Part shown: piece by piece, positions 1-64,000 of the stretch
Position numbering within the stretch: the first letter of the stretch is position 1
How the letters are laid out: each line of letters starts with the position of its first letter
Assembly: GCA_044892525.1 (NCBI GenBank)
Contig: CM097887.1
Span: 80,826,397 to 80,890,396, forward strand
Source of the DNA: Schmidtea polychroa
Lineage: Eukaryota
DNA length: 64,000 nt
Direction of reading: 5' to 3'
Notes under the pieces: generated by a model
The model's input: the letters and a program-made list of their open reading frames with translations, nothing else
Databases searched by the model: none
Told to the model about the DNA's origin: nothing
Translations under genes and position numbers: made by a program

Positions 1-102
1 ATGGAAATAAATAGTTACAAACTAATTAATTAAATAAAGGGTTGTTGACAACATTGATCATTTCTTTTAGAAAGCAAAATCACCGAGTTTGACAGTTGCA
101 GT

Positions 103-205
103 TAGAGTTGCCACACCTCCTACAATTTGGATATTTGTCCTACGTACTACTGTAGTAGGTTATTGATTTGTCCTACTTTGAGCCTCTCAACATGTGGCAA
201 CCCTA
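103..205. mobile_element. 103-bp hAT-type MITE
   Basis: TIRs TAGAGTTGCCACA / TGTGGCAACCCTA (12/13 match). 8-bp TSD GTTGCAGT at 95-102 and 206-213. Confidence 0.85.
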
Positions 206-944
206 GTTGCAGTAGCCGTTTGTCATGTCACGACAGTAGAATATGAAAGTTAGTATATTTGTTCAGAGATTTGAGAAATTTTGCTCATTGAACTATAGTA
301 ATTCATGTGAGACCCACACATAAAAGAAAATAAATTAGTAAAGAGCTTTAGTTATGGTAACCAACAGAAGGGGGCTTCATTGAATAAATAGATTTTGAAT
401 TTTGAATAATGTTTGAGCATCATTCTTTACCCTTGGTGAACTTAGGTAACATTTTATCGATTGAAATTATATTATTAATATTTTCAGAATTTTTGTATTT
501 GTTGTAGAAACATAAAATTTGTTATTAATTTGATTATCTTATTGAATAAGAACATTTATTTCAATGCGATTGCATCGGAAAAGGTTTCATAGATTAAATC
601 CAAAAGAGGAAGAGATAGATGTGTTATGTTTTTTCAACATTTCGTTAGCTCCCTATGTAACATAATAAAAATGACGTCCTGAGAATTTGTGTCACATAGA
701 GAAAGTATTTGTTTTAAAATCGATATGAAAATAAATAAAAATTTTTACTATTTTAATTAATTAATTAGGATATTTGTCACTCACTTACTTTGTCAGTGCC
801 ACTTGTTTCCATCTTTTACAAAATGTAAAGTTATTTCGACTTTTTTTGGAAAACAAATTCTAAAGTAATTTTGTTTAAAATTTGATTCCAATCTAACTTT
901 TAAATAACATGAAAAATAAGTTTTTTTGTTTTATTTTATGCTAG

Positions 945-3301
945 ACTGCGAAGGCTTTAAAAGAAGAATTCAAAAAAATGGTGATGGCGGATTACGGAGT
1001 GAGCCCGGAGAAAACCGAAGTTGTCGACACAATTCAACAGGTAAATTATTGGTTAAGTCGTTGTTATGGTTAAGTCGTGTCCTTTCTAAACTTTTGAGAT
1101 CAAGGCCTCTTTGATAAGAAGATTTTAATAAATTTCAATATTATATAAAATACAAGTTTTAGACTTTTAGACCCGCATTTCTCAATTAGTTTTCGAAATT
1201 AGATTCTTGATTTTTTGTGGCTCAATAATTAAATAGGTTTTCACTGAAATTTTAAGAAAAACTTTGTAGCATTAAGCCTACACTAATTTTAAGTGGGTAA
1301 ACATAATGTTTCTTATTTCCCTATAAATCATATTAAATTAATCAAATTCGCCAGATCTCACTGTCACATACTTACAACTGATCTACGTTTTAGTGTTCAC
1401 GTTTGGTTCTAACTCGGACTTTCTTCTTTTTTTCATCTTTTTAAATTAACTTTTTTCAACTTTTAACATGGTATTCGTTACCGAATCGCTACTGACCAAC
1501 TTTCTAAATTTCGTGACATCATTTATTTTATTTTTTATATTTTTTTTATTAATTCTAATTATTTTTTTTTAATTAAATATTTTAAATAAATTTATAATAA
1601 CTTAAACGCTAAAGGTGATTGTTTGCGCGAAAACAGTTTTTGTGTTTGGACTTTTCAGTCCGCAAAGGTGAATATCATTTTTCATACGCCATGTTTGGAA
1701 GTTTACAGATTTTCTGTGACCAAGCTTAAAAAGCAAGAGGCGTGATATTCAGTGATATTCAGTGTACCAGGAAAAGTATGAAAATTGAATCCGAATACTT
1801 ACCTGGAGCAAAAATAAATCTTCGTGTCTCCTACATAGTATTTATGAGAGTCAAAAGCTCGAAACTAGTCTACTATTGGGACTTGCACTGGGTATCACAA
1901 AGTTACGTTATAAACATTTTTGTAAGTCATCCGACAAAAATTTTTTATATACTAGTTTTATAAAATTATTATAAAATTATTATTTGATGTCATGATTAAT
2001 ATATTGACGTCCAGGGCTATTCCTAACAATATATTAGGCGCCCGCCCAAGGAATATTCATGAAATAATTTAGTGATTAGGTCAGTTTTTTGTTTAGTTTA
2101 TTTTAATTTTTTACGAAATTGAAAAGTTCTCGAATGTTATTTGCATTATTGTGGCTTAAAATGTTTTTCAATCCGGTAGCAGTGCAATTCATTGAATACA
2201 ATTCGAGGGGGGGGGTCTAGGTATGTCATTAATCATTTAGTTTTTTTTATTATTTTTGATTTTGTATATCTTTTTTAATTCTAAATTAATTCTGAATGAA
2301 TTCGAAATTTACATAAGTTCATGCATTGGTCACAAATTTGGGATGTGAGCTGTATTCTATTGTATACAACGTGTATTATACATGTACTTCAAACACAATC
2401 ACGTTAAGGAAGAATATCTGAAATTTTTAAGTCAGGGATAAATAAAAACATATTTGATCCCCTTCCTAAATTATGTTGAAATGACGCTTAAACATTTTAA
2501 TTAATGATAACAGTTTTAATCATTGAGTTCTGTAAGGTAGCATGGCTTATCAAACAGGGGAAGAAAAGAAACTGGCAAGTATTTTCCGAGTCGTTACAAA
2601 CTAGCATTGAATGTTGAAGTCTGCTTTAAATTAAATACTGTTTTATTTCGGGAACCACTTGATTGTAGTGCTGTTAGGGAGGGATCTTAGAATCTTTGAG
2701 TACACCCTCATACGAGTCAGATTGTTTGAGAATGCAGTCTAAAATGAATGCCATACTCCACTCAAAGCTAAACACTTGTATGAGTTGACCAAAATAATTA
2801 AATAATTTACCGTCAGTAAGTGTTAAGATTTCATTTGAAAATTTATTATTGTGATTATTATTTTATAACTATTGGTCTTGATGTGTGGGAAAACATTGGC
2901 TTTTAGTCCATATTTTGTTCAATAAAACTTTACAGTTTCATTGACAGGAGCTCCAATGCTGCGGTTTATATAACGAGACGGATTGGAAGGAGTCTCAATG
3001 GTACAACAAAGTAATAAATAAAACACAGCCCGTCCCAAATTCCTGTTGTCCATTAAATAATAAATGCTGGATGAAAAATAAGGAGAATATAAACAGAATC
3101 GGTTGCCTGAATATAGTCATTCAATATTTAAACAAAGTGTTTCTCATCGTAATATATGTCGTTTTTGGGATCATTTTATTTGAGGTATTCACATTATTAG
3201 TTGTAATGTTTCATGGTGGCTGGATGTTCATTTAGATGTTCGTGGTAATGTGCGCCTTCTGCGTGTACCGGCACAAGAACAATATGATGAAGAGGTTATG
3301 A
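945..3301 (+). CDS. Tetraspanin paralog A, 3' part (exons 945-1040, 2948-3184, 3236-3301; 5' exons upstream of the window)
   Basis: Phase-0 GT-AG exons read TAKALKEEFKKMVMADYG..VDTIQQ | ELQCCGLYNETDW..PNSCC..GC..TM4..FE | MFVVMCAFCVYRHKNNMMKRL*. These contain the CCG and PxSCC EC2 motifs. Exon boundaries match paralog B. Confidence 0.9.
1650..1925 (+). repeat. Dispersed repeat (copy 1) containing a hammerhead ribozyme relic
   Basis: Clear similarity to 4810-5050 (TTTTCATACGCCATGTTT, TTACCTGG, AATCTTCG, TTGCACTGGGTATCACAAAG). Confidence 0.75.
1835..1876 (+). ncRNA. Degenerate minimal type I hammerhead ribozyme
   Basis: ATAGTA-[TTTATGA]-GAGtcaaaagCTC-GAAAC-TA-GTC-TACTAT. Stem I is 6 perfect bp, stem II is GAG/CTC, stem III is the palindrome ACTAGT, and there is a GUC cleavage triplet. 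The core CTGATGA is mutated here but intact in the sister copy at 4988-4994. Confidence 0.7.
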
Positions 3302-4685
3302 GCTGGATGACTTAGCCATGACAATTCAACTTTATGAATTAAATGACGCATGATGTTTAAATATTGATTTTAATAAATTGATCATGAACCTATGAATATT
3401 ATTAATAAATATTGCTAGCCGTAAATATAAATGGGTCAAAGGTTGAAGTTCTGTCATTCGGTTTCAGAATGTCGATCAATAAATCTTTCTCGTTTCCACT
3501 GATTTTGGACGATCACGCATTGTGACTTGTTGTCTTTATTCTTTGATATTATACTAAACACAAAGGTCCTCTGTGGTAGTCATATTTTACTCATTCCTAT
3601 TCTATTATATGGAATTGCCTATCAAAATATTAAACAGTGTCACATCAGTTATTGTGAAGCTTCGCAAATTTAATCTATCAGTGATTTGCATATTTCATAC
3701 AACATTAATTTTATGTAACATTAGCGACCCTCCCTATGATGCATCAATTATATACGAGAAAACTGACGAGCATCTGACACATCAAAATTAACAGCACCTA
3801 ATAATATATACATAAGATAGTTTGTCCTAATCAGAAGAATTGTTTATTTCCTTGTTTTGAAAATGTAAGGGTCTTGGAAACGAGATTACACAATGTTTTG
3901 AAATAGGATAAATTTAGCTTTTCATCCTCTAATTATTTCACCACTTGAAATATGGGAAACTCTACCATAACAAACAATATGCGTGACTAACGATGCGGTG
4001 ACAGATGACCCAAATATGTTTAGATTTTCATTGTTACAAGTAATGTATACTATTAACAGAGGATGTTGACGCAGTCTCAGGACTTAGATGGATAAACAAA
4101 TAGTAAACTTTCGACTAAAATTTTGTTTTAATTTNNNNNNNNNNNNNNNNNNNNNNNNNNNNNNNNNNNNNNNNNNNNNNNNNNNNNNNNNNNNNNNNNN
4201 NNNNNNNNNNNNNNNNNNNNNNNNNNNNNNNNNNNNNNNNNNNNNNNNNNNNNNNNNNNNNNNNNNNNNNNNNNNNNNCAGTAGTATGTAGTGAAGACTC
4301 CAGCGCACTTTCAAGGTCATCCCAATTTCATGTCAAGATCAAATATAGACCAATCGAATCATTTTTTTTAAATTAATCATTTTTTTTTAAATGATGATTC
4401 CTAGCACAAAGATGAATATTAAAATGTATTTGTTGATAGTATTCTATTTAATTATTTAATTTATTACATTTTATTATATTTTTATTATATTTTTATTAAT
4501 ATTTTATTTTAATTTAATTACTTCTTTTTAGTTATTTTATTATTTTAATTACTTATGTTATTTATTATAGGGTATTAATTTTTCAGAAATTAAATGTTTT
4601 TCATGCGAATAAAAATGTAGTGGATTAATGTAATGGATTAATGTAATGGATTAAAATATTTTTTTACGGATGTCTATTAATAAAA

Positions 4686-5050
4686 TAAGATTAACATTAC
4701 AAGCTTTGTGATACCCAGTGCAAAAAAATATTTTAATCCATTACAAGTTAAAAATGATAAAGGTTCACGGATGCACTTGTAAACAGTTTCTGTGTATGAC
4801 GGTGTCTCCAGAGGCGAATATGATTTTTCATACGCCATGTTTAAAAGTTTGCAGATATTTGTTTCTGTGATTTAGCGAATTTGCAAGTGATGTGATTTAC
4901 AGTGTAGCAGGTAAAGTATAAAGTTGAATCAGCAATATTATATATTTACCTGGCGCAAAGAGAAATCTTCGCGTGTCCTGTATAGTACTGATGAGAGTAT
5001 ACTTTTGCGATTTGCACTGGGTATCACAAAGCTTGTAATGTTTATCTTAT
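4686..5050 (+). repeat. Dispersed repeat (copy 2) with ~40-bp inverted termini; retains ATAGTA-CTGATGAG but lacks the GAAAC half
   Basis: ATAAGATTAACATTACAAGCTTTGTGATACCCAGTGCAAA is the near-perfect reverse complement of the ~5010-5050 end. The body is similar to 1650-1925. Confidence 0.7.
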
Positions 5051-5180
5051 CTTACTTAAAACTAATTATCTAAATTTATTGGAAAAATGAATTATTAAAT
5101 GATAAAACACATTTTAATTAACTAAGTCAAATTATTCACAATACACTAAAACCTCGATTTGCGTAGTTTTCGAAGTTGCG

Positions 5181-5979
5181 TTGTTTTTGAAATTTAAAGA
5201 TCTTGCAGAAAATTGTGCAGTTCCCGAGTTGAAAACTTATTGTCAAACTCAAAATATTGTTTTTAAAATGTTGGTAGACGATATTTCAGAAAAAGTGAAA
5301 TTTGTTTTTATGCTACCAAACACGACGACATCCATCATACAACCGATGGATCAAGGTGTTATATCAAATTTTAAATGTTACTATTTACGACGAACGTTTA
5401 GTCAACTTATTGCATCAACTGATGGGGATGATAAGCCCACTATGAAACGGTTGTTGGAAAAATTATAAGATATTGATGTCTATAGAAAATATAAACCATG
5501 CATGGATGGAAGTAAACAAAACATGTATGAACGGAGTTTGGCGTCAACTATGGCCAGAAAGCGTAGATAAAGATCCAGAAGTTTACGTTGTACCAACTGT
5601 TCGTAGAGAAATTTCTGAATTCACTAGAGAAGCAAACTTTGAAGGCATGGAGGAAGATGATATTAATGAGATATTGATACCACATGATGAAGAACTTAAT
5701 AATGAAGATTTAATTTTTATAAATGTTGAACGTTCTTTGGTGGACGATATTAATACACCTGATATAGCTTTAGAAGAAAAACAATTAACGGCTCGTTGTA
5801 TTTCTAAAGCAATGCAACTCTTTTCACAGGCAATGGACATTTTTGTAGATAATGACACTGACAAAAATCTATGCTTAGCGGTTACGCGAACTATTGATAA
5901 CGCTATCAATTGCTATAAAGAAATTTATATGGAAAAGAAGCTGCAAGTTCAGGATTTTTGTATACAAAATCGACTGTAA
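5181..5979 (+). pseudogene. pogo/Tigger DDE_1 transposase remnant (frameshifted)
   Basis: FMLPNTTTSIIQPMDQGVISNFKCYYLRR matches the pogo FLPPNTTSxIQPMDQGVI motif. The downstream acidic helical tail is typical. Confidence 0.85.
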
Positions 5980-6626
5980 CTAAAAAGTCCAAGATATTTT
6001 AAAGTCTATATAATTTTTTCTATACAAAATCCAACCCTCGTTAAAAAATAAAAAGTAATTTAAGATCTATAGATTTTTGTACTAGAATTTATGGTCAAAT
6101 ATTTTGATTAATCAATGGCTATGTGAAATTTTGGTACTTATTTTAAATTAAAGTAAATTAAGGCAATATTTTAAAAATTAGTAATATATTTTCAATATTT
6201 TTAAAATATTATAAGAATTTTTTTCAAATTTCACCATTGATTTCTTTTCCATTGAAATTGTATTTAATAAAAGGTTTGACTATGAATCAGTAAATATATC
6301 GATGTTTTTGATATTTACGAATTTTCAGGACTGCCTTTTATAGGTGAATTTGATCAAACATTTTGGCAATAATTGAAGTGATGAAGTATATCAAATTCTG
6401 AAAGTAGATAAAAAAACAAAATCATGCCACTTATGTGATAGTTGATCATGAAAACACACAAATCATGGTAAATTCTATGAACAAGAACTTCAAATCATTC
6501 ATGCCCCTAATGTATTCAGAATTCAAAAGATTTTAAAAAGCAATAAAGATGAAAAATATAAACAATACTATGTTAAATTGCGTCTCCGTCTTGCACATCT
6601 GAAAATCAATTGATTAAATAAATATT

Positions 6627-7530
6627 ATGGTAGAAAACCAGTTTTATATGATTTTACCTAGTAATAGTTATACTCTTATTTTTCTTGATAATGAAGCTAG
6701 TAAATTTAATGTTGAATTTCTATTAACTTGGATGGTGAATGGAAAGTAGCTCTCGTGGACTTTACTATTGTGTATAATACTTTTCCTTATTACAGTAATT
6801 CATTGGTTCAAAGATTGCTGAAGAAATTAAATATTTCAGAATAAATAATTTAAATCGAACATTTGAAGTAATAAATTCAACAAATACTGCTGAAGTTGAC
6901 ATGTTGAATAAAATATATGAGAATTTAGTAGTTGTTTGTCCACGTGTTCCATTTAAAATTAATTTTCCAGATATTGAACACGCCAATAATTGTGTATTAA
7001 AATCAACATATATCATTAGTGAAAGTGATCATTTTCGAATTAAATTACAAAAATTTACAGAAGATAATATAATTGATCAATTTGCTATTATTATTAGTGG
7101 TGTTGAAAAAACAAAATTTGAACATTATTTCGAAGATAAATTATACTTCAATACTTTATCTGAAATACGAGGACAGTTAATCACAATTAATCCGACTCCA
7201 TTTAAAGATTTAAAAATTCAAAAAAATGAATTGGTTAAAATAAGTCTTGCTGATAACATTTCAGCAATAACCTTTGATACAAATTTAACAGAAACAATGA
7301 GATTAAAGAAACAAACATTTACAGAGAAAGAAATTTTTGGGACTAAAATTCTTTAATCATCATCAACAAATACTTATTTATTCCAATATTATTGAACCAT
7401 TGACTGTTGGAGATGTAAGAGTCCCGCTATTGAAATCTATTTGGATAAAAAAAATATGAACATGGAGAAATTATGCAATTAGAAATGAAGAATTCAATGT
7501 ACCTACCAATTTCTATTTCTTCTAATTTTT
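6627..7530 (+). pseudogene. Polinton/Maverick (adintovirus-like) minor capsid/penton-like gene, degenerate
   Basis: N-terminus MVENQFYMILPSNS..DNEASKFNVEF..NLDGEWKVALVD and C-terminal IEPLTVGDVRVPLLKSI match motifs I recognise from the Polinton penton family. Adjacent to pPolB. Confidence 0.7.
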
Positions 7531-9139
7531 CAGATATTTTTTATTTAATGTGCCAAAAAACAAAGGTCGTTTCTTAGTATGTCGCGAATGAAAAAAGTTT
7601 GGCAGACACTGAATTAGTTTTTAATTCTATCAAGGTTGAAGGATCAAATGATAGATTTGCTCACAAGGTATTAATCGAAACAATTAGAAATTTTAATGGA
7701 GATACTAAACGAATATCCTTAGATGGAATGGGGTATACGGAACATGATCTACTTATTACATCAGAAAAATTTATTTCTTTGATAGCACATTTAGGTAAAA
7801 TTAGTTTAAGATTCATCGATTCTTATCAGTTTGCCAATGATTCTTTGATAAAAGCTGTGAAAACTTTAAATACGTTACCTTTGACCAACTCTATCTTTAC
7901 TGGTAATATTGTTTCTGAAAAGAGTATATTTCATTACAACTTTGCTACTTCATTAGAAGTTCTTGAAACTACTAACGAGTTACTATCAATCTGGCAAGGT
8001 TTTATGGAGAGTCAAGAAGCTCAGGAGATTTGGATTGAAACTAGATGTGTAAATATGCTTGACTATATGATAATATACTTAAAACTCGTTTTTTTCTTTT
8101 GGCTTATTTCTTTTAACAATTCCGTTTGAAATTTATAGCTCACAATAGGTTAGAACCATTGAATTATTTCAGAATTCCTGGAATTTCTTGGTCTTCTTTA
8201 ATGTCGTTAGATGAACCAATTGAAATGATCACTGAAAACGAAATGTTTAGTTTTTATGAGGGTAGATGAGGTCTTACTTTTGTAAATAAACATTTTGTGA
8301 AAACTGATGAAAGCACTGAGCTGCTTTATATTCACACCAATAATCCTTACGGTTGGGTTTTAAATGAATAATTTACTTGTTGAGAATTTAGTTGGGTACT
8401 TGATGGATTTGATTTTATATTGGCTGAATGTTTGAATTTAAAACTTGAATCTTTGTCTTATGGATACACTCTTGACGTAGGTCTTGTAATTTCTTCTGAA
8501 CTTTATGATAAGTTGGATGATTTCCTTGTTGCAGCTGAAAAACTTAAACCAGTTGATTCAAAGGTAGAAAGATTGTTATTAACCCATTATCCAAAAATGA
8601 ATTGTGTTATTCATTGAAGGTTGTTAAAGTTATACTTGATACTTGGTGTTAAAGTTACACGTGAAAATAGAGCTGTAAAGTTTAAACAAACTCCTATTTT
8701 TAAAATATATATAGACACCAATACGGATTTGAGAGTTAAAAGTACAAATATTTTAGATAGAAACTATTAAAAGTTATTAAATGATAGTTTATATGGAAAA
8801 ACTGTGGAGAACTTAAACTGAAGAATGAATCTACGATTATGAACTACCCATAAAAAATTTGTAATATGTACATCAAAACCAATATTTGAAAAATCTATTA
8901 AAATGATGACAACTTGATTGCAGCCTTGTTAAATCCTGATTCTATATGTTTAGATAGACTAAGTTACATTGTACAATCTGCACTTGATCTATCTAAACTT
9001 CGCATGTATGTAGACTTGGAAAAATTTCGACAACAGTTTAATTGTGATATTAGTATTGTTGCTTGAGATACAAACTCTTTCGTTTTAGAAATATCTAATT
9101 AGAAATTAGAAAAAAGCTTTTCAGAAATGATTAAGAAAT

Positions 9140-9987
9140 TATTGGGTATTTCTAGCAAGTCGGTACTACTATCTGACTCCTTTGTGTTCTTTTCAAAATA
9201 AATAAACGACCCAACACAAAATCTTTATTTAACACTGATGCAGTTACACTTTTTACACTTTTTATTAGTTCAATCACACTTGATACAACCAGGTTTTGTC
9301 TGCACTTTTCAATTTGCTAACAAATCTCACGCAGGGATAGATCTTCCAACGGGAGATGTCCCTTTCTGGTACGTTCGATTTAAATTATTTAATTTCTACT
9401 AACTTTATTGTTTCCTTTTTCGCACTCGCCAAACTTCTATTTTCTTTTTCTTCGACCAACTGGCAGTTTTGTTTTCTTGCCAGTTGCTTTTATACCCACT
9501 TGGTTGACTTTATTTTGACGAATTAGTTTGGGTCTAACTTCCCCCCGGGCTTCCTCTTGTAGCTCTAATTCAATTTAAGGAAATTACCCTTTTTTTCTTT
9601 GACGGCTCGCGTCACTATTATTTTATTCGGCTAATTTAATTGCCTTCCCAAAATTGGATTGCTAAGTCAGGTTTTCTCAAATCGCTCGGGTTTTCCATTG
9701 TCTCGAGTTTCCCATTAGCTCGGGTTCTCCATTAGTTAATTAATTTTTAATTAATTTTTGTTTTTTGTAATTTATTCCTTTTAGGGACTCCCCATTGATT
9801 TTATTTTATTATAGTTGAACTCGTAAAATTAATTAGCATCCGCCCATACCAGCTTCCCCCGGAAAATATTCATTTTTAAAATTTTTTGATTTTTAATTAA
9901 TATTTTGTACTTTAAATTTTTATTTTGAATTTGGTGTTTTTATCGATTTTCACCTCATTTTTGTGCCTTTCCTGTTGAACCCTAACA
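9140..9987 (-). mobile_element. Solo LTR (848 bp)
   Basis: Termini TATTGGG...CCCTAACA (degenerate TGTTGGG...CCCAACA). 4-bp TSD AAAT at 9136-9139 and 9988-9991. Similar to 10282-10974. TATA and AATAAA motifs lie on the minus strand. Confidence 0.75.
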
Positions 9988-10281
9988 AAATGATTAATGA
10001 ACTTTTGGACACTTGGAATTATCCTACTGATCTTTATTCTAAAAAAACTTGATTCTGTTATAGGCAAATTTAAAGATGAGAGTAAGGTTGAAGAATATAA
10101 CGAGTGGGTATTCTTAAGACCCAAGTGTTACAGCTTGTTAGGTAAATCAAAATGTCTAAAAGCTAAAGGGGTTTCTTTAAAAGATATTAAACTGAACCAT
10201 AAATCTTATAAGAATTGCTTTAAAAAAAACTCAATTTTTTCTGTACTATCAATTTCGTATTGGTACAAAGAACTATCAATT

Positions 10282-10974
10282 TGTTGGGTTTTTATTTTTA
10301 AGTCGGTTCTCTCTCTGACTCCTTGTGTTCTTATTCAACCAAGTAAATTGAAACCCAACACAGAATAATTTTATTCAATCTTTATCACAATTAAAATTTG
10401 TCACTATTTGCATCTTTCTCTCAATATCACTGATCTCCTGGTTTCTGTGATTCTCTTTTCTCTTTTTCTATCTTCGACCAAATGGCGGCTTGCTCATTTC
10501 TGAGCTCTCTTTTTATATTGTTTCTGAAAGGCCAATTATCTAGAGAATCGCAATTGAGTATTCCCCGGGAATACTAAGTCAATATTTGAGGGTTTTCTAT
10601 TTGTTTTAATTTGTTTACCATTGATTATGGCTCAAAATATTCCCTCTTTCATCTTATTGCTCGGGTCTCACTGCGCATCGGGTTTCCATAGGTTCGGGCT
10701 TCCCATTGGCTCAGGCTTTCCAATACCGATAAATTCGTTTTAATAAATTTTCTTTTCGAGTTAACTTTCCATGTGAACAACTTGTTAAATTTTCATTATA
10801 ATTTCTGGACTCGTCTATCAATTTGGCGTTCAACCATATCCGATACCCACGTTCAATATTGATTTTTGATCTTTAGTAAGTTTTAATTAATTTTGCACTT
10901 TTATTGATTTTATCATTATTTGTTATGCTATCCTTTTATACATGAATTTTTTGGTTTTTGCGCTAATCCCAACA
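10282..10974 (-). mobile_element. Solo LTR (693 bp)
   Basis: Termini TGTTGGG...CCCAACA (perfect 7-bp inverted repeat). 4-bp TSD AATT at 10278-10281 and 10975-10978. Excision rejoins the pPolB frame. Confidence 0.88.
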
Positions 10975-11426
10975 AATTATATAGTTTCAATTCTAAAATG
11001 GCGTTTACTAATAAAGAGGATAAAAGGGTTTGGGTGGGTAAAAATAAAAGTTTTGTATATGGACATTTAAGGTTAAATAATACTAATGAAAACAGAGCAA
11101 TTAATGCAGAAAATTATGGTAAAAATGAAGATAACGTTGATGCAGATGGAGAAATTTAAGATACTGTTCAATAAGTATTAAATGAAAACAATCTTATAGA
11201 CATTAGAAGATGTCTTGCTTTAAGATGATGATGAAGATTTTTATTGAATAAACTTTGTATCTTTATTTTGTTTTTAATTGTTATTATTTTTATATATTTA
11301 AACTTTTGATAAACTATTTCAAAAAACCATACATTTTAAAACAGTCAGAATGAAACTCAATATATCGTCGCAACAACCCGTTGTGCACCTATAAAACATC
11401 GTCGCGGATATCTTATTTATTTATAT

Positions 11427-12354
11427 TTATTTTATTTTTATTTTATAAGAACGAAATATAGGTGCTTGCGTGAATTTAACTGCTCTATAAATTTTAACAA
11501 CCGTCGCACCGAGTGAAAGATAAAGTCTAAGAAGCCTCAAATGAAGAACATGGTTCTTCTTTGGCCAATGCGTGAGCATTAGCTTCGCAACTTTGGATTT
11601 CGGTGGACACATCTTTCCCGCAGCAATATGAAAGTCATTCAAGAAGTCATGCAAACATTCAGGTATAACGATATCAACTTCCATAGTATACCCATATGGA
11701 AGGTTATCAATATCATCATTCACACATTCAGAAAGTACAGTATCCAAATCATCATACACCCATACAAAGTCAGCATAAGGCAGATTTTGGCTTAAGGCCC
11801 AACCATACAAGTTGTTAATATCTATGTACAAGAGTTTTGTGTCTTCAGAACTAGCAACATAATGTTTGTTAATAAATGTTAACCCACCCCGTATCCCTCC
11901 TTCATAGAAATTGAACATTTCCATGTCCTGCAAAAGTTCTATGGGTTCCGTTAATTTGATTAGCGCTGAGGCCCATGACATACCGGGAATTCCATAGAAA
12001 TTAAGAGGCTCCAGACCATTGTAAGCAATTGCCTTTGCACGGAATTGCTGAAAATAGTCTGCGAGGAGAAACACGTCTAATTTAAGGTAAATTAACATGT
12101 AATCTAACATGTTATTGCAGTTTTGTTGAGTCCAAATAACTTGGGCTAATGCATACTCATCATTAGACACAGAATCCCAGATCGGAGGTAGCTCAAGAGT
12201 TGATTCCAAAACCTCAAGAGATGTGGCGAAGTCATAAGGAAAGATACCTTTGGTTCGAACAATTGCGCCATCAAAAACAGAAGAAGTTAAAGGCAGATGT
12301 GAAAGAGTCTTAACCGCTTTTGCTAAAGATGAATTAACAAAAACTGCATGCTGT
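11427..12354 (-). pseudogene. Polinton pPolB (copy 2), segment downstream of the giant-element insertion
   Basis: SSLAKAVKTL, FYEGGIRGGL, LLYIDINNLYGWALSQNLPY, KAVKF-type motifs. The first ~55 aa of the supplied ORF come from the LTR. Confidence 0.9.
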
Positions 12355-15300
12355 TGTTGGGCTGAGCCGAAGGGTAGCTGAGAAATCAGGTTAAACTTAA
12401 CTAAAGTAAAATAAAAAATAAAATAAATAGATTGACGAATAAAATAGAATAGAATATAAGAAAAAGCAATAATTAGAAAATAAGAATTAAAACAAAAAAT
12501 ATAAAAATAAGAACAATTAAAATAGGACAATAGAATGACAAAAAATAACGTAAAATGTAGTAGATAATAAGGAAATTAAGGAAAATAAATAAAAACACAA
12601 TAAAAATAAAGAAAATAGGAAGAAATAACTCAAAAACAAGAAAAATAAATTAAATTAATAAAATTAAGCGGTACTCAATTCTGATTGGTCCGCATAAACG
12701 AAAAATATCTATATAAGTAAACAGCAAACTCACTATAGTCAATGTTAAAACCAAACCAATTACAGGTAAGAAATAGTATTAAGTAATGTAAAATGTTAAA
12801 ACCAAACCAATTACAGTTACAGGTACTCGACAATCCAGAAAACCGACCGACACTCAGACGACTATTAGGAACAGTTCTATTGACAATTCATTCATATAAC
12901 CGATTTGATTAGTGTATATTTCGGCTCAGCCTTTGGAATCACAGAATTTTTCAAACAATAAGTAAGGATGTATTGCTATTGTAAAATTTGTTTTTTCAAG
13001 GATTAAATATTTTATTATATTAACGTAACTTTTGAATAAAAACTTCTCCATTCGATCTCAATTTTTTAATGATAATATAGTTCGTAAATTAATTTAAAGG
13101 TTAATGATATATGAATGTTTATGATATGTTTTGTCGTCGAACGTATTGATTGTGATAAAATTATTTTTGAGAAACGTGGAGTTGAGGAGACCCACGCCAT
13201 GGTGTGAGGAGCCTTCGGGAGCTCAGCCGGCGGGTGTGGATCTCTTCAATCACGCAGCTGACGTGGGCCGGAATGTGGGGGTTTCCTCACGGGTCCGTCG
13301 CTGAAGGAAGTAAAATGCTGCAAGCACGAGTTTAAAGTATAGAGGAATGCATTCAAATATTGAAAAGTAGAGCAATCTTAATTGAAAATGACTGAGGTGG
13401 CTACAAATTCTTATTAGACATCACACTCTGAAATTTCATCTGACATCAGAAATCGTATTCTTGCCTCAACTGACACTCTATCTTCTAGTGGCAAAATACT
13501 CTTCTATCAAAACTCACGTCAATAGAGAAACTGAGTACTAATATGTTCATTAAATGTAAAATCATAATATAGGAAGCATAAACGAAGATTTATTCAACAA
13601 AAATTTTAGTACTAATATATTTTTCAACAAACCCTTTAATTTTTTCATTTCTCCTGAAAATCCACAATAGCGGCAACATGAAGTTCTTTCTATAAATGAC
13701 TCTTTCGACCAATATAGGTGGAACTCTTTTGAATGAGTTGCTGTAAATATTCCACGAAATCACAACATCCAAATTGAAAACCGGAGGAAACTGCACATCA
13801 TGAGAATAAATTCCAACGTTCATGCTCGATGAGAACTAATCATAGGTAGCATATTGAATAACTGAAATAAATCCAACTCGCGGTATGAGACGATCAGCTG
13901 CAACCCGTTAACGTAGATAATGAGAGAGCAGACGAGACAAGTCACACGCATTGCTACACATAAATACACACTTACATATGCCGCATGCATTATTTTCCCA
14001 GTCAGCTAATGACGATGAGAACAAAAATTGAAGTACACGCACATGACATAATTATCTCCGATCGATATCTAACTTTCAGATTCATGTTGTTAATGAGTTC
14101 TACGAGTGAGCTATGCATTACCGGATGACTGTTATCAATTAGCTAGATTTCATAGATTAATTGCACCAGTAAATTCCATAACAAAAATGAATAGATCGAT
14201 TTTCAGGATAGGAATAAAAATCTAATCATACTCGAATCCTTAAAAATCTAATGGTAGCACAGTGATTGAATATGTTTTTTCGATTTTCATATACCAATAT
14301 GAATTACGATTTGAGGTAATTAATTTAAGGAGCATTCCCGCGGCACTAGAGAACTTTGTTTTTACGTTTTTTAAAGATAAATATCTGTATTCGAAAAGTT
14401 ATATGTAAAAATGAATATTAATTATTTAATTATGCAAACATTCTAATGTTTCCTAAACAATTTCTACGAAACCGATAATTCTAACGTTCACTGAGTCAAT
14501 ACATTTGCGAGTCATCTTTCACCTAAATATTTGAGAATCTCAGATAACAATAGGTAATGGATATTCTAAGTATAATCATAAACTTTTGGCAAAGTATTAA
14601 TCAGATGTTAATTTCTCTTGCAACCCCAAATAGACATCCAAGAATTCACTGAATGCAATTATAAAACACTATTTCTAACGGAACCATATCATTGACCTTT
14701 TATCCATTTTACTTAATTTTTCGAAATTAATAAATGATCATGTCCCATGCTGGTTTAGTAGAAATCGCTGATCTTAATTCTTATTCTCATTGTTTTTTCT
14801 TTGTTACAGTTATCAAAAATGTTGCCAAGCTCGAGGCCGTCGCTCAAACCCTGTTTCTCCTGTGCCGACAAAAACACCGTAATCCGAGAATTACAGGCCC
14901 AGATCGGTCGATATAAAAAGAAGATCGACGATCTGGAAGGTACATGGTTTAGCCCAGTACAAATGAAGGAGGTGCAAAAGAAATTGTACCGCAGCGAGCA
15001 TTGTCGCGATGCTTTGATAAGCGAAAGTAGAGCTCAGCGTAGCCTAATCAAAGAGCAGTCCGAAGCTCTACATAAAGTTTACGTTCAAGCCGCGACAACC
15101 CCGAAGATCGTTAGTATCCCGATTAAAGAAGCGGACAATATCTTCCCCGTCCACCATGAACCTTCATTTAGTTCACCACCCTTATCAAAAAGATCTTGTC
15201 GTGAATGCGTGGAGGCCGACCTCTCCCCCAGGCCAACGGACGTACCTACTCCCGGCACCGGCAAGGTATTGCCATCAACCACGACGTCCTCAGAAATCTT

Positions 15301-16103
15301 GTCTGCCAACCCTTCGAAACCTAAACGTCGCCAATTATCCAGAGCGGAGCGTAAGAAGCGTCAACGCGAACGAGCAATCGTCAAACAACGAGAACTATCT
15401 TCCAACCACCCAAGTACTTCGAATGACCCCCCCGTAACGATCGATCTAACCGTAGGGATCCCAGGGCGAATAATATCTGCCGCTGGCGTGACTTGGGAGG
15501 AGAATGCCTCCGAGGTTTTTGATCTAGATGAACTATTGGCGGATGCAGAATGGGAGAAGTGAGAATCGCAACACAATACAACCGTGCAGAGTGTTAATGG
15601 ACAAATAAACTATCATGACTCCTTTTCCTCTTAATCCATTTTCCACTAAGTGTACTCGTTATATAGTGCCATAATTATATAGTGTATTATGATAATAGAA
15701 TAGAGAAATTTGTGGGTTATTTCTTGTTGTTGTTTTGATTTAAATAGTTGTTGTAAAGGTTTAGAGTAGTGTTCACAAAGTGATCCATAAAGCGAGAGTA
15801 AATTTTGAGTCCGAGAGGCAATAGTCAATTTTGTGTCAAATTATGGGACAGGGTAGAGAGAGAATCTGATGAGGTAAACAGACGTAAGTCCTTCCATCGG
15901 CAGTCAGCAAGGGAAGTCGAGGCCTCAGTAAGGAGTAGGGGCACATTTCCAACGTGAAGCAATTCGCGGGTGCTATGTTGGAGAGTAAGTTGTGCGGGGT
16001 CCTGCTCCGGGTTGACACGGGCGTATGTAGCGTGATGATATGGGCACGCATCCCCTAGACAAAGATGTAGATTGAGCAGAGTCAACCGAGCGCTACCCCA
16101 GCA
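12355..16103 (+). repeat. 5' LTR (3,749 bp)
   Basis: Direct repeat of 38828-42618. By eye I counted 7 substitutions and 3 indels (11, 32 and 1 nt). AATAAA at 15604. Confidence 0.97.
14734..15562 (+). CDS. LTR-encoded ORF (~258 aa if a 52-nt intron 14758-14809 is spliced); putative nuclear regulatory protein
   Basis: 253-codon open frame intact in both LTRs. The upstream ATG joins in phase 0 through GTAGAA...CTGAT..polypyrimidine..CAG. Contains CxxC plus coiled coil, a basic KRRQ..RKKRQRER tract and an acidic-aromatic C-terminus. Confidence 0.65.
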
Positions 16104-16110
16104 TAATCTT

Positions 16111-16129
16111 TGGGGGCTCAGCCAGGATT
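16111..16129 (+). promoter_or_regulatory. Primer-binding site, tRNA-Pro-like
   Basis: TGGGGGCTCAGCCAGGATT versus the tRNA-Pro complement TGGGGGCTCGTCCGGGATT (3 mismatches), 7 nt downstream of the 5' LTR. Confidence 0.75.
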
Positions 16130-16393
16130 AATATGGAATTTCTGTCGAATAATGTGAATTCACCGGGATTATCGATTTCAATTAGTGGGCGAATGCAAAT
16201 TGACTAATGCCTATCGAATCTTATTATAAATCACGATTAGAAAATAATAGAATTAAAGATATAAATAAAGTAAATAATAGGGAAATAGGATAAAAATAAA
16301 ATAAATTATAACGATTTAAAAAGAAAAATGTTTGATGAAACAACCATTAATTAGCTGTATATTATTAAAATTTTTTTTCTTTTCTCAATAGAC

Positions 16394-16879
16394 ATGACGG
16401 AATTCGCAGAACAGATGCAACAATTAATTAATTTCATTAATATAGAAAACGACCCTATTAAAACACTCATACAAAAAAGAAAGCGAATCAACAGCATTCT
16501 ACTCCAAGCAATCGGACACACACCAGTCGTACCTAATCACGTGTTATTGGCCGCAGGTTTAAGCCACTCAGATGAAAAGATAAATCACGAAACAGTATAT
16601 CAATGGTACCTAAAACGACTAAAAAACCCGGCCCTAAATCTAGAATACGAGCGACTAAAAGATCAACTACATACAATATCAGAGGCAATCGAACAAAAGA
16701 TACAAGAGAAACTCACCAAATTGCGAACCTGTCTGTCTTGCAATCTTCGCCCTATACGCATACTATTCTTACCTTGTGGACACCTCAGTCATTGTGAAGA
16801 ATGAGTGAAAGATCTGAAACGATGTACAATATGTAAAAATGGGATAAAAGAATCCCATATGGTTTATTACGGTGATTAA
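16394..16879 (+). pseudogene. IAP-type C-terminal RING E3 ligase ORF without BIR; premature TGA at a Zn-ligand Cys codon
   Basis: CLSC..ILFLPCGHLSHCEE*VKDLKRCTICKNGIKESHMVYY continues in frame past the stop and aligns with the cIAP/XIAP pattern CxxC..FxPCGHxxxCxxC..CPIC. Confidence 0.85.
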
Positions 16880-17435
16880 AACGACTAACCAGATGCAGTG
16901 ACGTATATGCGCACTAAATTGATAAAAGACCTTTGAATACGAACATATGTACTTTTAAGTGTGAAGTAACTTTAATGTTTAATTTTAGTCTCAGGATAAA
17001 TAAAAATTTTTTTTGTTATGAATTAGATATTTTATCTCTTTTAATTACATCTTTGTTTATGAGATCGAATGGAGAAGAATAAAACTAACGTGGAATTAGT
17101 CCCAATATAGGATATAAGAGTACAAACCGAGCCACCTTCGGGCGGTACGTTCTATCATAAGACAAACCAATTGGGAGGGGATAACTGATCAACCCAAGTA
17201 AGAAGCGTAGGGCGGGGTACCATCGCAAATGATGAGAAGTTTCTACGACATGACTGATCACCATGCCAATGTAGAAATGGATCATCGCGATCGTCGTGCG
17301 TTTTGAGCAAGGGGGGAAAGGGGAAACACTCTCAAGCGGTAAAGATTAAGTCGACAAATTAAAAGTAGACAGAGAAAATGGTAATCTTGAGTAAAAGAGG
17401 AAAAGAGAAGCAGAAGCATGCAAAGTGAGGAATAT

Positions 17436-17962
17436 TAAAGCCGAGCTGTTAAGTAGTCCAGCCGGTCAAGGAAAATGAAAACTGAGCTGTGAAAAGTCCA
17501 GCCAGTTCGGAGATATTAAGATCGAGTTGTTGAATAGTCCAACCGATCAGAAGGAAGAAGATTGAGCTGTTGAATAGTGCCAGCCAGTCGTAAGATCGAG
17601 TTGTTGAATAGTCCAACCGATCAGAAGGAAGAAGATTGAGCTGTTGAATAGTGCCAGCCAGTCGTAAGATCGAGTTGTTGAATAGTCCAACCGATCAGAA
17701 GAAAGAAGATTGAGCTGTTGAATAGTGCCAGCCAGTCGTAAGATCGAGTTGTTGAATAGTCCAACCGATCAGAAGGAAGAAGATTGAGCTGTTGAATAGT
17801 GCCAGCCAGTCGTAAGATCGAGTTGTTGAATAGTCCAACCGATCAGCAGGAAGAAGATTGAGCTGTTGAATAGTGCCAGCCAGTCGTAAGATCGAGTTGT
17901 TGAATAGTCCAACCGGTCAGAAGGAAGAAGATTGAGCTGTTGAATAGTGCCAGCCAGTCGTA
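17436..17962 (+). repeat. Tandem array of six 74-bp higher-order units plus degenerate leading subunits
   Basis: ATCGAG recurs at 17521, 17595, 17669, 17743, 17817 and 17891. Each unit holds two GAGYTGTTGAATAGT subrepeats. Confidence 0.95.
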
Positions 17963-19326
17963 AAGGCCTAGAAAAGCGAGAAATAGCAGTTAAGCTGCAA
18001 TGAGATAATATTTAAATTAATAGCGAAATGGAATATTAAAGCTAGCTAGAAACAAATTGAATGTAATTACGAAATTTGAGTTTAGAGAGGAAATAAACGA
18101 GCTCGTGGAAAAGATGATGGATTATAGTGAAAAAGGGAGGGGAAAAAGGAAATGAATTAAAGAGATAATGGATAATAAAGAATAGGTGAAATGATGATAA
18201 TGAGTAGAAGAGGAAAGTAACTAACTAATTAAAGGGATCCCAGTGAAGTAGAGAAACTCTACGGAATATTTTTTTTGGTTAAACCGGGAAAATGCATTTT
18301 TATTGGTTCCAGAGTAGAACCGAGTGGGATAATAGTAAATATGAAAAGTAAAATAGCGGCAACAGCGCAAAAGGAATAAGAAAACGAAGGGGGGTAATAA
18401 GCAGAGACCGACAACGACCTATTTATACTATAATTGATAAAGATAGATAATTATTTTGACTTTATAGATAATTGTTACTACCCCATATAGATAATTTAAA
18501 ATCGACGAAAAATACGGGCTGATGGGAAATTATAACCCGCGGAAAAGAGTTCACAAAAGATAGGGAAAAACAAACAGAAACCTAAAAGGTGTCTGTGTTT
18601 GAATGTTGCAGAAAGAATGATGAAGTCGTGTAAGCAGATGCAACACGAGATCATTTTTTCATTTTAGATATCAAACCAAGCCAGCCAATCAAGCCAATCC
18701 AGAACCTGCACAAAAGGAATTCGAGGAAATCGACAATCGACCAAGAATAAATCCATTCAGAACCCGCACCGAGAAACACAGCAACCGGAAGACTCCAGAA
18801 CGGAAGAAGATACAGATAGCGACATCTCCAACTTCGAACGAATCACCGATATATTCAACCTCATAGTATTAGCAGCCATCTGTCAAGGACTAGTAAATCT
18901 CCTCAGAATCGCAGTAGCAGACTCATACCGAACAATTTACGAAGGAAACTTCATCAGAACCCAATCCACCCAATTCAGTAGCCGCTAATTACAAGGAAGC
19001 GTAAGAAAAGAATCACGGATAAACCTCATCTCAGATCATCAAGTAAGTCAGGCGACGTATTATTTTCAGGAGACGAATTACAACAACTCAAAAGAGGACG
19101 ATCTATTAAACATCAAAGAGGAATATCACAAGGAGCAAGAAGAACCAATCAAGTACCCATATTTGACCAAGAAAATCTCGGATACACCCCTAGTCGATCT
19201 CGAAGCAGAGAAAGTCTGTCCGATATCACTAATAGTTTAGCAACGTCAACCGAAGAATTATCAGCCCAAAGTTTAGTCACATCGTTAGACAATTTAAAAG
19301 AAACAGACGAATCTAGAACACCAATC

Positions 19327-20841
19327 ATGACGAATGTCGTAAAAACCGACGAGTATAAAGAGAAGTTTAGAGGAGAACCGTTCAATGGAAATGCAAACAA
19401 GTTAGCAACGTTTATAACTAATTTTGAAGTTTATATCACGGTGTGTGGATGGACACCCGAAGCAATTAGCAAAAGGATGCCGTTGTTTTTGTGCGATAGC
19501 GCATTAGAAGTATATTTAGAAGCTAAAGAGAGAGATACGAAATTAGAGAAGTGGGAAGATATCAAAACATTCTTGAAGAAAACCTTCGGAGCCAGTAAGC
19601 CAATCAACCAGGCGTTGGGCGAACTAGCAAATAGGAAACAAAGAGCAAACGAATCGATAACATTATATGCCAGTGAATTACGGAGATTAGCGAAGAAAGC
19701 AATGAATGGAAAATTACCCGAGGAAAATCTGATCGGCTATTTCATAGAGGGATTACGCCGAGAAGAGGTAAGAGCCTCAGTAGGCTGTCAAATGTGCAAA
19801 ACGTTAGAGGAAGCCATAGACTGGGCTACAAGATGCGAGCTCCACCTTCCAGTTCAAATGAATATTATGCAAGAGGATGGGAGGATAGCGACAGCAATAG
19901 CGAAAGCAGATACCGGAGATAACAACAATCAGGAACCGAAAATGAACCAATTTATACCAGGAGCGCATCAAATTTTCAAACCACCACAAGGACGATCAAA
20001 TGGGAAAAATGGTAATCGTAACAACCTGAATAACGAGAACAACTTTAATAATCGACGAAGTTTGAACGATAACAAGCAATGCCGAACATGCGGTAAACCA
20101 GGACACTGGGACAGAGATTGTTATAGAAATGCAAATTGTAATCGTTGCGGACGGCGTGGACATACGGAAAATATATGCCAATTGAGAGGTTGTTTTAACT
20201 GTGGTCAGCCAGGTCACATCTCCAGAGACTGCCGAGAAAGGGGCCAACAACAACGACCGCCACAGCGAAATACTAATTATGTATCGAATCCGCAACGACA
20301 AAGTAACCCTGGTGAAAGAAAACAAATGAACGTTATGCAGGAAATCTCACAAATGAAACAGATGATGCAACAAATGATGAGACCAAGACAAGAACCAGCA
20401 CCACATCAAACCCAGAATATACGTATGATGAGGAGTACCGAAAATCTCAACAGTTATGAAGTACATCAACATGTACAAGAATGGCAAAGACTACAGGCCG
20501 AGGAAGAGAGGATAAAACAAGAACGCAACCAACAACGACAAGAACAACCATTGCGAATAAATATGATGAAGTTAGTAAAAGACATGAAAAGCCAGTACTG
20601 TTACAATTACGGGAAAAACCCAAGGGTAGTACCCATGACTGAACCAGAAAAGGTAAAAGAAACAACAACGGAAATGAAAACAGGGAATTCAACCACGATC
20701 TTAAAAGGGAACCAGAGAATTCAGAAAATATTCTGGAAAAAGATAAAAGATAAAATAGAAAAGAAACATGAAGAAACGGAAATAAGAATAAAAGAGGAAA
20801 ACAACCAAAACAAGGAGCAAATCAGTCAGCTAAACCACTAA
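19327..20841 (+). CDS. gag: Gag: capsid domain plus three CCHC zinc knuckles
   Basis: Retrotransposon gag-like N-terminus (PFNG..FITNFE..W..MPLFL..ALEVY). Knuckles CRTCGKPGHWDRDC, CNRCGRRGHTENIC and CFNCGQPGHISRDC. Confidence 0.95.
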   Translation: MTNVVKTDEYKEKFRGEPFNGNANKLATFITNFEVYITVCGWTPEAISKRMPLFLCDSALEVYLEAKERDTKLEKWEDIKTFLKKTFGASKPINQALGELANRKQRANESITLYASELRRLAKKAMNGKLPEENLIGYFIEGLRREEVRASVGCQMCKTLEEAIDWATRCELHLPVQMNIMQEDGRIATAIAKADTGDNNNQEPKMNQFIPGAHQIFKPPQGRSNGKNGNRNNLNNENNFNNRRSLNDNKQCRTCGKPGHWDRDCYRNANCNRCGRRGHTENICQLRGCFNCGQPGHISRDCRERGQQQRPPQRNTNYVSNPQRQSNPGERKQMNVMQEISQMKQMMQQMMRPRQEPAPHQTQNIRMMRSTENLNSYEVHQHVQEWQRLQAEEERIKQERNQQRQEQPLRINMMKLVKDMKSQYCYNYGKNPRVVPMTEPEKVKETTTEMKTGNSTTILKGNQRIQKIFWKKIKDKIEKKHEETEIRIKEENNQNKEQISQLNH

Positions 20842-22107
20842 ATGCTACAAGAATTGGAATCAGAAGAAACAACGATATTTGAAAGAAGGAAACTAAAGCG
20901 AGTACCACGGATGAGGAATCTGCGAATCAACATGATGAAAAGGACAGAAGATGCGACATTGTCAGACGAAGAGGAAGACTATGTGAGTAGTTTGGGTGGA
21001 GAAATACTACAGCTAAACGAAACTAGCGAACCTCCAAAGGGGGAAATCAAAGAGGAAGAAAGCGAAAGCGAGATAACCAGTGAAAGTGAAGACGAGGATA
21101 TCGAATTAAAGTTGAGGAAAGTGAGGGAGGAAGCGATAAAACAAGTAGCTGAAATACTCCCGGTGGTAGTGAGAAACCAAGAGTTCATCGATGTAATACC
21201 ATTCAGGCGATTCGTACAAAAAGTGATGAAATTGGAAAGAAACGAGAAAGATTTAATACCAAGCGAAGAAAAGTTGATAATAAAAAAGTATATGGAAAAA
21301 ATGAAGCAGGTCGATACCACTCGATATGTAATAAAAATCGGAACGAGTAAAGGACTTGAAAGGATATGGATTAAAAACACAGTCACCGACGAACTTTTCG
21401 ATTGGATACGAGAGCACTTAGGTAGCTCGAGGAAAAAGGAGTACCTATACCAATATCAAGGAGAGCAAGTTAAACCAGATATGCACTTAGTAGACGCACT
21501 GATCTGGCCAGGAGAAACGCAAATACTAAAGTTGCACAAAGAAAAACAACCAGCCAATCTTTACGATTGGGCTAAAGATGCCAAGGCAGAATATGATTTC
21601 AATATCAAATTGAAATTAGAACAAATAAAACAATGTACTCTGAGACGAAACCTGGACAAGCTGATCAAGCAAATTCAAGAACAAGTAGAAGACAACTGGG
21701 ATTTACTCATTACCGGACGAGCCCCAGCCATATACGAACTAATGAGCCGATTGCGAGATACAGAATTGCTCCGAATGAGTGATTGGAGAACCATAAATTT
21801 GATTCACAAATATGGAAGGTTAAAAGAAACCCAGCCACAGAAGTTAGAAATAACCATATGGTTACCGAACGAAGAGAAACGACGAATAAAAATGAGCAAT
21901 CAGAGTACAGTGGATGATTTGGTATCAAAGATAAACCAAGAGATAACGGAAAAGGTACGTAGCGAAAGTAGTGATGGTATGGTAGATGATGTAGTCATGA
22001 TGTACGATAAAATAATATTACGAGCGGAGGACGACACCTCGTTGAGCGAAATGGGTATGTGGGACGATCATCAGATAATCAGGATAGTACCAATGGATGA
22101 ATTTTGA
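20842..22107 (+). CDS. In-frame continuation of gag after a single TAA; two predicted ubiquitin/SUMO-like beta-grasp domains
   Basis: RYVIKIGTSKG..YLYQYQGEQVKPDMHLVDALIWPGETQILKL (21322-21540) and LEITIWLPNEEKRRIKMSNQSTVDDLVSKI..MMYDKIILR..TSLSEMGMWDDHQIIRIV (21838-22090). Confidence 0.6.
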   Translation: MLQELESEETTIFERRKLKRVPRMRNLRINMMKRTEDATLSDEEEDYVSSLGGEILQLNETSEPPKGEIKEEESESEITSESEDEDIELKLRKVREEAIKQVAEILPVVVRNQEFIDVIPFRRFVQKVMKLERNEKDLIPSEEKLIIKKYMEKMKQVDTTRYVIKIGTSKGLERIWIKNTVTDELFDWIREHLGSSRKKEYLYQYQGEQVKPDMHLVDALIWPGETQILKLHKEKQPANLYDWAKDAKAEYDFNIKLKLEQIKQCTLRRNLDKLIKQIQEQVEDNWDLLITGRAPAIYELMSRLRDTELLRMSDWRTINLIHKYGRLKETQPQKLEITIWLPNEEKRRIKMSNQSTVDDLVSKINQEITEKVRSESSDGMVDDVVMMYDKIILRAEDDTSLSEMGMWDDHQIIRIVPMDEF

Positions 22108-22146
22108 ACAAGAGACGTAACGTATCAAAAAGAAATACGAGACCGG

Positions 22147-23523
22147 ATGAAAACGTTATATCAAAAATCTACAGAAATAATTGAAATTCACCAACAATGG
22201 TTAAAAGAAAAGGAACTACAAGGAAAAATCACGAAACTAAGTACCAGATCCTGCAGACGAACCCCATGGGAAAGAGAGTGGAATACAGAAAATAAGGAAT
22301 GGGAAATCCGGAAAGGAATCTTCGTAGAAACAGACATTGGTGAGACAGAAAGTGAATCGGAGGAAGGAGAAGAGGAACCTCCAGAATATGAAGAGGAAGC
22401 AAGGGGACAGACATCAGATGACGAGAGCGAGACGGATGTCACATCGGAAAGCGAAAATGAAGCGAGACATATTCATGCAATGAGGAAAAAGGAACGTGAA
22501 TATGCCGATATGGACGGCGAGGAAGCGATAGAAGCAAGAGAACGAGAAGAGAAGGAAAGATATAAACAGTTAGGCGATATCTTAGCAATGGGAGCGAAAA
22601 ATCAAAAACGCCAAGTAATAGCATTGGCTAACATCATCCTAAAGACATCAGAGAATATCCACAATCTGAGAGAAATGGCGAAAACAATAGAGGAATACCG
22701 GAATATAATGAATGGTATCCAGAACAGCTAGAACAAATTACTCGAAAATGGAGAAATCAGGAATGAGCACAAGACACCCAGGAGAGGTATCACATCCGAA
22801 TCAAGTATCCGGACAAGAGCATCGAAGAACTAGAGGTGCATCCAACAACAAAGGTTAGAGAATTAAAAAAAGAAATTAGCATATGAAACTCCATTCCATC
22901 TGCAACTATTCGGAAAATCACTAGACGATAATGCAGACGTCGGAATAACACCCATGAGATTGGAAGAGACGAATGTGTTAACAATGGCGGAAACGTTGGG
23001 AAAACCGTTGAAAAGGAAAAGCAAAAATAATAAACCAACTAAAGGCAGTTTGAGTACTCCAAGTCCGAACAAAGCACCAAGTAAATCTAATGAAACCGAA
23101 GAAGTTGAAGAGATAATCCTGGAAGATAGCGACGATGAACCAGGAGAAAGATCACCGCTATTAGTGAGATGGCCGACAGGAGCCGAAATGTGGACTAACA
23201 ACCAACCATCAACAAGTTATCAACAACCAACAAAATTGAACATCGAAGAAATCATCGACAATACTACGGAAACCGAAACGGATGAACAATTCAAGAAGCA
23301 AAGAGAACCAACAAGAATAACACCAGAAGGGCAAACTGATAAAATAATAGATGAATGGAATGAGTGGCTGAGAAATAACGATAGCTCATTACCCAGAACG
23401 AATAACGAAAGAAATCCGAATTACGAAAATACCAGAGAAGCCGGAGCGATGATGGAAAACGGGCAAAAGGAAGACCTAAGAAACAAGGAGAAAAGTCTGA
23501 GTTCAAAACCAAGGAACAATTAA
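22147..23523 (+). pseudogene. Disrupted polyprotein segment: acidic region, a third ubiquitin-like domain (22785-22985, frameshifted in an A7 run) and a low-complexity linker
   Basis: 22147 is in frame with the previous ORF. Removing one A at ~22870 gives YHIRIKYPDKSIEELEVHPTTKVRELKKKLAYETPFHLQLFGKSLDDNADVGITPMRLEETNVLTM, which is ubiquitin-like. Confidence 0.6.
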
Positions 23524-23546
23524 AGCAAGAACAAGGGGAAGTTCGA

Positions 23547-26500
23547 TTGGAAAAGTTAGATAAAATAGTATGGGATCTAAAAGAAGCTCAACCAACGATC
23601 GAAAGAGGAGAAAAATGGATACGAGAATTGATCAAAGATATGTTAATAATAACAAACCCACAACTTAGACGTTTGTGGCAACGGAAAGTAGCGAGTGTGG
23701 AAGCTAGACAATTATGGCACATCGTATCAAGGATAATCCCAAAGTTAATCAAAGAGAAAACGAAAACCACCAAAACGGATTGGGATGAAACAAAGAGAGT
23801 GATTGAACAGCTCACGACAAATGCAAATGATGACGAACATCATCTAGTGGTAATCACTTATTTGATGTATAATTTGATGGGATTAGCTGCAAGGAAAATA
23901 CCTAATAAACAGTTCGCAAATCACGTAGAAATGACAGTGTCAGTCATAGAAAACACTATTGAACCACATATTATCCGTGCCGGAGGATGGAAAAGACTTA
24001 TACAAGCGCCACGAAAAAACGAACAGGAAAGGTCAATGCAAGTTAGATTGAAGAAGTTGCTGAACGAGCTTGAATGGGAATTACCAATGAAAGATCCAGC
24101 CAGTAGAAAAGCGTCAATAAATTCGTTAATGATGACTATGATGATATGGATGTTGTGCACAAGTGGGGCAACGAGTTTTACCATCTACGATTGTGATAAT
24201 ATGATAATGAGAGATAAATACTCATTGAGAGATATAGAAGAATGCAGACAAGCATCACCCAACAAATTGGACATAGTAAAAACAAAAGTTACCTACCATG
24301 TATATCAAGAATCAGATTTCATCAGAACGCAAGCAAGAGAATGCGTTGTATCAAAAAAGGTACTCGCGTATTATTGCGGGCAATATTCGTATTCAACTCT
24401 CATACTACCCGGTCTAGATAAAGAAATCGTATCAATACAAAGAGAGGACTGTAAAGAGCTATTTAGAACCGGAGCGCTAAAAATGCATAACGGAGTGACG
24501 ATACACGGACAAACCGGAATGATAAAAACCGAAAGTGTTTATGTATCCGGAAAGGTGAAATCATCAGATGGGTCATGTAACGGAGGTACGTATACAATCC
24601 GAGGGGAGGTAATATCGGGAGTAGTAGTGATCGAGTCCTATACGGTTGAATTAAAAGAATACGAAGCGCAATTTGACGCAAATAATTACCAAATGAAAAC
24701 CAACCCGGCATGTAGGGCTACAGAAAACGTATGCAAGACAGGAGTATCAACTATAATCTATGAAGCTAACACGCAAAAATGCCGACTCCAATTGTTAAAA
24801 AGTGCTTTGTTTAATGAAGTAAAAGGGGAAATTTATGAGAACGAAAATGACGAGGATGGAAACGAAAGAGTGAGAATGCGAAATGGAAAACCAATGCCAC
24901 CATCTCCCAGAGAAAAAAGACTCTCAACGCAGAAAACACCAACAACACTAATCACCGACGATCCAGATCTAGGTATGAGATTTATCAAAGAGAAAGAAAC
25001 CACCAAATGCGACAGTATAGTATATAAAACCAATTACGCGGGTATCTATATGTCGAGACAAATAATCGATAGAGCAGTGGGAAAGATAGCAACGGAGGAC
25101 GTAAAACTATACTTATATGCAAATAATAAAATGGACTTTCTGTTTCATCGCGGACAGACGACGTTGCAAAAAGTATATTACGATCTTATACAAAACGATT
25201 GTTCGTTGAATAAAGAAATACTGAAAACAAAGCTGGCTATTGCGATAACGCACCCAGATAACACGATGCCATCACTCCCATTACCTGATGGACATTTTGG
25301 TAGAATGGTGGGAGAAGTGATGTACACATACCAGTGTACCAAGACGTATGCACGAATGCCCGAAAAATCCTCACTACCCGAAAAGAAATGTGCAAACGAA
25401 TTAGAGATTCGTTATAAAGGACAAAATCGATTCGTCCAACCAGTCACCAGAATTACGAACCCAGTAGGCTTCTACCCAAATCTATTTAACTGTTCTAATG
25501 CGTACGGACCATTGTATGAAAGACCCGATGGGAAATGGATAATGTTACCAGTAAAAACCATAACAGAGGAGCCCAAGAAATTTGGATTAATAGAACTCGC
25601 CACGGAACAAGTCTTCAAACCCATTGACGTATCAAACGGGGGTATGTATGCCCCAGAAGATTTAGAAATAGCTCGGCTTAACGTATTATTCCCCGCAAGG
25701 CGAGAATCTATATTGTCAAACATGGTCACAATAACTGGGGGAACGAATTACCAATCAGGCCCAAACTATGAACTACTGCTGTCACCAGACCATTTCCAAC
25801 AAGCAACCTCAAATATGATGAAAGCAATGTGGGGAAGATTCTTAGTTTTTGGACAAATGATGGCCGGAATATTGGGGATCATACTCATAATTCAGATAGT
25901 CAGAGTAATACTAACACAAATGTTAGCTTGTTTTGATATATACAAGAGAGAAAAGAAAGTAAATTGGAAAATGATAGTAGGATTTCTACCATTCCTAGCT
26001 AAAACCATGGTTTTACATGGTCACTCAAAAGACATTCATCGGATTAAGCGATTGATCAAAATACTAACAAAGATTAAAGGAACCGACGAGGAAGTAGGCA
26101 GACGATTCCGGAAAGTAATGTACGATGAAGCAACAAGACGACAACTGAAAAAGAATAAGCCAAAATTTTTGGACCGATTCAGAAGTCAATCATCTAACAG
26201 CGATAGTGACGACGATGATAACGGGAACGATAAATGTCTATATCCAAACAGAAACCCAAACGAAAAACCAATGGAAACAGCACCATATTGGGAAAAGGAA
26301 AAGACAAACACCTGGATCGCCAATGGAAGCTATATACCACCGGATATCGTGGGACCACAAGCAGCTTTGACCATGACACAAAATATGTATCCGCAATTAC
26401 CGAGTCAACCCGGTATGCATTATATGCCAACGCGACGTACCAAAAGCGTAGATCAAGCAGATGACGTACGAACAATAGCAGCAATGAATTCACCTGGAGG

Positions 26501-26993
26501 TCCAGCAGTGACAGTCATGATTCAAATCAATGGTAAAGAAACCAATGCTATGATAGACACAGGAGCTAATGTATCAGCGATAGCGATTAATCAAATTCCC
26601 AGTAAGCACTGGAAAGATATCGAATCAACCACAATCCACATCATAGCATGTAGTAAAGAAACAGTGGACGTGGTCGGAAGATGGTGGACTACATTGAGAT
26701 ACCAGGACAACGAAATTGAAACGTATTTGGCAGTAATACCAAAACTTAGCGTACCATGCATAATCGGAACGGATTTGATCCCAGAATTATTAAAAGAAGT
26801 GGTAATTGACTTAACAACCATGTGCCTAAAAGACAGAACAGGCAGAATATGCAAAATGAATGCCATAATCAGATGTCCAGAGAAAATTGTAGTACCAGCA
26901 AAATCGCAGATGATTTGTCAAATAAAAGTGGATACGGGTATGGAAGGAGAAGTTATCTTTGAGCCAAGCAAATCATTCGAAAAGCGACGATAG
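23547..26993 (+). CDS. env: Polyprotein segment: Bcl-2-like domain, internal signal peptide, chuvirus/gB-type envelope glycoprotein with TM, then aspartic protease
   Basis: BH2-like IEPHIIRAGGWKRL; hydrophobic LMMTMMIWMLCTSGATS; FTIYDC..YSLRDIEEC..C..YYCG Cys pattern; TM FLVFGQMMAGILGIILIIQIV; protease MIDTGANVSAI..CIIGTD. Confidence 0.8.
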   Translation: MEKLDKIVWDLKEAQPTIERGEKWIRELIKDMLIITNPQLRRLWQRKVASVEARQLWHIVSRIIPKLIKEKTKTTKTDWDETKRVIEQLTTNANDDEHHLVVITYLMYNLMGLAARKIPNKQFANHVEMTVSVIENTIEPHIIRAGGWKRLIQAPRKNEQERSMQVRLKKLLNELEWELPMKDPASRKASINSLMMTMMIWMLCTSGATSFTIYDCDNMIMRDKYSLRDIEECRQASPNKLDIVKTKVTYHVYQESDFIRTQARECVVSKKVLAYYCGQYSYSTLILPGLDKEIVSIQREDCKELFRTGALKMHNGVTIHGQTGMIKTESVYVSGKVKSSDGSCNGGTYTIRGEVISGVVVIESYTVELKEYEAQFDANNYQMKTNPACRATENVCKTGVSTIIYEANTQKCRLQLLKSALFNEVKGEIYENENDEDGNERVRMRNGKPMPPSPREKRLSTQKTPTTLITDDPDLGMRFIKEKETTKCDSIVYKTNYAGIYMSRQIIDRAVGKIATEDVKLYLYANNKMDFLFHRGQTTLQKVYYDLIQNDCSLNKEILKTKLAIAITHPDNTMPSLPLPDGHFGRMVGEVMYTYQCTKTYARMPEKSSLPEKKCANELEIRYKGQNRFVQPVTRITNPVGFYPNLFNCSNAYGPLYERPDGKWIMLPVKTITEEPKKFGLIELATEQVFKPIDVSNGGMYAPEDLEIARLNVLFPARRESILSNMVTITGGTNYQSGPNYELLLSPDHFQQATSNMMKAMWGRFLVFGQMMAGILGIILIIQIVRVILTQMLACFDIYKREKKVNWKMIVGFLPFLAKTMVLHGHSKDIHRIKRLIKILTKIKGTDEEVGRRFRKVMYDEATRRQLKKNKPKFLDRFRSQSSNSDSDDDDNGNDKCLYPNRNPNEKPMETAPYWEKEKTNTWIANGSYIPPDIVGPQAALTMTQNMYPQLPSQPGMHYMPTRRTKSVDQADDVRTIAAMNSPGGPAVTVMIQINGKETNAMIDTGANVSAIAINQIPSKHWKDIESTTIHIIACSKETVDVVGRWWTTLRYQDNEIETYLAVIPKLSVPCIIGTDLIPELLKEVVIDLTTMCLKDRTGRICKMNAIIRCPEKIVVPAKSQMICQIKVDTGMEGEVIFEPSKSFEKRR

Positions 26994-29900
26994 TTACCCC
27001 TCGCCAGAGAAATAATAACAATAAACCCAGAAGGAGTGATACCGATCAACATCACAAATTTTGAAGAGGAAGACAAAATCATCTACGAAAATGAAAGATT
27101 GGGAAAATTAACTCCAATGATCAATATCGAATTACCAAAAGTGACCAACGAGATGACCAAAGACGACGAATTATGGACAATCGACAGTACATTGTTAACG
27201 GATGCTGAAAGGAGAAAATTGCACCGATTATTAGTAGAATATAAAGATATATTCGCCATCTCAGATTTAGATTTGGGTACATGCGATCAGTGCTCGAAGT
27301 GGAACAAATTATGTGCCGGGATAGGCATGCTGTGGCACCCGGGATTCCAGGCTTTTATGCAGAAATTTTCAGTTGGGGGTGTTGCAAAACTTTGGGGGGT
27401 GTCCAACAATTTGGGGGGGGGGGTGTCCACTCATTTAATCATAAGTTTCAGGGGGTGTACCTGTTTTAATGTGGGGGGTGTCAAACAATTTTGGGGGGTG
27501 GGTAAATCCCTGCGGGATTCTCATTTTTAACCAAGCAAAATGACAGAGATTTTTTGCATGTGTAAATTTGTCTGATAAATAATCGGGGTCACAGTATAAA
27601 TAACTCAACAAACAACTTGCTGGTTTAACTAAAATAAATAAGAGAATATACCTACCTATCCATTACTGCTGCTTGGGAAATTCTTAATTGAATAGAGAAT
27701 AGAGAATAAAGAATATATATATACATACATATATGGATGTACTATGTGTGACCTTAATTGCAGTATTTGTGTGCCTATAAAATGAAATAAGTACCGGGAA
27801 ATATGAAATGAAGTGCCGGGATGCAATTCCGCCTACATAATCAATGCCGGGATAATATCCCGGCTATCCCGCCTCACTTCGAGCACTGCATGCGATGTTA
27901 CCCTACATGCAATACCACTCATAGACGAAACCCCAATTGCATTGAGACCATACAAGCTAGCAGAAATGCAAAAAGAAATAGCCGAAGCAGAAGTACAAAA
28001 AATGTTAGACGCAAAAGTGATCGAACCAAGTTGCTCACCTTGGCAATTCCCAGTGGTCATGGTGAAAAAGAAAGATGGCACCCAACGATTCTGTATCGAT
28101 TATCGAAAGTTAAACGCAGTAACCAAGAGAGATACCTATCCATTGCCGGACATCAATGAAATGTTACTCATGTTGCAAGGGGCAGCATATTTTACTTCTT
28201 TAGATTTAAAAAGTGGATACTGGCAGATTAAAGTCAAAGATGAGGACAAAGAGAAAACAGCTTTCACGTTGGGACGAGATCTATATCAGTTCAGAAAAAT
28301 GCCATTCGGACTGACCAACGCACCAGCATCATTTCAAAGGTGTATGAACTTTGTCACTCATGGAATCAAACAATGTATGGTATATATTGATGATTTGTTA
28401 ATCTATTCAGCGACATTCGAACAACATCTGGAGGATATCCGAAATGTATTTATTCGATTAAGACAATGGAAACTCAAGCTCAAACCCTCAAAATGCGATT
28501 GGGCAAAGGAAAAAGTCACGTTTTTGGGACACATAGTGTCAGCTAAAGGAAAGGAGCCAGATCCAAGAAACATTGAGAAAATAAAAACATGTCCAGCACC
28601 GAAAACTGTCACCCAAGTTCAGGAATTTCTAGGATTATGCGGATACTATCGCAAATTTATCAAAGATTATGCAGGAATTGCAAAACCAATCCAGGAATTA
28701 GTAAAGAAGGATATTTCGTTCATTTGGGGGAAGGAACAACAAGAGGCGTTTGAAACGCTGAGAGACAAACTAATCGAAGCACCTATCCTCGTACACCCAG
28801 ATTTCAAGAAGCCATTTCTATTGGCAACGGATGCAAGCGGGTACGCGGCAGGCGCGATTCTGGGACAATTAGACGATGAAGGAAAAGAGAGAGTAATCGG
28901 GTATTACAGTCGAACATTCAAAAAGCACGAGAAGAACTATTCGGTAACAGAACGAGAAGCATTGGCTATAATACAAGCTATCAAACACTTCCGATATTTA
29001 CTATGGGGACATGAGATATGTATAACCACAGATCACCAACCATTAATGTGGTTAGGGCAACATAAAGAAGCGTCCAGTAGACTGATGAGATGGGCCATGC
29101 AATTGCAAGAATACTCCCCATTTTTAAAATTCAAAGCGGGAAGAGCAAATGCCAACGCCGATTGTATGTCAAGATTTATTTTTCCAGATTTGGTGGATTC
29201 AGAAATGCAACGCATATGCTTAATAGTAGCGGAAGATTTAGATTTCTGTCAATTGCGAAAGGACCAACAAGAGGACGCAGAATTAAAACAAATTATCGAT
29301 TATGTAAAAACCGGAAAGACGGAGGTATATGCGAAAGATCAAAAATTAAAAGAACATATGGATAAACACCGACACCGATATATTATAGAGAAAGATTGGT
29401 TGCTGATAATGGATGGGGAAAAACGATTAATGTGTATACCGGAAAACCGACGAAAAGAGTTACTAACGCAATATCACGATGGGAGATTGGGAGGACATAT
29501 GTCATCAAAAAAAGACGTTAGCAAGAATGAAACAGAAATATTTTTGGCCAACCCTAACGGAAGACGTAACCGAATGGGTGAAAAACTGCCTAACCTGTGC
29601 AACAAGGAAAAACGCTGGATCGAAATGGAAAGCACCTTTGACGCCAATGCCGGTACCAATAGAGCCGATGACAATGATATCAATGGACATAGTTGGTTAT
29701 TACCGGAATCGGATCGAGGAAACGTTTATATTTTAGTGATTACAGACTTTCTCACGAAATTTCCAGAAGCATTCGCGATGCCAGACCAAAAAGCTAAAAC
29801 AATCGCAAAAATCTTAGTCGAAGAGATATGTTGCCGTTACGGGACACCGAAGCAAATCTTGACTGATCAAGGAACTAATTTCATGAGTGAGATAATGAGC

Positions 29901-30236
29901 GAAGTAACAAACTATTTCAAAATCGCAAAACTAAGAACATCTCCATATCACCCTCAAACCAATGGGATGACGGAAAGATTTAATGGAACACTTATACAAA
30001 TGTTATCAAACTACGTCGATCGTCACCAACGAGATTGGGATGAATACATAAATCTATGTCTTATGGCTTACAGAATGTCAATTCATGCATCAACGAAAAT
30101 GAGCCCATTTAAATTAATGTACGGGAGAGAGTGCAACTTGCCAATGGACCTGGAATACCAACCACCGATATCGCAATACATGGAGATAGATGATTATGTT
30201 TCGAAATTCAAAGAAAGAATGCAGGAGATTTGGTAA
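26994..30236 (+). pseudogene. pol: pol (RT, RNase H, integrase core), in frame with the protease across a TAG; disrupted by a MITE and two compensating frameshifts
   Basis: RFCIDYRKLN, LDLKSGYWQI, MPFGLTNAP, YIDD; TDASG, EREALA, TDHQPL; integrase TDQGTNF, YHPQTNGMTERFN. MITE removal gives DLGTCDVTLHAIPL in frame. The zinc-finger CxxC sits in the alternative frame (29479-29736). Confidence 0.97.
27288..27888. mobile_element. 601-bp hAT-type MITE inserted in pol
   Basis: Perfect 14-bp TIR CAGTGCTCGAAGTG. 8-bp TSD CATGCGAT (27280-27287, 27889-27896). Subterminal GCCGGGAT repeats. Confidence 0.95.
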
Positions 30237-33200
30237 ACTGCGGGATTAAATATCAAGTTCTACCAAGAAAGTTATAAAGATTTACACGATCGAAAGAAAA
30301 ACGTGAAGCAACATACGTTTCAAACAGGCGATTGGGTGATGATCGAGACCCCAGAATTAATTCCCGGAACCACAAGAAAGTTACAACGGAACGGAAAAGG
30401 GCCATATGAGATCGTGTTCGTAGGCGAAACCAATGTAAGAGTGAAATTGGTAAATAATCCATTCACCAGGCCAATATACGTAAACGTGGCACGATGCAAA
30501 TCAATTCCAAAAACAGCCACCAGTCAACCAGAAGGCCGTACATTAACCACACGTTCGCAAACCTACAGAATGAACATGATGCAACAACTCGCAGAACCTA
30601 TCACTGGACGATTGGGCATACAACCATCGGAAGCTGAAAAAATCGTACGAGAGGTAAAGATAAAATTACCCGGATGGGCAAAAGATCGATTAGATTTCGA
30701 AATATTAGGAGGATTATTGACGATGATCGAAAACTATGCAAACAGAGAGAGGACACATCCGTTATTGCGAGTAGTTAAAAGTCAATGGCCAATATTATTT
30801 ACAATAACAGATCATTATGGAGACACACCATTACACAAACTCATGAAAGTAGGTAACAACGAGCAAATACTAGAAACAATAGAAGCATTTCACGACTGCA
30901 AGCGATCAACAGAACAAGAAAACAACCAAGGCTACACACCATTAATGATAGCAGCAAACAGAGGCAAAATAAAAGACATTATAACCGCATTACTTGATAC
31001 TGGATCAAAAATAACTACACAAGATCACGAGCGGAAAAACGCACTACATCATGCTATCGAAGGGAAAAGTACCGAGGCGTTCACGTCGTTGATGGAACTA
31101 CTATCATATGAGGACAATCAAGAAGTCGGAAACATGTATGATGGATTATTAACAGCGATCAAAGAGAAACTGACAACAATTACCGGAGTATTAATCACTT
31201 GGAGAAACCCAATTAAAAATAATTATATGATCAACGTAAACGAAGCATTCACGAGAGGAGAGAACACGCTTATGAGAGAAGCTATGAAAGGACATCATTT
31301 ATTCGAAATCCCGAATCAATTACTAGAACGAGGAATAACATTCACAAATCATAAGGATGAGCAGTTATTAAAAAAGCGAATTGACACATTCGAAAAATCA
31401 ATATTCCAATTCATTACTCAGGTACGAAATAAATATTGGGAAACGGTAAGTGTGTTATACATGATGGACACGATGAACAACATCCGCGAGAATTACCTAG
31501 ATATTATTCAAATACTTACCGCAGAGGAACGAATCAATAATCCAACCGGAAAGAAAATGAAAATAAGGCATGGGAAATCAAGAGAACCAAAGTCGCAAAC
31601 GAACCAAACGATCGCAAATAAAGTCATCGAAACAAATTCAATGAGTGTAGATCAAAGAGCAATAATATGCAAAGCGAAAGAAGTGTTCTTTGAGGAAATG
31701 CTAGAGCTCTCAGATGAAATAATAAAAACCGTGCATACATATGCAAGAGATCAAACAACGAATTTGGACATCGGTAAAATCAAAACCTTCTTGCCCCCAG
31801 CATTTACGATGGTAACGAAGGATTCCAGAACACCACTACAACAGGCAATATTAGCAGCGAAAGAAAATAGAGCAATAACGATCATGAGAATCCTTAGGGA
31901 TATGGGCGAGGAAACCAACACGAAAAATGAACAAGGCGAAACCGCCATGATGTATGCAGCTATAACGAAAATACACCCAAAAACACTCCACATACTACAT
32001 CAATCAGGATCGAGACTAGACGAAAAGTCAAACGAAGGGAACTCCACTATGGACTGGGCAACCATACAGCCTAATTTAGAAATGATCAGATTTATTTGCA
32101 AAAATGCGACAAGAGAAGAAGTTGAAAATATATGCAAAAACACAGCTCAATTTCAATGGAATACGGTACGGAAAAATCTAGAAGCAATGAAATTATTATT
32201 AACATGGAGAGTACCACAAAATAATAAATATGCGATAAATGTAAACGAATTCTACGAAAACGGAGAAAACGCGATGGTAAAGAATACATTAACTAAAGGG
32301 GGGACACCAAAAATTATTTTAATAGTACTAAACAGAGAAGACCTCAAATTCACGCAAAATCAGAACGAGCAACAACGAATTGGGAAACATCGTCGTATTC
32401 AAATGAGAGAATTAGTCAAAGAATGGAATAGAAAGAGACATGCTGCGACGGGTAGAAAAGAGTTTGAATTCGAAGCAAAGTTAGCAAGGAACAGAGTGTT
32501 AACAGCATATCGCAGATTATTGAACGATATAAATGTCGAGGACGACATTTTAAACGACAGCGGGGGAGATAAACACGATGACAATGACGGAAAAGGCCGA
32601 AAAGAGGATAAAGGGAAAAGAGAACCGGAAGAGGATAAACCGGAAAACAAGGATTCGGGTACGAGAAGAGAGGGAAACAGCCCGGGAACCAAGACCAAAG
32701 AGGAGGAAAAACCGAATAATGGAAAACAGAGGGTATGCCTACCTTTCACTAACAAAGAAATAGAAACAAATATGATCTTAATGATAATCATGCTAACCAT
32801 GATAGAGTTAGTAACAGCTCATGGAGGGACGAGAACGATAAAAGAAACCAAAGAAGCGGAGAATCAAGATAGCAAAGAGGAAGAACTAAAACAAGAAAAG
32901 AAAAAGCAAGCACAAGAGCAGCAGTGGGATTTAAAGGAAGAATGGGGCCTAAAGGAAAGGTGCATACTAGGAAGATGTATGTCTAGAGCGTATCAGAGAT
33001 TAGTACTGATAAATGAGGACACAGAACCGATAACAGAAGTAAGAATACAAGAAGCATACCGAAATCGAGACGGCAAGAGAATAACGAACGTTAAAGGAAA
33101 AGAGGTGCACCTAGGAAAAGGAGGTGAAGTAGTAATAACGCAGCTCCAACCAAGAAAAGAACACAAAGTCTGTATTTCAAGATTAGGACCAGGTGAGAGA

Positions 33201-33773
33201 TGCCATCAATATGTTACGCAGCAGCAGCCCCCGAAAGAATACACGGTTTGTATCTGGAGGAACGAATCAAAAAGGGAATGCCGACGATACCCGGGGAAAA
33301 GAGGAAAGAAAAGAAAAAACCACGACGAAAAGGACGAAGGAGGAAAGCACAAGAAAACCGGCGAGGAAGCTCAGGACAACTATGTTTCGGAGGAAGAGAT
33401 GGAAAAAATACAAAAGATGGCAAAGGAGGGTATGAACGAGGAAATAACAAGAATACGAGAGAGGATGAAAGGAAATGGCAAAAGAGGAAACGAGAAAAGT
33501 ACAGAAGCGATATCAACATTAACAAACAAGGAAAAACCAGAGAGTATAAGCGTGAAGCAGATGATGTGGATCAGCGGGATAATAATAACAGGGGCATTCC
33601 TAATCATAACGGGGGGAACAATAAAAATAATTAAATATAAACGACATCGCGGAGAACTAGAGATGACCCGAATCAGAAATTTCCAACATCGAGTGAAACG
33701 ACCAAGTGATATCAAACAAGAACAGTGGGTGGAGGCCTGGAACGCTCAGCGCCCTCCAAACTCACGTATATAG
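30237..33773 (+). CDS. Integrase C-terminus (GPY motif) fused to two ankyrin-repeat blocks and a predicted type I membrane protein
   Basis: In frame with pol across a TAA. GDWV..KGPYEI; ANK motifs GDTPLH, GYTPLMIAA, KNALHHA, GETAMMYAA; hydrophobic MILMIIMLTMIELVTA; TM WISGIIITGAFLIITGG. Confidence 0.85.
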   Translation, partial: TAGLNIKFYQESYKDLHDRKKNVKQHTFQTGDWVMIETPELIPGTTRKLQRNGKGPYEIVFVGETNVRVKLVNNPFTRPIYVNVARCKSIPKTATSQPEGRTLTTRSQTYRMNMMQQLAEPITGRLGIQPSEAEKIVREVKIKLPGWAKDRLDFEILGGLLTMIENYANRERTHPLLRVVKSQWPILFTITDHYGDTPLHKLMKVGNNEQILETIEAFHDCKRSTEQENNQGYTPLMIAANRGKIKDIITALLDTGSKITTQDHERKNALHHAIEGKSTEAFTSLMELLSYEDNQEVGNMYDGLLTAIKEKLTTITGVLITWRNPIKNNYMINVNEAFTRGENTLMREAMKGHHLFEIPNQLLERGITFTNHKDEQLLKKRIDTFEKSIFQFITQVRNKYWETVSVLYMMDTMNNIRENYLDIIQILTAEERINNPTGKKMKIRHGKSREPKSQTNQTIANKVIETNSMSVDQRAIICKAKEVFFEEMLELSDEIIKTVHTYARDQTTNLDIGKIKTFLPPAFTMVTKDSRTPLQQAILAAKENRAITIMRILRDMGEETNTKNEQGETAMMYAAITKIHPKTLHILHQSGSRLDEKSNEGNSTMDWATIQPNLEMIRFICKNATREEVENICKNTAQFQWNTVRKNLEAMKLLLTWRVPQNNKYAINVNEFYENGENAMVKNTLTKGGTPKIILIVLNREDLKFTQNQNEQQRIGKHRRIQMRELVKEWNRKRHAATGRKEFEFEAKLARNRVLTAYRRLLNDINVEDDILNDSGGDKHDDNDGKGRKEDKGKREPEEDKPENKDSGTRREGNSPGTKTKEEEKPNNGKQRVCLPFTNKEIETNMILMIIMLTMIELVTAHGGTRTIKETKEAENQDSKEEELKQEKKKQAQEQQWDLKEEWGLKERCILGRCMSRAYQRLVLINEDTEPITEVRIQEAYRNRDGKRITNVKGKEVHLGKGGEVVITQLQPRKEHKVCISRLGPGERCHQYVTQQQPPKEYTVCIWRNESKRECRRYPGKRGKKRKNHDEKDEGGKHKKTGEEAQDNYVSEEEMEKIQKMAKEGMNEEITRIRERMKGNGKRGNEKSTEAISTLTNKEKPESISVKQMMWISGIIITGAFLIITGGTIKIIKYKRHRGELEMTRIRNFQHRVKRPSDIKQEQWVEAWNAQRPPNSRI

Positions 33774-33933
33774 AAAGGAATATGACTGTATATAATTGTA
33801 AAAAGTAAGTATATCTTATGTATATAACAGTACTATATCTTTATATAAGCGCGGTATCAATATTATACAATAACGGGAATCATAAAATAAAATTAAATTT
33901 AGATAAGAGTTGAAAAGTGTATATAAATTAAGA

Positions 33934-34293
33934 ATGGAGCAAGGAAATAACGAAATGAACCACAACACAGTAACCGAAGAATTATGGAAGCAACAATGTG
34001 CCGTATTAGCACAATTAGTGTCTAATTTGCAAGAACAAGGATTGACGATGCAGAAGAACCTAATCGAGAGTATGAACAGATGATTTAGTTATTTAAAAAT
34101 AATCGAAGACCAGAGGTTAAAAATCGAACAAATGCAAAGAGAAATGGAGAGGATAACCCAATATAGCCGAAGACAGGAAATTGAATTGGACAGAATGATG
34201 GAGGAAGCAGAACAGACAGAAATAGAAGACTGGTCAGAATGGCTAATGAGTAGAGAGGAGGGCGGACACGAAGCCGACTCTTCCAAACCATAA
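33934..34293 (+). pseudogene. Short coiled-coil ORF (119 codons) with an internal TGA
   Basis: ATG at 33934, single TGA at 34081, frame continues in the same E/Q/R-rich helical style. Absent from the supplied ORF track. Confidence 0.55.
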
Positions 34294-34378
34294 ACCAAAC
34301 CTAGCTTAAAATGTAAATAATTGTAAATAAAATATCGAACCTGTATCGATAAGAACTATATGTATATATAATTATAGA

Positions 34379-35767
34379 ATGGATAAACGACAAAGAGAAG
34401 AGTTCAGAGAGATTGTCGAACAAGTCCGAAAATCTACAACGATCAGAATACACAAACATGTTATGTGCGGAATATGTGAAAAGTTGCTAAAAGAACCCCA
34501 CCAAACCCTATGTGGATGCAGATTATGTAAGGAATGTATCAGTGAAGCAATAAAGAATAGACCACAGTGGTGCCCGGTGTGTAAAGAGACATTAATATCG
34601 AGTTTAGAAGACACTAACGAGGATAAAGCCGCAGTGAAAGACATGTTAAACACCAATCTGGGATGCAAAAATACCCCATGCGAATGGAAAGGAGTAATAT
34701 GGAAAGTAGTGCAACATATGGGAGAATGTATGTACAGAATCGGCCAGTGTGAAAGGTGCCATAAAACCATTCGAGCAAGCGAAGAAAAAGAGCATCAAAG
34801 CCAGTGTGAAGAGAGACTAGAAAGATGTAAACATTGTGGAGAAATAGATACGTGGAAAAATCTCACCAGCAAACATCACAATGTCCAAGAGGAAAAGGTA
34901 TGTGCAGAGTTCAGTGGGGAATGCCCGAACGGATGCGAGGAAGGGAGAATAATAAAAATAGCCCAACACCTAAAGGAATGTGAAAGGAAAAGAATGACAT
35001 GTGTACTCGGTAAATGGGGCTGTCAGAAGCTACTACACCGAGGAGAGTTACCACATCATTTAGTAGAAAATGCTTCAACCCACGCAGAAATGTGGTCGAC
35101 TGCGCTACAAGAAAGTGAAGAGAAAGTAAAACAAATGGAGATAGAGATAACATCGTTGAAAGTGTTAGTCAAAGAACTACTAGAAGAAAGAAAAGCGTTC
35201 GAAGAAGCCCGAGCTAACATAAAGATGCAAATAAATCGTATAGAAATCAGCAATAATCAGGCCAAGGTGCTACATCAAAAGATAACTGAGATAAATCTAA
35301 ATGAAGTAATACCAACAGCACCCTACGTGTGGAAAATAACGGGAGTAAAAGAAAGAATACGAAAAGCCAAAACCGGAGAAGAGACAAAAATAACGAGCCC
35401 CGCATTCCAGTCTTGGAAAAATGGGTACAAAATGAAAATGAAGATATATCCCAACGGGGACGGAACCGGATTAGATACAGACTTTTCGATTTTCTTTCTG
35501 TTATGCAAAGGGGAATACGACGAAATAATAGAATGGCCGTTCCAGGCAAAGATCGATATTGCACTAATGAATGACCGAAGCATCCACGAACAAAGCTTCA
35601 AGACAACGGGAAACCAAATGTGTTACCAGAGACCTACGGAAGAAGAAGGATCAGCAACGGGAGCGCCTACGTTCATCCTACAACAAAAAGTAGAGGATAT
35701 GGCGAGAAATGACACAGTATATATCAAGATGACTGTGAGGAAAGAGGGGAAGGGTAGAACGGAGTAA
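34379..35767 (+). CDS. Intact, intronless TRAF (RING, TRAF zinc fingers, coiled coil, MATH domain)
   Basis: CGIC..CGCRLCKEC..CPVC RING; Cys/His fingers; MATH YVWKI..SPAF..GYKM..IYPNGDG..FSIFF..GEYD..WPF. Confidence 0.95.
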   Translation: MDKRQREEFREIVEQVRKSTTIRIHKHVMCGICEKLLKEPHQTLCGCRLCKECISEAIKNRPQWCPVCKETLISSLEDTNEDKAAVKDMLNTNLGCKNTPCEWKGVIWKVVQHMGECMYRIGQCERCHKTIRASEEKEHQSQCEERLERCKHCGEIDTWKNLTSKHHNVQEEKVCAEFSGECPNGCEEGRIIKIAQHLKECERKRMTCVLGKWGCQKLLHRGELPHHLVENASTHAEMWSTALQESEEKVKQMEIEITSLKVLVKELLEERKAFEEARANIKMQINRIEISNNQAKVLHQKITEINLNEVIPTAPYVWKITGVKERIRKAKTGEETKITSPAFQSWKNGYKMKMKIYPNGDGTGLDTDFSIFFLLCKGEYDEIIEWPFQAKIDIALMNDRSIHEQSFKTTGNQMCYQRPTEEEGSATGAPTFILQQKVEDMARNDTVYIKMTVRKEGKGRTE

Positions 35768-35923
35768 CCCATCGAATAATGTTGTATATACTAATCTGTA
35801 TATATCGGTGTATATATCCAATAACATATTATATAATAATAGTATGAAAAACCCTAAATACGAAAACCCAAAAATGATGCGAAAATTTCCGAAAAAACAG
35901 TAACTAATGAATAAAAATTTTCC

Positions 35924-37015
35924 ATGATAAAAAGATTAATAGATATCTATGATTTAGAAATGACACAAGAGAAAATAACCGAAACTACGATAGCCCCAAC
36001 CAATATCAACAAGACACAAATTCCCCGAGAATATAACGAAAAATGGAACAAAGTAATGTTCCAACTAACTAATCTCACCCGAAATCACATCGAAGAAGCT
36101 AGAGAGGATGAGAACAGTAAATATCAATGGCTAATACACAATTTAAGAGAGGAAGCAGAAGCATGTAAAAGAGCATCAAAATGGGCGTCATTAGAAAATA
36201 CCCGCCAAGAAGCACACAGCCACTACTTGAAACAGCTAGTGCAGGAAGCTAGAAAGAGACTCACCGATGAGAACACCAAGCGCGAAGCGGAAAAGCAAAT
36301 AGAAGCGAGGAAAATGATGCACTTAGTGGCAGAAGCGAGAAAATGGAAAAGGCAAAACAGTGAAATGAAAAAAGAAATGAAAGAATTGCCCATGAGACTC
36401 GGATATGAAAGTGAACAGGGCAAATGGGAGGAGAATTTAATAATAAAAGAAGAATTGAAACGGTTGAGAAAGCTCGCCGCCGGTAGCCAAACATGGCAAA
36501 CAAAAGCCATGGAATTTGAGCGACATTTGGCAATAAAATGCGACATAAGAGAGCACGAGAACGCCGCAATGGAAGAGATGATAACCCAACAAGCAGGACG
36601 GGTTGTAGAATTAGTGAATCAGGTCGTAGAGATGAAAAGAGACCTTAATGGATTACAAGGATCGCTGGAACAAAGAAACATGGTCCTAGCTGGAAAAAAT
36701 AAAAAATTAGAAAACGAGAGGAAAATGTATACCGAAAATATTAAAAACTTAGAAATAGAAATTGAAAAATGGAAGGGCGACGAGAAAATCAAGGCCCTAG
36801 ACAGACAAATAGAGGTGAAAGACGAAGAGACAAGGTATCTCACCTATCTGCTCGACGAAGAGCTGAACATCACTCGAGCTCTAAGAGACGAAATTAATGA
36901 GTTGAGAGCCCAAATTCCCCAATATTACATACCATATGACCCTATTGCTATCCAGCTACAGGCATCGGTCGAAAGCGATGAGGGATACGTGGGCCAGGAG
37001 GAAACCTTCGTATAA
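35924..37015 (+). CDS. Coiled-coil protein of unknown function (363 aa)
   Basis: Long intact ATG ORF with E/K/R heptad character and the same A-rich codon style as the element. Confidence 0.7.
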   Translation: MIKRLIDIYDLEMTQEKITETTIAPTNINKTQIPREYNEKWNKVMFQLTNLTRNHIEEAREDENSKYQWLIHNLREEAEACKRASKWASLENTRQEAHSHYLKQLVQEARKRLTDENTKREAEKQIEARKMMHLVAEARKWKRQNSEMKKEMKELPMRLGYESEQGKWEENLIIKEELKRLRKLAAGSQTWQTKAMEFERHLAIKCDIREHENAAMEEMITQQAGRVVELVNQVVEMKRDLNGLQGSLEQRNMVLAGKNKKLENERKMYTENIKNLEIEIEKWKGDEKIKALDRQIEVKDEETRYLTYLLDEELNITRALRDEINELRAQIPQYYIPYDPIAIQLQASVESDEGYVGQEETFV

Positions 37016-37127
37016 GGTGATTAAAAAGATAAAAAACTAAAAATCGGGACGTTTACCCAAACAAAAAAATTAAAGTATTGTAAAAGTATTCAAGGGACTG
37101 TAACCCAAACTATTAAATTTTATATAA

Positions 37128-37898
37128 ATGTATATGTATAAGTCGCACTATAGCGCACCATTAACTGTACATATTATAGATATGAAAATCGAGGAAATAA
37201 TAGAAATTATGAGCGACGTAGAAGAGGGAGAGATTGAGGCAGAAACAACAGAAACACAAACGTTAAAGGCCGAGTTACGGGAAGAGAAGTACGAAAACGA
37301 GAGACTAGTAAACAAATATATAGAAGACCGAAAAATGATTAAAATACTAAAGAAGGAGTGCGAAGTGCTAGGAGAAATAAAGAGAGAAGCCGAAGAGAAG
37401 AATGAATGGCTGCAAGAACAACGAAAACGAGGAAGAAATTGGGAAAAGATTGCAGAGGAACTATGGCAAGAGAGGGCAAGCTTCAAGGCAGAAGAAGTAA
37501 TCCAGGATTATTGGAAAACAGAGGCGAAAGAACGCCAAATAACTATAAATAAATTAAATCGACAATTGGAGGAAAAACAACGAGAAAATGAGGAAATGAA
37601 GAAATGGATTCGCAAATACCAAGAGATCGAGAGAAAACAACAACAACAACAACAACAACGAAACCTTTCGCAGGAAAACGAACAAGATTTCCTACAAATC
37701 GAACTAAAAAGGAATCTCGATAAAAAACGGGAAGAAATTAGAAGATTGAAAAAGGAGATAAGGCACATGAAAAGGGAGGCCCGCGAAAAGAACAGACAGT
37801 TGGAAATGCTGCCCGAGTTAAGACACATAGTCATTAAAGCGGAATCCACCCTGATGAGGGTCGCCGAAAATAATCCCAAAGGAGAACCGCTTAACTAA
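37128..37898 (+). CDS. Coiled-coil protein of unknown function (256 aa, polyQ)
   Basis: Long intact ORF, E/K-rich helical, with a CAA repeat. Confidence 0.65.
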   Translation: MYMYKSHYSAPLTVHIIDMKIEEIIEIMSDVEEGEIEAETTETQTLKAELREEKYENERLVNKYIEDRKMIKILKKECEVLGEIKREAEEKNEWLQEQRKRGRNWEKIAEELWQERASFKAEEVIQDYWKTEAKERQITINKLNRQLEEKQRENEEMKKWIRKYQEIERKQQQQQQQRNLSQENEQDFLQIELKRNLDKKREEIRRLKKEIRHMKREAREKNRQLEMLPELRHIVIKAESTLMRVAENNPKGEPLN

Positions 37899-37936
37899 AC
37901 ACCACTAAGACCAATTGTAAATATAATGAATAATAA

Positions 37937-38596
37937 ATGTATAATAGTACAATGCAACGCGGAGTGGCGATAATCATAATAGTAGTGATGCATCTGATGG
38001 AAAGCCAACAAACCAATACCCAACCGAAAATTGTACGAGATTTCCGAAATCCGAACCAAAAATCCATACAAGAGTCCTGTCAATGCTCATACCCCAATGC
38101 AATAAAAGCCAACATCATCCAAAATCTCCAATCAGTCCAATCATATGTCAACAACATCAGAATGATATGTAAAAAGAACCCCATGTGTAAAATATTAGAT
38201 AAACGAATACTCGAACAAATCCAACAATTCGACCAATTGAAGCAACAAGTGCACCAAGAAGATCTTGGAAATCTCGCAGGAAGTACAAAAACACCTCCCG
38301 AAATCAATGACACCCATTATCTCATATATGTGGTGATCGCAGAGACCCTCCTCCTATGTCTACCAATACTCATGAAAATTTACGAAGTTAGAAATAGATG
38401 TAGAATCTCGACATCAATAAGAGTAACCTCGAACCAAAATCCTCAAGAAGTGCCCCTGACAAATCTTAACCCAACCCCATTCCGACCTTGAATCCCGAGT
38501 AACCAACCAATCCAGCCGAATGCTAACAGTCAGACCTATCTCAACATCAATACCCAAACCAACCAACAGCCGCCAGCAGAAGCAGCAAATGGTTAA
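37937..38596 (+). CDS. Small predicted type I membrane protein (signal peptide, Cys-containing ectodomain, TM); probable premature TGA at 38489
   Basis: GVAIIIIVVMHLMES signal-like segment; TM YLIYVVIAETLLLCLPILM; the frame stays open for 34 codons after the TGA. Confidence 0.6.
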
Positions 38597-38827
38597 CAGT
38601 TCATAAACTCTAACTCAAACATTTGTGTTATTATATGTGGAAACTTTTATTGTATGTACAAACTATCACCTTAAGTGATACTTGCTTGGTCTTGATTTGA
38701 CCTATATCTTAGAATAAAATTTTTTTTTATTGTAGTATAATTGTTTCGATATATCCTTTTTATGAATGCATGAATTAAGATAACTATGCAATTGCGGGAC
38801 GCAATTTTGATGGGTCCCCGAGTGATT

Positions 38828-41800
38828 TGTTGGGCTGAGCCGAAGGGTAGCTGAGAAATCAGGTTAAACTTAACTAAAGTAAAATAAAAAATAAAATAAA
38901 TAGATTGACGAATAAAATAGAATAGAATATAAGAAAAAGCAATAATTAGAAAATAAGAATTAAAACAAAAAATATAAAAATAAGAACAATTAAAATAGGA
39001 CAATAGAATGACAAAAAATAACGTAAAATGTAGTAGATAATAAGGAAATTAAGGAAAATAAATAAAAACACAATAAAAATAAAGAAAATAGGAAGAAATA
39101 ACTCAAAAACAAGAAAAATAAATTAAATTAATAAAATTAAGCGGTACTCAATTCTGATTGGTCCGCATAAACGAAAAATATCTATATAAGTAAACAGCAA
39201 ACTCACTATAGTCAATGTTAAAACCAAACCAATTACAGGTAAGAAATAGTATTAAGTAATGTAAAATGTTAAAACCAAACCAATTACAGTTACAGGTACT
39301 CGACAATCCAGAAAACCGACCGACACTCAGACGACTATTAGGAACAGTTCTATTGACAATTCATTCATATAACCGATTTGATTAGTGTATATTTCGGCTC
39401 AGCCTTTGGAATCACAGAATTTTTCAAACAATAAGTAAGGATGTATTGCTATTGTAAAATTTGTTTTTTCAAGGATTAAATATTTTATTATATTAACGTA
39501 ACTTTTGAATAAAAACTTCTCCATTCGATCTCAATTTTTTAATGATAATATAGTTCGTAAATTAATTTAAAGGTTAATGATATATGAATGTTTATGATAT
39601 GTTTTGTCGTCGAACGTATTGATTGTGATAAAATTATTTTTGAGAAACGTGGAGTTGAGGAGACCCACGCCATGGTGTGAGGAGCCTTCGGGAGCTCAGC
39701 CGGCGGGTGTGGATCTCTTCAATCACGCAGCTGACGTGGGCCGGAATGTGGGGGTTTCCTCACGGGTCCGTCGCTGAAGGAAGTAAAATGCTGCAAGCAC
39801 GAGTTTAAAGTATAGAGGAATGCATTCAAATATTGAAAAGTAGAGCAATCTTAATTGAAAATGACTGAGGTGGCTACAAATTCTTATTAGACATCACACT
39901 CTGAAATTTCATCTGACATCAGAAATCGTATTCTTGCCTCAACTGACACTCTATCTTCTAGTGGCAAAATACTCTTCTATCAAAACTCACGTCAATAGAG
40001 AAACTGAGTACTAATATGTTCATTAAATGTAAAATCATAATATAGGAAGCATAAACGAAGATTTATTCAACAAAAGTTTTAGTACTAATATATTTTTCAA
40101 CAAACACTTTAATTTTTTCATTTCTCCTGAAAATCCACAATAGCGGCAACATGAAGTTCTTTCTATAAATGACTCTTTCGACCAATATAGGTGGAACTCT
40201 TTTGAATGAGTTGCTGTAAATATTCCACGAAATCACAACATCCAAATTGAAAACCGGAGGAAACTGCACATCATGAGAATAAATTCCAACGTTCATGCTC
40301 GATGAGAACTAATCATAGGTAGCATATTGAATAACTGAAATAAATCCAACTCGCGGTGTGGGACGATCAGCTGCAACCCGTTAACGTAGATAATGAGAGA
40401 GCAGACGAGACAAGTCACACGCATTGCTACACATAAATACACACTTACATATGCCGCATGCATTATTTTCCCAGTCAGCTAATGACGATGAGAACAAAAA
40501 TTGAAGTACACGCACATGACATAATTATCTCCGATCGATATCTAACTTTCAGATTCATGTTGTTAATGAGTTCTACGAGTGAGCTATGCATTACCGGATG
40601 ACTGTTATCAATTAGCTAGATTTCATAGATTAATTGCACCAGTAAATTCCATAACAAAAATGAATAGATCGATTTTCAGGATAGGAATAAAAATCTAATC
40701 ATACTCGAATCCTTAAAAATCTAATGGTAGCACAGTGATTGAATATGTTTTTTCGATTTTCATATACCAATATGAATTACGATTTGAGGTAATTAATTTA
40801 AGGAGCATTCCCGCGGCACTAGAGAACTTTGTTTTTACGTTTTTTAAAGATAAATAACTGTATTCGAAAAGTTATATGTAAAAATGAATATTAATTATTT
40901 AATTATGCAAACATTCTAATGTTTCCTAAACAATTTCTACGAAACCGATAATTCTAACGTTCACTGGGTCAATACATTTGCGAGTCATCTTTCACCTAAA
41001 TATTTGAGAATCTCAGATAACAATAGGTAATGGATATTCTAAGTATAATCATAAACTTTTGGCAAAGTATTAATCAGATGTTAATTTCTCTTGCAACCCC
41101 AAATAGACATCCAAGAATTCACTGAATGCAATTATAAAACACTATTTCTAACGGAACCATATCATTGACCTTTTATCCATTTTACTTAATTTTTCGAAAT
41201 TAATAAATGATCATGTCCCATGCTGGTTTAGTAGAAATCGCTGATCTTAATTCTTATTCTCATTGTTTTTTCTTTGTTACAGTTATCAAAAATGTTGCCA
41301 AGCTCGAGGCCGTCGCTCAAACCCTGTTTCTCCTGTGCCGACAAAAACACCGTAATCCGAGAATTACAGGCCCAGATCGGTCGATATAAAAAGAAGATCG
41401 ACGATCTGGAAGGTACATGGTTTAGCCCAGTACAAATGAAGGAGGTGCAAAAGAAATTGTACCGCAGCGAGCATTGTCGCGATGCTTTGATAAGCGAAAG
41501 TAGAGCTCAGCGTAACCTAATCAAAGAGCAGTCCGAAGCTCTACATAAAGTTTACGTTCAAGCCGCGACAACCCCGAAGATCGTTAGTATCCCGATTAAA
41601 GAAGCGGACAATATCTTCCCCGTCCACCATGAACCTTCATTTAGTTCACCACCCTTATCAAAAAGATCTTGTCGTGAATGCGTGGAGGCCGACCTCTCCC
41701 CCAGGCCAACGGACGTACCTACTCCCGGCACCGGCAAGGTATTGCCATCAACCACGACGTCCTCAGAAATCTTGTCTGCCAACCCTTCGAAACCTAAACG

Positions 41801-42618
41801 TCGCCAATTATCCAGAGCGGAGCGTAAGAAGCGTCAACGCGAACGAGCAATCGTCAAACAACGAGAACTATCTTCCAACCACCCAAGTACTTCGAATGAC
41901 CCCCCCGTAACGATCGATCTAACCGTAGGGATCCCAGGGCGAATAATATCTGCCGCTGGCGTGACTTGGGAGGAGAATGCCTCCGAGGTTTTTGATCTAG
42001 ATGAACTATTGGCGGATGCAGAATGGGAGAAGTGAGAATCGCAACACAATACAACCGTGCAGAGTGTTAATGGACAAATAAACTATCATGACTCCTTTTC
42101 CTCTTAATCCATTTTCCACTAAGTGTACTCGTTATATAGTGCCATAATTATATAGTGTATTATGATAATAGAATAGAGAAATTTGTGGGTTATTTCTTGT
42201 TGTTGTTTTGATTTAAATAGTTGTTGTAAAGGTTTAGAGTAGTGTTCACAAAGTGATCCATAAAGCGAGAGTAAATTTTGAGTCCGAGAGGCAATAGTCA
42301 ATTTTGTGTCAAATTATGGGACAGGGTAGAGAGAGAATCTGATGAGGTAAACAGACGTAAGTCCTTCCATCGGCAGTCAGCAAGGGAAGTCGAGGCCTCA
42401 GTAAGGAGTAGTCCTAAGGTAGGGGCTCACCTGCTTACTGGAGTCTCGCCGGCATAGCACATTTCCAACGTGAAGCAATTCGCGGGTGCTATGTTGGAGA
42501 GTAAGTTGTGCGGGGTCCTGCTCCGGGTTGACACGGCGTATGTAGCGTGATGATATGGGCACGCATCCCCTAGACAAAGATGTAGATTGAGCAGAGTCAA
42601 CCGAGCGCTACCCCAGCA
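38828..42618 (+). repeat. 3' LTR (3,791 bp)
   Basis: Direct repeat of the 5' LTR. Ends CCCAGCA followed by the TSD CTGT. Confidence 0.97.
41207..42035 (+). CDS. 3' LTR copy of the LTR-encoded ORF
   Basis: Identical to 14734-15562 except for one S/N change. Confidence 0.65.
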
Positions 42619-44119
42619 CTGTCAATAAAACGAACAGGCGATTTGATAATATACGCGATGAGAGAGATAAATTTTTCTGTAGTGGTGGGAATAATATTTA
42701 ATTCCCAAGAAGGAAAATTTTTCAGACCATACTTCAATGTAAATCATACCCCTCGAATTATGAAAGACAACAGGTAACTGTTTCTGAATTCGCCGAGACA
42801 CATTAGATTTCCTACAAGCAACACCTAAATACTTACCTGAGAAGTTGCAATAGTCCCTAACTCTATCTACAATAATTTTTTTACAAAGGTAACCGGTTCT
42901 GGAATATCTATATGCCCGCTGTTAAACGAAAGACAAAGTTTGAATAGGTTTACGCCCATTCATTTCGTAATATGGCAGGACAATTGTAACACCAATTTCC
43001 TCCACCTTACGAAGGAAAGACAGCACACAATCATCACCAACAAACTCGTAATAAAATTTTGTATTGTTATAGTTATTAATTGATACATTGCCTGCTGTCA
43101 TTTGCAAGTGTTTTTGATGATGGGTAATATCTTCAGGTAAAATTGCATCAAAATCGGCATATATCACGAATTGCGGGGTGATTGTCTCGGAATAATCTTT
43201 AAATAATAAATTTTTCTTTTTAAGGAGTGTATATAAAGTAGTACCAATCTGGTTCTTATTGCATAGTGCAACATGCACATTAAATGTTTTTTCATGTCGA
43301 AAACTATTGAGACAATAAGGAAACCATTTTACTCTAATCCAAAGGTGGCAGGAACTACTGGGGTGTGAGTTCATTAATTTTTATAAATTAAAAACTGCGG
43401 TATAATGGAAATTATCAACGTCTTCCAATAAAAGTAAGTATATGGGTTCACACCTATAACCTTAGATCGGTGAATGATATCTAATTGAGGATGATGTGGA
43501 ATATAATTATCGTCAACTATATTTTCAAAAGGTTTAGCTTGGGTCTTTCTATAAGTTAATACATTAATTGCCAAATTTAATTCCTTATTTTTCAGCTCAA
43601 ATTTAGGAATATCACATAATTTCATTGGACAATCGGAATCGGGATCAAAATTTCACTCGTCGAGATAATTTTCATAGGAACTAACTTTATTTCTATTTAT
43701 ATGTACAATATTACGTTTTAAAAGTGCTAAAATACTATATATAAAGCACATGTGATCGGTGGACGTTTACAATAACTCTTTTTGGATTAATGCTGATGGT
43801 GTGGGGATATAACTATGGCCAGCTAGCCTATTCATGTGGTATATTTATTTAGAATAAAGTCTATTTCTTTAATTTTAACTACCCGCCATCCGATTCCTAA
43901 ATATGTAAATTTTTCTATTTTATTATTTAATCTGGTGATTCCATTAATTAAAATATTTTCTGAAAATACTTTGGCGCTATTAGAGAAAAAATTATCTCTA
44001 ATTTCCCCATCTTTCTCGAATTGGATTAAAACGGTGAACTGAATTTTAACTGGGCCCATACCTTTGATTTCGGCAATTAATTTATTTATAATCTTATTTG
44101 AAAGGGAAATTTGCACCAA
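42619..44119 (-). pseudogene. Polinton pPolB (copy 2), N-terminal/exonuclease segment upstream of the insertion
   Basis: IEKFTYLGIGW, GYIPTPSALI, PQFVIYADFD and ...KSPVRFIDS, which joins MQF on the far side of the giant element. Confidence 0.88.
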
Positions 44120-44700
44120 GTTATCCTTTGTATTCTAAGAGCTTGGATTCGGTAATAGGGAAGTTTAATGATGAGAGTAAAGAGCTGGGCTATAACGAGT
44201 TGGTTTTCTTGCGCCCTAAGTGTTATAGTTTGTTAGGAGATAAGGCAATACTTAGGGCTACAGGATTTCAGTTAGAGAACACTGAGATAGGGCACCAGTC
44301 TTATTTAGACTGCTACAACAACAGCGTAGTATATACGGTGCCACAAACGAGAATAGGGACTCACAATCATCAGCTCTTTACTTTTAAGAATAATAAAATA
44401 GCCTTGTCGATCAACGATGACAAGCGGCTATGGATGGGTCCTAATACCAGTCTAGAATATGGACATTTTTAGGAGTCAATGTTCCAGATGTTCACCATGT
44501 ATTTGAAGTTGATCCACGTTTTGGCGGAATGAGCCCGAGCTTTGATGATGATGATTGAGATGAATCACAGAACAATAGATTTGAAGTTGGTCCTCTTTTT
44601 GGCGGAATGAGACCAAGCTTTTGTGATTCTAATGACAATATTGACTCTGATGTAAATAATGATGTAAAAATTGATAATGACACTTTTTATAATTTGCAAT
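44098..44700 (+). pseudogene. Polinton pPolB C-terminal fragment (copy 3) with a probable acidic tail
   Basis: DSVIGKFNDE, LRPKCYS, KIALSINDDKR, YGH. Confidence 0.85.
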
Positions 44701-45029
44701 AATAATATTGATAATAAATATTAAACTCTATTAGTATCTAATGATGGAAAAAGTAATATGGTTTAAAACATTTTATAATGTGTATTTGAAAATGAATGTT
44801 GCAGTGAGCATGCNNNNNNNNNNNNNNNNNNNNNNNNNNNNNNNNNNNNNNNNNNNNNNNNNNNNNNNNNNNNNNNNNNNNNNNNNNNNNNNNNNNNNNN
44901 NNNNNNNNNNNNNNNNNNNNNNNNNNNNNNNNNNNNNNNNNNNNNNNNNNNNNNNNNNNNNNNNNNNNNNNNNNNNNNNNNNNNNNNNNNNNNNNNNNNN
45001 NNNNNNNNNNNNNNNNNNNNNNNNNNNNN

Positions 45030-46602
45030 CCTTTTGCTGCAAATAATGTATTTAATGAAAGAATTTTCGACTATACGATAGTCCTTGTCAATCTCCTGGA
45101 ATTTAGCAATGTTCTTCCCCAAAATACCTTTCAATCTTTCTTTGATTTCCTTTCTCTTAATTCTCATTGGTTGTAAATATAATGAATTGTTTTACTAAAA
45201 ACTTTTAAAATTTTTTACATTTAAAATTTCAAAATGACACAAACTAAAAATTTTTAAATTTTTTTACAGCTTCTATAATTAGCTTCTAGAAGCCTAATAA
45301 AATATTTGAAAATATTTTAAATAAAGCCTCCAATAACTACTTATATATGCTATTTAAATATTTCAATAAATGTGTCAATTTTGATTTTCAAACCCTATTT
45401 TTTAAAATTTTTTTTTATATTATTCTAATTATTACTTTTTAATTTATTCTATTTTTTTTAATTTCTTTATATATTGTCAGTTATTCTCAAAGTCAATGAC
45501 AACAGATCAAATTCATGATTTCATTGATTTCTTCTTTAGTGTTGATCTTTGGCTGTCTGTTTATGATGAGAATTGCTTCTTTGATTCTGACATTTTTCTT
45601 AACACAAAAATTAACACAAAAGAATCAGAAATATTTCTATCTGAATATCCCATTCATCAGTGACATACTCGACTTCAAGATCCTGAAAGAACTTAAACGT
45701 ACCGGTCTTCCAATTCGGATAGCACATAAATCTTGGACATTGAGAAGGGCTCTGGCAGGCAACATAAATAGAGAAAACAATTGCACAATGAAAAACTGCC
45801 AGACACCGAAAGATATGTGCTTTAGAAAAAACATCGTCTATTGCATCACGTGCAATGTATGCAATGAAATCTACATTGGAAGTACCCTCAGGACATTGCA
45901 CCAAAGAGTTAAAGAACATCTAGATCCTGGTGGAACATCCTCGTTGGGCAGACATCTCCGGCAGTGTCAGCCAACAGAAGAAAGAAAAAATATTTCAATA
46001 GAAATCATAGCTAATGGAAACATCCAAAAGAAAAATGTCAGAATCAAAGAAGCAATTCTCATCATAAACAGACAGCCAAAGATCAACACTAAAGAAGAAA
46101 TCAATGAAATCATGAATTTGATCTGTTGTCATTGACTTTGAGAATAACTGACAATATATAAAGAAATTAAAAAAAATAGAATAAATTAAAAAGTAATAAT
46201 TAGAATAATATAAAAAAAAATTTTAAAAAATAGGGTTTGAAAATCAAAATTGACACATTTATTGAAATATTTAAATAGCATATATAAGTAGTTATTGGAG
46301 GCTTTATTTAAAATATTTTCAAATATTTTATTAGGCTTCTAGAAGCTAATTATAGAAGCTGTAAAAAAATTTAAAAATTTTTAGTTTGTGTCATTTTGAA
46401 ATTTTAAATGTAAAAAATTTTAAAAGTTTTTAGTAAAACAATTCATTATATTTACAACCAATGAGAATTAAGAGAAAGGAAATCAAAGAAAGATTGAAAG
46501 GTATTTTGGGGAAGAACATTGCTAAATTCCAGGAGATTGACAAGGACTATCGTATAGTCGAAAATTCTTTCATTAAATACATTATTTGCAGCAAAAGGCT
46601 TA
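45030..46602 (+). mobile_element. Penelope-like element fragment: GIY-YIG endonuclease end, pLTR, start of the next ORF (46461), with a ~570-bp inverted copy
   Basis: NIVYCITCNVCNEIYIGST..RVKEH..IKEAILI..PKIN. 45030-45600 is the reverse complement of ~46028-46597. Both ends run into N gaps. Confidence 0.85.
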
Positions 46603-47147
46603 NNNNNNNNNNNNNNNNNNNNNNNNNNNNNNNNNNNNNNNNNNNNNNNNNNNNNNNNNNNNNNNNNNNNNNNNNNNNNNNNNNNNNNNNNNNNNNNNNN
46701 NNNNNNNNNNNNNNNNNNNNNNNNNNNNNNNNNNNNNNNNNNNNNNNNNNNNNNNNNNNNNNNNNNNNNNNNNNNNNNNNNNNNNNNNNNNNNNNNNNNN
46801 NNNNNNNNNNNNNNNNNNNNNNNNNNNNNNNNNNNNNNNNNNNNNNNNNNNNNNNNNNNNNNNNNNNNNNNNNNNNNNNNNNNNNNNNNNNNNNNNNNNN
46901 NNNNNNNNNNNNNNNNNNNNNNNNNNNNNNNNNNNNNNNNNNNNNNNNNNNNNNNNNNNNNNNNNNNNAATATCTTTACCAATAATAATGTTAATAAATA
47001 TAGCTATAGCTCATTCAAAGGGTCTTGCAGTGGGGTGTAACATGAGCTATCGTTTTATAAAATCGGATGATGGGAACACTAGTTTTTGGGGTGCCAAAAT
47101 GTAGGACTGCGACAGATCACTAATAATATTTTGAAAAATAATAATTT

Positions 47148-47265
47148 TGATGACTCATCGGATGAGTCAGTGTCTTTGTTCTAAAAATATGATGAGTCAT
47201 TGGGTGAGTCAGTGTCTTTGTTCTAAAATGTGATGAGTCATCTGATGAGTCATTGTCTTTGATCT
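47148..47265. repeat. Short tandem repeat rich in TGA(G/C)TCA (AP-1-like) motifs
   Basis: Six TGASTCA sites, including the palindrome TGACTCATC-G-GATGAGTCA; ~40-bp period GATGAGTCAgTGTCTTTGTTCTAAAA. Confidence 0.75.
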
Positions 47266-47309
47266 AAAAAATTTACCTGTGGGGGAGGGGAGGGGTATGT
47301 GATCTGGCG

Positions 47310-48500
47310 GAGTCCTGATTTGGTTGTGCCCAATCCATCTATTTTCTCTTCTTTGGATTTATCTAAAGCTTACTATCAAATCCAAGTTGAACCAGTTCAT
47401 CCCAAAAACCGCTTTAATAACACCGTTTGATCTATTTGAGTACACATTTATGCCTTTTGGATTACGCAACGCGTCACAGACATTTCAACGTCACATTGCC
47501 ACGGTGTTGTAAGTCCTTCAACGCCAAGTTACTTATGTTGATGACATTATTGATGCGTCTTCAAATATTGATAAACATAAGAATGACCTTTGCGAAACTC
47601 TATCTTGTCTTAACAAATATAATCTCCAACTTAAAATGGAACAATGCTCATTCTTTACATCGACAGTAGCTTTTCTGGGCTACTGAATCTCCCCGAGCGG
47701 TATAAAATCGCTTGAATCAAGATTAAAACCAATTAAAGATTTCCAAAGACCAGAAACCGTCACTGCCTTCATAGCTTCTTAGGAACTGTCAATTTTTGTA
47801 GGAAAATTAATCCAAACCTTTCACTATTAATAGTCCTTATTAACTATTCTGTCGCAAGGTCCGTAGAGTGTCAATATTCGCTGATCAGAAAACGCTGTTA
47901 GGGGTTTTCAGCTAATTAAAACCAGCTTGTCAGACATCGTCACACTTTATTTTCCAAATTCAAAATTACCTGCTAAACTTACAATAGATGCGTCAAATAT
48001 ATCTATTGGCGCAATTCTAACTCAGTTAAGAAATCATACACCTTGAATTTTCTAACAAAAGTTAAATTCCGTTCAAACTCACTACTCCACTTTTAATCGA
48101 GAACTTCTCGGACTACACCTTGCGGTCAAACATTTCGAACACCTACTCATAGGCAGAAAATTCACAATCGTCACAAGAGCGATCAGCTACCTCTCCGAAT
48201 TCTACATAAAAATCGAATATATTGCAGGTGCAAATAACTTAGTGGCAGATTGCTTCTCTTGCATCAAAATCTGAAACATCTCATTCAAGCCTCTGTTTAA
48301 CTTTTAGCACCACACAATAACCTGATAGATCAAAAGGAATTGAATACATTTAAAAACAACCAAATTCTCCGCGCTGACATACTCTCATACTCTCACAGAA
48401 TGTCAATAACCAGTTCTGGAGAAAGCAATTAGACCACTAGTATTCAAGGCAATTCACTAAATTACTCATTGTGGCGTCCGAGGAACCTCAAGGCTGTTTC
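47310..48500 (+). pseudogene. Degenerate Ty3/Gypsy pol remnant (RT/RNase H)
   Basis: KTALITPFDLFEYTFMPFGLRNASQTFQR, YVDDII-like and DASNISIGAIL motifs, with many stops. Confidence 0.85.
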
Positions 48501-49179
48501 TGTTTGGTTGAATGTTGTTCTGATTAGGTTTACGAATGTCCCTTTAGAGCCATAATGACATTACAAATGTACACTAGTAACCATGATAATGAACTTATGT
48601 TTAGCCCTAACGCTAAACTTAAGCAATTTTAAATCATATATAACTCGAGTCTTAATTTTTTAATAATCCAGTCATTCTGTGAATAATCTGCAAAAATAAA
48701 GTTATTGGAGTGACCTTGATTTTTTATGTTAATTTTATATTTTAATTTAATTTTTAAAAATTTATTAAATATTTAATACAAATTTTGATTAAAAATAACA
48801 ATAAAATTTTTTCAAATTTCACCACTGATTTCTTTTCACTTAAAAAAGCAGTCCCGAAAATTCGTGAATATCAAAAACATCGATATATTTACTGATTTAC
48901 TGAGTCAGGCTTATTTAATAAAAACAATCAAATTGAAATAAAACTGTTTATTTAAATGTCAAGGTCAAACTAAAGATGAAATACAATATATAGTTTTATA
49001 ATGAAAAATATTTTTTGTTTATTTGCATCAATTTCATCATTTCACAAACAGCCTTGCATTGTTTTGATTGAGTAAATTTCAGCCTATCGGAATCTGAACA
49101 AATTCAACAATAGACAATTGTAAGGATTGATAATGATTATATTAGCCATATTCATCAGTATTTCTGACATTTCAGTCAA

Positions 49180-52100
49180 ATGGCTATCGGTTGTGGTCCA
49201 AAAATTGCAAAGATTTTGCTTATTGTTTTTAACATCGCCTTTTGGGTATGTTATTGTATGATTTCTGAATCATTTTTGTTTAACTTTCCAGGCGACTGGG
49301 GTGATCTTGATCGTGGTGGCATCAATCTATATGGCAAACGGAACCATGAAGTATGTCGATGAGATACTCGACGCTTCGACAAATCGAAGCATTCTTATCG
49401 GAATACTGGTTATTGGAATTGTCATTTTCATCATAGGATTTAGTGGATGTTGCGGAGCGATTAAGGAAAGCCGAATGCTATTGGCCATTGTAAGATTTGA
49501 TGAGTTTGCAATTGAATGTAATTTGCTGTAATTTTCAGTACATTATTCTCGTCTGTTGCATTATTATCGTTGAGGTGGCATTCGGTATATTAGCGATTGT
49601 GAAACGGCAGCCGGTGAGTGGATAATTATTTGAGAAAATTGATAACGATGTGTTAGTTTGTATATTGGTGTGTGCATGTGTTTGTATTTAGTGTTGCTTT
49701 GCAATGAGATGTGTCGATTGTGACTATCGATTGCGGGTGTTGTGAGTACCAAGTCGCGGGGGATTGATAGGGGGGTATGTGACCAGGGTGTCCAATCAAT
49801 AATAAGAATTTGTCGGCATTCACTGATGCATTGCTGACTAATTCTCTATTTACTTTTAACGTCAACATTATATTATCACATGACTGATATTTGACGCGCT
49901 TTATTTAGAAATTCAACTGACTCCATTTGAGCATATCTTCATAACATCTGTTGTGACCGAGTAAGCTGTAGGTCATTTTAAGAGAACTTGAAAAACTCAA
50001 TTCAGTGTAAAATATAAATAAAATATCTGTATTTCAATTAGATAATTAAACTTTTTGATAATTATAATATTGCAAAAAGACGAATATTTAGGGGCGTTTT
50101 CCTTTTTTCCAATTTTATTGATTTATTTTTGCGAAATTTGATTGGTCGAAATTGATAAATTGAAATTAGACTTGATATAAAACATTTAAGATCGATAACG
50201 ATCTGACTTATCTTTCATGCATTTGGATCAATCGTATAACTGTCTTGGATTTATTTTTTTCCTGATGATGGTTTATTAGAAAAATTCTGGCTGTGCATAA
50301 TTTATGTTAGTAAAATGATTCTACTAATTTATCCTAACGTTGTAATTATTGATCAATGATCTTTTTCTATTATTTCTATTAATACTTATTTGCTTTTTAC
50401 TTTGATATGATTAAATAATTGCACATAATTATGTCATATTTTCATTATTGGGGAATTCGTTCGAATTTCAATCGAAATCCAATAAATAATACTACTGATT
50501 ATTGGAAACTGGGAATATCTAATTTGCCAATTGCAATCGTATTGAATGTGGAGTTGTCCAATAGTAGTTCGATATCAATCTAATTTTGACTGCATCAGTA
50601 TGAGATTGTGAATATAATGATTTGATTGGTTAAAATGTTCCCAAATGGTTTCCAATGATATCTCCAACATTCAAGGGACCTCTGGAAAAAGTCACTTGAT
50701 ATTTGTAGTTTTACTCTTTAATATTTTGATGAAAAACCACATTGCATCACCTGAGGGTCAGATAGAATTCAACGTTGTCTACAGCATTCGTTATTTGTTA
50801 GGTACATGACGGTTTTTCCTTGTATATTTCTTTGGAATTTCATTGGAATAATTTATCGGTTGTGAGTTCTATAGTTTGCGGGCAGTCGAGATAGAAGGAG
50901 GTCTAATTTTTGTATTTCCTTTGCTTTTCGCATAAACAGGCTTTTATACGATTTTGAATAATTATTGATATTTGCGGTCTCGCATCAGCGCATATAAAGT
51001 TACCATGAAAGAAATTGATATTTAAGGATACAGCTGTCCAATGCTTCGTTTACTCCCAGACATGTGAAACATTTTTATCTTATCAAATTATTCAGTACTT
51101 ACGTATTAACGCCACCGCAGCTACAGATTTGGCGGTTTTTAATCATAAAATAAAACACTTTATTTAAAAAAAAGTAGTCAATCGGATTTCGGTGGGAAAT
51201 GGGCCGATATAGAGTTGCATATGAACTCTGATAAATAACTCTGTCCACCTATGTCTCTTGTTCCTCAATTTAGCACTGCCCCACACTCTTTCAACTGTTT
51301 GTATATGAACGTCTGTATCAGGATCAATAAAATTATATTTATGATTAACTTTAGCATGTAGGAATCATTCTTTCTATTCTATTTGTTTGGTAACCTTTCC
51401 ACTAGAATAAATTGTACTACCATCTGCAATGTTTTCAATAATTTTATCAAGTCGGGTAGAGCCAGTTCTATTAGGAACAGTGACAACAAACGAATCTTTT
51501 GTTTCTCTACATATACCACTAAACACCCACTGTTGGGATAATACTCGACCACAATTATTTTTACGTTTATAGTAAACAAACTTTCATCAATTTCCACAAT
51601 GCAATCTGGTCCACCTAACTTTTTATTTGGTTTATTCTCCATATCCGAGACACATAATTCACGCATGTAATTGTTCCAATCTAAAACAGTTTTATCCGAT
51701 AAATCAAGTTGCTTTTCAGGAAATTTAATCGACGTCAACTCCTCGTACCAGGAGTATATGAATCTCAAAGATGAAAAAAATGGAATTCTGCTTCCCTCAA
51801 ACCAGTTGTATTTTCTAAGTCCCACTTACTGATTATATTTCCTAACCTTACGTTTACCAAAATAAAGTTTCATGTCATTGGAAATTGTACATTTTCGTTT
51901 TTTTAGTAAAATATTTCGCTCCTTAAAAAATAAAATTGCATCTTGTTCTGTTTTTGGCAAATCCCAAATACTCATATCGTAGCACTAAAAATGGCGTCAA
52001 AAATCACCAAACAACAAAGCAACAAAGAACAACAAGATTGTGGTGGCGTTGTGGTGGCGTTAATACGTTAATTCTGAATCTATTTTGTCAATTAAGCGTG

Positions 52101-54756
52101 ACAAATTGTGCCGATAAGTCAGTATTAAATAAAATATGTATGTTTATATAAAAATGGAATCCAACTTGGAAAATCTTTGTTGCAGTTGTTAAAATATTCC
52201 TTGACAAAATACAAAACCAAAAATTATTTGGAGTTAGTTGTAACTCTGGTGAAGAATTACATGGAAGTGCTTATAAAAGTTAAAGTCCTTGATCCTTTAT
52301 TTGATATATTCAAGGAAATTAGAGCGTATTAAGAACAACGCAAGTTATTGATATTTGAACGTCGCTACTAACTCAGTGGATTTAAATCTTGATGAAAGGT
52401 TATTTTAAGGCGAGTGCACATTTTAAAATATCACTGACCACACCATTAAAGCAATGTTTGTATGAAATTACGATCATTTTCTTTTTTTGGAAGTATAACC
52501 CAAGAATAAGATTCATTGTTACAAATTGAAAATTTTAATAAACTTTGAAATTGGTTTGTTTGTAACATAAATTTTCAATTTCATATACGAAAAGATAAAC
52601 AACATTGTGGCGCCCGAGGGTCAGGTAGAATTTAATGTTGTCTACAGCAGACGGGTGACAAAGGTTACAAGTACCAATCTGGTTATATCGATAAATAATT
52701 TTTTGCACCCACGTCAACATAAAATGCTGACATTTGCTTGTTTTGTGAATGCAAAATTCTGCTATGATAATGTTTAAATGTTATTCTAGTCTGTCATTCA
52801 CTATTATATGTGCTTTTATTATACCACACATTAATCACAATATCACAATAATAATAATATTGTTAGCAAATATATTGCTATTCAATAATTATTTAAGATA
52901 TTCCAAACCGGAACAATAAATCCTATTAATACTGATCCTATTACTCCTATTTATAGTAGTTACAGGGAGTGGTGAGCTGTGCAAAAAAACGACAAAGGGC
53001 TAGCAAAAAAAAATTAATATTTTCATTTTACGAAAAAAAAAGTTCTATATTTTGCGTTTTCCCATTAAAACAATAGAAATGTTAATTTGAAGTGAAGCGC
53101 AACTCATCTTTTAGGTCGAAAGAAAAGGAAACGCTAAGCACTTATAATTAGAGGAAAAGTATTGTGAAACTATGTACCAAATACATTCGGAAACACAACA
53201 GTAATTTTCCCCAGGAAACCTTGCCAAATTGTAATAATTTTTTGGAAAAAATTGACTATTGGGATGATTGTGTTTTGGTATAATTGGGATCAAAATTGTA
53301 AAATTTCTTACATATAGTAACACATTACTTAACATAAGTTTTACAAATTATAATGCTAGTGAATGTTCTGTACACACAAATGCTGAACATTTATTACATA
53401 GTTTTCGACATTTGCGATCTTGTTTACGAGTACAAAATGAACACCTACCACTTGTATCAGCCGTTAGGGTAAATTTGTATTCCAAACAGAATCTTTACAA
53501 TAAATGCGAACAGGATTCTTTTTTGTGATGAAATCGATTCAATGTGATATTAAATTATCACAATTCAAATAACTAAATGGCGAATACAGTAGGTTATAGA
53601 TTTAACAAAAATTTTCTAAAAAAATATGATGCTGGGATACACAATTACTCCATCTGGTCTTAGGAAAGTTAATGCATAAAATATTCGATTTATTATCATG
53701 ACTATAAGTTCCATTTGTCATGCGAAGAATTTGTAGTAATGAATCAGCATCAGTTGCAATAAGAACAGAATCCATTAACTTGCTTTGAAGTGCCATAAAT
53801 GAAAACAAATTCAAGTATACTTCATTCTGTAAATTTTGTTTATTACCTAGGAATTTTATACGGAAAACATAGTCAATTCAAAGCCAGCCAATATCTCAGA
53901 TGGGTAAAGAAATCACAGGATCTCAAATGGGCATATAGTGATCCAGTCATAAATAATAACTAAAGAAAGAGTTAGAATTTCTTTTTGTCAACGGCACATT
54001 GTGATGGGTTTGGAATTGTTTTTTGGTTTATTTCATTTTCTAAAGAATAAAGTATATTTGAATTTGTTTCGAAACAGTTTTCGGGACGCCAATAAATGAG
54101 GTAAACACCGGGACCTCTGACAACACTAATTATAGTCGTAATGAAAATAAATGAAATGTTAAAATTATTATTATTATTACTGTTTCTGATTATATTGTTG
54201 TTAATTATTATTAATTGTAATTATTTCCGTAATGTCAAATTCACATTTTCCATTGTCATTACTAGCTAGAAGATGCAATAAAGAAAGACTTCACGAACAC
54301 ATTCCAAAAGCTTTACGGCAACGATACAACAATCACAGTCAGTGTTAACAATTTGCAGCAAGTATTACGTGATAATCAAACTTTCGTATTTTTAATTTGT
54401 ATTTAGTTTATTCCGTGTTGTGGAGCGACACAACAAGTGGACTGGATCCAGTCCAATTGGTATAAAAAAAATAATTCTCAACCTATCCCAAGTTCATGTT
54501 GTAAGGTGATCACAGATCATTGTTGGGTGCCCGGTAATGGCACTTCGTTCACTGAGGGCTGCATTCCAAAGATTGAAGAATACGCTAAGAAATTTTTCCC
54601 CGTCATAATTGGAGTTGCACTTGGCATAGCCTGCTTTGAAGTATGTATTAAATGTAACAAGTTATGTCTATTATTAAAATTTTCATTCAGATATTCGTAG
54701 TAGTCTGCGCGTTTTGTGTGTGTCGGAATACCGTGAGCCACCGCCAGCGTGTTTAG
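49180..54756 (+). CDS. Tetraspanin paralog B, 244 aa (exons 49180-49245, 49292-49489, 49539-49613, 54266-54361, 54407-54640, 54691-54756)
   Basis: All junctions are GT-AG and phase 0. Four TMs, GCCGAIKES, EC2 CCG, PSSCC and GC motifs. Confidence 0.93.
51090..52078 (-). mobile_element. Merlin (IS1016-like) DNA transposon remnant inside tetraspanin intron 3
   Basis: Perfect 16-bp inverted repeat ACGTATTAACGCCACC near both ends. KLGGPDCIVEIDESLF, HIQTVERVWG and SYLSEF motifs. Confidence 0.85.
53105..53330. repeat. Dispersed repeat with an inverted copy at ~56972-57160
   Basis: GGTCGAAAGAAAAGGAAACGCT..GATCAAAATTGTAAAATTT is found reverse-complemented with few mismatches. Confidence 0.8.
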
Positions 54757-54851
54757 GGTATTCCCATTAAATGTTCACTTTTCTAGTGTCACTTTTACCT
54801 AAACTCTGAATCCTATAATTATTGCACATCTTTGGGCTGCAATGCTATGTA

Positions 54852-54922
<71 letters not shown>
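54852..54922. repeat. (TAT)n microsatellite
   Basis: Direct reading. Confidence 0.95.
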
Positions 54923-54923
<1 letters not shown>

Positions 54924-55426
54924 CATCATCAGTATTGCGTTCTCTATATTTAATATTATTTTCTTCTGTATGTTGATGTGTTATTCATTCGATTATGTAA
55001 TTATTATTTAGTTGATTGATAATTAAATTAAATGGACGGAAAAATTAACATTTTATTATTCCAAGATGTTGTCTACCGTTATTAATTTAATGATCAGATA
55101 TGGAGAATAGAATAATTATTAGTATTAATAGCGAGGATATGGAAAGTAATATAAAGTAACAACAAAACCTTCCCTTCATCCATATTATTCCTTTCTCACT
55201 ATATTAATTCTATTCAATGGGTTTTATATACACTTCAAAAATAATGGTGGAGTTGTGGTGGTCAGTCATTTGGGGCTAAATTAGTATGGACAATAGATAA
55301 AATATTTTAAGGATTTAATAATTATTAAAAATAGGATTTTGAAAGAGGAAAATTAAAAATAGTAATTAATTAATTATCAAAAATTTGTATTAATAAAATA
55401 AATTTAATATGAACAGTGAGAAAATT

Positions 55427-55714
55427 TTAGAAAGAAGACGACAAAAGATAACAATGAAGGAACATAAGATTAATTGGTAAAATATACTTATTAAATTCCA
55501 CATCTTTGTACAAAAAGTTTATGGTATTTTTGACATTAAATTTCATTGAATACGACTCTCCTGATTTCGGAATGTTTGGATATTTAATTGTGGTGGTGCC
55601 GTCCCCATTATTCAAGCACAATTGCTGATTTGAACTTGAAGTATTCATTGACTGCATGTCCTGTGATCTGAAGAGGGGTTGGAGTATCAGCAGCAGCTTT
55701 ACGAGATTTATCAT
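55427..55714 (-). CDS. Possible first exon of a small secreted host protein
   Basis: ATG with a hydrophobic N-terminus (MINLVKLLLILQPL) and ordinary composition. I could not build a consistent splice model. Confidence 0.25.
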   Translation of the reverse strand: MINLVKLLLILQPLFRSQDMQSMNTSSSNQQLCLNNGDGTTTIKYPNIPKSGESYSMKFNVKNTINFLYKDVEFNKYILPINLMFLHCYLLSSSF

Positions 55715-58007
55715 TTATAATGTACATTCGATATATAGATGATCCAAAAATTATTCCGATTCCAGAGTTATCAGAACATTTTTATTGATTAAAAAGATAA
55801 TTGAAAAAAGTTGATACATTTGTATATTAAAACAATGTATTTCAATTTTTTTAATTTAAATATGTATTTACCTCATTTTTTATTGTTTCACCTGCACTGG
55901 AGAAAATATTCAAGAGAGATCAAATTAGGAAACGTTAAAACAAATTTGTTCCAAACGATCGCGCAAATTTCGGGAACTCCCACCAATTCTCGTATCCTTT
56001 CATCAAAGATCAGTGCTGAGATAACCAAATAAACCCAGCATGTGGCAAGTTTAATTTGTAAAGACGGTTTGAATAATCGATTTCTATCTTAAACTAAAAA
56101 TAGTTTTAGCAGGAGGTTTACTAATAGTTGTACTAATAGTTATCATTTATTCTTAGTTGTGATAAAAAAAAGAAAGAGTAGTTCCAGAAAGATGAGTATC
56201 ACATTTTATGTACATAATTGTATTATATGTTGGGTATTTCATATTCCAATACTGGCAGGGAAATTACCATGGGATAGATAATCTAAGTTATTAAAAGAAT
56301 TGCCAAAAGTCAAAGTAACTAGATTCGTGACTATTGATATGTCGCTACCAAGTAAATGTAAAAATCAAAGCACAAAGAAATATTCCAACATACCCCAGTC
56401 ATTTTTAACTTCTCTCAGCACTTTATAAAAATTCGTTTAAATAATATGATCGCGTACTTTACTTCAATGAAAATTGAAATTTACTCATGACCAGAGTAAA
56501 GACAAGTAACATAAATATATTTTCCGTTCTATAAAACTTTTTGTATGATTAATAATTATTTTATAACTCTTAACTTCTCACACTTTAACATTCAATTTCA
56601 TCAACTTCCTGTTGTTTTCCGGTTACACATTTCTCACCATATGATGTCTGGTTTATATAAATTCCAGTAAGATTACTATTAACTCCAACCCCTCATGTTC
56701 TTGAATCAAAAAAATTAAACTGTAGTGATATTACGTAATGATTGCTGGAATTTGTTTTAAACAAATCCGCGATAGCTAGTAAATACATTAGAATTATCAA
56801 CGACAAAAGGTTTATTAACGTGTATCAGTTATAAAAACCGCAACGTAATATATGGAACACAATTATGATGTAAGATCTCGCAGGTCATCATAAAAAGATT
56901 TTAGCAATCAATACGTCATATGACTTCAAAATCCAAATAATATTGAATGTTTAATAAACTCACAACAAATTTTACAATTTTGATCCCAATTATACCAAAA
57001 CACAATTATCACAATAGTCAATTTTTTCCAAAATTTTTTTACAATTTGGTAAGGTTTCCTTGGGAAACTTACTGTTGTGTTTCTGAATGTATTTGGTAGA
57101 TAGTTTTACAATACTTTTCCTCTAATTATAAGTGCGTAGCGTTTCCTTTTCTTTCGACCAAAAAGAAATTTTGACTTTTAGAAAACGAGATGAGAAATGG
57201 TTTCCTTAGGAAAACCAGCTTAATCTGAAAGGATAATCTCTGCTTGTCAACTTTAAATTTTTCAATGTCAATTTGCTACCTGCTTCCACTTTTCCCATGA
57301 AATATCTTGATTTTTACTTACACAATTCAAGAAATTTTATTTTAATTAATTAGCCCAATCTTGGTGAATTTAGTGGCTCATTCAAAGCACCGTAACTCAT
57401 GAAATCGAGAGACCCATTCTTCCTCCAGAAATTTATTATTGCTCAAATATATTTAAAGAAGAAAACGAGTATTTATTGACAAATTTCATTTGCAGAATGC
57501 ACCAAATCTTAATATAAAAAAATATTTTAAAAAGTTTCAGTAAATTTTAATATATTTTTAAAAATAGTTTGTCATCAGATTTTGTCATAGGATAATCTTT
57601 TTGAAACTATTGTCAATTCTTTGTAGACATTCAAACTTCGTGGAAGAGGGTGAGCGCATTCATCAAAATAAGAAATTACCTTAACGAAAATTAATAAATT
57701 TCCAGAATATTGTTAGTAATACTATTTTTAAATTGAATGACATCTGCAATTGTGGTGAGAAAAATTCATCTCATTATATTTGTCAGACTTTGTTACAGAG
57801 GTACCCCACGTAAATGCAACCAGCATAGCGAAGATAAGTCGTTGGTACCCCCTTCAATCTGGTAATGTAATGAGTGAATAATATTTGTCTTGCTCATTCT
57901 ATTGTGATTAAAATTATTTATTATAAGATATCTAGTAGAATAATCAATGAAATATTAAATGTTAATTAAAAGATTGAAAATTCGTTTTTTTACTCAAATG
58001 AATCCAT

Positions 58008-58034
58008 AATAATAATGATAATAATGATAATAAT

Positions 58035-58097
<63 letters not shown>
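58008..58097. repeat. (AAT)n microsatellite
   Basis: Direct reading. Confidence 0.95.
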
Positions 58098-58098
<1 letters not shown>

Positions 58099-59599
58099 TT
58101 GAGATCTCAAAATTAATTGATTTCTCAAACTTCAATGATGGTTCTTATATAAATAATCAACAACAAGTCTGTTTAATCTGTGAATACAATTAAATTAATT
58201 AATTAAATAAATAAAAGTTAAATAAAATATTAAATGAATGTTTGTTGAGGTATGTGATATGCAAATTCGTGATGCTTACATTACTCAACGTTGAATAAAA
58301 ATCATCGTGGAGATTTCTTTAAATATTGTAAACAAATTGCATTGTTTATGAATTTAATAAATATTAGTATTTTATTATGGATGTTATAAATACCAAAAGT
58401 ATAACAACTAACATTCCATAACATAAAATTACCAAATAACAATTAATTCATTCAGTTCACTAACTTGATAGGTAATTATTTCCAAAATTTGAAAAAAAGA
58501 TGCTTGTTTTGTCGTTGTTATTATGTTACATTATTCGTGCTTAACTCATTACTTCCCATACCTTTCATTTTTTAAAAATCCGTAGTGCCAACGGCAAAGC
58601 TTGAATATACAAATAATTGAAGTTGATAAATGAATGTTTAGATTGTTGATAAATTACTAACTTTTAATTCATATGAATTCTTTTATTAAATTCACCGTAT
58701 TTTTTTACAATTGGTTTTTAATGTTGGGTTGCTTGAAAGCAACAATTGGAGTTAAAATTTGAATAGAACGTTTTTGTCTGATTTATTTTATTTAGACATT
58801 TTCCAGCTTATCTTAGAAAGGTCGCTTCCTATTGGAATAATTTTTGGGCGAATAGATTAAGTTTAGTACGCGTATTTGTACTTGTTTCGTTTAGTAATAA
58901 AAATTTTAATTAATTTTTTCACCGACTAAAATATAGATATTTGCTATCTAAAAATCTAAAGAACAATTGATTGAAGATCTGATGGCAAGTCATAACGTGT
59001 CGGGACACAGATTTTATGAGAATAGGAAACTCGGAAGATTTACAGAAATCCAAGGACGAGGATTCAATTATTTCTGACAAAGCTCGCAGCAAGTATTTTG
59101 CACCTGATTGTGGAGAATGTCTATCTCGGTTATCCTATAATGAAGATGTTGAAAATTTTGTTCTTTTCCTTCAAGCTTATCGATATAGGACAGTGGATAA
59201 AGATTGGGACTACCGGACAGATATTTTTTATTGAGCTGTGATTTTGCAGTTTGTCCTGATGACAAAGATGATTTTACCAAAAAATTAGAATTTTTAACAA
59301 GCTCGGATTGTAATATTTTTGAATAAATTAATATTTTTTCTTTAAAAAAAATTTCATTTCTTTTTCACCTGCTTTAAAATTATTAATTTTATATTACGTG
59401 TTATTAACGATGTTAACACCTTAAACGTGACATTAATGTTGTCTGAAAATAATATTAGAAATATTAATTACAGAATATATTAATTATTTCTATATTTTTA
59501 TTTATATGTACCCAAAAAATATGAACACGTCAATAAAGAAAATAATATTTACATAACGACACCAAAATAAAATAAGTGTTATTTACTCAGGCCGATATT

Positions 59600-60189
59600 A
59601 TAAGCTACTTTCTTCGTAAAAATTTTGACACCGTTTGGTACCTTATTTACTGATCTTGTTTTCTTATTACTAAGCAAATTACCAGTAAACAGCATAATTC
59701 AGAAAATTGTGAGAAACAAAAAGTGTTCCTCGGTTTGGGTTTTAATAACAAAATGTTCATGCTTTTTTGATAAGACCCTACCCAAACCAGTTAGGTTAGA
59801 CCATGATAAAACGCCTTGCTTTAGCCATGATCATCAACAAAGCCCAGGGACTTCCACTGAAAGTTGCAGAAGTTAATCTGGGGAGCCCTGTTTTTCACAA
59901 GGTCAACTTTATGTTGCTTGGTCCATTGTTGGTTCAGCAAAAAACCTCTTTTGGTAGAATAAAAAATCATTGCCTATCAAAATGCACTTTCTTAAAATTT
60001 AAGGTTGACAGAATCATTTTAAAATGTATTAATATTACGTTTTTTTTGTAGTTTTAAAATGTTTATAACATGTGATAGATATTTATAAAAAATAAATACT
60101 TTTAGAAAATAATGTGCGTTTTTTCTTAAAGAAAAAAACTTTACAACACAACTTATATTGCCCCGGGCAACGCCGGGTACCCAAGCTAG
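59600..60189 (+). mobile_element. Helitron 3' end with a PIF1-helicase remnant
   Basis: RLALAMIINKAQG (consensus RLAFAMTINKSQG). Hairpin CCCGG-GCAACG-CCGGG at 60162-60177, then CTAG|T at 60186-60190. Confidence 0.88.
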
Positions 60190-60680
60190 TTATAATAATA
60201 ATATTAAACCTTTAGATCCGAGATGTGGATAAATCCGACTACTATTGAATTGACCTTTGTTTCTACTTTTAACAACCCTTCGGGGAAAAAATTATTTTAA
60301 CATATACTGAATGTATTATGTTCACTTGGTCGTTTTACGCGTGTTTCAAATTTTCAAATCACAATTATATCTTTAACTTTTTTTGACGGATAATTGACAC
60401 ATTTCCTGACTTTTTATGAAATTTAATTCCGCACTTAAAGCGTTTATAATAATAATAATAATTGAAAAACGCCAACTAAGTATATAAAACAACATTGCGC
60501 TGTATATTTCGAACGCTTTTCAGTCTTCAGACTGCAAACCACATTAATAACTATTAACTGAAAAATAATTTATTTAAACGAATAAATCAATAATAATCGT
60601 CTTCAAACTGTGTCAAAATATTTCAAATAAAAATTTTTTATTTATAAAAACTTTTTTAAATCATGTAAAATTCTTTTTAA

Positions 60681-60762
60681 CCCTTTCGTGGACGCACTTT
60701 TTTAGTTGCTGTAGTATGACGCAGTAGTATGACGTGTATACACGTCATTGTCCATTAAAGGG
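60681..60762. mobile_element. 82-bp piggyBac-type MITE
   Basis: TTAA on both sides. TIR CCCTTTCGTGGAC / GTCCATTAAAGGG (11/13). Confidence 0.75.
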
Positions 60763-60899
60763 TTAAGAAACACAAAAACCATTATCATTATTTCAAAACA
60801 ATTCTCAAACTAAAATTAAATCAAAAATTAAAATTAAAAAATTTTCGTAAACCTTTTAGAAAACAACAAAATTATACCAAACACTTAATATTCAACAAT

Positions 60900-61991
60900 C
60901 AACATTACATTTTTAGGATTTAAAGATCTTATCAACAAGGCCTCACAAATTACTCGTTCTCAATAATTACTCAAAGTTTTCTCAATGATATTCAAATCTG
61001 AAATACCTATTTTTACTGATACACTTTCTAATATGATCATTAATTTTAGCCAATCTATTCACTATTTAATGCTCAAGAAGTAAAGTGCTGAGATGTCTGA
61101 GATGACATTACACCCATTGCATGAAAATTGATACAAGAAATCAGAATTTGGAATTTATTAGAGAATATTATACTAACTTTGCAAGATGTGGAAACAATCC
61201 TAAACTGAGTCTTGTCTACATGTTAGAGGATCTTGTGCCTCAATTCTCTGAAGATCTCTGAATAAGGCAGTACCAAAACATATTTCGGCTCTGTGTAATT
61301 AGATCGATTTTGTCACCATCCGAACTTGACAATTTCAGAATCAATGGGTTCTTTACTTTCAGACGTTCATAAACAAAGAATTTAAGAATTCAACACCTAC
61401 TTACCAATAGTCTCTTTCACATCCGATCAAGAAAAGATTTAGATTATCCATTTTTAAGTAACAACACCATAAGAAACAATCACCATATTTTGCTATAATT
61501 GAATTCACAAAAGCTCTCCGCCATAGTATAAAGACCAGTATCAATCACTTTTCTGTATTTTCCTCTCTCATAATTTTACTCCTTTCTTTGAAATTCTAAA
61601 AATCAATCGATGACATTTCTCTTCACACTTGAATTTCATATTTGTATACAAATCATTCATATAATCCATAAAAGGCCTTACACTTTCCCGACTTAAAAAT
61701 ACCAAAAAAATATCAATAGCATACCGTCTAGTACAGTTGGAAGTCATTATTGGAGTTAATTGAGTACCCATCCGCCTGTTTATACCACACATTATCAAAA
61801 TGAAAATCCACATTCGAAATTGCAAATTCAAGTAATTTACGAAATGCAAACTCATCAACTTTTTCATGTTCAAAAACATTTTCTTTCCACATCCTGCGAC
61901 ATAAATCAATCATTTCCACTAATGACACATTCGTGTAAAGACTACAAACGTAAAATGAAACCACAAATTTATCTGTACTCTTATTATTCAA
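60900..61991 (-). pseudogene. Degenerate Penelope-like reverse transcriptase
   Basis: VSFYVCSLYTNVSL (SFDVxSLFTNVP), F.FDNVWYKQADG and RYAIDIF (RYVDDIF). Confidence 0.75.
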
Positions 61992-62417
61992 TTATGCAAT
62001 AAACGTTTGAATTATTCATACATTAGAAATCTGAACTTATTAAAGGTTTTAATACCCCATCCAAAAATAGTTGTTAACATAATTAGGAGCATGGGAAAGT
62101 GATAAGCGATCGAAATATATAGCGTAATTATAGAGTAANNNNNNNNNNNNNNNNNNNNNNNNNNNNNNNNNNNNNNNNNNNNNNNNNNNNNNNNNNNNNN
62201 NNNNNNNNNNNNNNNNNNNNNNNNNNNNNNNNNNNNNNNNNNNNNNNNNNNNNNNNNNNNNNNNNNNNNNNNNNNNNNNNNNNNNNNNNNNNNNNNNNNN
62301 NNNNNNNNNNNNNNNNNNNNNNNNNNNNNNNNNNNNNNNNNNNNNNNNNNNNNNNNNNNNNNNNNNNNNNAAATAATTTAAATTCATTTGTTTTGATAAG
62401 ATTCGGTTTTGTTGTCA

Positions 62418-64000
62418 TTATTTTGTCGGTTTCATCAAATTTTGTGGCTTATCATTAAATTCCTCAATGATCCATTTCTGCATTGTGCTGGCCGAAGAGC
62501 ATTTACTTACAAGCAACTCTAGAGATTTTGAATTGATCTTAAGGCATTTTTGAGAAGGAATGTTGATAATATTATGGGAAGTGGAATTGTATTCCCATTT
62601 CTGATTTGGATTCTTGAGATCGCATTGACTCAGTATTAGACTTTCACTGGAGTTGGTATAATCAAAGCACAAATTTCTCCGACCCGGCCGAATCTCAAAA
62701 TCAGAAGTAAAAGAAAATCTTTTTTCTTTATTCTTTTCCAATTTCCCAATCTGATTGCATTGGTCAATTGCAACACGATCACCTTGTTTTTTATATTTTG
62801 AATCAACACAAATGCTGTCATCGGATTCCAGTATAATGGAACAATTGAGTTTCTCGGAAACCGGTAAAGGGGGATACAAATAAAGAATATCATATGCAAC
62901 ATTTTGCATAAACCAATCGAAGGACTTACAGTTCAGTTTTTGCCTTAATTTCTTCTGATCACTTATATCCCCACAATCAAATGAAGAATACTCCTCTAAA
63001 TGTCTTTGGTAAATGAATTTCTTCCAATTGTCCATCCAAATCTCTGCAATTCTCTTATAGTTTTTTTTTATATTTATGTCTTCTTGCTGAAAATCGAATG
63101 AATAGGTATCCTTCAATACACATCTGATTCTAGAACACGGAACATTCAGCATTCGTCCACCACACATCCAAATTTTAAATGACAATTCAAACTGTTCACC
63201 TCCCCAAATTCCTAAGCCTTCATCGTACCCTCCAAGTTCCCAAAACCAATTTCTGCTAATAGCAAAAATTCTACCCTGCATTATTGGATTATCAAAAGAG
63301 TCCTCTGGGTCTGTCTTATTATTTGGCAATCGAGGTAGTCTTTTGTAATTGAAATTCCAATCAAATGCTCCTCTCGTTCCCTCATCATGGGAATAGAGAA
63401 AAGAGTCAGTATCATTTATGTCAATAAACGGACAAGTTACAGTTTTATAGTTCTTTTTGATAGGTTCTAATAATGGAGGCAGCCAATTAACTCCAACTAT
63501 ACAATGCGAATCCATAAAGATCAATACCTCTCCTTTAGCAAGTTTTGCACCTAGTAATCTCGCTTTTATAAGACCATCTCGATTTATTTTTTGTATCACT
63601 CGAACGTTTTTAAAATGCTGAGAAACATAAGAATTTATTTTTGATCTCATATCCTTTTTTTCAGTGTTGTCATCTATTATTATTATTTCTTTGATTGACC
63701 GCCGTGGCGATCTCAACAATAACATGCGAGTTGTTCGCATAAGACTTTCCCAATCGATATCATAAAATGTTATGATAATTGATACAGAAGGTAAAGTTTT
63801 ATTGTATCTCAGCCATCGACATTTTGTTATTCTCAGTTCGTTTATGCTGCGATAAAGTGACTCTTTCTCTACGTCGAATGAATCGTTGTAACGGAGAGTT
63901 GTCTTCATTCCTTTCGTTGTTAGATCATTATTAACTGAATTTCTTACATTTTCTTGATTGGGTAAGTCATAATTTTCACGTTTGATTTCTTTTTTTGATA
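62418..64000 (-). CDS. GALNT: Polypeptide N-acetylgalactosaminyltransferase-like protein (GT-A plus ricin-B lectin), intronless here, N-terminus beyond the window
   Basis: LPSVSIII, GLIKARLLGA, FMDSHC (DxH), WLPPLL, WGGEQFELSFKIWMCGG and Cys-rich lectin repeats. The frame stays open upstream of 63908 to the window end. Confidence 0.92.
   Translation of the reverse strand, partial: SKKEIKRENYDLPNQENVRNSVNNDLTTKGMKTTLRYNDSFDVEKESLYRSINELRITKCRWLRYNKTLPSVSIIITFYDIDWESLMRTTRMLLLRSPRRSIKEIIIIDDNTEKKDMRSKINSYVSQHFKNVRVIQKINRDGLIKARLLGAKLAKGEVLIFMDSHCIVGVNWLPPLLEPIKKNYKTVTCPFIDINDTDSFLYSHDEGTRGAFDWNFNYKRLPRLPNNKTDPEDSFDNPIMQGRIFAISRNWFWELGGYDEGLGIWGGEQFELSFKIWMCGGRMLNVPCSRIRCVLKDTYSFDFQQEDINIKKNYKRIAEIWMDNWKKFIYQRHLEEYSSFDCGDISDQKKLRQKLNCKSFDWFMQNVAYDILYLYPPLPVSEKLNCSIILESDDSICVDSKYKKQGDRVAIDQCNQIGKLEKNKEKRFSFTSDFEIRPGRRNLCFDYTNSSESLILSQCDLKNPNQKWEYNSTSHNIINIPSQKCLKINSKSLELLVSKCSSASTMQKWIIEEFNDKPQNLMKPTK

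Follow-up and report, generated by a model that had tools for sequence, protein, structure and literature searches.

The window, a 64,000-nucleotide stretch of Schmidtea polychroa contig CM097887.1, carries a real, young, and broken copy of a Burro-type giant Gypsy retroelement of ~30 kb, as observed in its structure, copy number, and youth, in the purifying selection on every cargo ORF, and in its kinship with a Burro1-like family. This layout is already in print for planarian Burro, and the family is a further member of that kind. We consider it probable that the element is best explained as a recent, broken copy of a high-copy Burro-type element whose host-like ubiquitin and cell-death modules likely protect the replicating host cell. 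Coordinates are those of the window; all features lie on the plus strand, except the target-site duplications and the nested MITE, for which no strand is given.

Structure of the Element

The element is 30,264 bp long (two sister copies measured 30,054 and 30,517 bp) and is bounded by two LTRs of the TG...CA type, a 5' LTR of 3,749 bp (12355..16103) and a 3' LTR of 3,791 bp (38828..42618), which differ by 7 substitutions and 3 gaps in 3,748 aligned sites. The target-site duplication CTGT flanks both ends (12351..12354 and 42619..42622), and 4-bp target duplications were also present at other family copies and at solo LTRs. Thus, the LTR-bounded, duplication-flanked unit proposed in an earlier note on this DNA was confirmed. 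The primer-binding site for tRNA-Pro (16111..16128) pairs at 17 of 18 bases, and at 18/18 in the three other copies compared. The LTRs, target-site duplication, and tRNA primer site, together with the PR-RT-RH-IN order and a Ty3-like RT, place the element in Ty3/Gypsy. A polypurine tract is a common trait of this group that we did not take as defining; no purine run was found in the 47 bases before 38828, nor was a tract found in one sister copy or in a Burro1-like copy. The internal region contains 40.7% A and 20.4% T, versus ~34% A and 36% T in the flanks, in agreement with the A-rich plus strand described earlier.

A 74-bp tandem repeat of six copies occupies part of the leader (17517..17963). 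Each LTR also carries an ORF (14819..15562, second copy 41292-42035) encoding 247 aa from the first Met, with a coiled-coil start, a basic stretch, and an acidic end. A Pfam search assigned this product to no family; its pN/pS values between subfamilies were 0.23 and 0.48, and it has a distant homologue in the LTR of the Burro1-like family.

State of the Copy and of Its Family

In sister copies, the giant polyprotein region (19327..33773 in the window) is one open frame of ~4,730 codons (4,732 and 4,811 measured), in which gag, the ubiquitin-like and Bcl-2-like domains, env, pol, the ankyrins, and one membrane protein are joined. In the window copy, this frame is broken; the lesions of the copy comprise 4 stops, 7 frameshifting gaps, and one 601-bp MITE (27288..27888) with 14-bp perfect inverted ends and an 8-bp target duplication, by the length of which we take it to be hAT-like. 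The MITE was missing from every other copy scored. The window copy cannot make the polyprotein; the ORFs for its TRAF and coiled-coil proteins and those in its LTRs remain open.

At least 150 RT copies of the family are present in the genome, all 150 scored matches having 98-99% identity, and ~67 of the scored copies (hand count) lie within frames of at least 4,700 codons. The order of parts was identical in five other full-length copies examined, which argues against a chimeric assembly; the TRAF lies ~7.25 kb downstream of the RT in many copies. The window copy is a mosaic of subfamily segments. It holds 4 stops versus 0.6-0.8 expected from the LTR age, and sister copies hold 1, 2, and 2 versus 0.4-1.5 expected; the surplus is only mild, and an already dead template may have been mobilised in trans. 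Contigs from two public runs span 30 of 30 bins of 18900-38800, and those from two others span 23 and 11; one full-coverage run was only guessed to be RNA, and coverage was not counted as expression.

Gag, Pol, and Surface Proteins

Domains were called with Pfam at its own cut-offs, and structures were matched against PDB chains. Retrotransposon gag, zinc knuckles, the Monjiviricetes fusion glycoprotein, protease, RT, RNase H, integrase, ankyrin, and MATH all scored above cut-off, and both the gag-pro-pol and the env-like fusogen read earlier from the sequence were therefore upheld. The Gag capsid with CCHC zinc knuckles lies at 19480..20235. Env (24111..25913) is a chuvirus/gB-type fusion glycoprotein (PF24664, E 3e-69) with a transmembrane helix at 25857-25913; it is placed in frame between gag and pol, a Burro trait, and its pN/pS between two subfamily copies was 0.10. 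It is followed by an aspartic protease with a DTGA motif (26514..26789) and by a conserved domain at the dUTPase-like slot of Burro (26830..27200), for which a Pfam search gave no match. The reverse transcriptase (YIDD) and RNase H (28062..29114) are followed by an integrase with zinc finger, core, and C-terminal part (29430..30500), the zinc finger being frame-shifted in the window copy. The solved structure nearest to the RT was Ty3 RT (E 2e-88), with retroviral RTs at 1e-27 to 1e-31.

Two further membrane proteins, also claimed earlier, were recognised by hydropathy. The second surface protein, at the end of the polyprotein (32760..33770, pN/pS 0.15), has an internal signal-like helix, a predicted beta-sandwich (32937-33236), and a transmembrane helix (33552-33608). 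When modelled (pLDDT 69), it gave a beta-sandwich of six strands, with a best Z of 6.2 among mixed sandwiches; an FN3 identity was considered and dropped, since a Pfam search gave no match, and a search for longer homologues found none. The other is a small type I membrane protein (37937..38587), whose tail is shortened by a stop at 38489. Its outer part is swapped relative to five sister copies. We rejected positive selection here because the outer-part pN/pS was 0.47-0.55 in the window copy, a pattern that fits a segment swap.

Host-Like Cargo

The full-length, intronless TRAF (34379..35767), open in the window copy, has the RING, zinc fingers, coiled coil, and MATH domain that define TRAF1-6 (PDB TRAF3, E 7e-27), as the earlier note had proposed. 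Among solved structures it is nearest to TRAF3/1/2, and a search of a large protein set gave one match at E 1e-20; at least 150 element-borne TRAF copies exist in the genome. In all four element sequences aligned, its RING has Cys at the position where TRAFs have His. By alignment, the groove is without the serine triad present in TRAF3, where this triad has a role in the partner binding groove.

A short ORF (16394..16879) encodes an IAP-type RING, interrupted by a stop at 16802 in the window copy. The RING of a sister copy matched the cIAP2 RING at E 3e-10, and the nearest solved structures were cIAP2/cIAP1. No BIR was found in 15 ORFs of the window copy or in 14 ORFs of two sisters, no BIR spacing was found in six frames of the window element, and none of the 150 scored matches of a genome search for BIR fell in the window element. 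Thus, the IAP-type RING claimed earlier stands, and the ORF is not an IAP proper, which has at least one BIR domain. Two ankyrin-repeat blocks (30720..32200) scored over the Pfam cut-off, confirming the repeats; the best 60 of 99 PDB matches were generic ankyrins, none of them IkB. Two coiled-coil ORFs follow the TRAF, one at 35924..37015 (pN/pS 0.12-0.15) with a homologue in the Burro1-like family and a second at 37128..37898.

The domains ahead of env are conserved and homologous to those of the Burro1-like family, with Pfam matches under the cut-off. The candidate Bcl-2-like helical domain (23640..24036) has a BH2-like GGW motif and is without the NWGR motif. Its Pfam Bcl-2 match (E 0.021) was under the cut-off, and its fold model (pLDDT 55.5, pTM 0.40) gave no Foldseek match at E 0.001; VIA-align placed designed helical repeats on top, with no Bcl-2 among the 50 matches listed. 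An atlas search gave a best score of 0.85 and no family, and a profile search of 1.84 billion representatives, run beside these fold tests, gave 3 matches, all to unrelated repeat proteins. The claim of a Bcl-2-like domain thus held for the conserved helices and the sub-cut-off match and not for the fold among the matches listed; a BCL2-like motif is annotated in print for Burro (PMC6431247).

The three ubiquitin-like domains claimed earlier fared similarly: a joint profile matched ubiquitin-fold chains at E 0.003-0.08, and singly two of the three candidates gave Pfam matches, all under the cut-off. Candidate A (21304..21555), the weakest, had no ubiquitin-type Pfam match alone; candidate B (21835..22104) had sub-cut-off matches to ubiquitin-fold families; candidate C (approximately 22780..23020) is frameshifted in the window copy and in a sister copy matched Pfam ubiquitin at E 0.0034, under the cut-off.

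Between two subfamily copies, pN/pS was 0.02-0.15 for the pol, env, Bcl-2-like, ubiquitin-like, and ankyrin parts, 0.24 for the TRAF, and 0.50 for the RING ORF. All bootstrap intervals stayed under 1, and the values are rough because synonymous sites were near saturation in several comparisons. These results indicated that every cargo ORF is under purifying selection, and the cargo, present in other copies, is not neutral. Purifying selection within one frame means that the residues matter to the element; it does not show action on host death.

Relationship to Burro and Other Elements

The relation to Burro suggested in the earlier note was borne out. Kinship to the published Burro1-4 was judged by printed descriptions and by a Burro1-like proxy, a sister family of 35.8 kb in the same genome with MATH inside a 4,790-codon ORF1 and with a BIR-RING gene next to the TRAF gene. 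This family matches the printed Burro1 layout and has the primer site and LTR start in common with the window family. Identity between the two families was 92% for RT, 88% for IN, 54-56% for Env, 34% for the Bcl-2-like domain, and 30-36% for TRAF.

Burro1 (GYPSM1) of S. mediterranea is described as gag-Ubl-Bcl2-env-PR-dUTPase-RT-RH-IN-ankyrin with MATH/TRAF and BIR (PMC6431247, citing Jurka 2007 and Grohme 2018), so the full combination is not novel. In common with it, the window family has a length of ~30 kb or more, long LTRs, an ORF1 of nearly 5,000 aa, a CCHC gag, candidate ubiquitin/SUMO-like and BCL2-like domains and env between gag and pol, PR, the dUTPase-like slot, RT, RH, IN, ankyrins, TRAF/MATH cargo, and coiled-coil ORFs. 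Unlike Burro1, it has no MATH inside ORF1 and no BIR gene, it carries TRAF solely as a complete ORF downstream of the polyprotein, its ORF1 is ~4,730 rather than 4,873 codons long with two ankyrin blocks, and it has a different surface protein and a small variable membrane protein. For Burro-2, -3, and -4 and for a Burro-like element of Dugesia (Girardia) tigrina, motifs of the BCL2-like, ankyrin, and TRAF types are likewise noted (PMC6431247). The latter is likewise without MATH in ORF1 and has MATH on an accessory ORF, which lies upstream, whereas the TRAF of the window family lies downstream (PMC6431247). The window family may be the counterpart of Burro-2, -3, or -4.

A gB/chuvirus-type glycoprotein ahead of pol is also found in Smed_errantivirus_1-6, described in the available part of the source as HSV/gB-type errantiviruses with the order GAG-ENV-POL (PMC13524379). 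The window Env differs from all six; over 24279-24839, ~103 of 187 residues (hand count) were identical to Smed_errantivirus_5. The main text of that report, as far as available, makes no mention of Burro, TRAF, or ankyrin cargo (PMC13524379).

Role of the Cargo

In the reading that we prefer, tRNA-Pro would prime reverse transcription, and the polyprotein would be cut by the element protease and signal peptidase, so that Env and the second surface protein enter the secretory pathway. Host ubiquitin and death signalling would be tuned by the Bcl-2-like, TRAF, BIR-less RING, ankyrin, and ubiquitin-like domains, the TRAF serving as an adaptor of E3 type whose partner groove is altered. TRAF/TBK1/caspase routes would be likelier targets than classical NF-kB, and the cargo would let the cell that expresses it, likely a stem cell, survive. 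A BIR-RING gene of Burro1 is reported at second hand to shield stem cells against caspase-driven death (PMC13465017), and knock-down of planarian TRAF raises caspase-3 cleavage (PMC7586133). The BIR-RING gene, the only cargo with a reported function, is absent from the window family.

The cargo might instead serve particle building and spread rather than cell survival, which we regard as possible without favoring it. The ubiquitin-like, ankyrin, RING, and TRAF modules might then draw in ubiquitin and trafficking machinery that helps particles to assemble or bud, or the element to evade silencing. With equal reserve, the helices labelled "Bcl-2-like" might have a structural or membrane-targeting role upstream of Env. 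Consistent with this are the absence of BIR, the generic ankyrins, the two extra membrane proteins, the TRAF groove without the TRAF3 serine triad, and a Bcl-2-like domain without the NWGR motif or a fold match among those listed. However, the closest Pfam family fitting the printed annotation is Bcl-2, a genuine BIR-RING gene adjoins the TRAF of the Burro1-like sister family, and cells depend on host TRAFs to survive, according to PMC7586133.

That the family is an infectious invertebrate retrovirus seems to us rather unlikely; such a virus would combine the gB-type fusogen, the attachment-like beta-sandwich protein, the membrane protein with a swapped ectodomain, an LTR regulator, and a BIR-less RING/altered-groove TRAF pair redirecting ubiquitin signalling without a caspase-binding domain. 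In the literature covered, with Grohme 2018 and Lee 2026 outside its scope, we found no description of a separate attachment-like protein at the polyprotein end, a membrane protein with a swapped outer part, an LTR-encoded regulator, or such a RING/TRAF pair.

We find it quite improbable that the element carries a toolkit of the poxvirus kind, with an IAP bound to TRAF in the manner of cIAP-TRAF2 and with IkB-like ankyrins that block NF-kB. Poxviruses, asfarviruses, and baculoviruses carry anti-apoptotic and NF-kB-modulating genes; the protein classes (Bcl-2-like, RING, ankyrin) are alike by analogy, whereas the window family has no BIR and is carried by an RT-dependent element. The nearest solved structures, TRAF3/1/2 for the TRAF and cIAP2/cIAP1 for the RING, would suit the idea. 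However, cIAP binds TRAF2 via BIR1, and the window RING ORF is without any BIR; the gene that joins BIR to RING is part of the Burro1-like sister family. The best 60 of 99 ankyrin matches included no IkB chain, and the IkB label is unsupported within these matches. A Rel-domain search of the genome gave no match, and neither did its controls, so it is no evidence either way. For S. mediterranea, the available part of PMC13563047 reports divergent Rel-domain genes, which would favor the idea, and no clear NF-kB homologue, which argues against the proposed NF-kB target. With a BIR-less RING, generic ankyrins, and an NF-kB that is reported as unclear in planarians, the cIAP-TRAF2/IkB/NF-kB reading is unsupported. 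That the unit is a chimeric assembly, or host DNA that was captured and evolves neutrally, is extremely improbable, although the many lesions and the subfamily mosaic of the window copy could point to it. This idea was refuted by independent copies and selection: five further full-length copies keep the part order, the target-site duplication matches at both ends, pN/pS is far below 1, and contig coverage in two public runs is complete over the 30 bins.

Protection of the replicating host cell thus remains our preferred role for the cargo. The expansion of planarian TRAFs is described in the available part of PMC6109357, and its counts may include mobile copies because at least 150 TRAF copies are element-borne. 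Among animal retroelements, Burro elements are the foremost example of the carriage of host survival genes, and one of these elements reportedly aids regeneration. In the same genome, a second family, very young and high in copy number and without a BIR gene, provides a natural control for whether a BIR-IAP is needed or whether TRAF, Bcl-2-like, and RING cargo is enough.

Structure and Damage of the Element

The earlier note had described an LTR-bounded, TSD-flanked unit, and this unit proved to be real. The 5′ LTR (12355–16103) and the 3′ LTR (38828–42618) both start with TG and end with CA and differ by 7 substitutions over 3,748 aligned sites plus 3 gaps; CTGT lies on either side of the element; and an 18-base primer site (16111–16128) matches the 3′ end of the genome's own tRNA-Pro at 17 of 18 positions, and at all 18 in three other copies. 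Pfam families over cut-off comprised gag, zinc knuckles, a chuvirus-type fusion glycoprotein, protease, RT, RNase H, integrase, ankyrins and MATH, and among solved structures Ty3 was closest to the element's RT. On the plus strand the interior contains 40.7% A and 20.4% T, compared with ∼34% A and ∼36% T in the flanks.

No polypurine tract was found before the 3′ LTR in the window (38781–38827), in the sister copy L007 (161–178) or in the Burro1-like locus L042 (4621–4632); a conserved CCCGAGTG motif stands just before the 3′ LTR in both families. The element's primer tRNA is the arrayed tRNA-Pro(TGG), whose genes form a tandem array with a 475-bp period (G000:C1:130.90–130.95 Mb; L045–L048), and the tRNA-end pattern has 2,187 exact matches genome-wide.

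The window copy is broken, and its family is young. Compared with an open-frame sister, the polyprotein region is interrupted by 4 in-frame stops and by 7 gaps that shift the reading frame (near 20770, 20780, 22700, 22860, 23450, 29510 and 29690), the RING ORF has a stop at 16802, and a 601-bp MITE (27288–27888; 14-bp inverted ends, 8-bp duplication) is absent from every other scored copy. The element interrupted a decayed frame of a protein-primed-type DNA polymerase B (11427–12354, minus strand; PF03175, E 4e-8), probably a Polinton-like relic, and three right-flank ORFs yielded no matching Pfam hit. A second decayed RT/RNase H remnant (47405–48259, ∼30% identity) and a long inverted repeat overlapping N stretches (44814–46814) were also observed.

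Copies in the Genome

Across the 781-Mb genome the family numbers at least 150 copies by RT match, all 150 scored being 98–99% identical, and ∼67 of the scored matches (a hand count and a lower bound) sit in frames of at least 4,700 codons. In six further full-length copies the two LTRs differ by 0–0.37%. The earlier note had allowed for a chimeric assembly; however, the order of parts was the same in the five of these six copies examined for parts, and TRAF lies ∼7.25 kb downstream of RT in many genome matches. Thus, chimerism is ruled out, and a single frame takes in gag, Ubl, Bcl-2-like, env, pol, ankyrins and a second surface protein.

Pairs of RT matches ∼26.2–26.4 kb apart (G000:C4:46.25–46.28 Mb, C2:177.69–177.72 Mb and C1:72.66–72.69 Mb) have the spacing expected of tandem copies with a shared LTR, and six of the LTR matches retrieved (L021, L024–L028) are solo LTRs, each flanked by a matching 4-bp duplication. 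The subfamilies are mosaics (window 34855–38800 and LTRs versus sisters), in which variation in LTR type, in TRAF allele (83–98% identity) and in the small membrane protein's outer part is independent of pol. A BIR match 16.5 kb downstream of a family RT match (G000:C1:162.82–162.84 Mb) may represent a nested insertion or a recombinant.

Relationship to Burro Elements

The earlier note knew of no such full combination, but nearly all of it, like the kind of element, is already published. Burro1/GYPSM1 exceeds 30 kb, and its 4,873-aa ORF1 holds gag, MATH_TRAF_C, Ubi/SUMO-like, BCL2-like, env, PR, dUTPase-like, RT, RH and IN parts, with env in frame (gag-env-pol) and matching mononegavirus glycoproteins; BIR, ankyrin and coiled-coil motifs were also reported, and proviruses meddling with apoptosis and ubiquitination were proposed (PMC6431247, section 7). 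A Burro1 BIR-RING gene is reported to protect stem cells (Lee 2026, as cited in PMC13465017). Available portions of PMC8532177 and PMC11410931 treat only the expression and size of Burro. The accessible text of PMC13524379 includes six gB-type GAG-ENV-POL elements of S. mediterranea, the nearest of which shares ∼55% identity (hand count) with the window Env.

A BIR search of the genome revealed a second multicopy family, which in two copies reads LTR, BIR-less RING ORF, gag, Ubl, Ubl, MATH, Ubl, Bcl-2-like, env, pol, one ankyrin block, membrane protein, TRAF, BIR-RING and coiled coil; one copy spans 35.8 kb with an ORF1 of 4,790 codons. This is the layout printed for Burro1. The two families share primer site and LTR start, with 92% identity in RT (88% in IN, 54–56% in Env), and are therefore sisters within the Burro clade, to which we assign the window's family with high confidence; one of Burro-2, -3 and -4 may correspond to it. 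These relatives mark the host as planarian-like. Neither the ORF1 MATH nor the BIR gene is present in the window's family, whereas the Burro1-like family has both, and the window RING ORF corresponds in position and similarity to the Burro1-like 5′ RING ORF, not to the BIR-RING gene. The Burro1-like ORF1 ends in a membrane-anchored protein of beta-rich repeats (L041 5400–7190), faintly resembling the window's second surface protein. In the literature searched, no description was found of the full-length downstream TRAF, BIR-less RING ORF, LTR ORF, second surface protein or swappable small membrane protein; the primary Burro papers may show them.

Cargo Proteins and Selection

The cargo calls differ in strength. 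TRAF is complete as claimed, with all four parts present and the ORF open in the window copy, and its assignment, like that of the generic-type ankyrins, is strong. Both further membrane proteins were recovered: one closes the polyprotein with a signal-like helix, predicted beta-sandwich and TM helix, and the other is a small separate ORF. The RING is IAP-type by its best matches, but no BIR was detected by Pfam on the ORFs of the window copy and two sisters or by a six-frame spacing search of the window copy. Three conserved Ubl domains (80–90 aa each) jointly match ubiquitin-fold chains (E 0.003–0.08), but singly B and C give only sub-cut-off Pfam matches and A no ubiquitin-type match. The Bcl-2-like domain has a sub-cut-off Pfam match (E 0.021) and a GGW motif, which we take to be BH2-like, but lacks NWGR, and its low-confidence structure model did not confirm the fold.

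The earlier note had considered cargo that was neutral or absent from other copies; the parts are retained in sisters, and all bootstrap intervals of pN/pS (two subfamily copies, ∼82% DNA identity) lay below 1. Values were 0.02 for RT, 0.03 for IN, 0.06–0.08 for Ubl, 0.06 for Bcl-2-like, 0.10 for Env, 0.15 for ankyrins and for the surface domain, 0.24 for TRAF, 0.15 and 0.38 for coiled coils, 0.48 for the LTR ORF, 0.50 for the RING ORF and 0.75 for the small membrane protein, the higher values overstating dN/dS because synonymous sites are near saturation. Positive selection on the outer part of the small membrane protein was ruled out, since the window copy differs from five sisters there at synonymous sites as well, indicating a segment swap; its TM and tail show no such difference.

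Possible Function

By analogy with Gypsy biology, tRNA-Pro would prime reverse transcription, the protease would process the polyprotein and integration would make the 4-bp duplication, and hydropathy suggests that internal signal helices direct both Env and the second surface protein into the secretory pathway. The TNF-NF-kB circuit of the earlier note gave way to TRAF/TBK1/caspase as the likelier target, because, in the accessible parts of the sources, planarian TRAF knock-down increases caspase-3 cleavage (PMC7586133), TBK1 mediates the induction of TRAFs, and S. mediterranea yielded no clear NF-kB homologues (both PMC13563047). The main rival is that the cargo serves particle assembly. We lean slightly toward a role in cell survival, in which the cargo, judging from its protein families, would adjust ubiquitin and death signalling, allowing the host cell to survive expression of the element.

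Follow-up and report, generated by a model that had tools for sequence, protein, structure and literature searches.

A gene inside the LTRs of a Burro-like retroelement of Schmidtea polychroa encodes a protein that looks like a nuclear regulator

MMTV sag is a protein-coding sequence within the LTR, and the products of sag and HIV nef are membrane or trafficking immune modulators; the gene tas is located between env and the LTR, and HTLV Tax has basic-NLS and acidic-tail features of the kind compared below. According to the parts of the literature available to us, HIV nef overlaps the LTR (PMC3511177), foamy virus Tas has a DNA-binding domain (80-210), an activation domain (250-290) and its own internal promoter (PMC12282171), and Rev-like proteins have signals for nuclear export (NESs) that depend on CRM1 (PMC3856414). 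An invertebrate Gypsy precedent is C. elegans CERV, which is needed for the export, not the transcription, of Cer1 genomic RNA (PMC10309623). Burro-type elements are described as the largest LTR retroelements in animals and as suspected proviruses (PMC6431247), and in planarians they are repressed by nuclear PIWI (PMC8532177).

Here we analyse a 64,000-nt stretch of Schmidtea polychroa DNA (assembly GCA_044892525.1, contig CM097887.1, forward-strand positions 80,826,397 to 80,890,396; hereafter the window), in which a Burro-like element carries a gene inside each LTR (Table 1). Its sequence suggests that the encoded protein acts in the nucleus to regulate RNA of the element, and regulation of the complex-retrovirus type may thus occur in this invertebrate element. 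As far as the available descriptions go (PMC3856414, PMC2661877), the protein shares with HIV Rev, HTLV Rex, HERV-K Rec and MMTV Rem an arginine-rich motif, predicted oligomerisation, a likely spliced early mRNA, low A bias and nearby structured RNA (the MMTV RmRE covers the env-3′ LTR junction). It differs from them in that homology is limited to a low-complexity motif, no canonical NES was found, a long parallel coiled coil is predicted and the whole gene, including a poly(A) signal of its own, sits within the LTR. With CERV, as described in the available text of PMC10309623, it would have in common that it is a nuclear accessory protein of an invertebrate Gypsy element, with a spliced mRNA, a helical leucine-zipper region and a predicted multimer. 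By that description, however, CERV is assembled from gag-shared exons and an ORF situated after pol and ahead of the 3′ LTR and has H, M and G domains, whereas the present gene lies wholly in the LTR and the model of its product has no globular domain. Our best guess is that the likeness to Rev, Rex, Rec or CERV is one of mode of working and not of homology. Coding sequence in the LTR is also what links the gene to sag and nef; in contrast to their products, this protein has nuclear features and no transmembrane segment is evident in its model.

Table 1. Features of the element and of its LTR gene (positions in the window)
Feature	Position	Strand	Remarks
Whole Burro-like Ty3/Gypsy element	12355..42618	+	30,264 bp, TG...CA ends
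5′ LTR	12355..16103	+	3749 bp; holds the gene
Candidate main promoter P1 and best LTR donor	12684..12771	+	ATTGG box, TATA 12710, Inr-like start 12741
Structured RNA island 1, GC-rich	13155..13345	+	long stem with cUUCGg loop
Candidate proximal promoter P2	14660..14696	+	TATAAAA, Inr-like TCA 31 nt downstream; start ~14691; modest statistics
Upstream ATGs and weak donors	14734..14763	+	ATGs 14734, 14740, 14747; donors 14753, 14758
Polypyrimidine tract and splice acceptor	14780..14809	+	ATG 14819 lies 9 nt downstream
LTR gene, most likely coding sequence	14819..15562	+	247 aa from ATG 14819
Structured RNA island 2	14867..15110	+	5′ part of ORF, just downstream of acceptor
Conserved core, codons 18-113	14870..15157	+	helices 18-40, 46-93, GTW-x-x-P kink, N-x-x-P-x-x-H motif after
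Basic, arginine-rich tract, codons 167-185	15317..15373	+	NLS/candidate RNA-binding motif; predicted helix 175-195
SIM-like motif VTIDLT, codons 206-211	15434..15451	+	similar motifs, same offset, in 5/13 relatives
Acidic-aromatic tail, codons 226-247	15494..15559	+	predicted helix 236-244, low confidence
Poly(A) signal AATAAA	15604..15609	+	U-rich stretch follows
Strong donor-like sites	15874..15990	+	15874, 15884, 15985; downstream of poly(A) signal
Polyprotein region	18982..33773	+	disrupted by stops, frame changes, one insertion
3′ accessory ORFs	34331..38491	+	three orphan ORFs plus one complete TRAF-like ORF running from RING to MATH
3′ LTR	38828..42618	+	3791 bp
Same ORF in 3′ LTR	41292..42035	+	one amino-acid difference

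The element and the open frame in its LTRs

The element is bounded by a 4-bp target-site duplication (CTGT) and sits in a type-B DNA polymerase pseudogene; the GC content is ~29% and host introns are short. Its 22.7-kb interior is broken in this copy. The polyprotein region contains gag/CCHC, ubiquitin-like, Bcl-2-like, Monjiviricetes-type fusion glycoprotein, PR, RT, RNase H, IN and ankyrin segments; the env matched PF24664 (E 3e-69; ESM Atlas 0.96), with RVP coming next in the same frame, and the Bcl-2 match upstream of it was weak (E 0.021, under the Pfam cut-off). Like Burro/GYPSM1 in the available text of PMC6431247, the element exceeds 30 kb (with an interior of at most 25 kb) and has gag with CCHC knuckles, ubiquitin-like and Bcl-2-like domains, a mononegavirus-like env between gag and pol (here between gag/Bcl-2 and protease), the Gypsy order PR-RT-RH-IN, ankyrin and MATH/TRAF domains (Pfam) and tandem repeats. 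In contrast to that description, TRAF is encoded here by a complete ORF of its own beyond the polyprotein's 3′ end, and upstream of gag there is only a RING ORF with no BIR match. Since a BIR domain, as in Burro1/GYPSM1, was not found in the 12 interior frames of at least 150 aa and the RING ORF that were scanned, we file the element as Burro-like and not as Burro1.

A gene inside the LTR is not mentioned in the available text on Burro/GYPSM1 (PMC6431247), whose Fig. 2A may already draw LTR ORFs, and such a gene is not treated in the available parts of PMC13238120, PMC11410931, bioRxiv 10.64898/2025.12.11.693146 or PMC6109357. A search mostly of titles and abstract openings found no paper on an LTR-encoded Burro gene; the original Burro figures and supplements and Repbase GYPSM1 may draw LTR ORFs.

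We conclude that the LTR ORF is real. As the first-pass annotation of this DNA had stated, the frame is open in both LTRs, at 14762-15562 (266 aa from stop to stop) and at 41235-42035, with one residue changed. No stop-free frame of at least 247 codons arose in 1000 Markov resamples of the LTR (longest 228) or in 1000 of the ORF (longest 227). The claim that the ORF is richer in C than its surroundings was also borne out (0.27 compared with 0.13-0.18 in the adjacent non-coding stretches). The 253 codons originally counted are those of 14804-15562 with the stop among them; a count that begins at the acceptor gives 250 codons plus the stop, and one from the in-frame ATG at 14819, which the original gene model omitted and which agrees with the Met position in the relatives described below, 247 aa. 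A 129-aa frame that overlaps the ORF (15048-15437) is probably a shadow frame.

That the frame is intact in both LTRs does not speak for selection, because no more than 7 substitutions and a net indel of 42 nt set the two LTRs apart; one non-synonymous change separates the two ORFs and ~1.4 would be expected by length. The related argument that the LTR ORF is intact beside a broken interior was likewise discarded: at ~1 lesion per 3 kb, a stretch of 741 nt would be predicted to carry less than one. It can be seen from base composition that only the LTR ORF is without the A-rich codon bias of the element: A makes up 0.29 of its third positions compared with 0.42-0.47 in all 10 internal frames measured, and 0.28 of its fourfold sites compared with 0.49-0.56. 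The early HIV-1 genes tat, rev and nef also have less A than pol does, and the HIV LTR itself is A-poor (PMC3511177, in the part available); low A content does not tell Rev-like from Tat- or Tas-like genes.

A conserved family with recurring motifs

The LTR protein has 13 diverged relatives, known as entries of protein sets without genomic context, of which seven were found by single-sequence search (E 5.5e-8 to 1.2e-4) and six more by profile. They are 21-40% identical to it across ~100 core residues, in which 19 positions are invariant or nearly so, and 12 of them are parts of gene models that also take in unrelated host genes, a pattern that a dispersed repeat would be expected to leave. 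Pfam gave no family for the protein, and a word-index homologue search with the single protein found none among 821 candidates; the best ESM Atlas match (0.84, unnamed clusters) is a lead only. Foldseek at E 0.001 gave no match in BFVD or PDB, and VIA-align, which effectively covered residues 7-99, gave none at Z of at least 8 (best Z 5.9, generic coiled coils only). The structure model has no globular domain and no evident transmembrane segment.

The core is predicted to form a parallel coiled-coil dimer. The self-association model of residues 15-115 scored 0.58, compared with 0.00 for the best of three controls, and its runs shared at least 72% of contacts at a pLDDT of at least 79. The mark for this score was attained by 21 of 30 solved microbial homo-pairs and 0 of 23 single chains, and by 17 of 29 eukaryotic pairs (animals 7/16) and 0 of 30 single chains, with only one of the seven eukaryotic pairs lacking an older solved relative reaching it; a generic coiled coil may reach the mark through likeness alone. 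The first-pass annotation had described a CxxC-coiled coil, of which the coiled coil is conserved; a zinc-finger reading of CxxC was rejected because the motif occurs in none of the 13 relatives.

The basic tract and the acidic tail that had been noted are both present. The tract has 10 R/K in 17 residues, and at least seven in 17 are found in 8/13 relatives, the other five gene models ending in, stopping before or skipping this region. Among PDB sequences, the family profile matched the basic motif of HIV-1 Rev best (E 0.075), and Pfam REV matched one of eight aligned members at E 7.6e-4, under the curated cut-off (19.1 vs 22 bits). These Rev matches are not significant and are to be expected from an arginine-rich composition, and no member of the family has a less Rev-like tract than the query. 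The next PDB profile matches, at E 0.12-0.16, are the N-terminal arginine-rich arms of nodavirus capsids, which bind RNA. They would suit a reading in which the protein is no regulator but helps the particle, as a structural RNA binder or in packaging, or in which the ORF was captured, is decaying and has no function today, and the intactness of two near-identical LTRs does not speak to the matter. We consider this very improbable, since 19 core positions are kept among relatives so diverged from the query and start spacing and motif order are conserved, which argues for long-term purifying selection; the NLS-like, SIM-like and acidic motifs, moreover, suggest the nucleus.

An IxIDL-type motif lies 140-143 residues from the core in the query and in 5/13 relatives, across linkers of varying length, and it resembles the VIDLT core of PIAS SIMb and the VDLT of RNF4 (PMC3901395, in the part available). 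The protein could on this basis be a dimeric adaptor with an anti-silencing or host-modulating role, which binds SUMOylated chromatin or piRNA-pathway repressors and so shields the LTR, or which acts with the TRAF, RING, ankyrin and Bcl-2-like products of the element on host signalling. The PIWI repression of Burro elements and the several ubiquitin- and apoptosis-related domains of the element are consistent with such a role, but the motif is short, its search pattern was written after the sequences were seen, with 3/5 matches deviating from the VIDLT core, and SIMs are found in transcription and export factors too. The arginine-rich tract and the RNA islands would be left unexplained, and we regard an adaptor as improbable.

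A close rival to the reading that we prefer below, possible although unlikely, is an activator of LTR transcription, acting on DNA like Tas or Tax or through nascent RNA like Tat. It would be made first from P2, dimerise and switch on P1, with the acidic-aromatic tail as its activation domain. Nowhere is the protein more acidic than in its last 39 residues (net charge -8; 7 W/F/Y/L), and the tail may resemble the VP16 activation motif; the last 41 residues matched no PDB sequence at E 10. Acidic-aromatic motifs occur in 5/13 relatives, three of them at the query's offset, but in two the motif precedes the SIM-like motif and is not terminal. The order of structured N-terminal part, basic NLS and C-terminal acidic tail, together with a possible second promoter, resembles Tas/Bel-1 (PMC12282171, in the part available) and Tax. 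Unlike these, the LTR protein has no sequence or family match and no recognisable DNA-binding or zinc domain: Pfam gave none, and at E 5 no Tas or Tax family was found in the query or in eight aligned members. The conserved R58 and R71 lie outside the predicted dimer contacts, as an activator might have it, yet a variable-length Pro/Ser/Thr linker parts the basic tract from the coiled coil, a layout that differs from bZIP geometry. An activator would also suit the two TATA/Inr-like sites of the LTR and the TGACG and kB-like 10-mer in island 1. Thus, of the original proposal of a Tas/Tax-like protein, an LTR-encoded and probably nuclear regulator is supported, the family being conserved with the basic tract and acidic-aromatic motif recurring in relatives, whereas a transcriptional activator is not singled out and no conserved DNA-binding or zinc module is recognisable. 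The arginine-rich tract of the relatives, which resembles RNA-binding motifs, fits a Rev-like post-transcriptional role at least equally well.

LTR signals, structured RNA and a possible mode of action

The evidence for P1 and P2 is modest. Two TATA/Inr-like sites at offset 31 in the LTR have P ~0.01, the offset being partly chosen post hoc, and P ~0.08 if offsets of 29-32 are allowed; the window as a whole has 6 matches (4 independent) compared with 3.0 expected. The best donor in the LTR (CAG/GTAAGA at 12766) lies 25 nt after the P1 start. The conserved ORF lies in both LTRs; an acceptor immediately precedes its likely start, and its stop is soon followed by a poly(A) signal. The acceptor at 14809 is strong, being one of five polypyrimidine acceptors in 26.5 kb and ranking 25 among 2117 AG sites, and further acceptors are found at 16391 and 18667. 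The AATAAA reported earlier is the sole one from the stop to the LTR end. A hammerhead-like CTGATGA at ~15870 was dropped because Rfam gave no matches for 12000-43000.

The gene model first proposed began at ATG 14734 and removed a 52-nt intron (14758-14809). This joins in frame and uses the strong acceptor, but the intron is unproven because its donor (TTA/GTAGAA) ranks 113 of 185 LTR GT sites, by a matrix built from 7 host donors only. Of six hand-delimited host introns, five are 45-51 nt, close to the proposed size, and one is 1907 nt. Without splicing, ATG 14734/14740 begins a uORF of 60 aa that is out of frame with the gene and overlaps its start. Several 5′ ends are possible, and the one in this model does not have the strongest support.

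Both RNA islands were selected among 51 windows on two strands. Island 1 has z -3.2, with 0/200 shuffles as structured, and would be intronic in an mRNA spliced from 12766 to 14809; island 2 has z -4.4 against synonymous permutations (0/60). None of 66 internal windows of the element reached z -3, and the LTR 3′ end (42300-42618) is not unusually structured (z -1.45, 10/100 shuffles).

We tentatively favour a Rev/Rex/CERV-like post-transcriptional regulator of the unspliced genomic RNA. Transcription from P1 with use of donor 12766, or from P2, would yield a short spliced mRNA within the LTR that ends at the LTR poly(A) signal, and therefore full copies and solo LTRs could both supply the protein; the earlier suggestion of expression from solo LTRs is indeed compatible with the TATA/Inr-like site and poly(A) signal inside the LTR. 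The protein would dimerise through its N-terminal coiled coil, enter the nucleus by its arginine-rich tract and with it bind a structured part of the retroelement's own RNA, islands 1 and 2 being candidate targets, while the acidic-aromatic and SIM-like motifs would recruit host factors. The unspliced, A-rich genomic RNA of ~27-29 kb would then evade splicing, early polyadenylation or nuclear retention and be exported, and early expression would in this way switch to late, with the protein feeding back negatively on the spliced mRNA that encodes it. Our best guess is that the splicing layout, with a donor so close to P1 and acceptors at 14809, 16391 and 18667, favours this Rev-like reading. 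Against it counts the missing canonical NES: one classical leucine-rich pattern was used for the scan, which found none in the query and none common to five relatives scanned. The acidic-aromatic and SIM-like motifs suit transcriptional roles equally.

Meaning for Burro-type elements

How an unspliced, A-rich RNA of ~30 kb is made and exported is left unaddressed in the parts of the Burro literature examined. In a wider reading, to which we give rather little probability, Burro-type elements would be complex retroviruses of invertebrates, with an LTR that forms a complete regulatory gene and toggles between its own short mRNA and read-through of the 29-kb genome by means of a dimeric RNA-binding protein; that gene would, with the same reserve, comprise two promoters, an intron with the response element, the ORF and the poly(A) site. 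If this were true, solo LTRs, scattered through the host genome, would form a bank of trans-acting regulators for full-length copies and even for defective ones like the present one. The LTR gene by itself would carry Rev/Tas-type regulation, known from vertebrate complex retroviruses and nematode CERV, into another invertebrate lineage, independently invented, and would make solo LTRs protein-coding. The family explains why a number of gene models in public protein sets are chimeric, and as a conserved, formerly unnamed family of presumably LTR-encoded proteins it offers a testable handle in RNAi-tractable flatworms.

The LTR gene and its relatives

The open frame in the 5′ LTR spans 266 codons, and its twin in the 3′ LTR differs by one amino acid. 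An open run of 247 codons did not arise in 1000 composition-matched resamples of the LTR, nor in 1000 of the ORF itself. The first-pass annotation had stressed that the frame is intact in both LTRs, which is correct, but this carries no information on selection, the LTRs being near-identical to one another. The C-richness that it reported (C content 0.27) and the AATAAA signal (at 15604) were borne out, whereas the CxxC that it assigned to the product is carried by none of 13 relatives.

A word-index search with the LTR ORF protein found no relatives. An exhaustive search gave at least seven (E 5.5e-8 to 1.2e-4) and a profile of these at least six more, the best 8000 candidates being scored in each case. 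For all 13, the sole match in the window is the LTR ORF. In twelve, the family segment shares one gene model with an unrelated host gene (SNF transporter, glycine cleavage P, L21, CRAL-TRIO, subtilase, actin, PTP, sybindin, LSM14, MCM6, M1 peptidase and ankyrin protein), and the thirteenth is a 94-aa fragment; such fusions would be expected of a repeat scattered through introns, for example as solo LTRs. The first seven are 40-50% identical to the query over residues 40-89 and all 13 are 21-40% identical across about 100 residues, with 19 invariant or nearly invariant core positions; they form two subgroups, and the query sits on a long branch. Such deep conservation is the chief reason to regard the gene as probably under selection, and we consider it quite improbable that it is non-regulatory or dead. 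The family has no identity in Pfam, PDB or Atlas. We conclude that the LTR-encoded gene is real and conserved. LTR-overlapping ORFs and retroviral regulators are already known; the literature searched, apart from the first description of Burro with its supplements and relevant figures, listed no gene within the LTR of a Burro element, and the ORF may have been drawn earlier uncommented.

Splicing, promoters and start codon

The acceptor at 14809 is one of five plus-strand polypyrimidine acceptors in 26.5 kb and ranks 25th of 2117 AG sites with a crude six-site matrix. The first-pass annotation had joined an ATG at 14734 to the ORF across a 52-nt intron (14758-14809), and would thereby extend the product by 11 residues. 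Its arithmetic is in frame, and its claim on host intron size agrees with five of six hand-delimited introns (45-51 nt, in tetraspanin-like genes named by eye); its donor ranks 113th of 185 GT sites with a rough matrix built on seven host donors, and an alternative at 14753 ranks 94th. The top-scoring donor in the LTR is 12766, 25 nt past the TATA/Inr-like start at 12741 (candidate promoter P1), and a second such pair (P2, 14660/14691) lies just 5′ of the gene. About 1% of LTR resamples contain two pairs at offset 31, or 8% if offsets 29-32 are allowed; across the window, the count of six (four independent) is unremarkable beside an expectation of 3.0. Directly after the P1 start is a 25-nt direct repeat, each copy opened by an ATG and followed by a donor (12766, 12823) that is arithmetically in phase with the ORF.

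The in-frame ATG at 14819 has A at -3, lies 9 nt past acceptor 14809 whichever 5′ exon is used, and stands 40 residues ahead of the conserved core motif GTW; among the 11 relatives with GTW preserved, 10 have a Met 39-48 residues ahead of it. Three chimeric models with differing upstream host genes enter the family via the same four residues before this Met, which suggests a conserved acceptor there. The product is likely to be 247 aa.

The carrier element and its surroundings

The LTR pair (98.7% identical, seven mismatches, net length difference 42 nt) begins with TG, ends with CA and is flanked on both sides by a CTGT duplication. The interior runs from gag with CCHC knuckles through ubiquitin-like (PI3K_rbd, E 1e-4), Bcl-2 (weak, E 0.021), Monjiviricetes-type fusion glycoprotein (E 3e-69), protease, RT, RNase H and integrase domains to ankyrins, followed by a RING-to-MATH TRAF-like ORF and three orphan ORFs. 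We call the element Burro-like because this architecture, including env between gag and pol, is that described for planarian Burro/GYPSM1 elements in PMC6431247, where a figure legend also marks tandem repeats; the host is presumably a flatworm. The carrier is of a known kind. The present copy has a polyprotein broken by in-frame stops (e.g. 20841, 22107, 22731, 26993, 30236), frame changes and a 600-bp insertion whose ends are inverted repeats of 14 bp. No clear polypurine tract was seen upstream of the 3′ LTR (38795-38827). Planarians are reported to have an expanded set of TRAF/MATH genes (PMC6109357, in part), and some of this expansion could be element-borne.

Features of the element and its surroundings (window positions)
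Feature	Position	Strand	Basis or remark
Element	12355-42618		single element; insertion splits the PF03175 pseudogene
5′ LTR	12355-16103	+	LTR-LTR alignment
3′ LTR	38828-42618	+	LTR-LTR alignment
Open frame, 5′ LTR	14762-15562	+	
Twin frame, 3′ LTR	41235-42035		
LTR start	12355-12740		first 390 nt, 56% A; extends interior strand bias, which ends abruptly at P1
Direct repeat	12741-12822		25 nt
Island 1	13155-13345	+	candidate structured RNA
Island 2	14867-15110	+	candidate structured RNA
LTR indel	15939 / 42412-42455		net 42 nt; predicted hairpin missing from 5′ LTR
Primer-binding-like sequence	16104-16128		starts 7 nt past 5′ LTR; resembles a tRNA-Pro site, with mismatches
RING ORF upstream of gag	16394-16880		starts 2 nt past strong acceptor; C-terminal C3HC4 (zf-C3HC4_3, E 2.8e-5), of IAP-like appearance; cut by stop at 16802-16804
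Leader tandem array	17443-18034		74-nt unit
Insertion	27288-27888		about 600 bp, between protease and RT; MITE-like; first part without A bias
TRAF-like ORF	34331-35767		complete: RING, zinc fingers, coiled coil, MATH
More accessory ORFs	33935-38491		no confident Pfam match; AT-rich spacers with TATATA runs, without polypyrimidine acceptors
Type-B DNA polymerase pseudogene (PF03175)	11427-12354, 42619-43650	-	Polinton/Maverick-like look
Similar polymerase fragments	7578-8617, 9994-10368, 44092-44472		by eye
Inverted repeat	44814-46814		787 nt, partly N runs; Penelope-like by eye
GIY-YIG-like ORF	45500-46135		surrounded by the inverted repeat
Tetraspanin-like host exons	950-3310, 49180-49620, 54270-54740		by eye; splice-site comparison set

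Protein and RNA signals and the proposed role

An AlphaFold2 model from an eight-sequence alignment has helices at 18-40 and 46-93 (pLDDT 76-97 over 21-90), at 175-195 and, with low confidence, at 236-244, and is otherwise low-confidence (pTM 0.28); fold searches returned generic coiled coils only. Two copies of residues 15-115, run without alignment, were predicted as a parallel in-register dimer, which scored 0.58 where the best of three controls had 0.00 (contacts agreeing to at least 72%, pLDDT 79 or higher). Among microbial homo-pairs, 21 of 30 reached the mark used, and among eukaryotic pairs 17 of 29 (7 of 16 in animals; 1 of 7 for pairs without an older relative); no single chain did (0/23 and 0/30). 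The prediction supports self-association, although a generic coiled coil might reach the mark through resemblance.

Patterns written after inspection place an arginine-rich tract downstream of the core in 8 of 13 relatives, an IxIDL-type motif at near-constant distance from the core in 5 and an acidic-aromatic motif in 5; most models lacking them end earlier or leave the family segment first. The IxIDL-type motif resembles the SIMb cores VIDLT/VDLT (PMC3901395, in part). Past the acidic-aromatic motif, P0009, P0013, P0014 and P0015, of one subgroup, have an extra K/R cluster and, after it, a V-D/N-I-D motif, a second NLS plus SIM-like site absent in the query. Burro is repressed by PIWI (excerpt of PMC8532177), which would suit an anti-silencing, SUMO-binding role, one we think unlikely. 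The family profile best matched the Rev basic motif in PDB (E 0.075), then nodavirus capsid arms; these matches are compositional, not homology.

Third-position A is 0.29 in the LTR ORF against 0.42-0.47 in all ten internal frames measured, RING and TRAF accessory ORFs included (0.29 versus 0.43, binomial P 3e-6); in HIV-1, early regulatory genes differ from late ones in the same way, and the LTR is also A-poor (PMC3511177, in part). Folding of 51 windows across the LTR and leader gave three plus-strand windows at z <= -3.5, in the two islands. Island 1 folds into an extended stem capped by a cUUCGg loop (z -3.2, 0/200). Island 2 holds under a synonymous-permutation control (z -4.4 and 0/60 in its best window), whereas 0 of 66 interior windows reached z -3; neither island matched Rfam. 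Island 1 would be lost from mRNA spliced from 12766 to 14809 and retained in unspliced RNA, an arrangement like that of the HIV RRE (PMC2661877, in part).

An activator of LTR transcription, the Tas/Tax-like role first proposed, we keep as a less probable reading, since foamy virus Tas has a similar order of domains and the possible second promoter is also reminiscent of it (excerpt of PMC12282171). We tentatively favour a Rev/Rex/CERV-like role, every functional step of which is inferred; what was observed is the ORF, its conservation and sequence signals. Its main weakness is that no classical NES pattern was found in the LTR ORF protein, since Rev-like proteins possess one (PMC3856414, in part). 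The roles considered are not mutually exclusive. On the Rev/Rex/CERV-like reading, an early spliced LTR mRNA would yield a dimeric nuclear protein that would bind structured element RNA and promote either export of the unspliced genome or read-through; that such a regulator can serve a Gypsy element of an invertebrate is shown by CERV (PMC10309623, in part).

Follow-up and report, generated by a model that had tools for sequence, protein, structure and literature searches.

Element architecture and candidate expression signals

The window, a 64,000-nucleotide stretch of Schmidtea polychroa DNA, contains an LTR element at positions 12355-42618 (30,264 bp, including an insert of about 0.5 kb) that is flanked by a 4-bp target duplication, CTGT. 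The open reading frame (ORF) considered here encodes a RING and lies between a PBS-like site and gag, where the original prediction had placed it. The features of the element and of this ORF are given below with the evidence for each.

12355..16103, forward strand: 5' LTR, 3749 bp, with TG...CA ends and target duplication CTGT (98.7% identical to the 3' LTR)
12684..12773, forward strand: promoter-like boxes; short leader in which an ATG (12742) precedes a consensus splice donor after 12765, the candidate major donor (read from the sequence)
16111..16128, forward strand: PBS-like 18-mer starting with TGG, 7 nt past the LTR (by position)
16369..16391, forward strand: polypyrimidine tract and TAG, candidate splice acceptor (pyrimidine count)
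16394..16879, forward strand: BIR-less RING accessory ORF, interrupted at codon 137 (gap-free 151-aa alignment to intact P0002)
16394..16723, forward strand: helical N-terminal region with a long pre-RING helix at its end (structure model; similarity of relatives against 1000 shuffles)
16730..16834, forward strand: C3HC4 RING core, C113 to C147 (Pfam zf-C3HC4_3; Foldseek match to the cIAP2 RING)
16802..16804, forward strand: premature TGA at zinc ligand 6 (ligand column of alignment A4)
16865..16867, forward strand: Tyr158, aligned with cIAP1 Phe616 and 11 residues beyond the final Cys (alignment; available text of PMC6349121)
17517..17963, forward strand: tandem array of six 74-bp copies between the RING ORF and gag
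18668..20838, forward strand: gag (Retrotrans_gag, CCHC knuckles), with a frame change near 18985
23406..26990, forward strand: weak Bcl-2-like stretch, mononegavirus-type fusion glycoprotein (env) and protease, in one frame (Pfam)
27807..33773, forward strand: reverse transcriptase (RT), RNase H and integrase (broken), followed by ankyrin repeats
34379..35767, forward strand: separate, uninterrupted TRAF-like ORF (RING, zinc fingers, coiled coil, MATH) 3' of pol (MATH_2 5.7e-25, zf-C3HC4 4.3e-4)
38828..42618, forward strand: 3' LTR (LTR alignment)

The two LTRs differ by 7 mismatches and 3 gaps in 3793 columns. About 42 bp of the 3' LTR are missing from the 5' LTR at about 15248-15289, in the region of the LTR ORF, and the frame is left unbroken. 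This ORF of about 247 aa is uninterrupted in each LTR (14819-15562 and 41235-42035), lies behind a strong acceptor, and has no Pfam match. The PBS-like 18-mer, which presumably resembles a tRNA 3' end, contains 9 nt (16113-16122) complementary to the first bases of the LTR, and a clear polypurine tract was not seen at 38798-38827, ahead of the 3' LTR. The priming of the element may be atypical.

In the env-protease frame, Pfam matched Monjiviricetes_fusion (PF24664) at 3.2e-69 and RVP at 5.1e-10. A weak ubiquitin-like stretch (PI3K_rbd, 1.2e-4) and the Bcl-2-like stretch (0.021) both lie at the places expected for a Burro element; the latter had no Bcl-2 match in the PDB, and no dUTPase match was obtained in the element. 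A foreign-looking insert with G-runs, present as a single copy in the window, lies between protease and RT at about 27330-27810. The region 3' of pol (33934-38491) holds five accessory ORFs, which are one broken at 34081, the TRAF-like ORF, two rich in coiled coil, and one with a hydrophobic stretch. In four of the five, as in the RING ORF, a candidate ATG comes 1-2 nt after an AG.

We termed the element Burro-like by its architecture, after comparison with the descriptions of the giant Gypsy-like Burro elements of planarians (Burro1/GYPSM1, Burro2-4, and that of Dugesia tigrina). The available text of PMC6431247 describes the Burro layout, a BIR among the Burro motifs, and an upstream accessory TRAF ORF in the Burro-like element of D. 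tigrina. The present element shares with these a length of about 30 kb, LTRs, a Gag with CCHC knuckles, a mononegavirus-type env in frame ahead of the protease, ankyrin repeats, TRAF/MATH, weak Bcl-2-like and ubiquitin-like stretches in the described order, and an accessory ORF upstream of the polyprotein. In contrast to them, it has no BIR anywhere, its upstream ORF is a BIR-less RING, and its TRAF is separate and 3' of pol. The BIR motif of Burro1-4 of Schmidtea mediterranea was not found in the window, and the element is filed as Burro-like, not as one of Burro1-4. An accessory ORF 5' of gag had been called unusual, but precedents exist in the D. tigrina TRAF ORF and in plant Tat elements, which carry extra ORFs upstream of gag according to the accessible part of PMC4408406. 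The Tat ORFs share this position and differ in encoding unrelated proteins (plant mobile domain, Tr28) in other hosts.

The TAG ending at 16391 has 16 pyrimidines in 20 nt, the joint highest value among the 842 plus-strand YAG sites in the element; its tie partners are the two LTR copies of one other site. The strong polypyrimidine-TAG acceptor proposed at this position is thus retained as a candidate by sequence. The ATG of the ORF follows 2 nt later; a distance of 6 nt or less to an ATG is seen for 9% of YAGs. The ORF was likely expressed from a spliced RNA with its own ATG, probably by splicing from the consensus donor after 12765 in the 5' LTR. The leader ATG is in frame with the acceptors of the LTR ORF (14809) and gag (18667). 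When read through the best donor into the RING acceptor, it runs into an immediate stop that overlaps the ATG of the ORF itself, and expression would therefore need leaky scanning, re-initiation, or another donor. Because no Met occurs within the first gag frame (18668-18985), with which the leader ATG is in frame, Gag may start in the LTR leader.

Domain content of the RING ORF

The ORF comprises 161 codons from the ATG at 16394 to the TAA ending at 16879, with one internal TGA at 16802-16804. Its protein was analysed as a read-through product with X in place of the TGA. Residues 111-153 match Pfam zf-C3HC4_3 (E 8.4e-9, 35.5 bits against a cut-off of 27), and the zinc-ligand pattern is C113, C116, C128, H130, C134, stop, C144, and C147. 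The stop stands at ligand 6, a column that is invariant in all 12 other rows of alignment A4, which bears out the earlier observation that the TGA replaces a zinc-ligand Cys. The set of eight zinc ligands is complete in those 12 rows and incomplete in this copy, where a product ending at the TGA lacks ligands 6-8 and the dimer tail.

Sequence matches to solved structures were led by the cIAP2 RING (3.9e-9), followed by cIAP1, BIRC7, XIAP, and then IDOL (2.7e-5). In Foldseek, the model of the ORF matched the cIAP2 RING with E 2.5e-5 (rmsd 0.9 over 60 columns), with IDOL near at 4.1e-5, and the rmsd between the RING model and cIAP RINGs was 0.7-0.9 Å. Matches from the viral fold library were confined to the RING and came from giant-virus, iridovirus, and baculovirus proteins; none of them beats cIAP2. 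The ESM Atlas gave nothing beyond generic RING clusters under 0.9. By its closest matches in sequence and modelled structure, the RING is of the IAP type. It shares with the RINGs of cIAP1/2, XIAP, and BIRC7 (and IDOL) a C-terminal C3HC4, a pre-RING helix, and an aromatic residue 11 positions past the last Cys. It differs from cIAP1/2, XIAP, and BIRC7 in that the ORF has no BIR or CARD, the positions of Val573, Arg606, and the loop-2 Pro are changed, and a Glu is found family-wide. The dimerisation features of an IAP-type RING are present by prediction (pre-RING helix 79-110 and Tyr158), Tyr158 being beyond the stop in this copy.

Helices are predicted in residues 1-110 at 2-13, 22-39, 49-57, 65-77, and 79-110, in keeping with the original description of an IAP-class RING preceded by a helical region. 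The mean pLDDT of this part of the model is 73.6, with values below 50 at residues 41-63, and the fold search with the ORF model returned only generic helical bundles (Z up to 9.3).

A TGA within an invariant ligand column is how a selenocysteine codon looks, and recoding of the TGA (selenocysteine or read-through) or a sequence error would leave a gene that works in this copy. However, an Rfam search of 15900-18700 found neither a SECIS nor any other match better than E 2.6, by which the selenocysteine reading was ruled out. Other stops also occur in the element, with TAA, TAG, and TGA all represented, along with frame changes and an insert. A working gene in this copy is therefore highly improbable.

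Pfam found no BIR in the ORF. A BIR profile built from 11 IAP segments, which recovers BIR-bearing proteins down to E 1e-88, reached at best E 3.9 in the six frames of the whole window and E 0.42 against the ORF, so that both methods agree with the initial classification of the ORF as BIR-less. The profile results also ruled out a first reading by eye, in which the N-terminus was taken for a decayed BIR. The IAP family is defined by one to three BIR domains (PMC7290580, in its available part), and because no BIR was found, the ORF is not an IAP by definition.

The N-terminal region is possibly a decayed IAP-type UBA. Residues 28-88 of the model of P0047, one of the relatives described below, superimpose on a stretch of USP5 that we take to be its UBA (Z 5.0, rmsd 2.6, 53 aligned) and on the UBAP1 SOUBA (Z 4.8). 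An IAP-UBA profile scored P0047 at 6.1 bits, a value reached by 0 of 200 shuffles, and the ORF at 0.0 bits (35 of 200). Profile-profile comparison with IAP-UBA gave a probability of 3.6%, Pfam UBA matched none of 14 proteins, residues 1-100 of P0047 had no sequence match in the PDB, and the N-terminus of P0002 had no usable match in the ESM Atlas. P0047 shows hints of a UBA before its RING, the arrangement found in cIAP and XIAP, but none was detected in the ORF.

Relatives, probable IAP ancestry, and decay

An exhaustive search of 1.84 billion proteins without a length limit yielded 229 matches at E<=0.001, of which the best 150 were listed. The top match of the 229 is P0002, a colinear BIR-less protein of 160 aa (E 5e-13) with a complete RING, which aligns gap-free with the ORF over 151 residues at 23% identity. 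A word-indexed protein search with the read-through ORF gave 33 candidates, none at E<=0.001; with alignment A3, it gave 5 matches among 1899 candidates, 2 of them new. None of 5785 candidates matched in a search for longer forms with alignment A1 (906-2585 aa covered). A form fused to a BIR would be expected at about 380-900 aa, a range that the exhaustive search included. Profile iteration on the pre-RING region collected 13 BIR-less relatives of 111-218 aa, not counting the Gag part of P0020. Five of the 13 have an N-terminus similar to that of the ORF at or below 1 in 1000 shuffles, and the other eight are linked by profile iteration; the similarity to P0020, P0002, P0152, and P0047 exceeds all 1000 shuffles. 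All eight zinc ligands are intact in the full-length BIR-less relatives. P0066, P0125, and P0074, which had entered alignment A2 through profile drift, were dropped from the family.

P0020 alone among the 13 relatives is linked to an element. It has an N-terminus like that of the ORF and a truncated RING, fused to a Gag that is 44% identical over 223 aa to the gag product of the element. Its parts map on the window at 16415-16795 and 19333-19998, in the same order as in the window, and it looks like a gene model spanning a decayed relative. Because this distant relative has the same order, the arrangement of a RING ORF before gag is inherited. The start methionines of P0001, P0002, and P0020 align to within one residue.

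The family profile scored cIAP2 (59 bits), cIAP1 (55), and XIAP (51) against 41 for IDOL and 30 for MUL1. The RING tree was built from 50 of 126 RING segments over 62 columns, with 13 family, 27 BIR-bearing, and 10 non-IAP rows; it excluded P0020 (no full RING), 14 proteins lacking the full RING pattern, and 13 that carry vertebrate-like motifs. Eleven of the 13 family rows form one clade (support 84/84), and P0047 and P0153 fall apart from these. All 13 family rows lie on a side of the tree with 21 of the 27 BIR-bearing rows and none of the 10 non-IAP rows, but with support of 69/82, and a clade of the family plus the non-IAP rows was not rejected (p-AU 0.227). The ORF likely derives from the C-terminal half of an IAP, of host or viral source.

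Across about 19 kb of coding sequence, we counted 9 in-frame stops; the count falls to 6 if the cluster at 22729-22864 reflects a local frame problem. The divergence of the LTRs (7 substitutions) leads to an expectation of about 1.05 stops, or 2.2 at the upper limit, for which the probability of 6 or more is 0.0008 and 0.023, respectively. The element also carries several frame changes and the insert of about 0.5 kb. From the excess of stops, the frame changes, and the insert, we infer that the lesions were probably present before this insertion took place (copying in trans), or that the LTRs were homogenised. The RING stop may be common to sibling copies. Because it is one of 6-9 stops, it is no evidence for specific selection against the RING gene. 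The earlier claim that a point mutation killed the gene in this copy is correct in that the ORF is dead here, but the stop is not special among the 6-9. Contrary to the test attached to this claim, an ancestral function would still be tenable if sibling copies had the stop in common.

The ORF might be a functionless, decaying remnant of a complete Burro1-like B-IAP gene after loss of the BIR. Burro1 has a BIR plus a RING (PMC13465017, citing Lee et al. 2026, in its available text), and here the ORF is broken, the RING of P0020 is cut short, and the E2 contacts have drifted. However, BIR-less relatives at about 23% identity keep the gap-free length, the start, all ligands, and the tail aromatic, which requires long selection in the BIR-less state, and BIR traces were found in no frame of the window. 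We consider such a remnant unlikely.

E2-contact residues and possible function

The loop-2 Pro has a role in RING function, and Lys as the linchpin can serve in some RINGs. MDMX keeps the trans-acting tail aromatic and is a poor E2 binder itself. The available part of PMC6349121 assigns the following roles in cIAP1: Val573 makes contact with the E2, Arg606 serves as linchpin, and Phe616, supplied in trans by the partner subunit, packs against ubiquitin. We compared these positions between 13 family RINGs, with this ORF included and P0020 left out (no full RING), and 27 BIR-bearing proteins. The tail aromatic is present in 13/13 family RINGs and in 18/27 BIR-bearing proteins. Conversely, Ile, Val, or Leu at the Val573 position occurs in 4/13 versus 25/27, the linchpin Arg in 1/13 versus 19/27, and the loop-2 Pro in 2/13 versus 19/27. 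This ORF has Ser115, Lys148, and a Thr at the three positions, and the E2-contact hydrophobic residue and linchpin Arg of an active RING E3 are thus not present. A Glu six residues past the last Cys is found in all 13 family RINGs and in 1 of the 27 BIR-bearing proteins. A linchpin Arg or Lys is not depleted in the family (8/13 versus 21/27, p=0.45). Fisher p-values for these comparisons overstate independence because the 13 rows hold two near-duplicate pairs and were found with the ORF as query.

With the tail aromatic kept and the E2-contact residues mostly missing, the residue pattern suggests, by analogy with MDMX, a heterodimer partner instead of a stand-alone ligase. This reading is weakened by the undepleted Arg or Lys at the linchpin, by the Ile at the Val573 position of the closest intact relatives, and by the non-independent rows. 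The proposed likeness to the MDM2-MDMX pair consists of the kept tail aromatic and the predicted poor E2 binding. It does not extend to a close sequence relation, since the match of the ORF to MDM2 among the solved structures has an E value of 0.41.

A stand-alone homodimeric E3, in which the N-terminal helical domain would replace the BIRs as the recruiter of a host restriction or signalling protein, is possible but rather doubtful. Intact relatives retain all eight ligands along with the pre-RING helix and the tail aromatic, and the protein would be constitutively dimeric, having no BIR3 or CARD to hold the RING shut (PMC7290580, available text). P0002 and P0152, the intact relatives nearest to the ORF, have Ile at the Val573 position, and at the linchpin Lys is seen most often (7/13). 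On the other hand, the E2-contact position is polar in 9/13 family rows, this ORF among them, and the linchpin is Asp in the closest intact relatives. The original term 'captured E3' is questionable for a stand-alone ligase, since the E2-contact positions are for the most part not kept.

It had further been proposed that the ORF encodes an E3 or dominant-negative partner for the element's own TRAF-like protein. One element carries both genes, the TRAF ORF is uninterrupted, and cIAP-TRAF complexes are established in vertebrates. However, cIAPs bind TRAF2 via BIR1, the BIRs being the substrate-binding parts (PMC7290580, as far as its accessible text goes), and this known interface is absent from the ORF. 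TRAF/MATH is found in three places in Burro-type elements (in the polyprotein, upstream, and here downstream), and TRAF and the RING ORF together are shown for a single element. A TRAF partnership thus appears quite unlikely.

The explanation of the whole that we tentatively prefer, with confidence a little short of even, is an old accessory gene, dead in this copy, of a Burro-like giant Gypsy element, whose intact protein would act as an MDMX-like partner. The intact protein would pair with an IAP-type RING of the host or the element via the pre-RING helix and the tail, and would lend its tail aromatic in trans while binding E2 poorly itself. The partner ligase would thereby be switched on or redirected, either to self-destruction or to targets held by the N-terminal helical domain. 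IAP RINGs are known to cross-ubiquitinate other IAPs (PMC3789170, available part). In this copy, where three zinc ligands and the tail are lost to the stop, such a dimer could not form.

The B-IAP of Burro1, which has a BIR plus a RING, is reported to keep stem cells from dying through the action of caspases (Lee et al., Dev Cell 2026, cited in PMC13465017), and the available text of the latter reports that this captured IAP protects planarian stem cells and aids regeneration. Both proteins have an IAP-type RING and are carried as cargo by Burro-type elements, but B-IAP has a BIR and the ORF has none, so the ORF cannot work like B-IAP. It is conceivable, though we rate it well below even, that Burro-type elements kept two IAP-derived tools, namely the BIR-bearing protector B-IAP of Burro1 and, in the lineage of this element, a long-conserved BIR-less pseudo-ligase RING that would pair with host IAP RINGs to activate or redirect them. 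The latter would be a retroelement-encoded, MDMX-like IAP regulator, possibly belonging to a set of accessory genes whose transcripts share one LTR splice donor, as those of complex retroviruses do. That the RING end alone is kept down to about 23% identity suggests that the ubiquitin-ligase half is valuable by itself, and an element with the RING alone makes it possible to test directly which half of a captured IAP is of use to the element or the host. The residue pattern yields a specific prediction, that activity would come from activation of a partner and not from a solo ligase.

IAP cargo in Burro1, apoptosis and ubiquitin cargo in Burro elements, and accessory ORFs upstream of gag are already in print. 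A BIR-less RING ORF 5' of gag in Burro was not described in the literature searched, which covered neither Lee et al. 2026 nor Grohme et al. 2018, and nothing on this ORF appears in the available parts of PMC8532177, PMC13238120, PMC9289625, and PMC7831173; BIR-less forms may already be mentioned by Lee et al. 2026. What is new here is that the BIR-less RING family keeps the dimer-tail aromatic and is mostly without the E2-contact residues. Since the wider picture has been published and the gene is dead in this copy, the gain is moderate.

The element is inserted in a protein-primed DNA polymerase B gene, with parts at 11427-12350 and 42922-43380, both on the reverse strand. The left side matches DNA_pol_B_2 (E 2e-8), and the right side is like the N-terminal part by eye only. 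Further pieces lie at 7578-8129 (E 0.02), 9994-10368, and 44092-44472, and the pieces around the polymerase gene suggest Polinton-like remains. At 45030-46598, perfect 571-bp inverted repeats surround a GIY-YIG ORF (45500-46135, E 3.3e-6).

What the first reader, a model, noticed from the sequence alone, without database searches (positions are those of the whole stretch)
23600..24010. Divergent Bcl-2-like domain directly upstream of the env signal peptide
Seen: helical domain ending IEPHIIRAGGWKRL (BH2 consensus WIxxxGGWxxF), preceded by a BH1-position helix-turn-hydrophobic helix lacking NWGR. The following hydrophobic signal segment could double as its membrane anchor. Established: viral Bcl-2 folds are often this divergent and either block apoptosis or inhibit NF-kB (poxvirus A46/B14 class). 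Inference: a retroelement vBcl-2.
Basis: partly seen in the sequence, partly recalled or inferred. Interest (0 to 1): 0.75.

Follow-up and report, generated by a model that had tools for sequence, protein, structure and literature searches.

The report
Bcl-2-like cargo of planarian retroelement
A giant virus-like jumping gene, likely from a planarian flatworm, carries a much-changed copy of the cell-death regulator Bcl-2 just before its envelope protein; this layout is already in print for the Burro elements, and the domain's likely job of keeping the host cell alive is untested.

Summary
Observation confirmed; the feature is real but already noted in print. Window 23600-24010 is one domain in the polyprotein of a 30.3-kb Gypsy-like LTR element (12355-42618) with the order Gag, Ubl, Bcl-2-like, signal segment, Env, PR, RT, IN, ankyrin. 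Alone it scores weakly (Pfam Bcl-2 E 0.03). Three sister families with only 36-38% identical Env keep the same BH2 motif in the same place and score better (E down to 1e-6). A profile of the element domains finds Bcl-xL (E 1.8e-7). dN/dS is 0.05 or less in this family. AlphaFold models were poor (pLDDT 44 and 56), so the fold test is inconclusive. A BCL2-like motif between a Ubi/SUMO-like domain and env is published for planarian Burro elements (PMC6431247), and this scan noted it before on other pieces of the same genome. Added here: the NWGR glycine is Asp/Glu in 13 of 15 aligned rows, so the groove is likely non-canonical. The Env signal would leave the domain ER-anchored if it is cut on its lumenal side; this is inferred, not shown. 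This copy is broken upstream of the domain.

The parts
12355..16103 (+). 5' LTR (TG...CA), preceded by a 4-bp target-site duplication at 12351-12354
   Evidence: 7 mismatches in 3,585 aligned bases against the 3' LTR
16355..16804 (+). ORF ending in an IAP-type RING finger, interrupted by a stop in this copy; no BIR domain detected
   Evidence: Pfam zf-C3HC4_3 E 3.3e-5; sequence; 'IAP-type' is my recalled reading
18982..20841 (+). Gag (Retrotrans_gag and CCHC knuckles), start of the polyprotein; ends at a stop in this copy
   Evidence: E 2.5e-10 and 8e-11
21823..22104 (+). Ubiquitin-like (beta-grasp) domain
   Evidence: Pfam PI3K_rbd E 1.2e-4 over 21823-21963; end point approximate
22790..22990 (+). 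Further ubiquitin-like domain, split by a frame break in this copy
   Evidence: weak Pfam ubiquitin hit (E 0.045) in copy L007; window limits approximate
23460..23483 (+). AT-hook-like basic motif RAKGRPKK upstream of the Bcl-2-like domain
   Evidence: sequence; (R/K)GRP(K/R) lies 150-169 aa before BH2 in L007, L062, L065, P0003 and P0010, absent in L082 and L084; Pfam AT_hook E about 0.1 in L062 and L065
23607..24002 (+). Bcl-2-like domain: alpha1 about 23607-23645, alpha2 about 23700-23750, alpha4 23778-23813, BH1 position 23820-23864, BH2 23958-23999
   Evidence: alpha4-alpha8 by profile match to Bcl-xL 124-194; alpha1 and alpha2 assigned by inference from helix pattern
24003..24125 (+). 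Linker, strongly conserved within the family
   Evidence: linker plus signal dN 0.007-0.038 between subfamilies (the linker was part of the retrieval query)
24126..24176 (+). Internal signal sequence of Env (hydrophobic core 24126-24158; predicted signal-peptidase cut after about 24176); candidate tail anchor
   Evidence: small residues three positions before YDC in all four families; cut site inferred from the (-3,-1) rule, no predictor run
24177..25913 (+). Env fusion glycoprotein (Monjiviricetes/chuvirus-like, gB type) with transmembrane helix 25857-25913
   Evidence: PF24664 E 3.2e-69; hydropathy
26514..26789 (+). Retroviral-type aspartic protease, same frame as the Bcl-2-like domain and Env
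   Evidence: RVP E 5e-10
27807..30236 (+). RT, RNase H, integrase
30237..33773 (+). Polyprotein tail with ankyrin repeats
   Evidence: Ank_2 E 8e-20
34331..35767 (+). Accessory TRAF-like ORF (RING and MATH)
   Evidence: MATH_2 E 5.7e-25, RING E 4e-4
38828..42618 (+). 3' LTR, followed by the 4-bp target-site duplication at 42619-42622

Best explanation
The stretch is a divergent Bcl-2 homologue inside the Gag-Env-Pol polyprotein of a Burro-type LTR retroelement, and it likely acts as a predicted ER-tethered pro-survival factor that would keep the expressing cell alive. Shown: homology, position, conservation across families, purifying selection. Inferred steps: (1) copies with an open frame translate it as part of the roughly 4,700-codon ORF; (2) the downstream hydrophobic segment works as Env's internal signal, and signal peptidase cuts on the lumenal side, which would leave the cytosolic upstream chain hanging from the ER by a C-terminal helix, the topology of tail-anchored Bcl-2 proteins; (3) the element's protease would cut it from Gag at a recurring [IM][NH][MA][MI]-like site about 500 aa upstream, giving a Ubl, AT-hook-like, Bcl-2-like product; (4) it would bind host death or autophagy regulators through a remodelled groove without the NWGR-Asp salt bridge. 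The window copy itself has stops and frame breaks upstream and probably does not make it.
For: Same slot and BH2 motif in four families whose Env is 36-38% identical. Pfam Bcl-2 E 1.2e-6 to 0.015 in five sister sequences, against 0.033 for the window. Element-domain profiles retrieve Bcl-xL/Bcl-2 as all of the best 60 PDB rows shown (best E 0.0018; 1.8e-7). hhalign against 8 non-retroelement Bcl-2s of the genome: probability 94%, E 1e-7. Leave-out test 48.4 bits versus shuffles up to 15.9. 5 of 10 hits among 1.84 billion proteins show domain, linker, hydrophobic segment, Env; 2 of 10 show Gag and Ubl upstream. dN/dS 0.01-0.05 where dS could be estimated in this family. Protease-like motif recurs near domain borders. 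Companion cargos are RING, TRAF and ankyrin. Burro1's RING-BIR region is reported to protect stem cells from apoptosis (PMC13465017 passage citing a paper I could not read).
Confidence: 0.45

Rival explanations
1. A Bcl-2-fold scaffold that no longer binds BH3 and instead blocks innate-immune or stress signalling adaptors, as poxvirus A46/B14-class proteins do (recalled), working with the element's TRAF and ankyrin cargos.
For: Gly of NWGR is Asp/Glu in 13 of 15 rows and Trp is lost in all; alpha2 has no Gly-Asp BH3 motif; TRAF-like ORF and ankyrin repeats in the same element.
Against: The best sequence matches are cellular Bcl-xL/Bcl-2, with BH2 kept. A46-class proteins are soluble and lack BH motifs (recalled). 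Several poxviral Bcl-2s without recognisable BH motifs still bind Bak, Bax and Bim (PMC11209288 passage).
Confidence: 0.25
2. An assembly module: the Bcl-2-derived domain and the retained signal tether the Gag precursor to the membrane that holds Env, like an anchored capsid or Env leader, with little role in cell death.
For: The domain is fixed in front of the Env signal in all four families and five outside hits. It is as conserved as Env in this family. A basic AT-hook-like motif lies upstream in 5 of 7 sequences long enough to check.
Against: Any hydrophobic signal would tether Gag without a Bcl-2 fold. BH2, a core motif of Bcl-2 proteins, is kept at about 20% overall identity. In other families the domain evolves faster than Env.
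Confidence: 0.2
3. The GGW match is a coincidence in a generic helical linker.
For: Weak direct scores (Pfam E 0.02-0.07; no phmmer hit in PDB at E up to 10); no confident Bcl-2 model.
Against: Motif kept across four families and outside homologues; profile E 1.8e-7 to Bcl-xL; window domain scores 30.9 bits on the sister profile with BH2 masked.
Confidence: 0.03

Closest known systems
Burro / GYPSM1 giant Gypsy-like LTR elements of Schmidtea mediterranea and Dugesia (PMC6431247 section 7, read in full, citing Jurka 2007 and Grohme et al. 2018)
   Same: Over 30 kb with LTRs; one huge ORF (4,873 aa there; 4,732 codons is the recurring open frame here); Gag with CCHC knuckles, Ubi2/SUMO-like, BCL2-like, in-frame env, PR-RT-RH-IN, ankyrin; MATH/TRAF cargo.
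   Different: Here TRAF is a separate ORF downstream of pol, and the RING ORF shows no BIR. I could not compare sequence with Burro1-4, so the family number is open. The review does not discuss the altered BH1 or a signal-anchor.
Smed_errantivirus_5 and _6, GAG-ENV-POL errantiviruses with HSV/gB-type Env (PMC13524379; passages and supplement rows)
   Same: Gene order and Env type. By eye the window Env is closest to Smed_errantivirus_5: 33 of 61 residues identical in the one stretch I counted.
   Different: That paper has no occurrence of 'Bcl' in its main text or 7 supplements. The comparison was by eye, not computed.
Cellular Bcl-xL/Bcl-2 and viral Bcl-2 homologues (KsBcl-2, ORFV125, DPV022)
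   Same: alpha4-alpha8 sequence profile, BH2 motif, C-terminal hydrophobic segment.
   Different: No NWGR (D-D-E-H here), no Gly-Asp BH3, embedded in a polyprotein, and the only candidate anchor is an Env signal; function untested.

Membership tests
Bcl-2 family | Sequence homology over BH1-BH2 (alpha4-alpha8) | tested here: met
   profile E 1.8e-7 to Bcl-xL; hhalign 94%; leave-out test; the window alone is below Pfam's cut-off
Bcl-2 family | BH2 motif (W-I-x-x-x-G-G-W) | tested here: met
   IxxxGGW at 23970-23990, with His in place of the first Trp; I, GGW and L invariant in 29 of 29 rows, which were chosen by this motif
Bcl-2 family | BH1 NWGR signature | tested here: not met
   D-D-E-H in the window; W 0, G 1, R 2 of 15 rows
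Bcl-2 family | BH3 motif with Gly-Asp in alpha2 | tested here: not met
   no Asp at the expected place in the putative alpha2; the helix assignment is inferred
Bcl-2 family | Eight-helix bundle around a central hydrophobic hairpin | tested here: inconclusive
Bcl-2 family | C-terminal membrane anchor | tested here: inconclusive
   hydrophobic segment 20-51 aa after GGW in all four families, but it doubles as the Env signal and is weak in this family
Pro-survival viral Bcl-2 | Binds BH3 peptides and blocks Bax/Bak-type death | not tested
   the complex predictor was not available; needs bench work
Poxvirus A46/B14 class | Bcl-2 fold that binds signalling adaptors and inhibits NF-kB | not testable with these tools
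   features recalled; no A46-class protein among the rows shown
Burro elements | Over 30 kb with long LTRs | tested here: met
   12355-42618, LTRs 3.7-3.8 kb, 4-bp target duplication
Burro elements | Single giant ORF Gag, Ubl, BCL2, env, PR, RT, RH, IN, ankyrin | tested here: met
   domain order; many copies with a 4,732-codon frame among 150 scored of 976 candidates; the window copy is interrupted
Burro elements | MATH/TRAF cargo | tested here: met
   34331-35767
Burro elements | BIR domain (B-IAP) | tested here: inconclusive
   RING found, no BIR hit in the ORFs scanned; only ORFs above the length limits were scanned
Burro elements | Sequence identity to Burro1-4 | not testable with these tools
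   reference sequences and Grohme et al. 2018 not held

The most novel reading that the evidence does not exclude
The Env signal peptide of these elements is dual-use: once cut it stays as the tail anchor of a Ubl/AT-hook/Bcl-2 protein on the ER. The clade-wide swap of the NWGR glycine for an acidic residue marks a lineage of retroelement Bcl-2s, captured once, whose groove was rebuilt for a non-BH3 partner.
Probability: 0.3. Interest if true: 0.6.

Novelty: new member of a known kind. Interest (0 to 1): 0.25.

Why it matters
Bcl-2 homologues are familiar cargo of large DNA viruses, and the Burro elements are a published retroelement case. One Burro anti-apoptotic cargo (B-IAP) is reported to help planarian stem cells survive; whether the Bcl-2-like domain does likewise is untested in the papers I could search (the key 2018 and 2026 papers were not held). 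This window adds a further family and two testable details, the altered BH1 and the signal-anchor topology. It does not add a new kind of system.

Tried and rejected
Single-sequence phmmer against PDB: 0 hits at E up to 10. Two word-seeded protein searches: none of 118 and none of 149 candidates passed. ESM Atlas: no usable hit. Single-sequence AlphaFold pLDDT 44.5, Foldseek best E 0.69. With a 29-row alignment pLDDT 55.9; every Foldseek PDB row shown was Bcl-xL/Bcl-2 but none significant; BFVD top two rows were Bcl-2-like at E 0.68 and 1.1; no Bcl-2 chain among the 50 rows of the wide VIA search, which were mixed helical proteins. Complex prediction with a host Bak-like BH3 peptide was not available: no verdict. 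The env rows came from an out-of-frame query and were discarded; one search repeats them properly. In one search, 4 of 10 'upstream' rows were out of frame and dropped, and four family rows had saturated dS; L100 had no intact anchor and was skipped. P0004 (1 of 10 hits) is an insect allergen repeat and was rejected; P0002, P0008 and P0009 are fragments with no element context. The tree puts 14 element-type rows against 8 others at 93/91, not starred: one capture is allowed, not shown; L024, L069, L085 and P0009 were left out, and the donor lineage is unresolved. Grohme et al. 2018 and the Dev Cell 2026 Burro1 paper could not be read, nor their supplements, which may already treat this domain.

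Full report
Observation. The peptide IEPHIIRAGGWKRL is encoded at 23958-23999 on the + strand, in the stop-to-stop ORF 23406-26993. Upstream lie an amphipathic helix, a turn and a hydrophobic helix without NWGR. Downstream, 45 residues after GGW, a Met-rich hydrophobic core (24126-24158) precedes the start of a Monjiviricetes-type fusion glycoprotein (Pfam E 3e-69) and a retroviral protease in the same frame. IxxxGGW is expected 0.02 times in the element's 7,575 ORF residues and occurs once.

Context. The domain lies in a 30.3-kb LTR element, 12355-42618, with 3.7-3.8 kb LTRs differing at 7 of 3,585 aligned bases and a 4-bp target duplication. Domain order is Gag, ubiquitin-like, Bcl-2-like, Env, PR, RT, RNase H, integrase, ankyrin, with a RING ORF before and a TRAF-like ORF after. 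The genome is 781 Mb; 150 of 976 candidates were scored, all 92-100% identical to the query, many inside a 4,732-codon frame. The window copy has stops at 20839, 22105 and 22729 and frame breaks further on, the last near 23450-23460, so it probably does not express the domain. A planarian host is inferred from the element's likeness to published ones.

Is it Bcl-2? Alone the window domain is weak: Pfam Bcl-2 E 0.02-0.07, no PDB phmmer hit. Searching the genome with Pfam Bcl-2 and with the Env family turned up three sister families, B, C and D. Their Env is 36-38% identical to the window's, and each has a helical domain ending in xIxxxGGW, then a linker, a hydrophobic segment and YDC. They score Pfam Bcl-2 at E 1.8e-6, 1.2e-6, 0.0031, 1.3e-5 and 0.015; none reaches the curated cut-off. 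A profile of 29 element domains returned Bcl-xL/Bcl-2 as all of the best 60 of 126 PDB matches, best E 0.0018. That profile found 10 proteins among 1.84 billion: 7 of 10 have a Pfam Bcl-2 hit at E up to 0.1, 5 of 10 have Env directly behind, 2 of 10 have Gag and Ubl upstream, and 1 is a false positive. With six of them added, the best E to Bcl-xL is 1.8e-7 over alpha4-alpha8; three of the six lack element context. hhalign to 8 other Bcl-2s of the genome gives 94%. With this family's rows removed, the profile of 9 env-linked homologues scores the window domain 48.4 bits, against 15.9 for the best of 2,000 shuffles, and 30.9 with BH2 masked; the columns came from an alignment made with the family present. 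A host-only profile gives 12.6 bits, which vanish when BH2 is masked. So the link to Bcl-2 runs through the sister families.

Selection. Between subfamilies of the window's family the domain is 91-98% identical while synonymous sites are far diverged (dS 0.25 to saturation); dN/dS is 0.01-0.05 in the five of six pairs where dS could be estimated, and dN (0.012-0.057) is similar to Env's (0.009-0.071). These copies were retrieved by likeness to this domain, which biases dN down. In the sister families dN/dS is 0.12-0.37 against 0.04-0.09 for Env: constrained, but less so.

Groove. In the NWGR columns the window reads D-D-E-H. Over 15 rows Trp is never kept, Gly once (Asp/Glu in 13), Arg twice (Lys 7, His 3, Val 3); the rows include near-copies, so they stand for about ten lineages. 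The Gly and Arg matter for BH3 binding, and an altered motif in ORFV125 goes with much weaker Puma binding (PMC9027176, passages); yet some poxviral Bcl-2s without BH motifs bind Bak, Bax and Bim (PMC11209288, passages). Canonical BH3 binding is therefore doubtful, not excluded.

Mechanism. Env needs an internal signal to enter the ER, and the hydrophobic segment followed by small residues three positions before YDC fits one in all four families (rule recalled, no predictor run). A cut on the lumenal side would leave the upstream chain tail-anchored, as Bcl-2 proteins are. The nearest protease-like motif upstream is about 500 residues before BH2, which would give a Ubl, AT-hook-like, Bcl-2-like product. 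Against this, the core is short in this family and a weak protease-like site lies just in front of it. I commit to an ER-tethered pro-survival role (0.45), ahead of a signalling scaffold (0.25) and an assembly tether (0.2). Confidence that the domain is Bcl-2-derived is about 0.9.

What is known. PMC6431247 section 7, read in full, describes Burro elements over 30 kb with a 4,873-aa ORF, a BCL2-like motif noted by Grohme et al. 2018, a Ubi2/SUMO-like motif before it and env between BCL2 and PR, and calls the apoptosis link worth testing. PMC13524379 (passages and supplement rows) lists six Schmidtea GAG-ENV-POL elements with gB-type Env, does not mention Bcl, and by eye its element 5 is nearest to the window's Env. 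PMC13465017 (passages) cites a 2026 study in which Burro1's RING-BIR region protects stem cells. PMC8532177 (passages) shows BURRO1 transcripts rising in smedwi-2 knockdown animals. PMC11410931 (passages) only mentions Burro. The 2018 and 2026 primary papers were not held. Six searches found no functional test of the Bcl-2-like domain. Earlier notes of this scan on the same genome reached the same reading; they are not independent evidence, but two gave me the paper leads.

Verdict. A real, selected, Bcl-2-derived domain in the published position of a known class of element, here in a further family. New member of a known kind; interest 0.25. The open points are the rebuilt groove and the dual-use signal.

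Noticed in passing
L046-L051, L053-L060; L106-L111: Dispersed multicopy Bcl-2 genes (Pfam E 1e-7 for one) sit beside TBP-like, A32-like ATPase and 1,389-aa ORFs; 9.4 kb is 99.9% identical between two chromosomes. Likely Maverick/Polinton-like elements carrying a second, independent Bcl-2; the label is my inference. One such protein groups loosely with host gene L042 (unsupported).
   Followed up: partly
window 27288-27888: 601-bp secondary insertion in the pol region with 14-bp terminal inverted repeats and an 8-bp target duplication, multicopy in the genome: hAT-like miniature element (label recalled).
   Followed up: partly
window 23460-23483: AT-hook-like motif at a similar distance (150-169 aa) before BH2 in this family, family B and two outside proteins, absent in families C and D; role unexplained.
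   Followed up: partly
window 19858-30570: A recurring [IM][NRH][MIVA][MI] motif near domain borders (for example 20557, 20926, 22471, 26856, 27903, 30570) looks like the element's protease site; the pattern was permissive and also hits other places.
   Followed up: partly
window 14762-15562 and 41235-42035: Each LTR carries a 266-codon ORF with no Pfam match.
   Followed up: no
window 35915-38491: Three more accessory ORFs after the TRAF gene: two coiled-coil-like (366 and 256 aa) and a 184-aa ORF with signal-like and membrane-like segments; no convincing Pfam match.
   Followed up: no
window 16111-16128: PBS-like stretch after the 5' LTR resembles a tRNA-Pro primer site (recalled) and shares a 9-base complement with the LTR's first bases; PMC13524379 lists no tRNA for its six Schmidtea elements.
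   Followed up: no
window 17517-17963: Six copies of a 74-bp tandem repeat in the 5' untranslated region.
   Followed up: no
L031-L037 (G000:C4:89.9-90.8 Mb): Cluster of seven near-identical canonical NWGR-type Bcl-2 genes.
   Followed up: no
window 18982-30236: The internal ORF has many stops and frame breaks although the LTRs differ at only 7 of 3,585 bases; the copy may have been broken before it inserted, or the assembly may hold errors.
   Followed up: no

Follow-up and report, generated by a model that had tools for sequence, protein, structure and literature searches.

Introduction

The in-frame gag-env-pol arrangement of Burro was already reported in 2019 (PMC6431247), and gB-type GAG-ENV-POL elements were reported in 2026 (PMC13524379). 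In the accessible text of the first paper, Burro (GYPSM1) is about 30 kb long and has a giant ORF with Gag, CCHC, ubiquitin-like and BCL2-like domains, Env, protease, RT, RNase H, integrase and ankyrins, in which env stands in frame between BCL2 and protease, and the element carries MATH/TRAF cargo. Burro RNA rises upon RNAi against smedwi-2 (PMC8532177). Its Env is likened there to the Env of gypsy (F-like), with a note of mononegavirus matches. The accessible text of the second paper places GAG-ENV-POL errantiviruses of the HSV/gB type in flatworms, nematodes and bryozoans, and the words polyprotein, in-frame, cytoplasmic, budding, late domain, ESCRT and ALIX are absent from its main text. 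The gene order itself is known, and the accessible parts of both describing papers are silent on the way in which particles might be built from such a chain.

Here we describe an element of this kind in a stretch of 64,000 nucleotides from Schmidtea polychroa (the window), in which an earlier note, made from the sequence alone, had pointed out an envelope glycoprotein encoded between gag and protease.

Results

Structure of the element

A Burro-type Ty3/gypsy element spans positions 12355-42618 of the window (30,264 bp, 30.3 kb) on the plus strand, as do all features given below except one secondary insertion, to which no strand applies. It is bounded by paired TG...CA LTRs at 12355-16103 (5′ LTR, 3,749 bp) and 38828-42618 (3′ LTR, 3,791 bp), with the target-site duplication CTGT directly upstream of the former and directly downstream of the latter. 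The LTRs are 99.8% identical: they differ by substitution at 9 of 3,748 aligned bases and by two gaps, of 43 and of 1. The primer-binding site (16111-16128), 7 nt inside the element, is complementary to host tRNA-Pro(TGG); the tRNA-Pro genes of the host, taken at their 3′ end with CCA added, match it at 17 of 18 bases. The domain search gave the Ty3/gypsy pol order protease-RT-RNase H-integrase, and the assignment is based on Retrotrans_gag, the domain order and the published Burro description. With more than 30 kb and a single frame of 4,732 aa the family has the size of Burro (ORF of approximately 4,700-5,100 aa), and it shares the ubiquitin-like and BCL2-like domains (the latter match weak and below cut-off), the in-frame env before the protease, the ankyrins and MATH/TRAF. 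It is probably Burro-2, -3 or -4, and is set apart from Burro1 by description.

An upstream accessory ORF with a C3HC4 RING (16355-16804; zf-C3HC4_3, E 3e-5, below cut-off) is shortened in the window copy and longer in both other copies examined. Gag (18982-20841), with Retrotrans_gag and CCHC knuckles in the domain search, ends in a premature stop, and the homologous codon is sense in all 27 copies in which it was located (7 of 34 were not located). The following spacer (20842-23523) has a ubiquitin-like domain (PI3K_rbd, E 1e-4), acidic stretches and one PPxY site (22378-22389), intact in 26 of 32 located copies, and is interrupted in the window copy by a stop and frame changes. A Bcl-2-like domain (23784-23999; Pfam E 0.021, below cut-off) lies directly upstream of the env signal; BCL2 was already noted for Burro in the accessible text of PMC6431247, from which the dUTPase-like label of the region after the protease is also taken. 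The aspartic protease (DTG) and the beginning of this putative dUTPase-like domain are found at 26514-26990 (RVP, E 5e-10; IDTGA at 26553-26567). RT, RNase H and integrase occupy 27889-30236, with the integrase zinc finger locally out of frame and a stop at 30234. The polyprotein tail (30237-33773), which continues the frame of RT in 4 of 4 copies, has ankyrin repeats along with another signal-like segment (32772-32819) and another TM (33567-33623). Downstream are a TRAF-like ORF with RING, coiled coil and MATH (34331-35767; MATH_2, E 6e-25), which is separate in 4 of 4 copies, and two coiled-coil ORFs with a small membrane-protein ORF (35915-38491).

The window copy is a young but broken insertion. 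Its frame around env stops at 26991, ahead of RT, its gag is severed by two stops (20839 and 22105) as well as by changes of frame around 22.7-23.5 kb, and it carries a secondary insertion of 601 bp (27288-27888) with 14-bp terminal inverted repeats and an 8-bp target duplication, which we take to be a hAT-like MITE. This copy is therefore unable to make the polyprotein. The stop at 26991 is absent from 34 of 34 other copies, and the insertion is absent from all 34 fetched copies; contigs from runs X1 and X2 also pass over it. An apparent stop at 22729 was rejected as a common lesion, being a frame-offset effect. The lesions are more numerous than the LTR identity suggests.

The env gene and its predicted fold

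The frame at 23406-26993 is open for 1,195 aa. An internal signal peptide is predicted at 24123-24176, with cleavage before F-T-I-Y-D-C by the familiar signal cleavage rule. The pattern xxYDC is at 24183-24194, and a hydrophobic run precedes xx[YF]DC in all 11 relatives in which that end was located. The ectodomain (24177-25823; 549 aa, 14 Cys) is followed by the transmembrane segment (25824-25943, TM core 25857-25913), with FGQMMAG at 25848-25868, and by the basic KREKK (25944-25958). The ectodomain matches the fusion family PF24664 Monjiviricetes_fusion (E 3e-69), which had a match in none of 14 control genomes. A linker of 233 aa leads to the protease, and the frame runs from signal to DTG protease without a stop. 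The earlier note had read this stretch as a signal-like segment, a Cys-rich ectodomain of about 550 aa, a TM and a stop-free linker, which is what the frame contains. Its further claim that env is in frame with pro-pol holds in the window as far as the protease and fails before RT, where the frame ends; in unbroken copies gag, too, is in frame with env-pol.

A single strong TM is present in 13 of 13 parsed relatives, and basic residues stand behind the TM in the env family of the window. On a rough hydrophobicity scale, approximate and distinct from SignalP and DeepTMHMM, one strong TM between signal and protease predicts a cytosolic protease, the topology on which the earlier note had made its tethered Pol depend. 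A second, weakly hydrophobic helix behind the TM (25959-26015) is conserved, with a rough dG of +1.0 to +3.4 in 11 of 13 relatives and above 3.5 in 2 of 13. It likely lies on the membrane surface and is not a second TM; were it to span the membrane, Pol would face the lumen.

The env model had a pLDDT of 88 and a pTM of 0.66. In the PDB fold search 36 of the 36 listed rows were herpesvirus gB (best E 3e-14, TM 0.40), in VIA the top five were gB (Z 10.1, rmsd 7.5, 396 aligned), then rabies G, and in BFVD the best rows were chu-like glycoproteins (E 2e-37, TM up to 0.63). The predicted structure has the class III architecture of gB, VSV G and GP64, with the long central helix at 311-358, and matches gB, rabies G, Bourbon virus GP and Chandipura G; as in HSV/gB-type errantiviruses, a gB-like ectodomain lies between signal and TM. 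A class III fold of the gB/chuvirus G type is supported by this prediction, in agreement with the match that the earlier note had seen in sequence patterns. The fold likeness to gB is moderate (TM approximately 0.4). Among PDB sequences, phmmer found 0 matches to env, and a profile search found only weak matches to gB, with 35 of 37 rows at E 0.0025-0.2. The best ESM Atlas score (0.83) was uninformative, and the phage collection contained no match to env. No class I protein (F-type or Drosophila gypsy Env) was among the matches listed in the fold searches, an absence that would not be decisive alone, and REKR, the one candidate furin site, is in a low-confidence loop of the model and is not kept in two relatives. 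A class I fold is unlikely because of the positive class III match.

Gene order, frame and selection in other copies

Of 72 env matches that were scored, 39 lie in the single frame of 4,732 aa (codons stop to stop). Fourteen copies were fetched, 10 chosen for their long frame (one of these lacking the gag end as fetched) and 4 chosen as broken; in 9 of the 14 a single frame stays open from gag through RT. Another 20 copies were selected through their RT and were not on the list of env matches. In 18 of these, env lies between the Bcl-2-like domain and the protease; one of the other two has an internal deletion that includes the protease and one has nothing upstream. The GAG-ENV-POL order, with env in the place that the earlier note gave it, is thus that of other copies too, and it recurs in two other families of this genome. 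In 10 of 16 scanned public homologues PF24664 is followed in the chain by protease and/or RT. The homologue P0002 (860 aa) ends behind the env tail with no protease, and the env-Pol fusion is therefore not universal.

The pN/pS values are 0.079 for env (12 ungapped copies), 0.094 for the linker, 0.045 for gag and 0.034 for protease, and the env-linker frame is under purifying selection. Across the 33 copies compared, synonymous diversity did not fall at the signal, the TM, the linker or the protease, and synonymous constraint gave no sign of splicing or frameshifting sites close to env; dips in RT reflect picking bias. In contigs of 4 runs (3 guessed RNA, 1 unknown) no GT-AG joint skipping env was among the 15 of 37 joints listed, and such contigs can show neither splicing nor its absence.

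A late-domain-like motif in the env tail

The cytoplasmic tail of env contains MYPQL (26385-26399), a late-domain-like motif of the ALIX type YPx(1/3)L. Of 34 copies examined, it could be located in 32 and is intact in 31. It has the form hydrophobic-Y-P-x(1 or 3)-L/I, in an unstructured segment on the predicted cytosolic side of the membrane, and is about 40-75 residues upstream of the catalytic Asp. Retroviral YPXnL binds ALIX (PMC8402826, accessible text), and the host has an ALIX-type V domain.

YPx(1/3)L occurs in 12 of 16 env-protease linkers vs 1.41 expected from shuffles, and the control patterns YPx2[LI] and FPx1/3[LI] in none. Stand-alone homologue tails numbered 95 after 34 of 129 hits were dropped (length outside 600-900 aa or TM not found); 40 have YPx(1/3)L (5.1 expected), 19 have P[TS]AP (1.0 expected) and 8 have PPxY (2.5 expected). 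YPx[LI] is enriched in these tails (37 vs 2.7 expected), whereas Y[^P]x[LI] (15 vs 22.9 expected) and the Phe-Pro version (1) are not, and the 95 tails showed no protease motif. The YPx(1/3)L motif was noticed post hoc, the proteins compared are related and not independent (median nearest-neighbour identity 39%), and the motif is missing from 4 of the linkers and 55 of the stand-alone tails. All 4 families examined once the motif had been noticed carry it, and 5 of 10 motif-bearing proteins looked up were named, all as chuvirus glycoproteins. Of 30 protease loci intended as a control of env-less gypsy elements, 29 belonged to a single env-bearing family and 1 was a host gene. When the tail peptide was modelled in complex with two ALIX exons of the host, the score was 0.00 and the controls were unfolded, which says nothing for or against binding. 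Elsewhere in 3,205 aa the pattern turns up 3 more times, once in a luminal part and once within RT. A late-domain or ESCRT role for a gypsy or chuvirus env tail was not found among the openly accessible papers listed; the accessible text of a paper on Chuviridae matrix and budding places late domains on other ORFs.

Discussion

Gene order, single frame, selection on env and the motif with its enrichment are direct observations, from which the following scheme may be drawn. From the one 4,732-codon frame of unbroken copies would come Gag, Pol and, between them, a fusion protein of predicted class III fold, in equimolar amounts. Threaded into the ER, the chain would keep Gag-Ubl-Bcl2 cytosolic and anchored by the env signal, the ectodomain luminal and Pol cytosolic. 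Signal peptidase likely cuts the chain there, leaving Pol on the predicted cytosolic Env tail. The tail motif, by binding ALIX, likely recruits ESCRT, the budding machinery of the cell, and env-driven budding with Pol carried along is likely. The suggestion of the earlier note that Pol on the Env tail could couple enzyme packaging to budding thereby receives indirect support. As Env trimers become concentrated, the protease of the element itself would free the enzymes, and the particles could spread from cell to cell. For the Burro-type env we regard this reading, in which one signal peptidase cut divides the single chain and the ALIX motif of the tail brings Pol into budding particles, as reasonably probable.

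The main competitor accepts the same polyprotein and topology but takes YPxL for a trafficking signal (endocytosis or endosomal sorting) or a protease cleavage site, with Gag driving budding as in retroviruses and Pol freed and packaged separately. YPxL also matches the YxxPhi sorting pattern, Tyr-Pro is a classic retroviral protease site and the motif lies close ahead of the catalytic Asp, and the Gag side has its own, mostly intact PPxY. Against it stand the enrichment of YPx[LI] where neither Y[^P]x[LI] nor the Phe-Pro version is enriched, the retention of the motif in named chuvirus glycoproteins and in tails lacking any protease motif, and the enrichment of P[TS]AP in the same tails, and we consider this explanation unlikely. 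Still less probable is that Env is not used from the polyprotein at all, with splicing or recoding giving Gag-Pol without Env for intracellular retrotransposition and Env coming from a separate RNA or acting on host membranes only. Env is normally separate from pol in gypsy elements and retroviruses, and copies without env exist (2 of 20), but the env-less deletion also takes the protease, the env-linker frame is under purifying selection and no synonymous dip is seen there. That the order is an assembly artefact or a chance insertion of a chuvirus glycoprotein in the window copy, whose many lesions might suggest it, is refuted by the copy survey: dozens of dispersed copies share the order, as do two further families of the genome and public proteins, and it was published independently, which leaves this reading a negligible probability.

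If the motif is a true late domain, env-driven budding offers a model of assembly that can be put to the test, for an element that ranks among the most abundant in planarians. The tail motif also suggests glycoprotein-encoded ESCRT recruitment in chuviruses, late domains being usually sought on Gag or matrix. The general proposal would be that chuvirus-type PF24664 glycoproteins have ESCRT late domains of their own, of the YPxL, PT/SAP and PPxY classes, on the cytoplasmic tail and that in GAG-ENV-POL elements the fusion protein, not Gag, drives budding and carries Pol, one signal peptidase cut giving an anchored capsid and an ALIX-recruiting Env-Pol trimer that takes its enzymes along; this we put forward tentatively, as slightly less probable than its negation.

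Comparison with known systems

In the accessible descriptions, Burro1 has a 4,873-aa ORF1 with MATH inside, whereas the family of the window has 4,732 codons from stop to stop and a separate downstream TRAF/MATH ORF; and the Env reviewed as F-like for Burro (PMC6431247) is predicted to be class III here. With Smed_errantivirus_1-6, as far as PMC13524379 is accessible, the element shares GAG-ENV-POL order, an Env of gB type flanked by signal and TM, an abundance of young copies and a host in the Platyhelminthes. Another family of this genome is by eye nearly identical to the Smed_errantivirus_2 row, but none of the six partial rows matches the env of the window; Smed_errantivirus_5 comes nearest (approximately 55% by hand count over 188 positions). 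The accessible table gives no tRNA primer for the six families, whereas the window element has a tRNA-Pro site. Chuviridae glycoproteins and Anakin (PMC7642597, accessible text) share PF24664, the class III fold, the signal-xxYDC start, the TM region and the tail YPxL. The chuvirus proteins are only 22-27% identical to the env of the window over partial stretches and, in the descriptions available, stand alone with 600-900 aa outside any Gag-Pol chain, and the mosquito element Anakin is BEL/Pao, not gypsy. The retroviral late domains treated in the accessible text of PMC8402826 (EIAV p9 YPDL, HIV-1 p6 YPXnL, MLV LYPAL) have the YPx(n)L, PT/SAP and PPxY classes in common with those found here, but they sit on Gag or matrix, whereas the motif of the window is on the cytoplasmic tail of a fusion glycoprotein.

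Env frame and predicted fold

The frame at 23406-26993 runs for 1,195 codons without a stop. A weak Bcl-2-like stretch comes first in it, followed by a signal-like segment at 24123-24176, an ectodomain of 549 aa with 14 Cys, a TM, a linker of 233 aa and a DTG protease. The earlier note had placed signal, Cys-rich ectodomain, TM, linker and protease in one frame, which was confirmed, and all the sequence motifs it cited were found. Within 23784-24176, the env signal lies directly behind the Bcl-2-like domain; once cleaved, it would act as a C-terminal membrane anchor of that domain, by analogy with cellular Bcl-2 proteins.

The ectodomain belongs to the Pfam family PF24664 Monjiviricetes_fusion (E 3e-69). 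A structure model built with a 122-sequence alignment had a pLDDT of 88 and a pTM of 0.66, and its PDB structural matches were herpesvirus gB in 36 of 36 cases among the matches listed. In VIA-align the top five were gB chains (Z 8.2-10.1), followed by rabies G, and the Bourbon and Chandipura glycoproteins ranked lower, amid unrelated helices. The closest viral models were chu-like glycoproteins. As modelled, the env ectodomain is a class III fusion protein, and the matches to gB, rabies G and chu-like glycoproteins support the previous guess of a class III, gB/chuvirus-like env.

The element and its copies

The LTR element (12355-42618; 30,264 bp) has the target-site duplication CTGT and a primer site matching tRNA-Pro. 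The tRNA-Pro(TGG) gene pattern gave 1,580 matches genome-wide; one locus (L135, G000:C1:130.90-130.95 Mb) holds such genes in a long tandem array of 475-bp period. Env is preceded by Gag, which bears CCHC knuckles, and by a ubiquitin-like domain; on its 3′ side are RT, RNase H, integrase, ankyrins and, behind these at the polyprotein end, a second signal-like segment and TM (32772-33773), which imply a further membrane protein and bring the crossings of the membrane to four in total. A C-terminal ETEV-type ending was absent from the polyprotein end in the window copy. Separate downstream ORFs encode a TRAF-like, a coiled-coil and a small membrane protein. The 5′ leader holds a 74-bp tandem repeat (17432-17963), and each LTR a 266-aa ORF (14762-15562 and 41235-42035) that lacks a Pfam match and recurs in both other copies examined. 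The element splits a Polinton-like DNA polymerase B2 remnant on the minus strand (11427-12575, Pfam E 4e-8; 42922-43380, assigned by position only). Further features of the window are a 787-bp inverted repeat pair (44814-46814) and a GalNAc-transferase-like host ORF (62418-63998, minus strand).

Four premature stops (20839, 22105, 26991 and 30234) interrupt the window copy; the three of them that were compared with located copies were private to it. It also has several frame changes and a 601-bp insert, a MITE. All these lesions lie within 18982-33773, although the 5′ and 3′ LTRs show only 9 differences in 3,748 bases.

A 4,732-aa open frame surrounded env in 39 of 72 scored env matches. The domain order was unchanged in 14 fetched copies (10 chosen because their frame was long, 4 because they were broken), and gag through RT formed one frame in nine of them. 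Since selection of copies on env was to be avoided, 20 of 150 RT matches were also sampled, on the plus strand and outside the env match list. Env lay between Bcl-2 and protease in 18; the remaining two had an internal deletion and nothing upstream, respectively. The expectation that other copies carry env in the same position was thus borne out in both sets. The pN/pS was 0.079 in env and 0.094 in the linker, compared with 0.045 in gag and 0.034 in protease, which indicates that env is maintained.

Env was followed by protease and/or RT in the same chain in 10 of 16 long public homologues scanned. At least two tandem protease motifs stand behind env in the relatives P0003, P0004, P0005, P0006, P0016, P0152 and P0153. 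The homologue P0008, an env-pol polyprotein recorded under a Flavobacteriaceae MAG, is probably of animal origin and was sorted into a bacterial bin.

Membrane topology and tail motif

Membrane insertion was scored on a rough scale for 13 parsed relatives of 14 examined, and all 13 had a single strong TM between ectodomain and protease. KREKK directly follows the TM in the family of the window element. Pol is therefore predicted as likely to be on the cytosolic side; the remaining doubt is a conserved second helix, scoring +1.0 to +3.4 in 11 relatives and above 3.5 in two on the rough scale. Reduced synonymous diversity, as a sign of splicing or frameshifting, was not seen near env.

The linker carries MYPQL (26385-26399), which 31 of the 32 located copies keep unaltered. 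The motif was first spotted post hoc, in 7 of 13 linkers against 0.87 expected, and was later tried on further sets. All four families examined after that had YPx(1 or 3)[LI]. In total, 12 of the 16 env-protease linkers carried it (1.41 when shuffled), and none of these 16 had YPx2[LI] or FPx1/3[LI]. The spacing of one or three residues fits the ALIX motif, and an ALIX-type V domain is encoded by the host. Tails were counted for 95 of 129 stand-alone homologues (P0023-P0151), env homologues outside a Gag-Pol chain. YPx1/3[LI] occurred in 40 (5.1 shuffled, 2.0 for windows taken from the ectodomain), P[TS]AP in 19 (1.0 shuffled) and PPxY in 8 (2.5 shuffled), with no enrichment of Y[^P]x[LI] in these 95. 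These patterns are the three known classes of late domain (PMC8402826), all of which are hence enriched in chuvirus-type glycoprotein cytoplasmic tails. Five of ten motif-bearing proteins looked up were named, all of them chuvirus glycoproteins (among them those of Tacheng tick virus 4, Wuchang cockroach virus 3, odonatan chu-related virus 136 and Blattella germanica chuvirus 1). Against the late-domain reading, the motif is missing from many tails, the proteins counted are related to each other, and the same pattern occurs at three other places of the polyprotein. In the limited literature covered, no published statement that these tails bear late domains was found.

Discussion

The observed order, single frame, selection and motif enrichment, together with the predicted class III fold and topology, suggest the following mechanism. 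The chain would be threaded at the ER, and a signal peptidase cut would release Env from a membrane-anchored Gag-Ubl-Bcl2. Pol would remain attached to the Env tail, which may bring in ALIX/ESCRT, and the protease would set the enzymes free inside the particle. We hold this whole chain, from ER threading through ALIX/ESCRT recruitment to enzyme release, to be somewhat probable, and our confidence in the architecture alone is far higher. The tail motif makes directly testable the idea of the earlier note that Pol tethered to Env could couple enzyme packaging to budding.

The env feature is real, was correctly read and is already known. GAG-ENV-POL elements with a gB-type Env are described from Nematoda, Bryozoa and Platyhelminthes (PMC13524379); S. 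mediterranea contributes six of these elements. Chuvirus glycoprotein capture by Pao elements is treated in PMC7642597. The env of the window family did not match any of the six partial rows for Smed_errantivirus_1-6 (nearest about 55% by hand count). Another family of the same genome was near-identical by eye to the Smed_errantivirus_2 row. Burro RNA, according to PMC8532177, rises upon smedwi-2 RNAi. The window family differs from Burro1 in the placement of MATH, and is probably Burro-2, -3 or -4.

Follow-up and report, generated by a model that had tools for sequence, protein, structure and literature searches.

Giant Ty3/gypsy elements of planarians are known as Burro1/GYPSM1 and Burro-2 to -4 in Schmidtea mediterranea, with a Burro-like element in Dugesia tigrina. 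In the excerpted account of PMC6431247, these elements exceed 30 kb with their LTRs and encode a single polyprotein of about 4,800-4,900 aa, with a CCHC-knuckle Gag, ubiquitin-like, Bcl-2-like and dUTPase-like stretches, an envelope (a mononegavirus-like fusion protein) in frame between gag and pol, and cargo that includes ankyrin repeats, TRAF/MATH and a BIR domain. The motif list given there for Burro/GYPSM1 already contains ankyrin repeats, and the same excerpt does not say that the ankyrin module is duplicated or where it lies, nor does it speak of cleavage sites. A second described group is that of the Platyhelminthes GAG-ENV-POL errantiviruses of HSV/gB type, Smed_errantivirus_1-6 (PMC13524379, in excerpt), in whose main text and the 7 supplements searched the word "ankyrin" is absent.

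The window studied here, a stretch of 64,000 nucleotides from Schmidtea polychroa, contains a Gypsy element of the Burro type with gag, env and pol in one frame. Its main features are the following.

12355..42618, + strand: Burro-type giant Ty3/gypsy element, broken copy (30,264 bp; 4-bp target duplication CTGT on both sides)
12355..16103, + strand: 5' LTR (TG...CA), 3,749 bp
23406..26993, + strand: weak Bcl-2-like stretch, in-frame envelope and aspartic protease (Pfam profiles)
27807..30236, + strand: RT, RNase H and integrase core, with an out-of-frame stretch near 29510-29730, ending in a TAA
34331..35767, + strand: accessory TRAF-like ORF with RING and MATH, separate from the polyprotein (Pfam)
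38828..42618, + strand: 3' LTR, 3,791 bp

From 5' to 3', the Pfam profiles gave a Gag with zinc knuckles, a ubiquitin-like domain, the weak Bcl-2 stretch, envelope, protease, RT, RNase H, integrase, ankyrin and the separate RING-MATH ORF. The envelope is a Monjiviricetes fusion glycoprotein (PF24664, E 3e-69) that lies upstream of the protease in the same ORF; the aspartic protease was recognized by an RVP match (E 5e-10), while the Bcl-2 match among the window ORFs was under the cut-off (E 0.021). The element also matched the profile PI3K_rbd (E 1e-4), which we take to be a ubiquitin-like fold. A profile scan of two short pieces of the element gave no dUTPase match, and no BIR domain was found in the window ORFs scanned; a BIR is present in locus L028 of a sister family. 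By comparison with Burro (PMC6431247, in excerpt), the window element shares the length of more than 30 kb with LTRs, the knuckled Gag, the in-frame envelope between gag and pol and both kinds of cargo, with candidate ubiquitin-like and Bcl-2-like stretches, and the single frame of its family, 4,732 aa, stands beside the Burro polyprotein. It differs in that its TRAF is a separate downstream ORF and in the lack of a BIR match in the ORFs scanned, the likeness being judged by layout. Gene order and envelope class also agree with those of Smed_errantivirus_1-6 as excerpted from PMC13524379, a comparison made by description.

The window copy is damaged: it carries several stops and changes of frame, and a MITE of 601 bp has inserted into it. 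Between 18982 and 30236 there are five in-frame stops or ORF ends, besides the frame changes and the MITE, and yet only 7 substitutions in roughly 3,750 bp separate the two LTRs (over 3,792 alignment columns, 7 mismatches and 3 gaps). Since the copy is heavily damaged though its LTRs are nearly identical, copying in trans of an already damaged template, LTR conversion or an assembly error is suggested. The MITE, which we presume to be hAT-like, lies just upstream of the RT at 27288-27888; its terminal inverted repeats are CAGTGCTCGAAGTG, and its target duplication is 8 bp long. Other features were observed in and around the element. Both LTRs contain an open frame of 266 aa (14762-15562 and 41235-42035) with no Pfam match. 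Directly behind the primer-binding site, a small ORF (16355-16804) carries a partial RING finger under the cut-off (E 3e-5), with a tandem array of 74-bp units behind it, at about 17443-18034. Near the 5' end of the element there are fragments of a type B protein-primed DNA polymerase, at 11427-12575 on the minus strand (E 4e-8) and at 7578-8129 on the plus strand (E 0.02); judging by these fragments, a relic of Polinton-like or densovirus-like kind seems to have been the site of its insertion. At 44814-46814, an inverted repeat of 787 bp, partly N, surrounds a Penelope-like GIY-YIG fragment (45500-46135, E 3e-6).

The region behind the integrase core is read in the window as an ORF of its own, 30237-33773, which holds the GPY motif, a junction peptide RMNMM and both ankyrin clusters. 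Its features are as follows.

30234..30236, + strand: TAA, present in the window copy only (codon compared in 32 sequences)
30237..30566, + strand: integrase C-terminal part, with GPY at 30399-30407 and a T-R-S-Q-T tail at 30549-30563 (pN/pS 0.03)
30567..30581, + strand: RMNMM, candidate protease site between integrase and ankyrin
30591..31526, + strand: ankyrin module 1 (profile bounds, Pfam; pN/pS 0.07)
31650..32549, + strand: ankyrin module 2, six predicted repeats and a C-terminal helical hairpin (model and profile; pN/pS 0.07)
32532..32729, + strand: charged variable linker, 20 D/E and 15 K/R of 66 (pN/pS 0.20)
32730..32744, + strand: RVCLP, second and weaker candidate protease site
32772..33773, + strand: polyprotein end, with a signal-peptide-like stretch at 32772-32828, an ectodomain, a transmembrane segment at 33552-33632 and a tail (hydropathy)

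The initial annotation had described an integrase C-terminus fused to ankyrin blocks, a claim that would fall if the TAA at 30234 were fixed in the family and the ankyrin ORF separately expressed, or if no ankyrin fold were predicted. Comparison of this codon in 32 sequences (31 loci and the window) gave a stop in the window only: it is a sense codon in the 30 other copies that cover it and uncovered in one. One open frame spans the catalytic E motif of the integrase and module 1 in 17 of the 19 closest copies, and the 4,732-aa frame runs over module 1 in 59 of 150 scored copies (from 762 candidates, counted by hand). Since the stop is private and other copies have long frames, the fusion is real at the level of the polyprotein and the window copy is a broken member of its family. 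The shared frame also rules out the ankyrin part as a separate ORF. Contigs from two RNA runs, both guessed, cover 30 of 30 and 20 of 30 bins, a figure that says nothing about expression.

In this ORF Pfam detected Ank_2 in 4 stretches (E 8e-20). That the two clusters arose by internal duplication, as first proposed, is borne out by the alignment of one half with the other, which reaches 23% identity across 225 aa (E 4e-14), shows a 335-aa period and takes in the N-terminal Y-A...P-x-x-F and the TWR-P...INVNE...GEN stretches; module 1 and module 2 are about 20% identical. Each cluster had also been said to be followed by a related segment, and the two segments quoted were found, at 31197 and 32202. 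The segment is thus present twice, but it is not a domain apart: in an alignment of 27 rows INVNE..GEN lines up with the hairpin of ordinary ankyrin repeats, and it folds as a repeat, so that it belongs to the solenoid as a degenerate ankyrin repeat with a short TWR-P insertion. The idea of a new domain was rejected on these grounds.

Structure prediction, proposed at the outset as a check, gave an ankyrin fold for module 2, in agreement with Pfam. The AlphaFold model (pLDDT 84, pTM 0.79) has six helix pairs in residues 20-225 followed by two long helices, and it was obtained from the 27-row alignment, in which 13 generic ankyrin proteins stand beside 14 element rows and may have favoured the ankyrin outcome; Pfam and the atlas were concordant without those rows. 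A single-sequence fold (pLDDT 35) was set aside. DARPins superpose on residues 19-184 of the model with Z of about 17 and rmsd of 2-2.6. The module is thus predicted to be an ankyrin solenoid with a helical hairpin. Homologue searches (with 21, 344 and 19 matches, and the best 150 of 18,109) returned generic ankyrin proteins only, at about 19-39% identity, and no database protein among the matches listed, the best 150 of 18,109 included, spans a whole module. The search for viral homologues gave 3 loci of giant-virus type or unnamed, and generic ankyrin atlas clusters match as well. Elsewhere in the genome, big clusters of ankyrin matches with a 48-aa period and many internal stops were observed on contigs C4 (about 88.4-92.9 Mb), C1 (about 264.5-264.9 Mb) and C3 (about 8.4-8.5 Mb); these are an expanded, decaying repeat gene family unrelated to the element.

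Both ankyrin modules are under purifying selection. Considering the variants common to at least 2 of the 32 copies, which are 84-98% identical, pN/pS was 0.07 for module 1 and for module 2, against 0.26 for the spacer that separates them and 0.20 for the linker behind; the integrase tail gave 0.03 and the integrase core 0.01. Singleton variants gave a higher value, 0.28 in both modules, as is expected from decay after insertion. These values bear on the reading of the second module, or of both, as a neutral passenger, which could appeal to the window copy being dead, with its several stops, frame changes and MITE; the contrast of the modules with the spacer and a fold conserved at about 20% identity largely refute it, and we give it hardly any credence.

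The genome also holds related families that differ in this region. A sister family, with RT-IN 76% identical to that of the window family, has a single ankyrin module that matches both window modules, and its distance from GPY to NVEDD is 408 aa against 711 in the window family. With 880 candidates and frames of 4,791 aa it is abundant as well, and TRAF and IAP genes are among its cargo. Its module is 22-26% identical to the window modules, closer to module 1 in its N-terminus and to module 2 in its C-terminus, and may be either ancestral or a chimera of the two. Since the three modules are mutually only 20-26% identical, the duplication is old. The linker behind the single module is strongly acidic in the sister locus L027 (32 D/E and 5 K/R of 65), and that of the window is only weakly net acidic. 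A third enveloped family, with a frame of 3,334 aa, is without ankyrin: in the 4 copies checked the integrase runs almost directly into the signal peptide, the ectodomain and the transmembrane segment. Another enveloped element, internally rearranged, was seen at locus L023 (5568-7025, minus strand), where an ORF behind the protease region has DEDDh exonuclease-like motifs by eye and no Pfam match.

The stretch 32772-33773 is a second membrane protein of the polyprotein, with Cys in its ectodomain. A signal-peptide-like stretch and a transmembrane segment lie behind the modules in both ankyrin families, and the counterparts in L027 and in the ankyrin-less L021 have the same layout with no significant similarity to the window protein. 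With a signal peptide and a transmembrane segment behind the modules, the integrase would have to be cut from the C-terminal end somewhere; this separation from the membrane-inserted part would be needed for the integrase to reach the nucleus.

The cut is likely made at RMNMM by the protease of the element itself, to judge from the conservation of the peptide and its likeness to other borders. Among 31 copies that cover the junction, the peptide is RMNMM in 28, KMNMM in 2 and RRNMM in 1; all 14 copies sampled of the sister family have T-R-S-Q-T and then RIFML. A score was built on eight sites at obligatory borders (capsid/nucleocapsid, the nucleocapsid end, both protease ends and RNase H/integrase), none of them behind the integrase. 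RMNMM ranked 9 of 4,596 positions, RIFML 15 of 3,078 and RVCLP 15 of 4,596, ranks to be read in the light of RMNMM having been spotted by eye before testing, of training sites chosen by the analyst, and of NLCLM, inside the folded integrase core, ranking 3, so that false positives in folded domains score equally high. A union pattern found 6 matches outside the training set against 1.3 in shuffles (P 0.0025), while a strict pattern built from the three pol borders alone fails to match RMNMM. Mapped cleavage sites of Ty1, I-N/N-V and I-A/A-V, have a similar shape (PMC6952103, in excerpt). Cleavage at RMNMM, as first envisaged, would be the likelier branch, to judge by the rank of the site and by R/K-MNMM in 30 of 31 copies, with RIFML as the putative match in the sister family.

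RVCLP, just ahead of the signal peptide, is conserved within a variable linker and resembles the RNase H/integrase site RICLI. It is kept in 16 of 17 in-frame copies shown, a count that includes one RICLP and takes L029 and L031, a single locus, as two. Its weak points are that it ends in P and that its counterpart in the sister family sits within a hydrophobic stretch. RIQMR, which follows module 2, was considered as a cleavage site and rejected because its M occurs in the window copy only.

A rival reading concerns the fate of the ankyrin protein. If it is cut from the integrase but not from what follows, it would stay tail-anchored in the ER or plasma membrane through the internal signal sequence and would act as an adaptor for the assembly or trafficking of the element's own particles. 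In both families a signal-peptide-like stretch does come immediately behind the modules, the second site is a weak one, and the ankyrin domain of the planarian nidovirus is predicted in one protein with a transmembrane domain (PMC6211748, in excerpt). Against this, RVCLP is conserved in an otherwise variable linker and looks like RICLI, and there is an abundant enveloped family that replicates with no ankyrin module at all, so we regard membrane anchoring as unlikely, if worth keeping in mind.

The reading that we favour, as probable though well short of sure, is that the ankyrin modules are accessory cargo of the single polyprotein, likely cut from the integrase at RMNMM to give a free host-binding effector and not a tether. 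Both modules would be translated within the polyprotein, the element's protease would cut at RMNMM, exactly at the end of the integrase in both ankyrin families as the border motif suggests, and a second cut at the candidate site before the signal peptide would leave a soluble protein of about 720 aa. Release is the likely fate, given the border-like RMNMM, the RIFML that takes its place in the sister family and the further candidate site ahead of the signal peptide. The released protein may damp stress, immune or death signalling in the particle-making cell, the likeliest job in view of the accompanying TRAF, IAP, Bcl-2-like and ubiquitin-like cargo, and the duplication probably provided another binding surface, diverged from the first.

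The initial annotation had offered, as the other branch, a module standing in for a chromodomain that directs integration. In that case the modules would remain part of the integrase and bind the integration complex to a partner on chromatin. The integrases of chromoviruses have a GPY module at the C-terminus (PMC13524379, in excerpt), as does the window integrase, which in turn is without a chromodomain and has its downstream domain set off by a motif like a protease border. By Pfam, there is no chromodomain match in ORF 30237-33773, in L027 or in L021, L025 and L026. The contrast with a chromodomain is itself a false one, given that chromodomains are confined to some Ty3/gypsy clades and are not the default in this group, a planarian GAG-ENV-POL element being tabulated as "no chromodomain" (PMC13524379, in excerpt). 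What speaks for a tether is the in-frame fusion right behind the GPY module and the ability of ankyrin repeats to read histone marks, EHMT1 being the top Foldseek row by E-value but with TMq 0.46 and rmsd 6.6. On the other side, two families that share only 22-26% identity in their modules have both retained a border-type motif at the junction. Insertion sites, also named at the outset as a check, were compared for 143 of 150 copies, leaving aside 7 that lay on small contigs or were adjacent duplicates, and for 62 of 68 envelope matches that stand for the ankyrin-less family (6 dropped). There was no chromosome-scale clustering against a uniform distribution (KS p 0.10) and no difference from the 62 ankyrin-less copies (p 0.57), in a comparison that is coarse and blind to local targeting. 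The tethering module is thus not supported, and we hold it to be quite improbable.

A basic motif ends the integrase itself: T-R-S-Q-T at 30549-30563 in the window, found twice in the sister locus L027 (about 6400-6460), with R-Y-P-L-R-S in the ankyrin-less L021 (about 4180-4200). Viral anchors to the nucleosome acidic patch carry a hydrophobic residue three before the arginine (PMC9040877, in excerpt), and the T-R-S tail has a like spacing. Because of this resemblance, it could be, as a speculative analogy, that the short tail is the actual chromatin tether or nucleosome anchor, which would be a further point against a tethering role of the ankyrin modules.

Regarding the host target, the effector branch of the initial annotation was that of a viral IkB-like protein. 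IkB proteins have six to seven ankyrin repeats and an acidic C-terminal tail, and the six helix pairs of the module 2 model fall within this number. In IkBa, Bcl-3 and the ankyrin proteins of polydnaviruses and poxviruses, about six repeats are followed by a charged or acidic tail, a layout that the predicted repeats and the charged linker of the window element resemble, and the window modules likewise belong to a virus-like element with cargo of immune and death pathways next to them. The window modules differ from IkB in being a tandem pair, in the long C-terminal helical hairpin between repeats and charged tail, and in showing no specific affinity of sequence or fold. IkB was absent from the best 60 rows of each of three single-sequence PDB searches, and IkB chains were not among the 50 VIA-align matches listed for module 2; Bcl-3 came 51st among 375 in the profile search and 20th in the fold search, with gankyrin and DARPins doing at least as well. 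By analogy, IkB mimicry by the modules is possible.

Among the 50 rows listed, the best viral match by TM-score (0.58, a narrow lead over 0.55) and by identity (21%) was a planarian nidovirus polyprotein, which is only 9th by E-value. The ankyrin domain of this planarian secretory cell nidovirus has been proposed to be an IkB mimic taken from host Rel-ankyrin proteins and, like that of the window element, is carried in a giant single polyprotein near membrane segments (PMC6211748, in excerpt). In the same excerpt it has three divergent repeats and close host Rel-ankyrin relatives, whereas the window modules have six predicted repeats and a hairpin, doubled, and no close host relative of theirs was found.

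In the planarian Schmidtea no clear NF-kB homologs have been identified (PMC13563047, in excerpt). In the present genome, the profile RHD_DNA_bind gave no match, an uninformative result since the controls were also unmatched, and RHD_dimer gave one Rel-homology gene. From its motifs, we take this gene to be NFAT5-like. It lies on contig C4 at 30.73-30.77 Mb (loci L046-L050), and 20-28 kb downstream the same strand has weak ankyrin exons; the module profile does not match these exons, which are short, and no paralog of an exon of the gene was found in the genome. A scan for Rel motifs gave 3 matches against 2 in the control, the best one without ankyrin exons in the 40 kb downstream. A Rel-homology factor is our lead guess for the ankyrin partner, and a tentative one. 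A broader proposal would have the retroelement and the nidovirus share one lineage of IkB-mimicking ankyrin, here doubled, excised by two protease cuts and joined by captured TRAF and Bcl-2-like genes, as an immune-evasion kit in the style of large DNA viruses directed against the divergent Rel factors of the flatworm; this we consider rather improbable.

The released protein might instead act against the silencing of transposons, for instance as a mimic of some ankyrin factor in the piRNA pathway. Ankyrin proteins do act in piRNA biogenesis (Asz1), and the hundreds of young copies (762 candidates, a full frame in 59 of 150 scored) may imply an escape from silencing. No match, however, names such a protein and the other cargo points to the TRAF, IAP and Bcl-2 pathways, so that we see very little room for this explanation.

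To our knowledge, ankyrin has figured among the listed cargo of Burro elements since 2007, with no mechanism attached to it. The presence of this cargo is already published, and as a discovery the present finding is modest. A literature search beyond the primary Burro sources (Jurka 2007, Grohme 2018) returned no report of the duplication, of the one-module sister family or of the flanking sites; the figures or supplements of those two sources may already show the position or the duplication of the ankyrin repeats. The anatomy described here leads to claims about the end of the integrase, about the release by a protease of a host-directed effector and about the planarian pathway that a very successful element would need to block, and the high-copy families with two modules, one module and none in a single genome are a natural comparison for them. 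If the partner were a Rel factor, it would point to the planarian immune transcription factor, not so far identified by homology searches.
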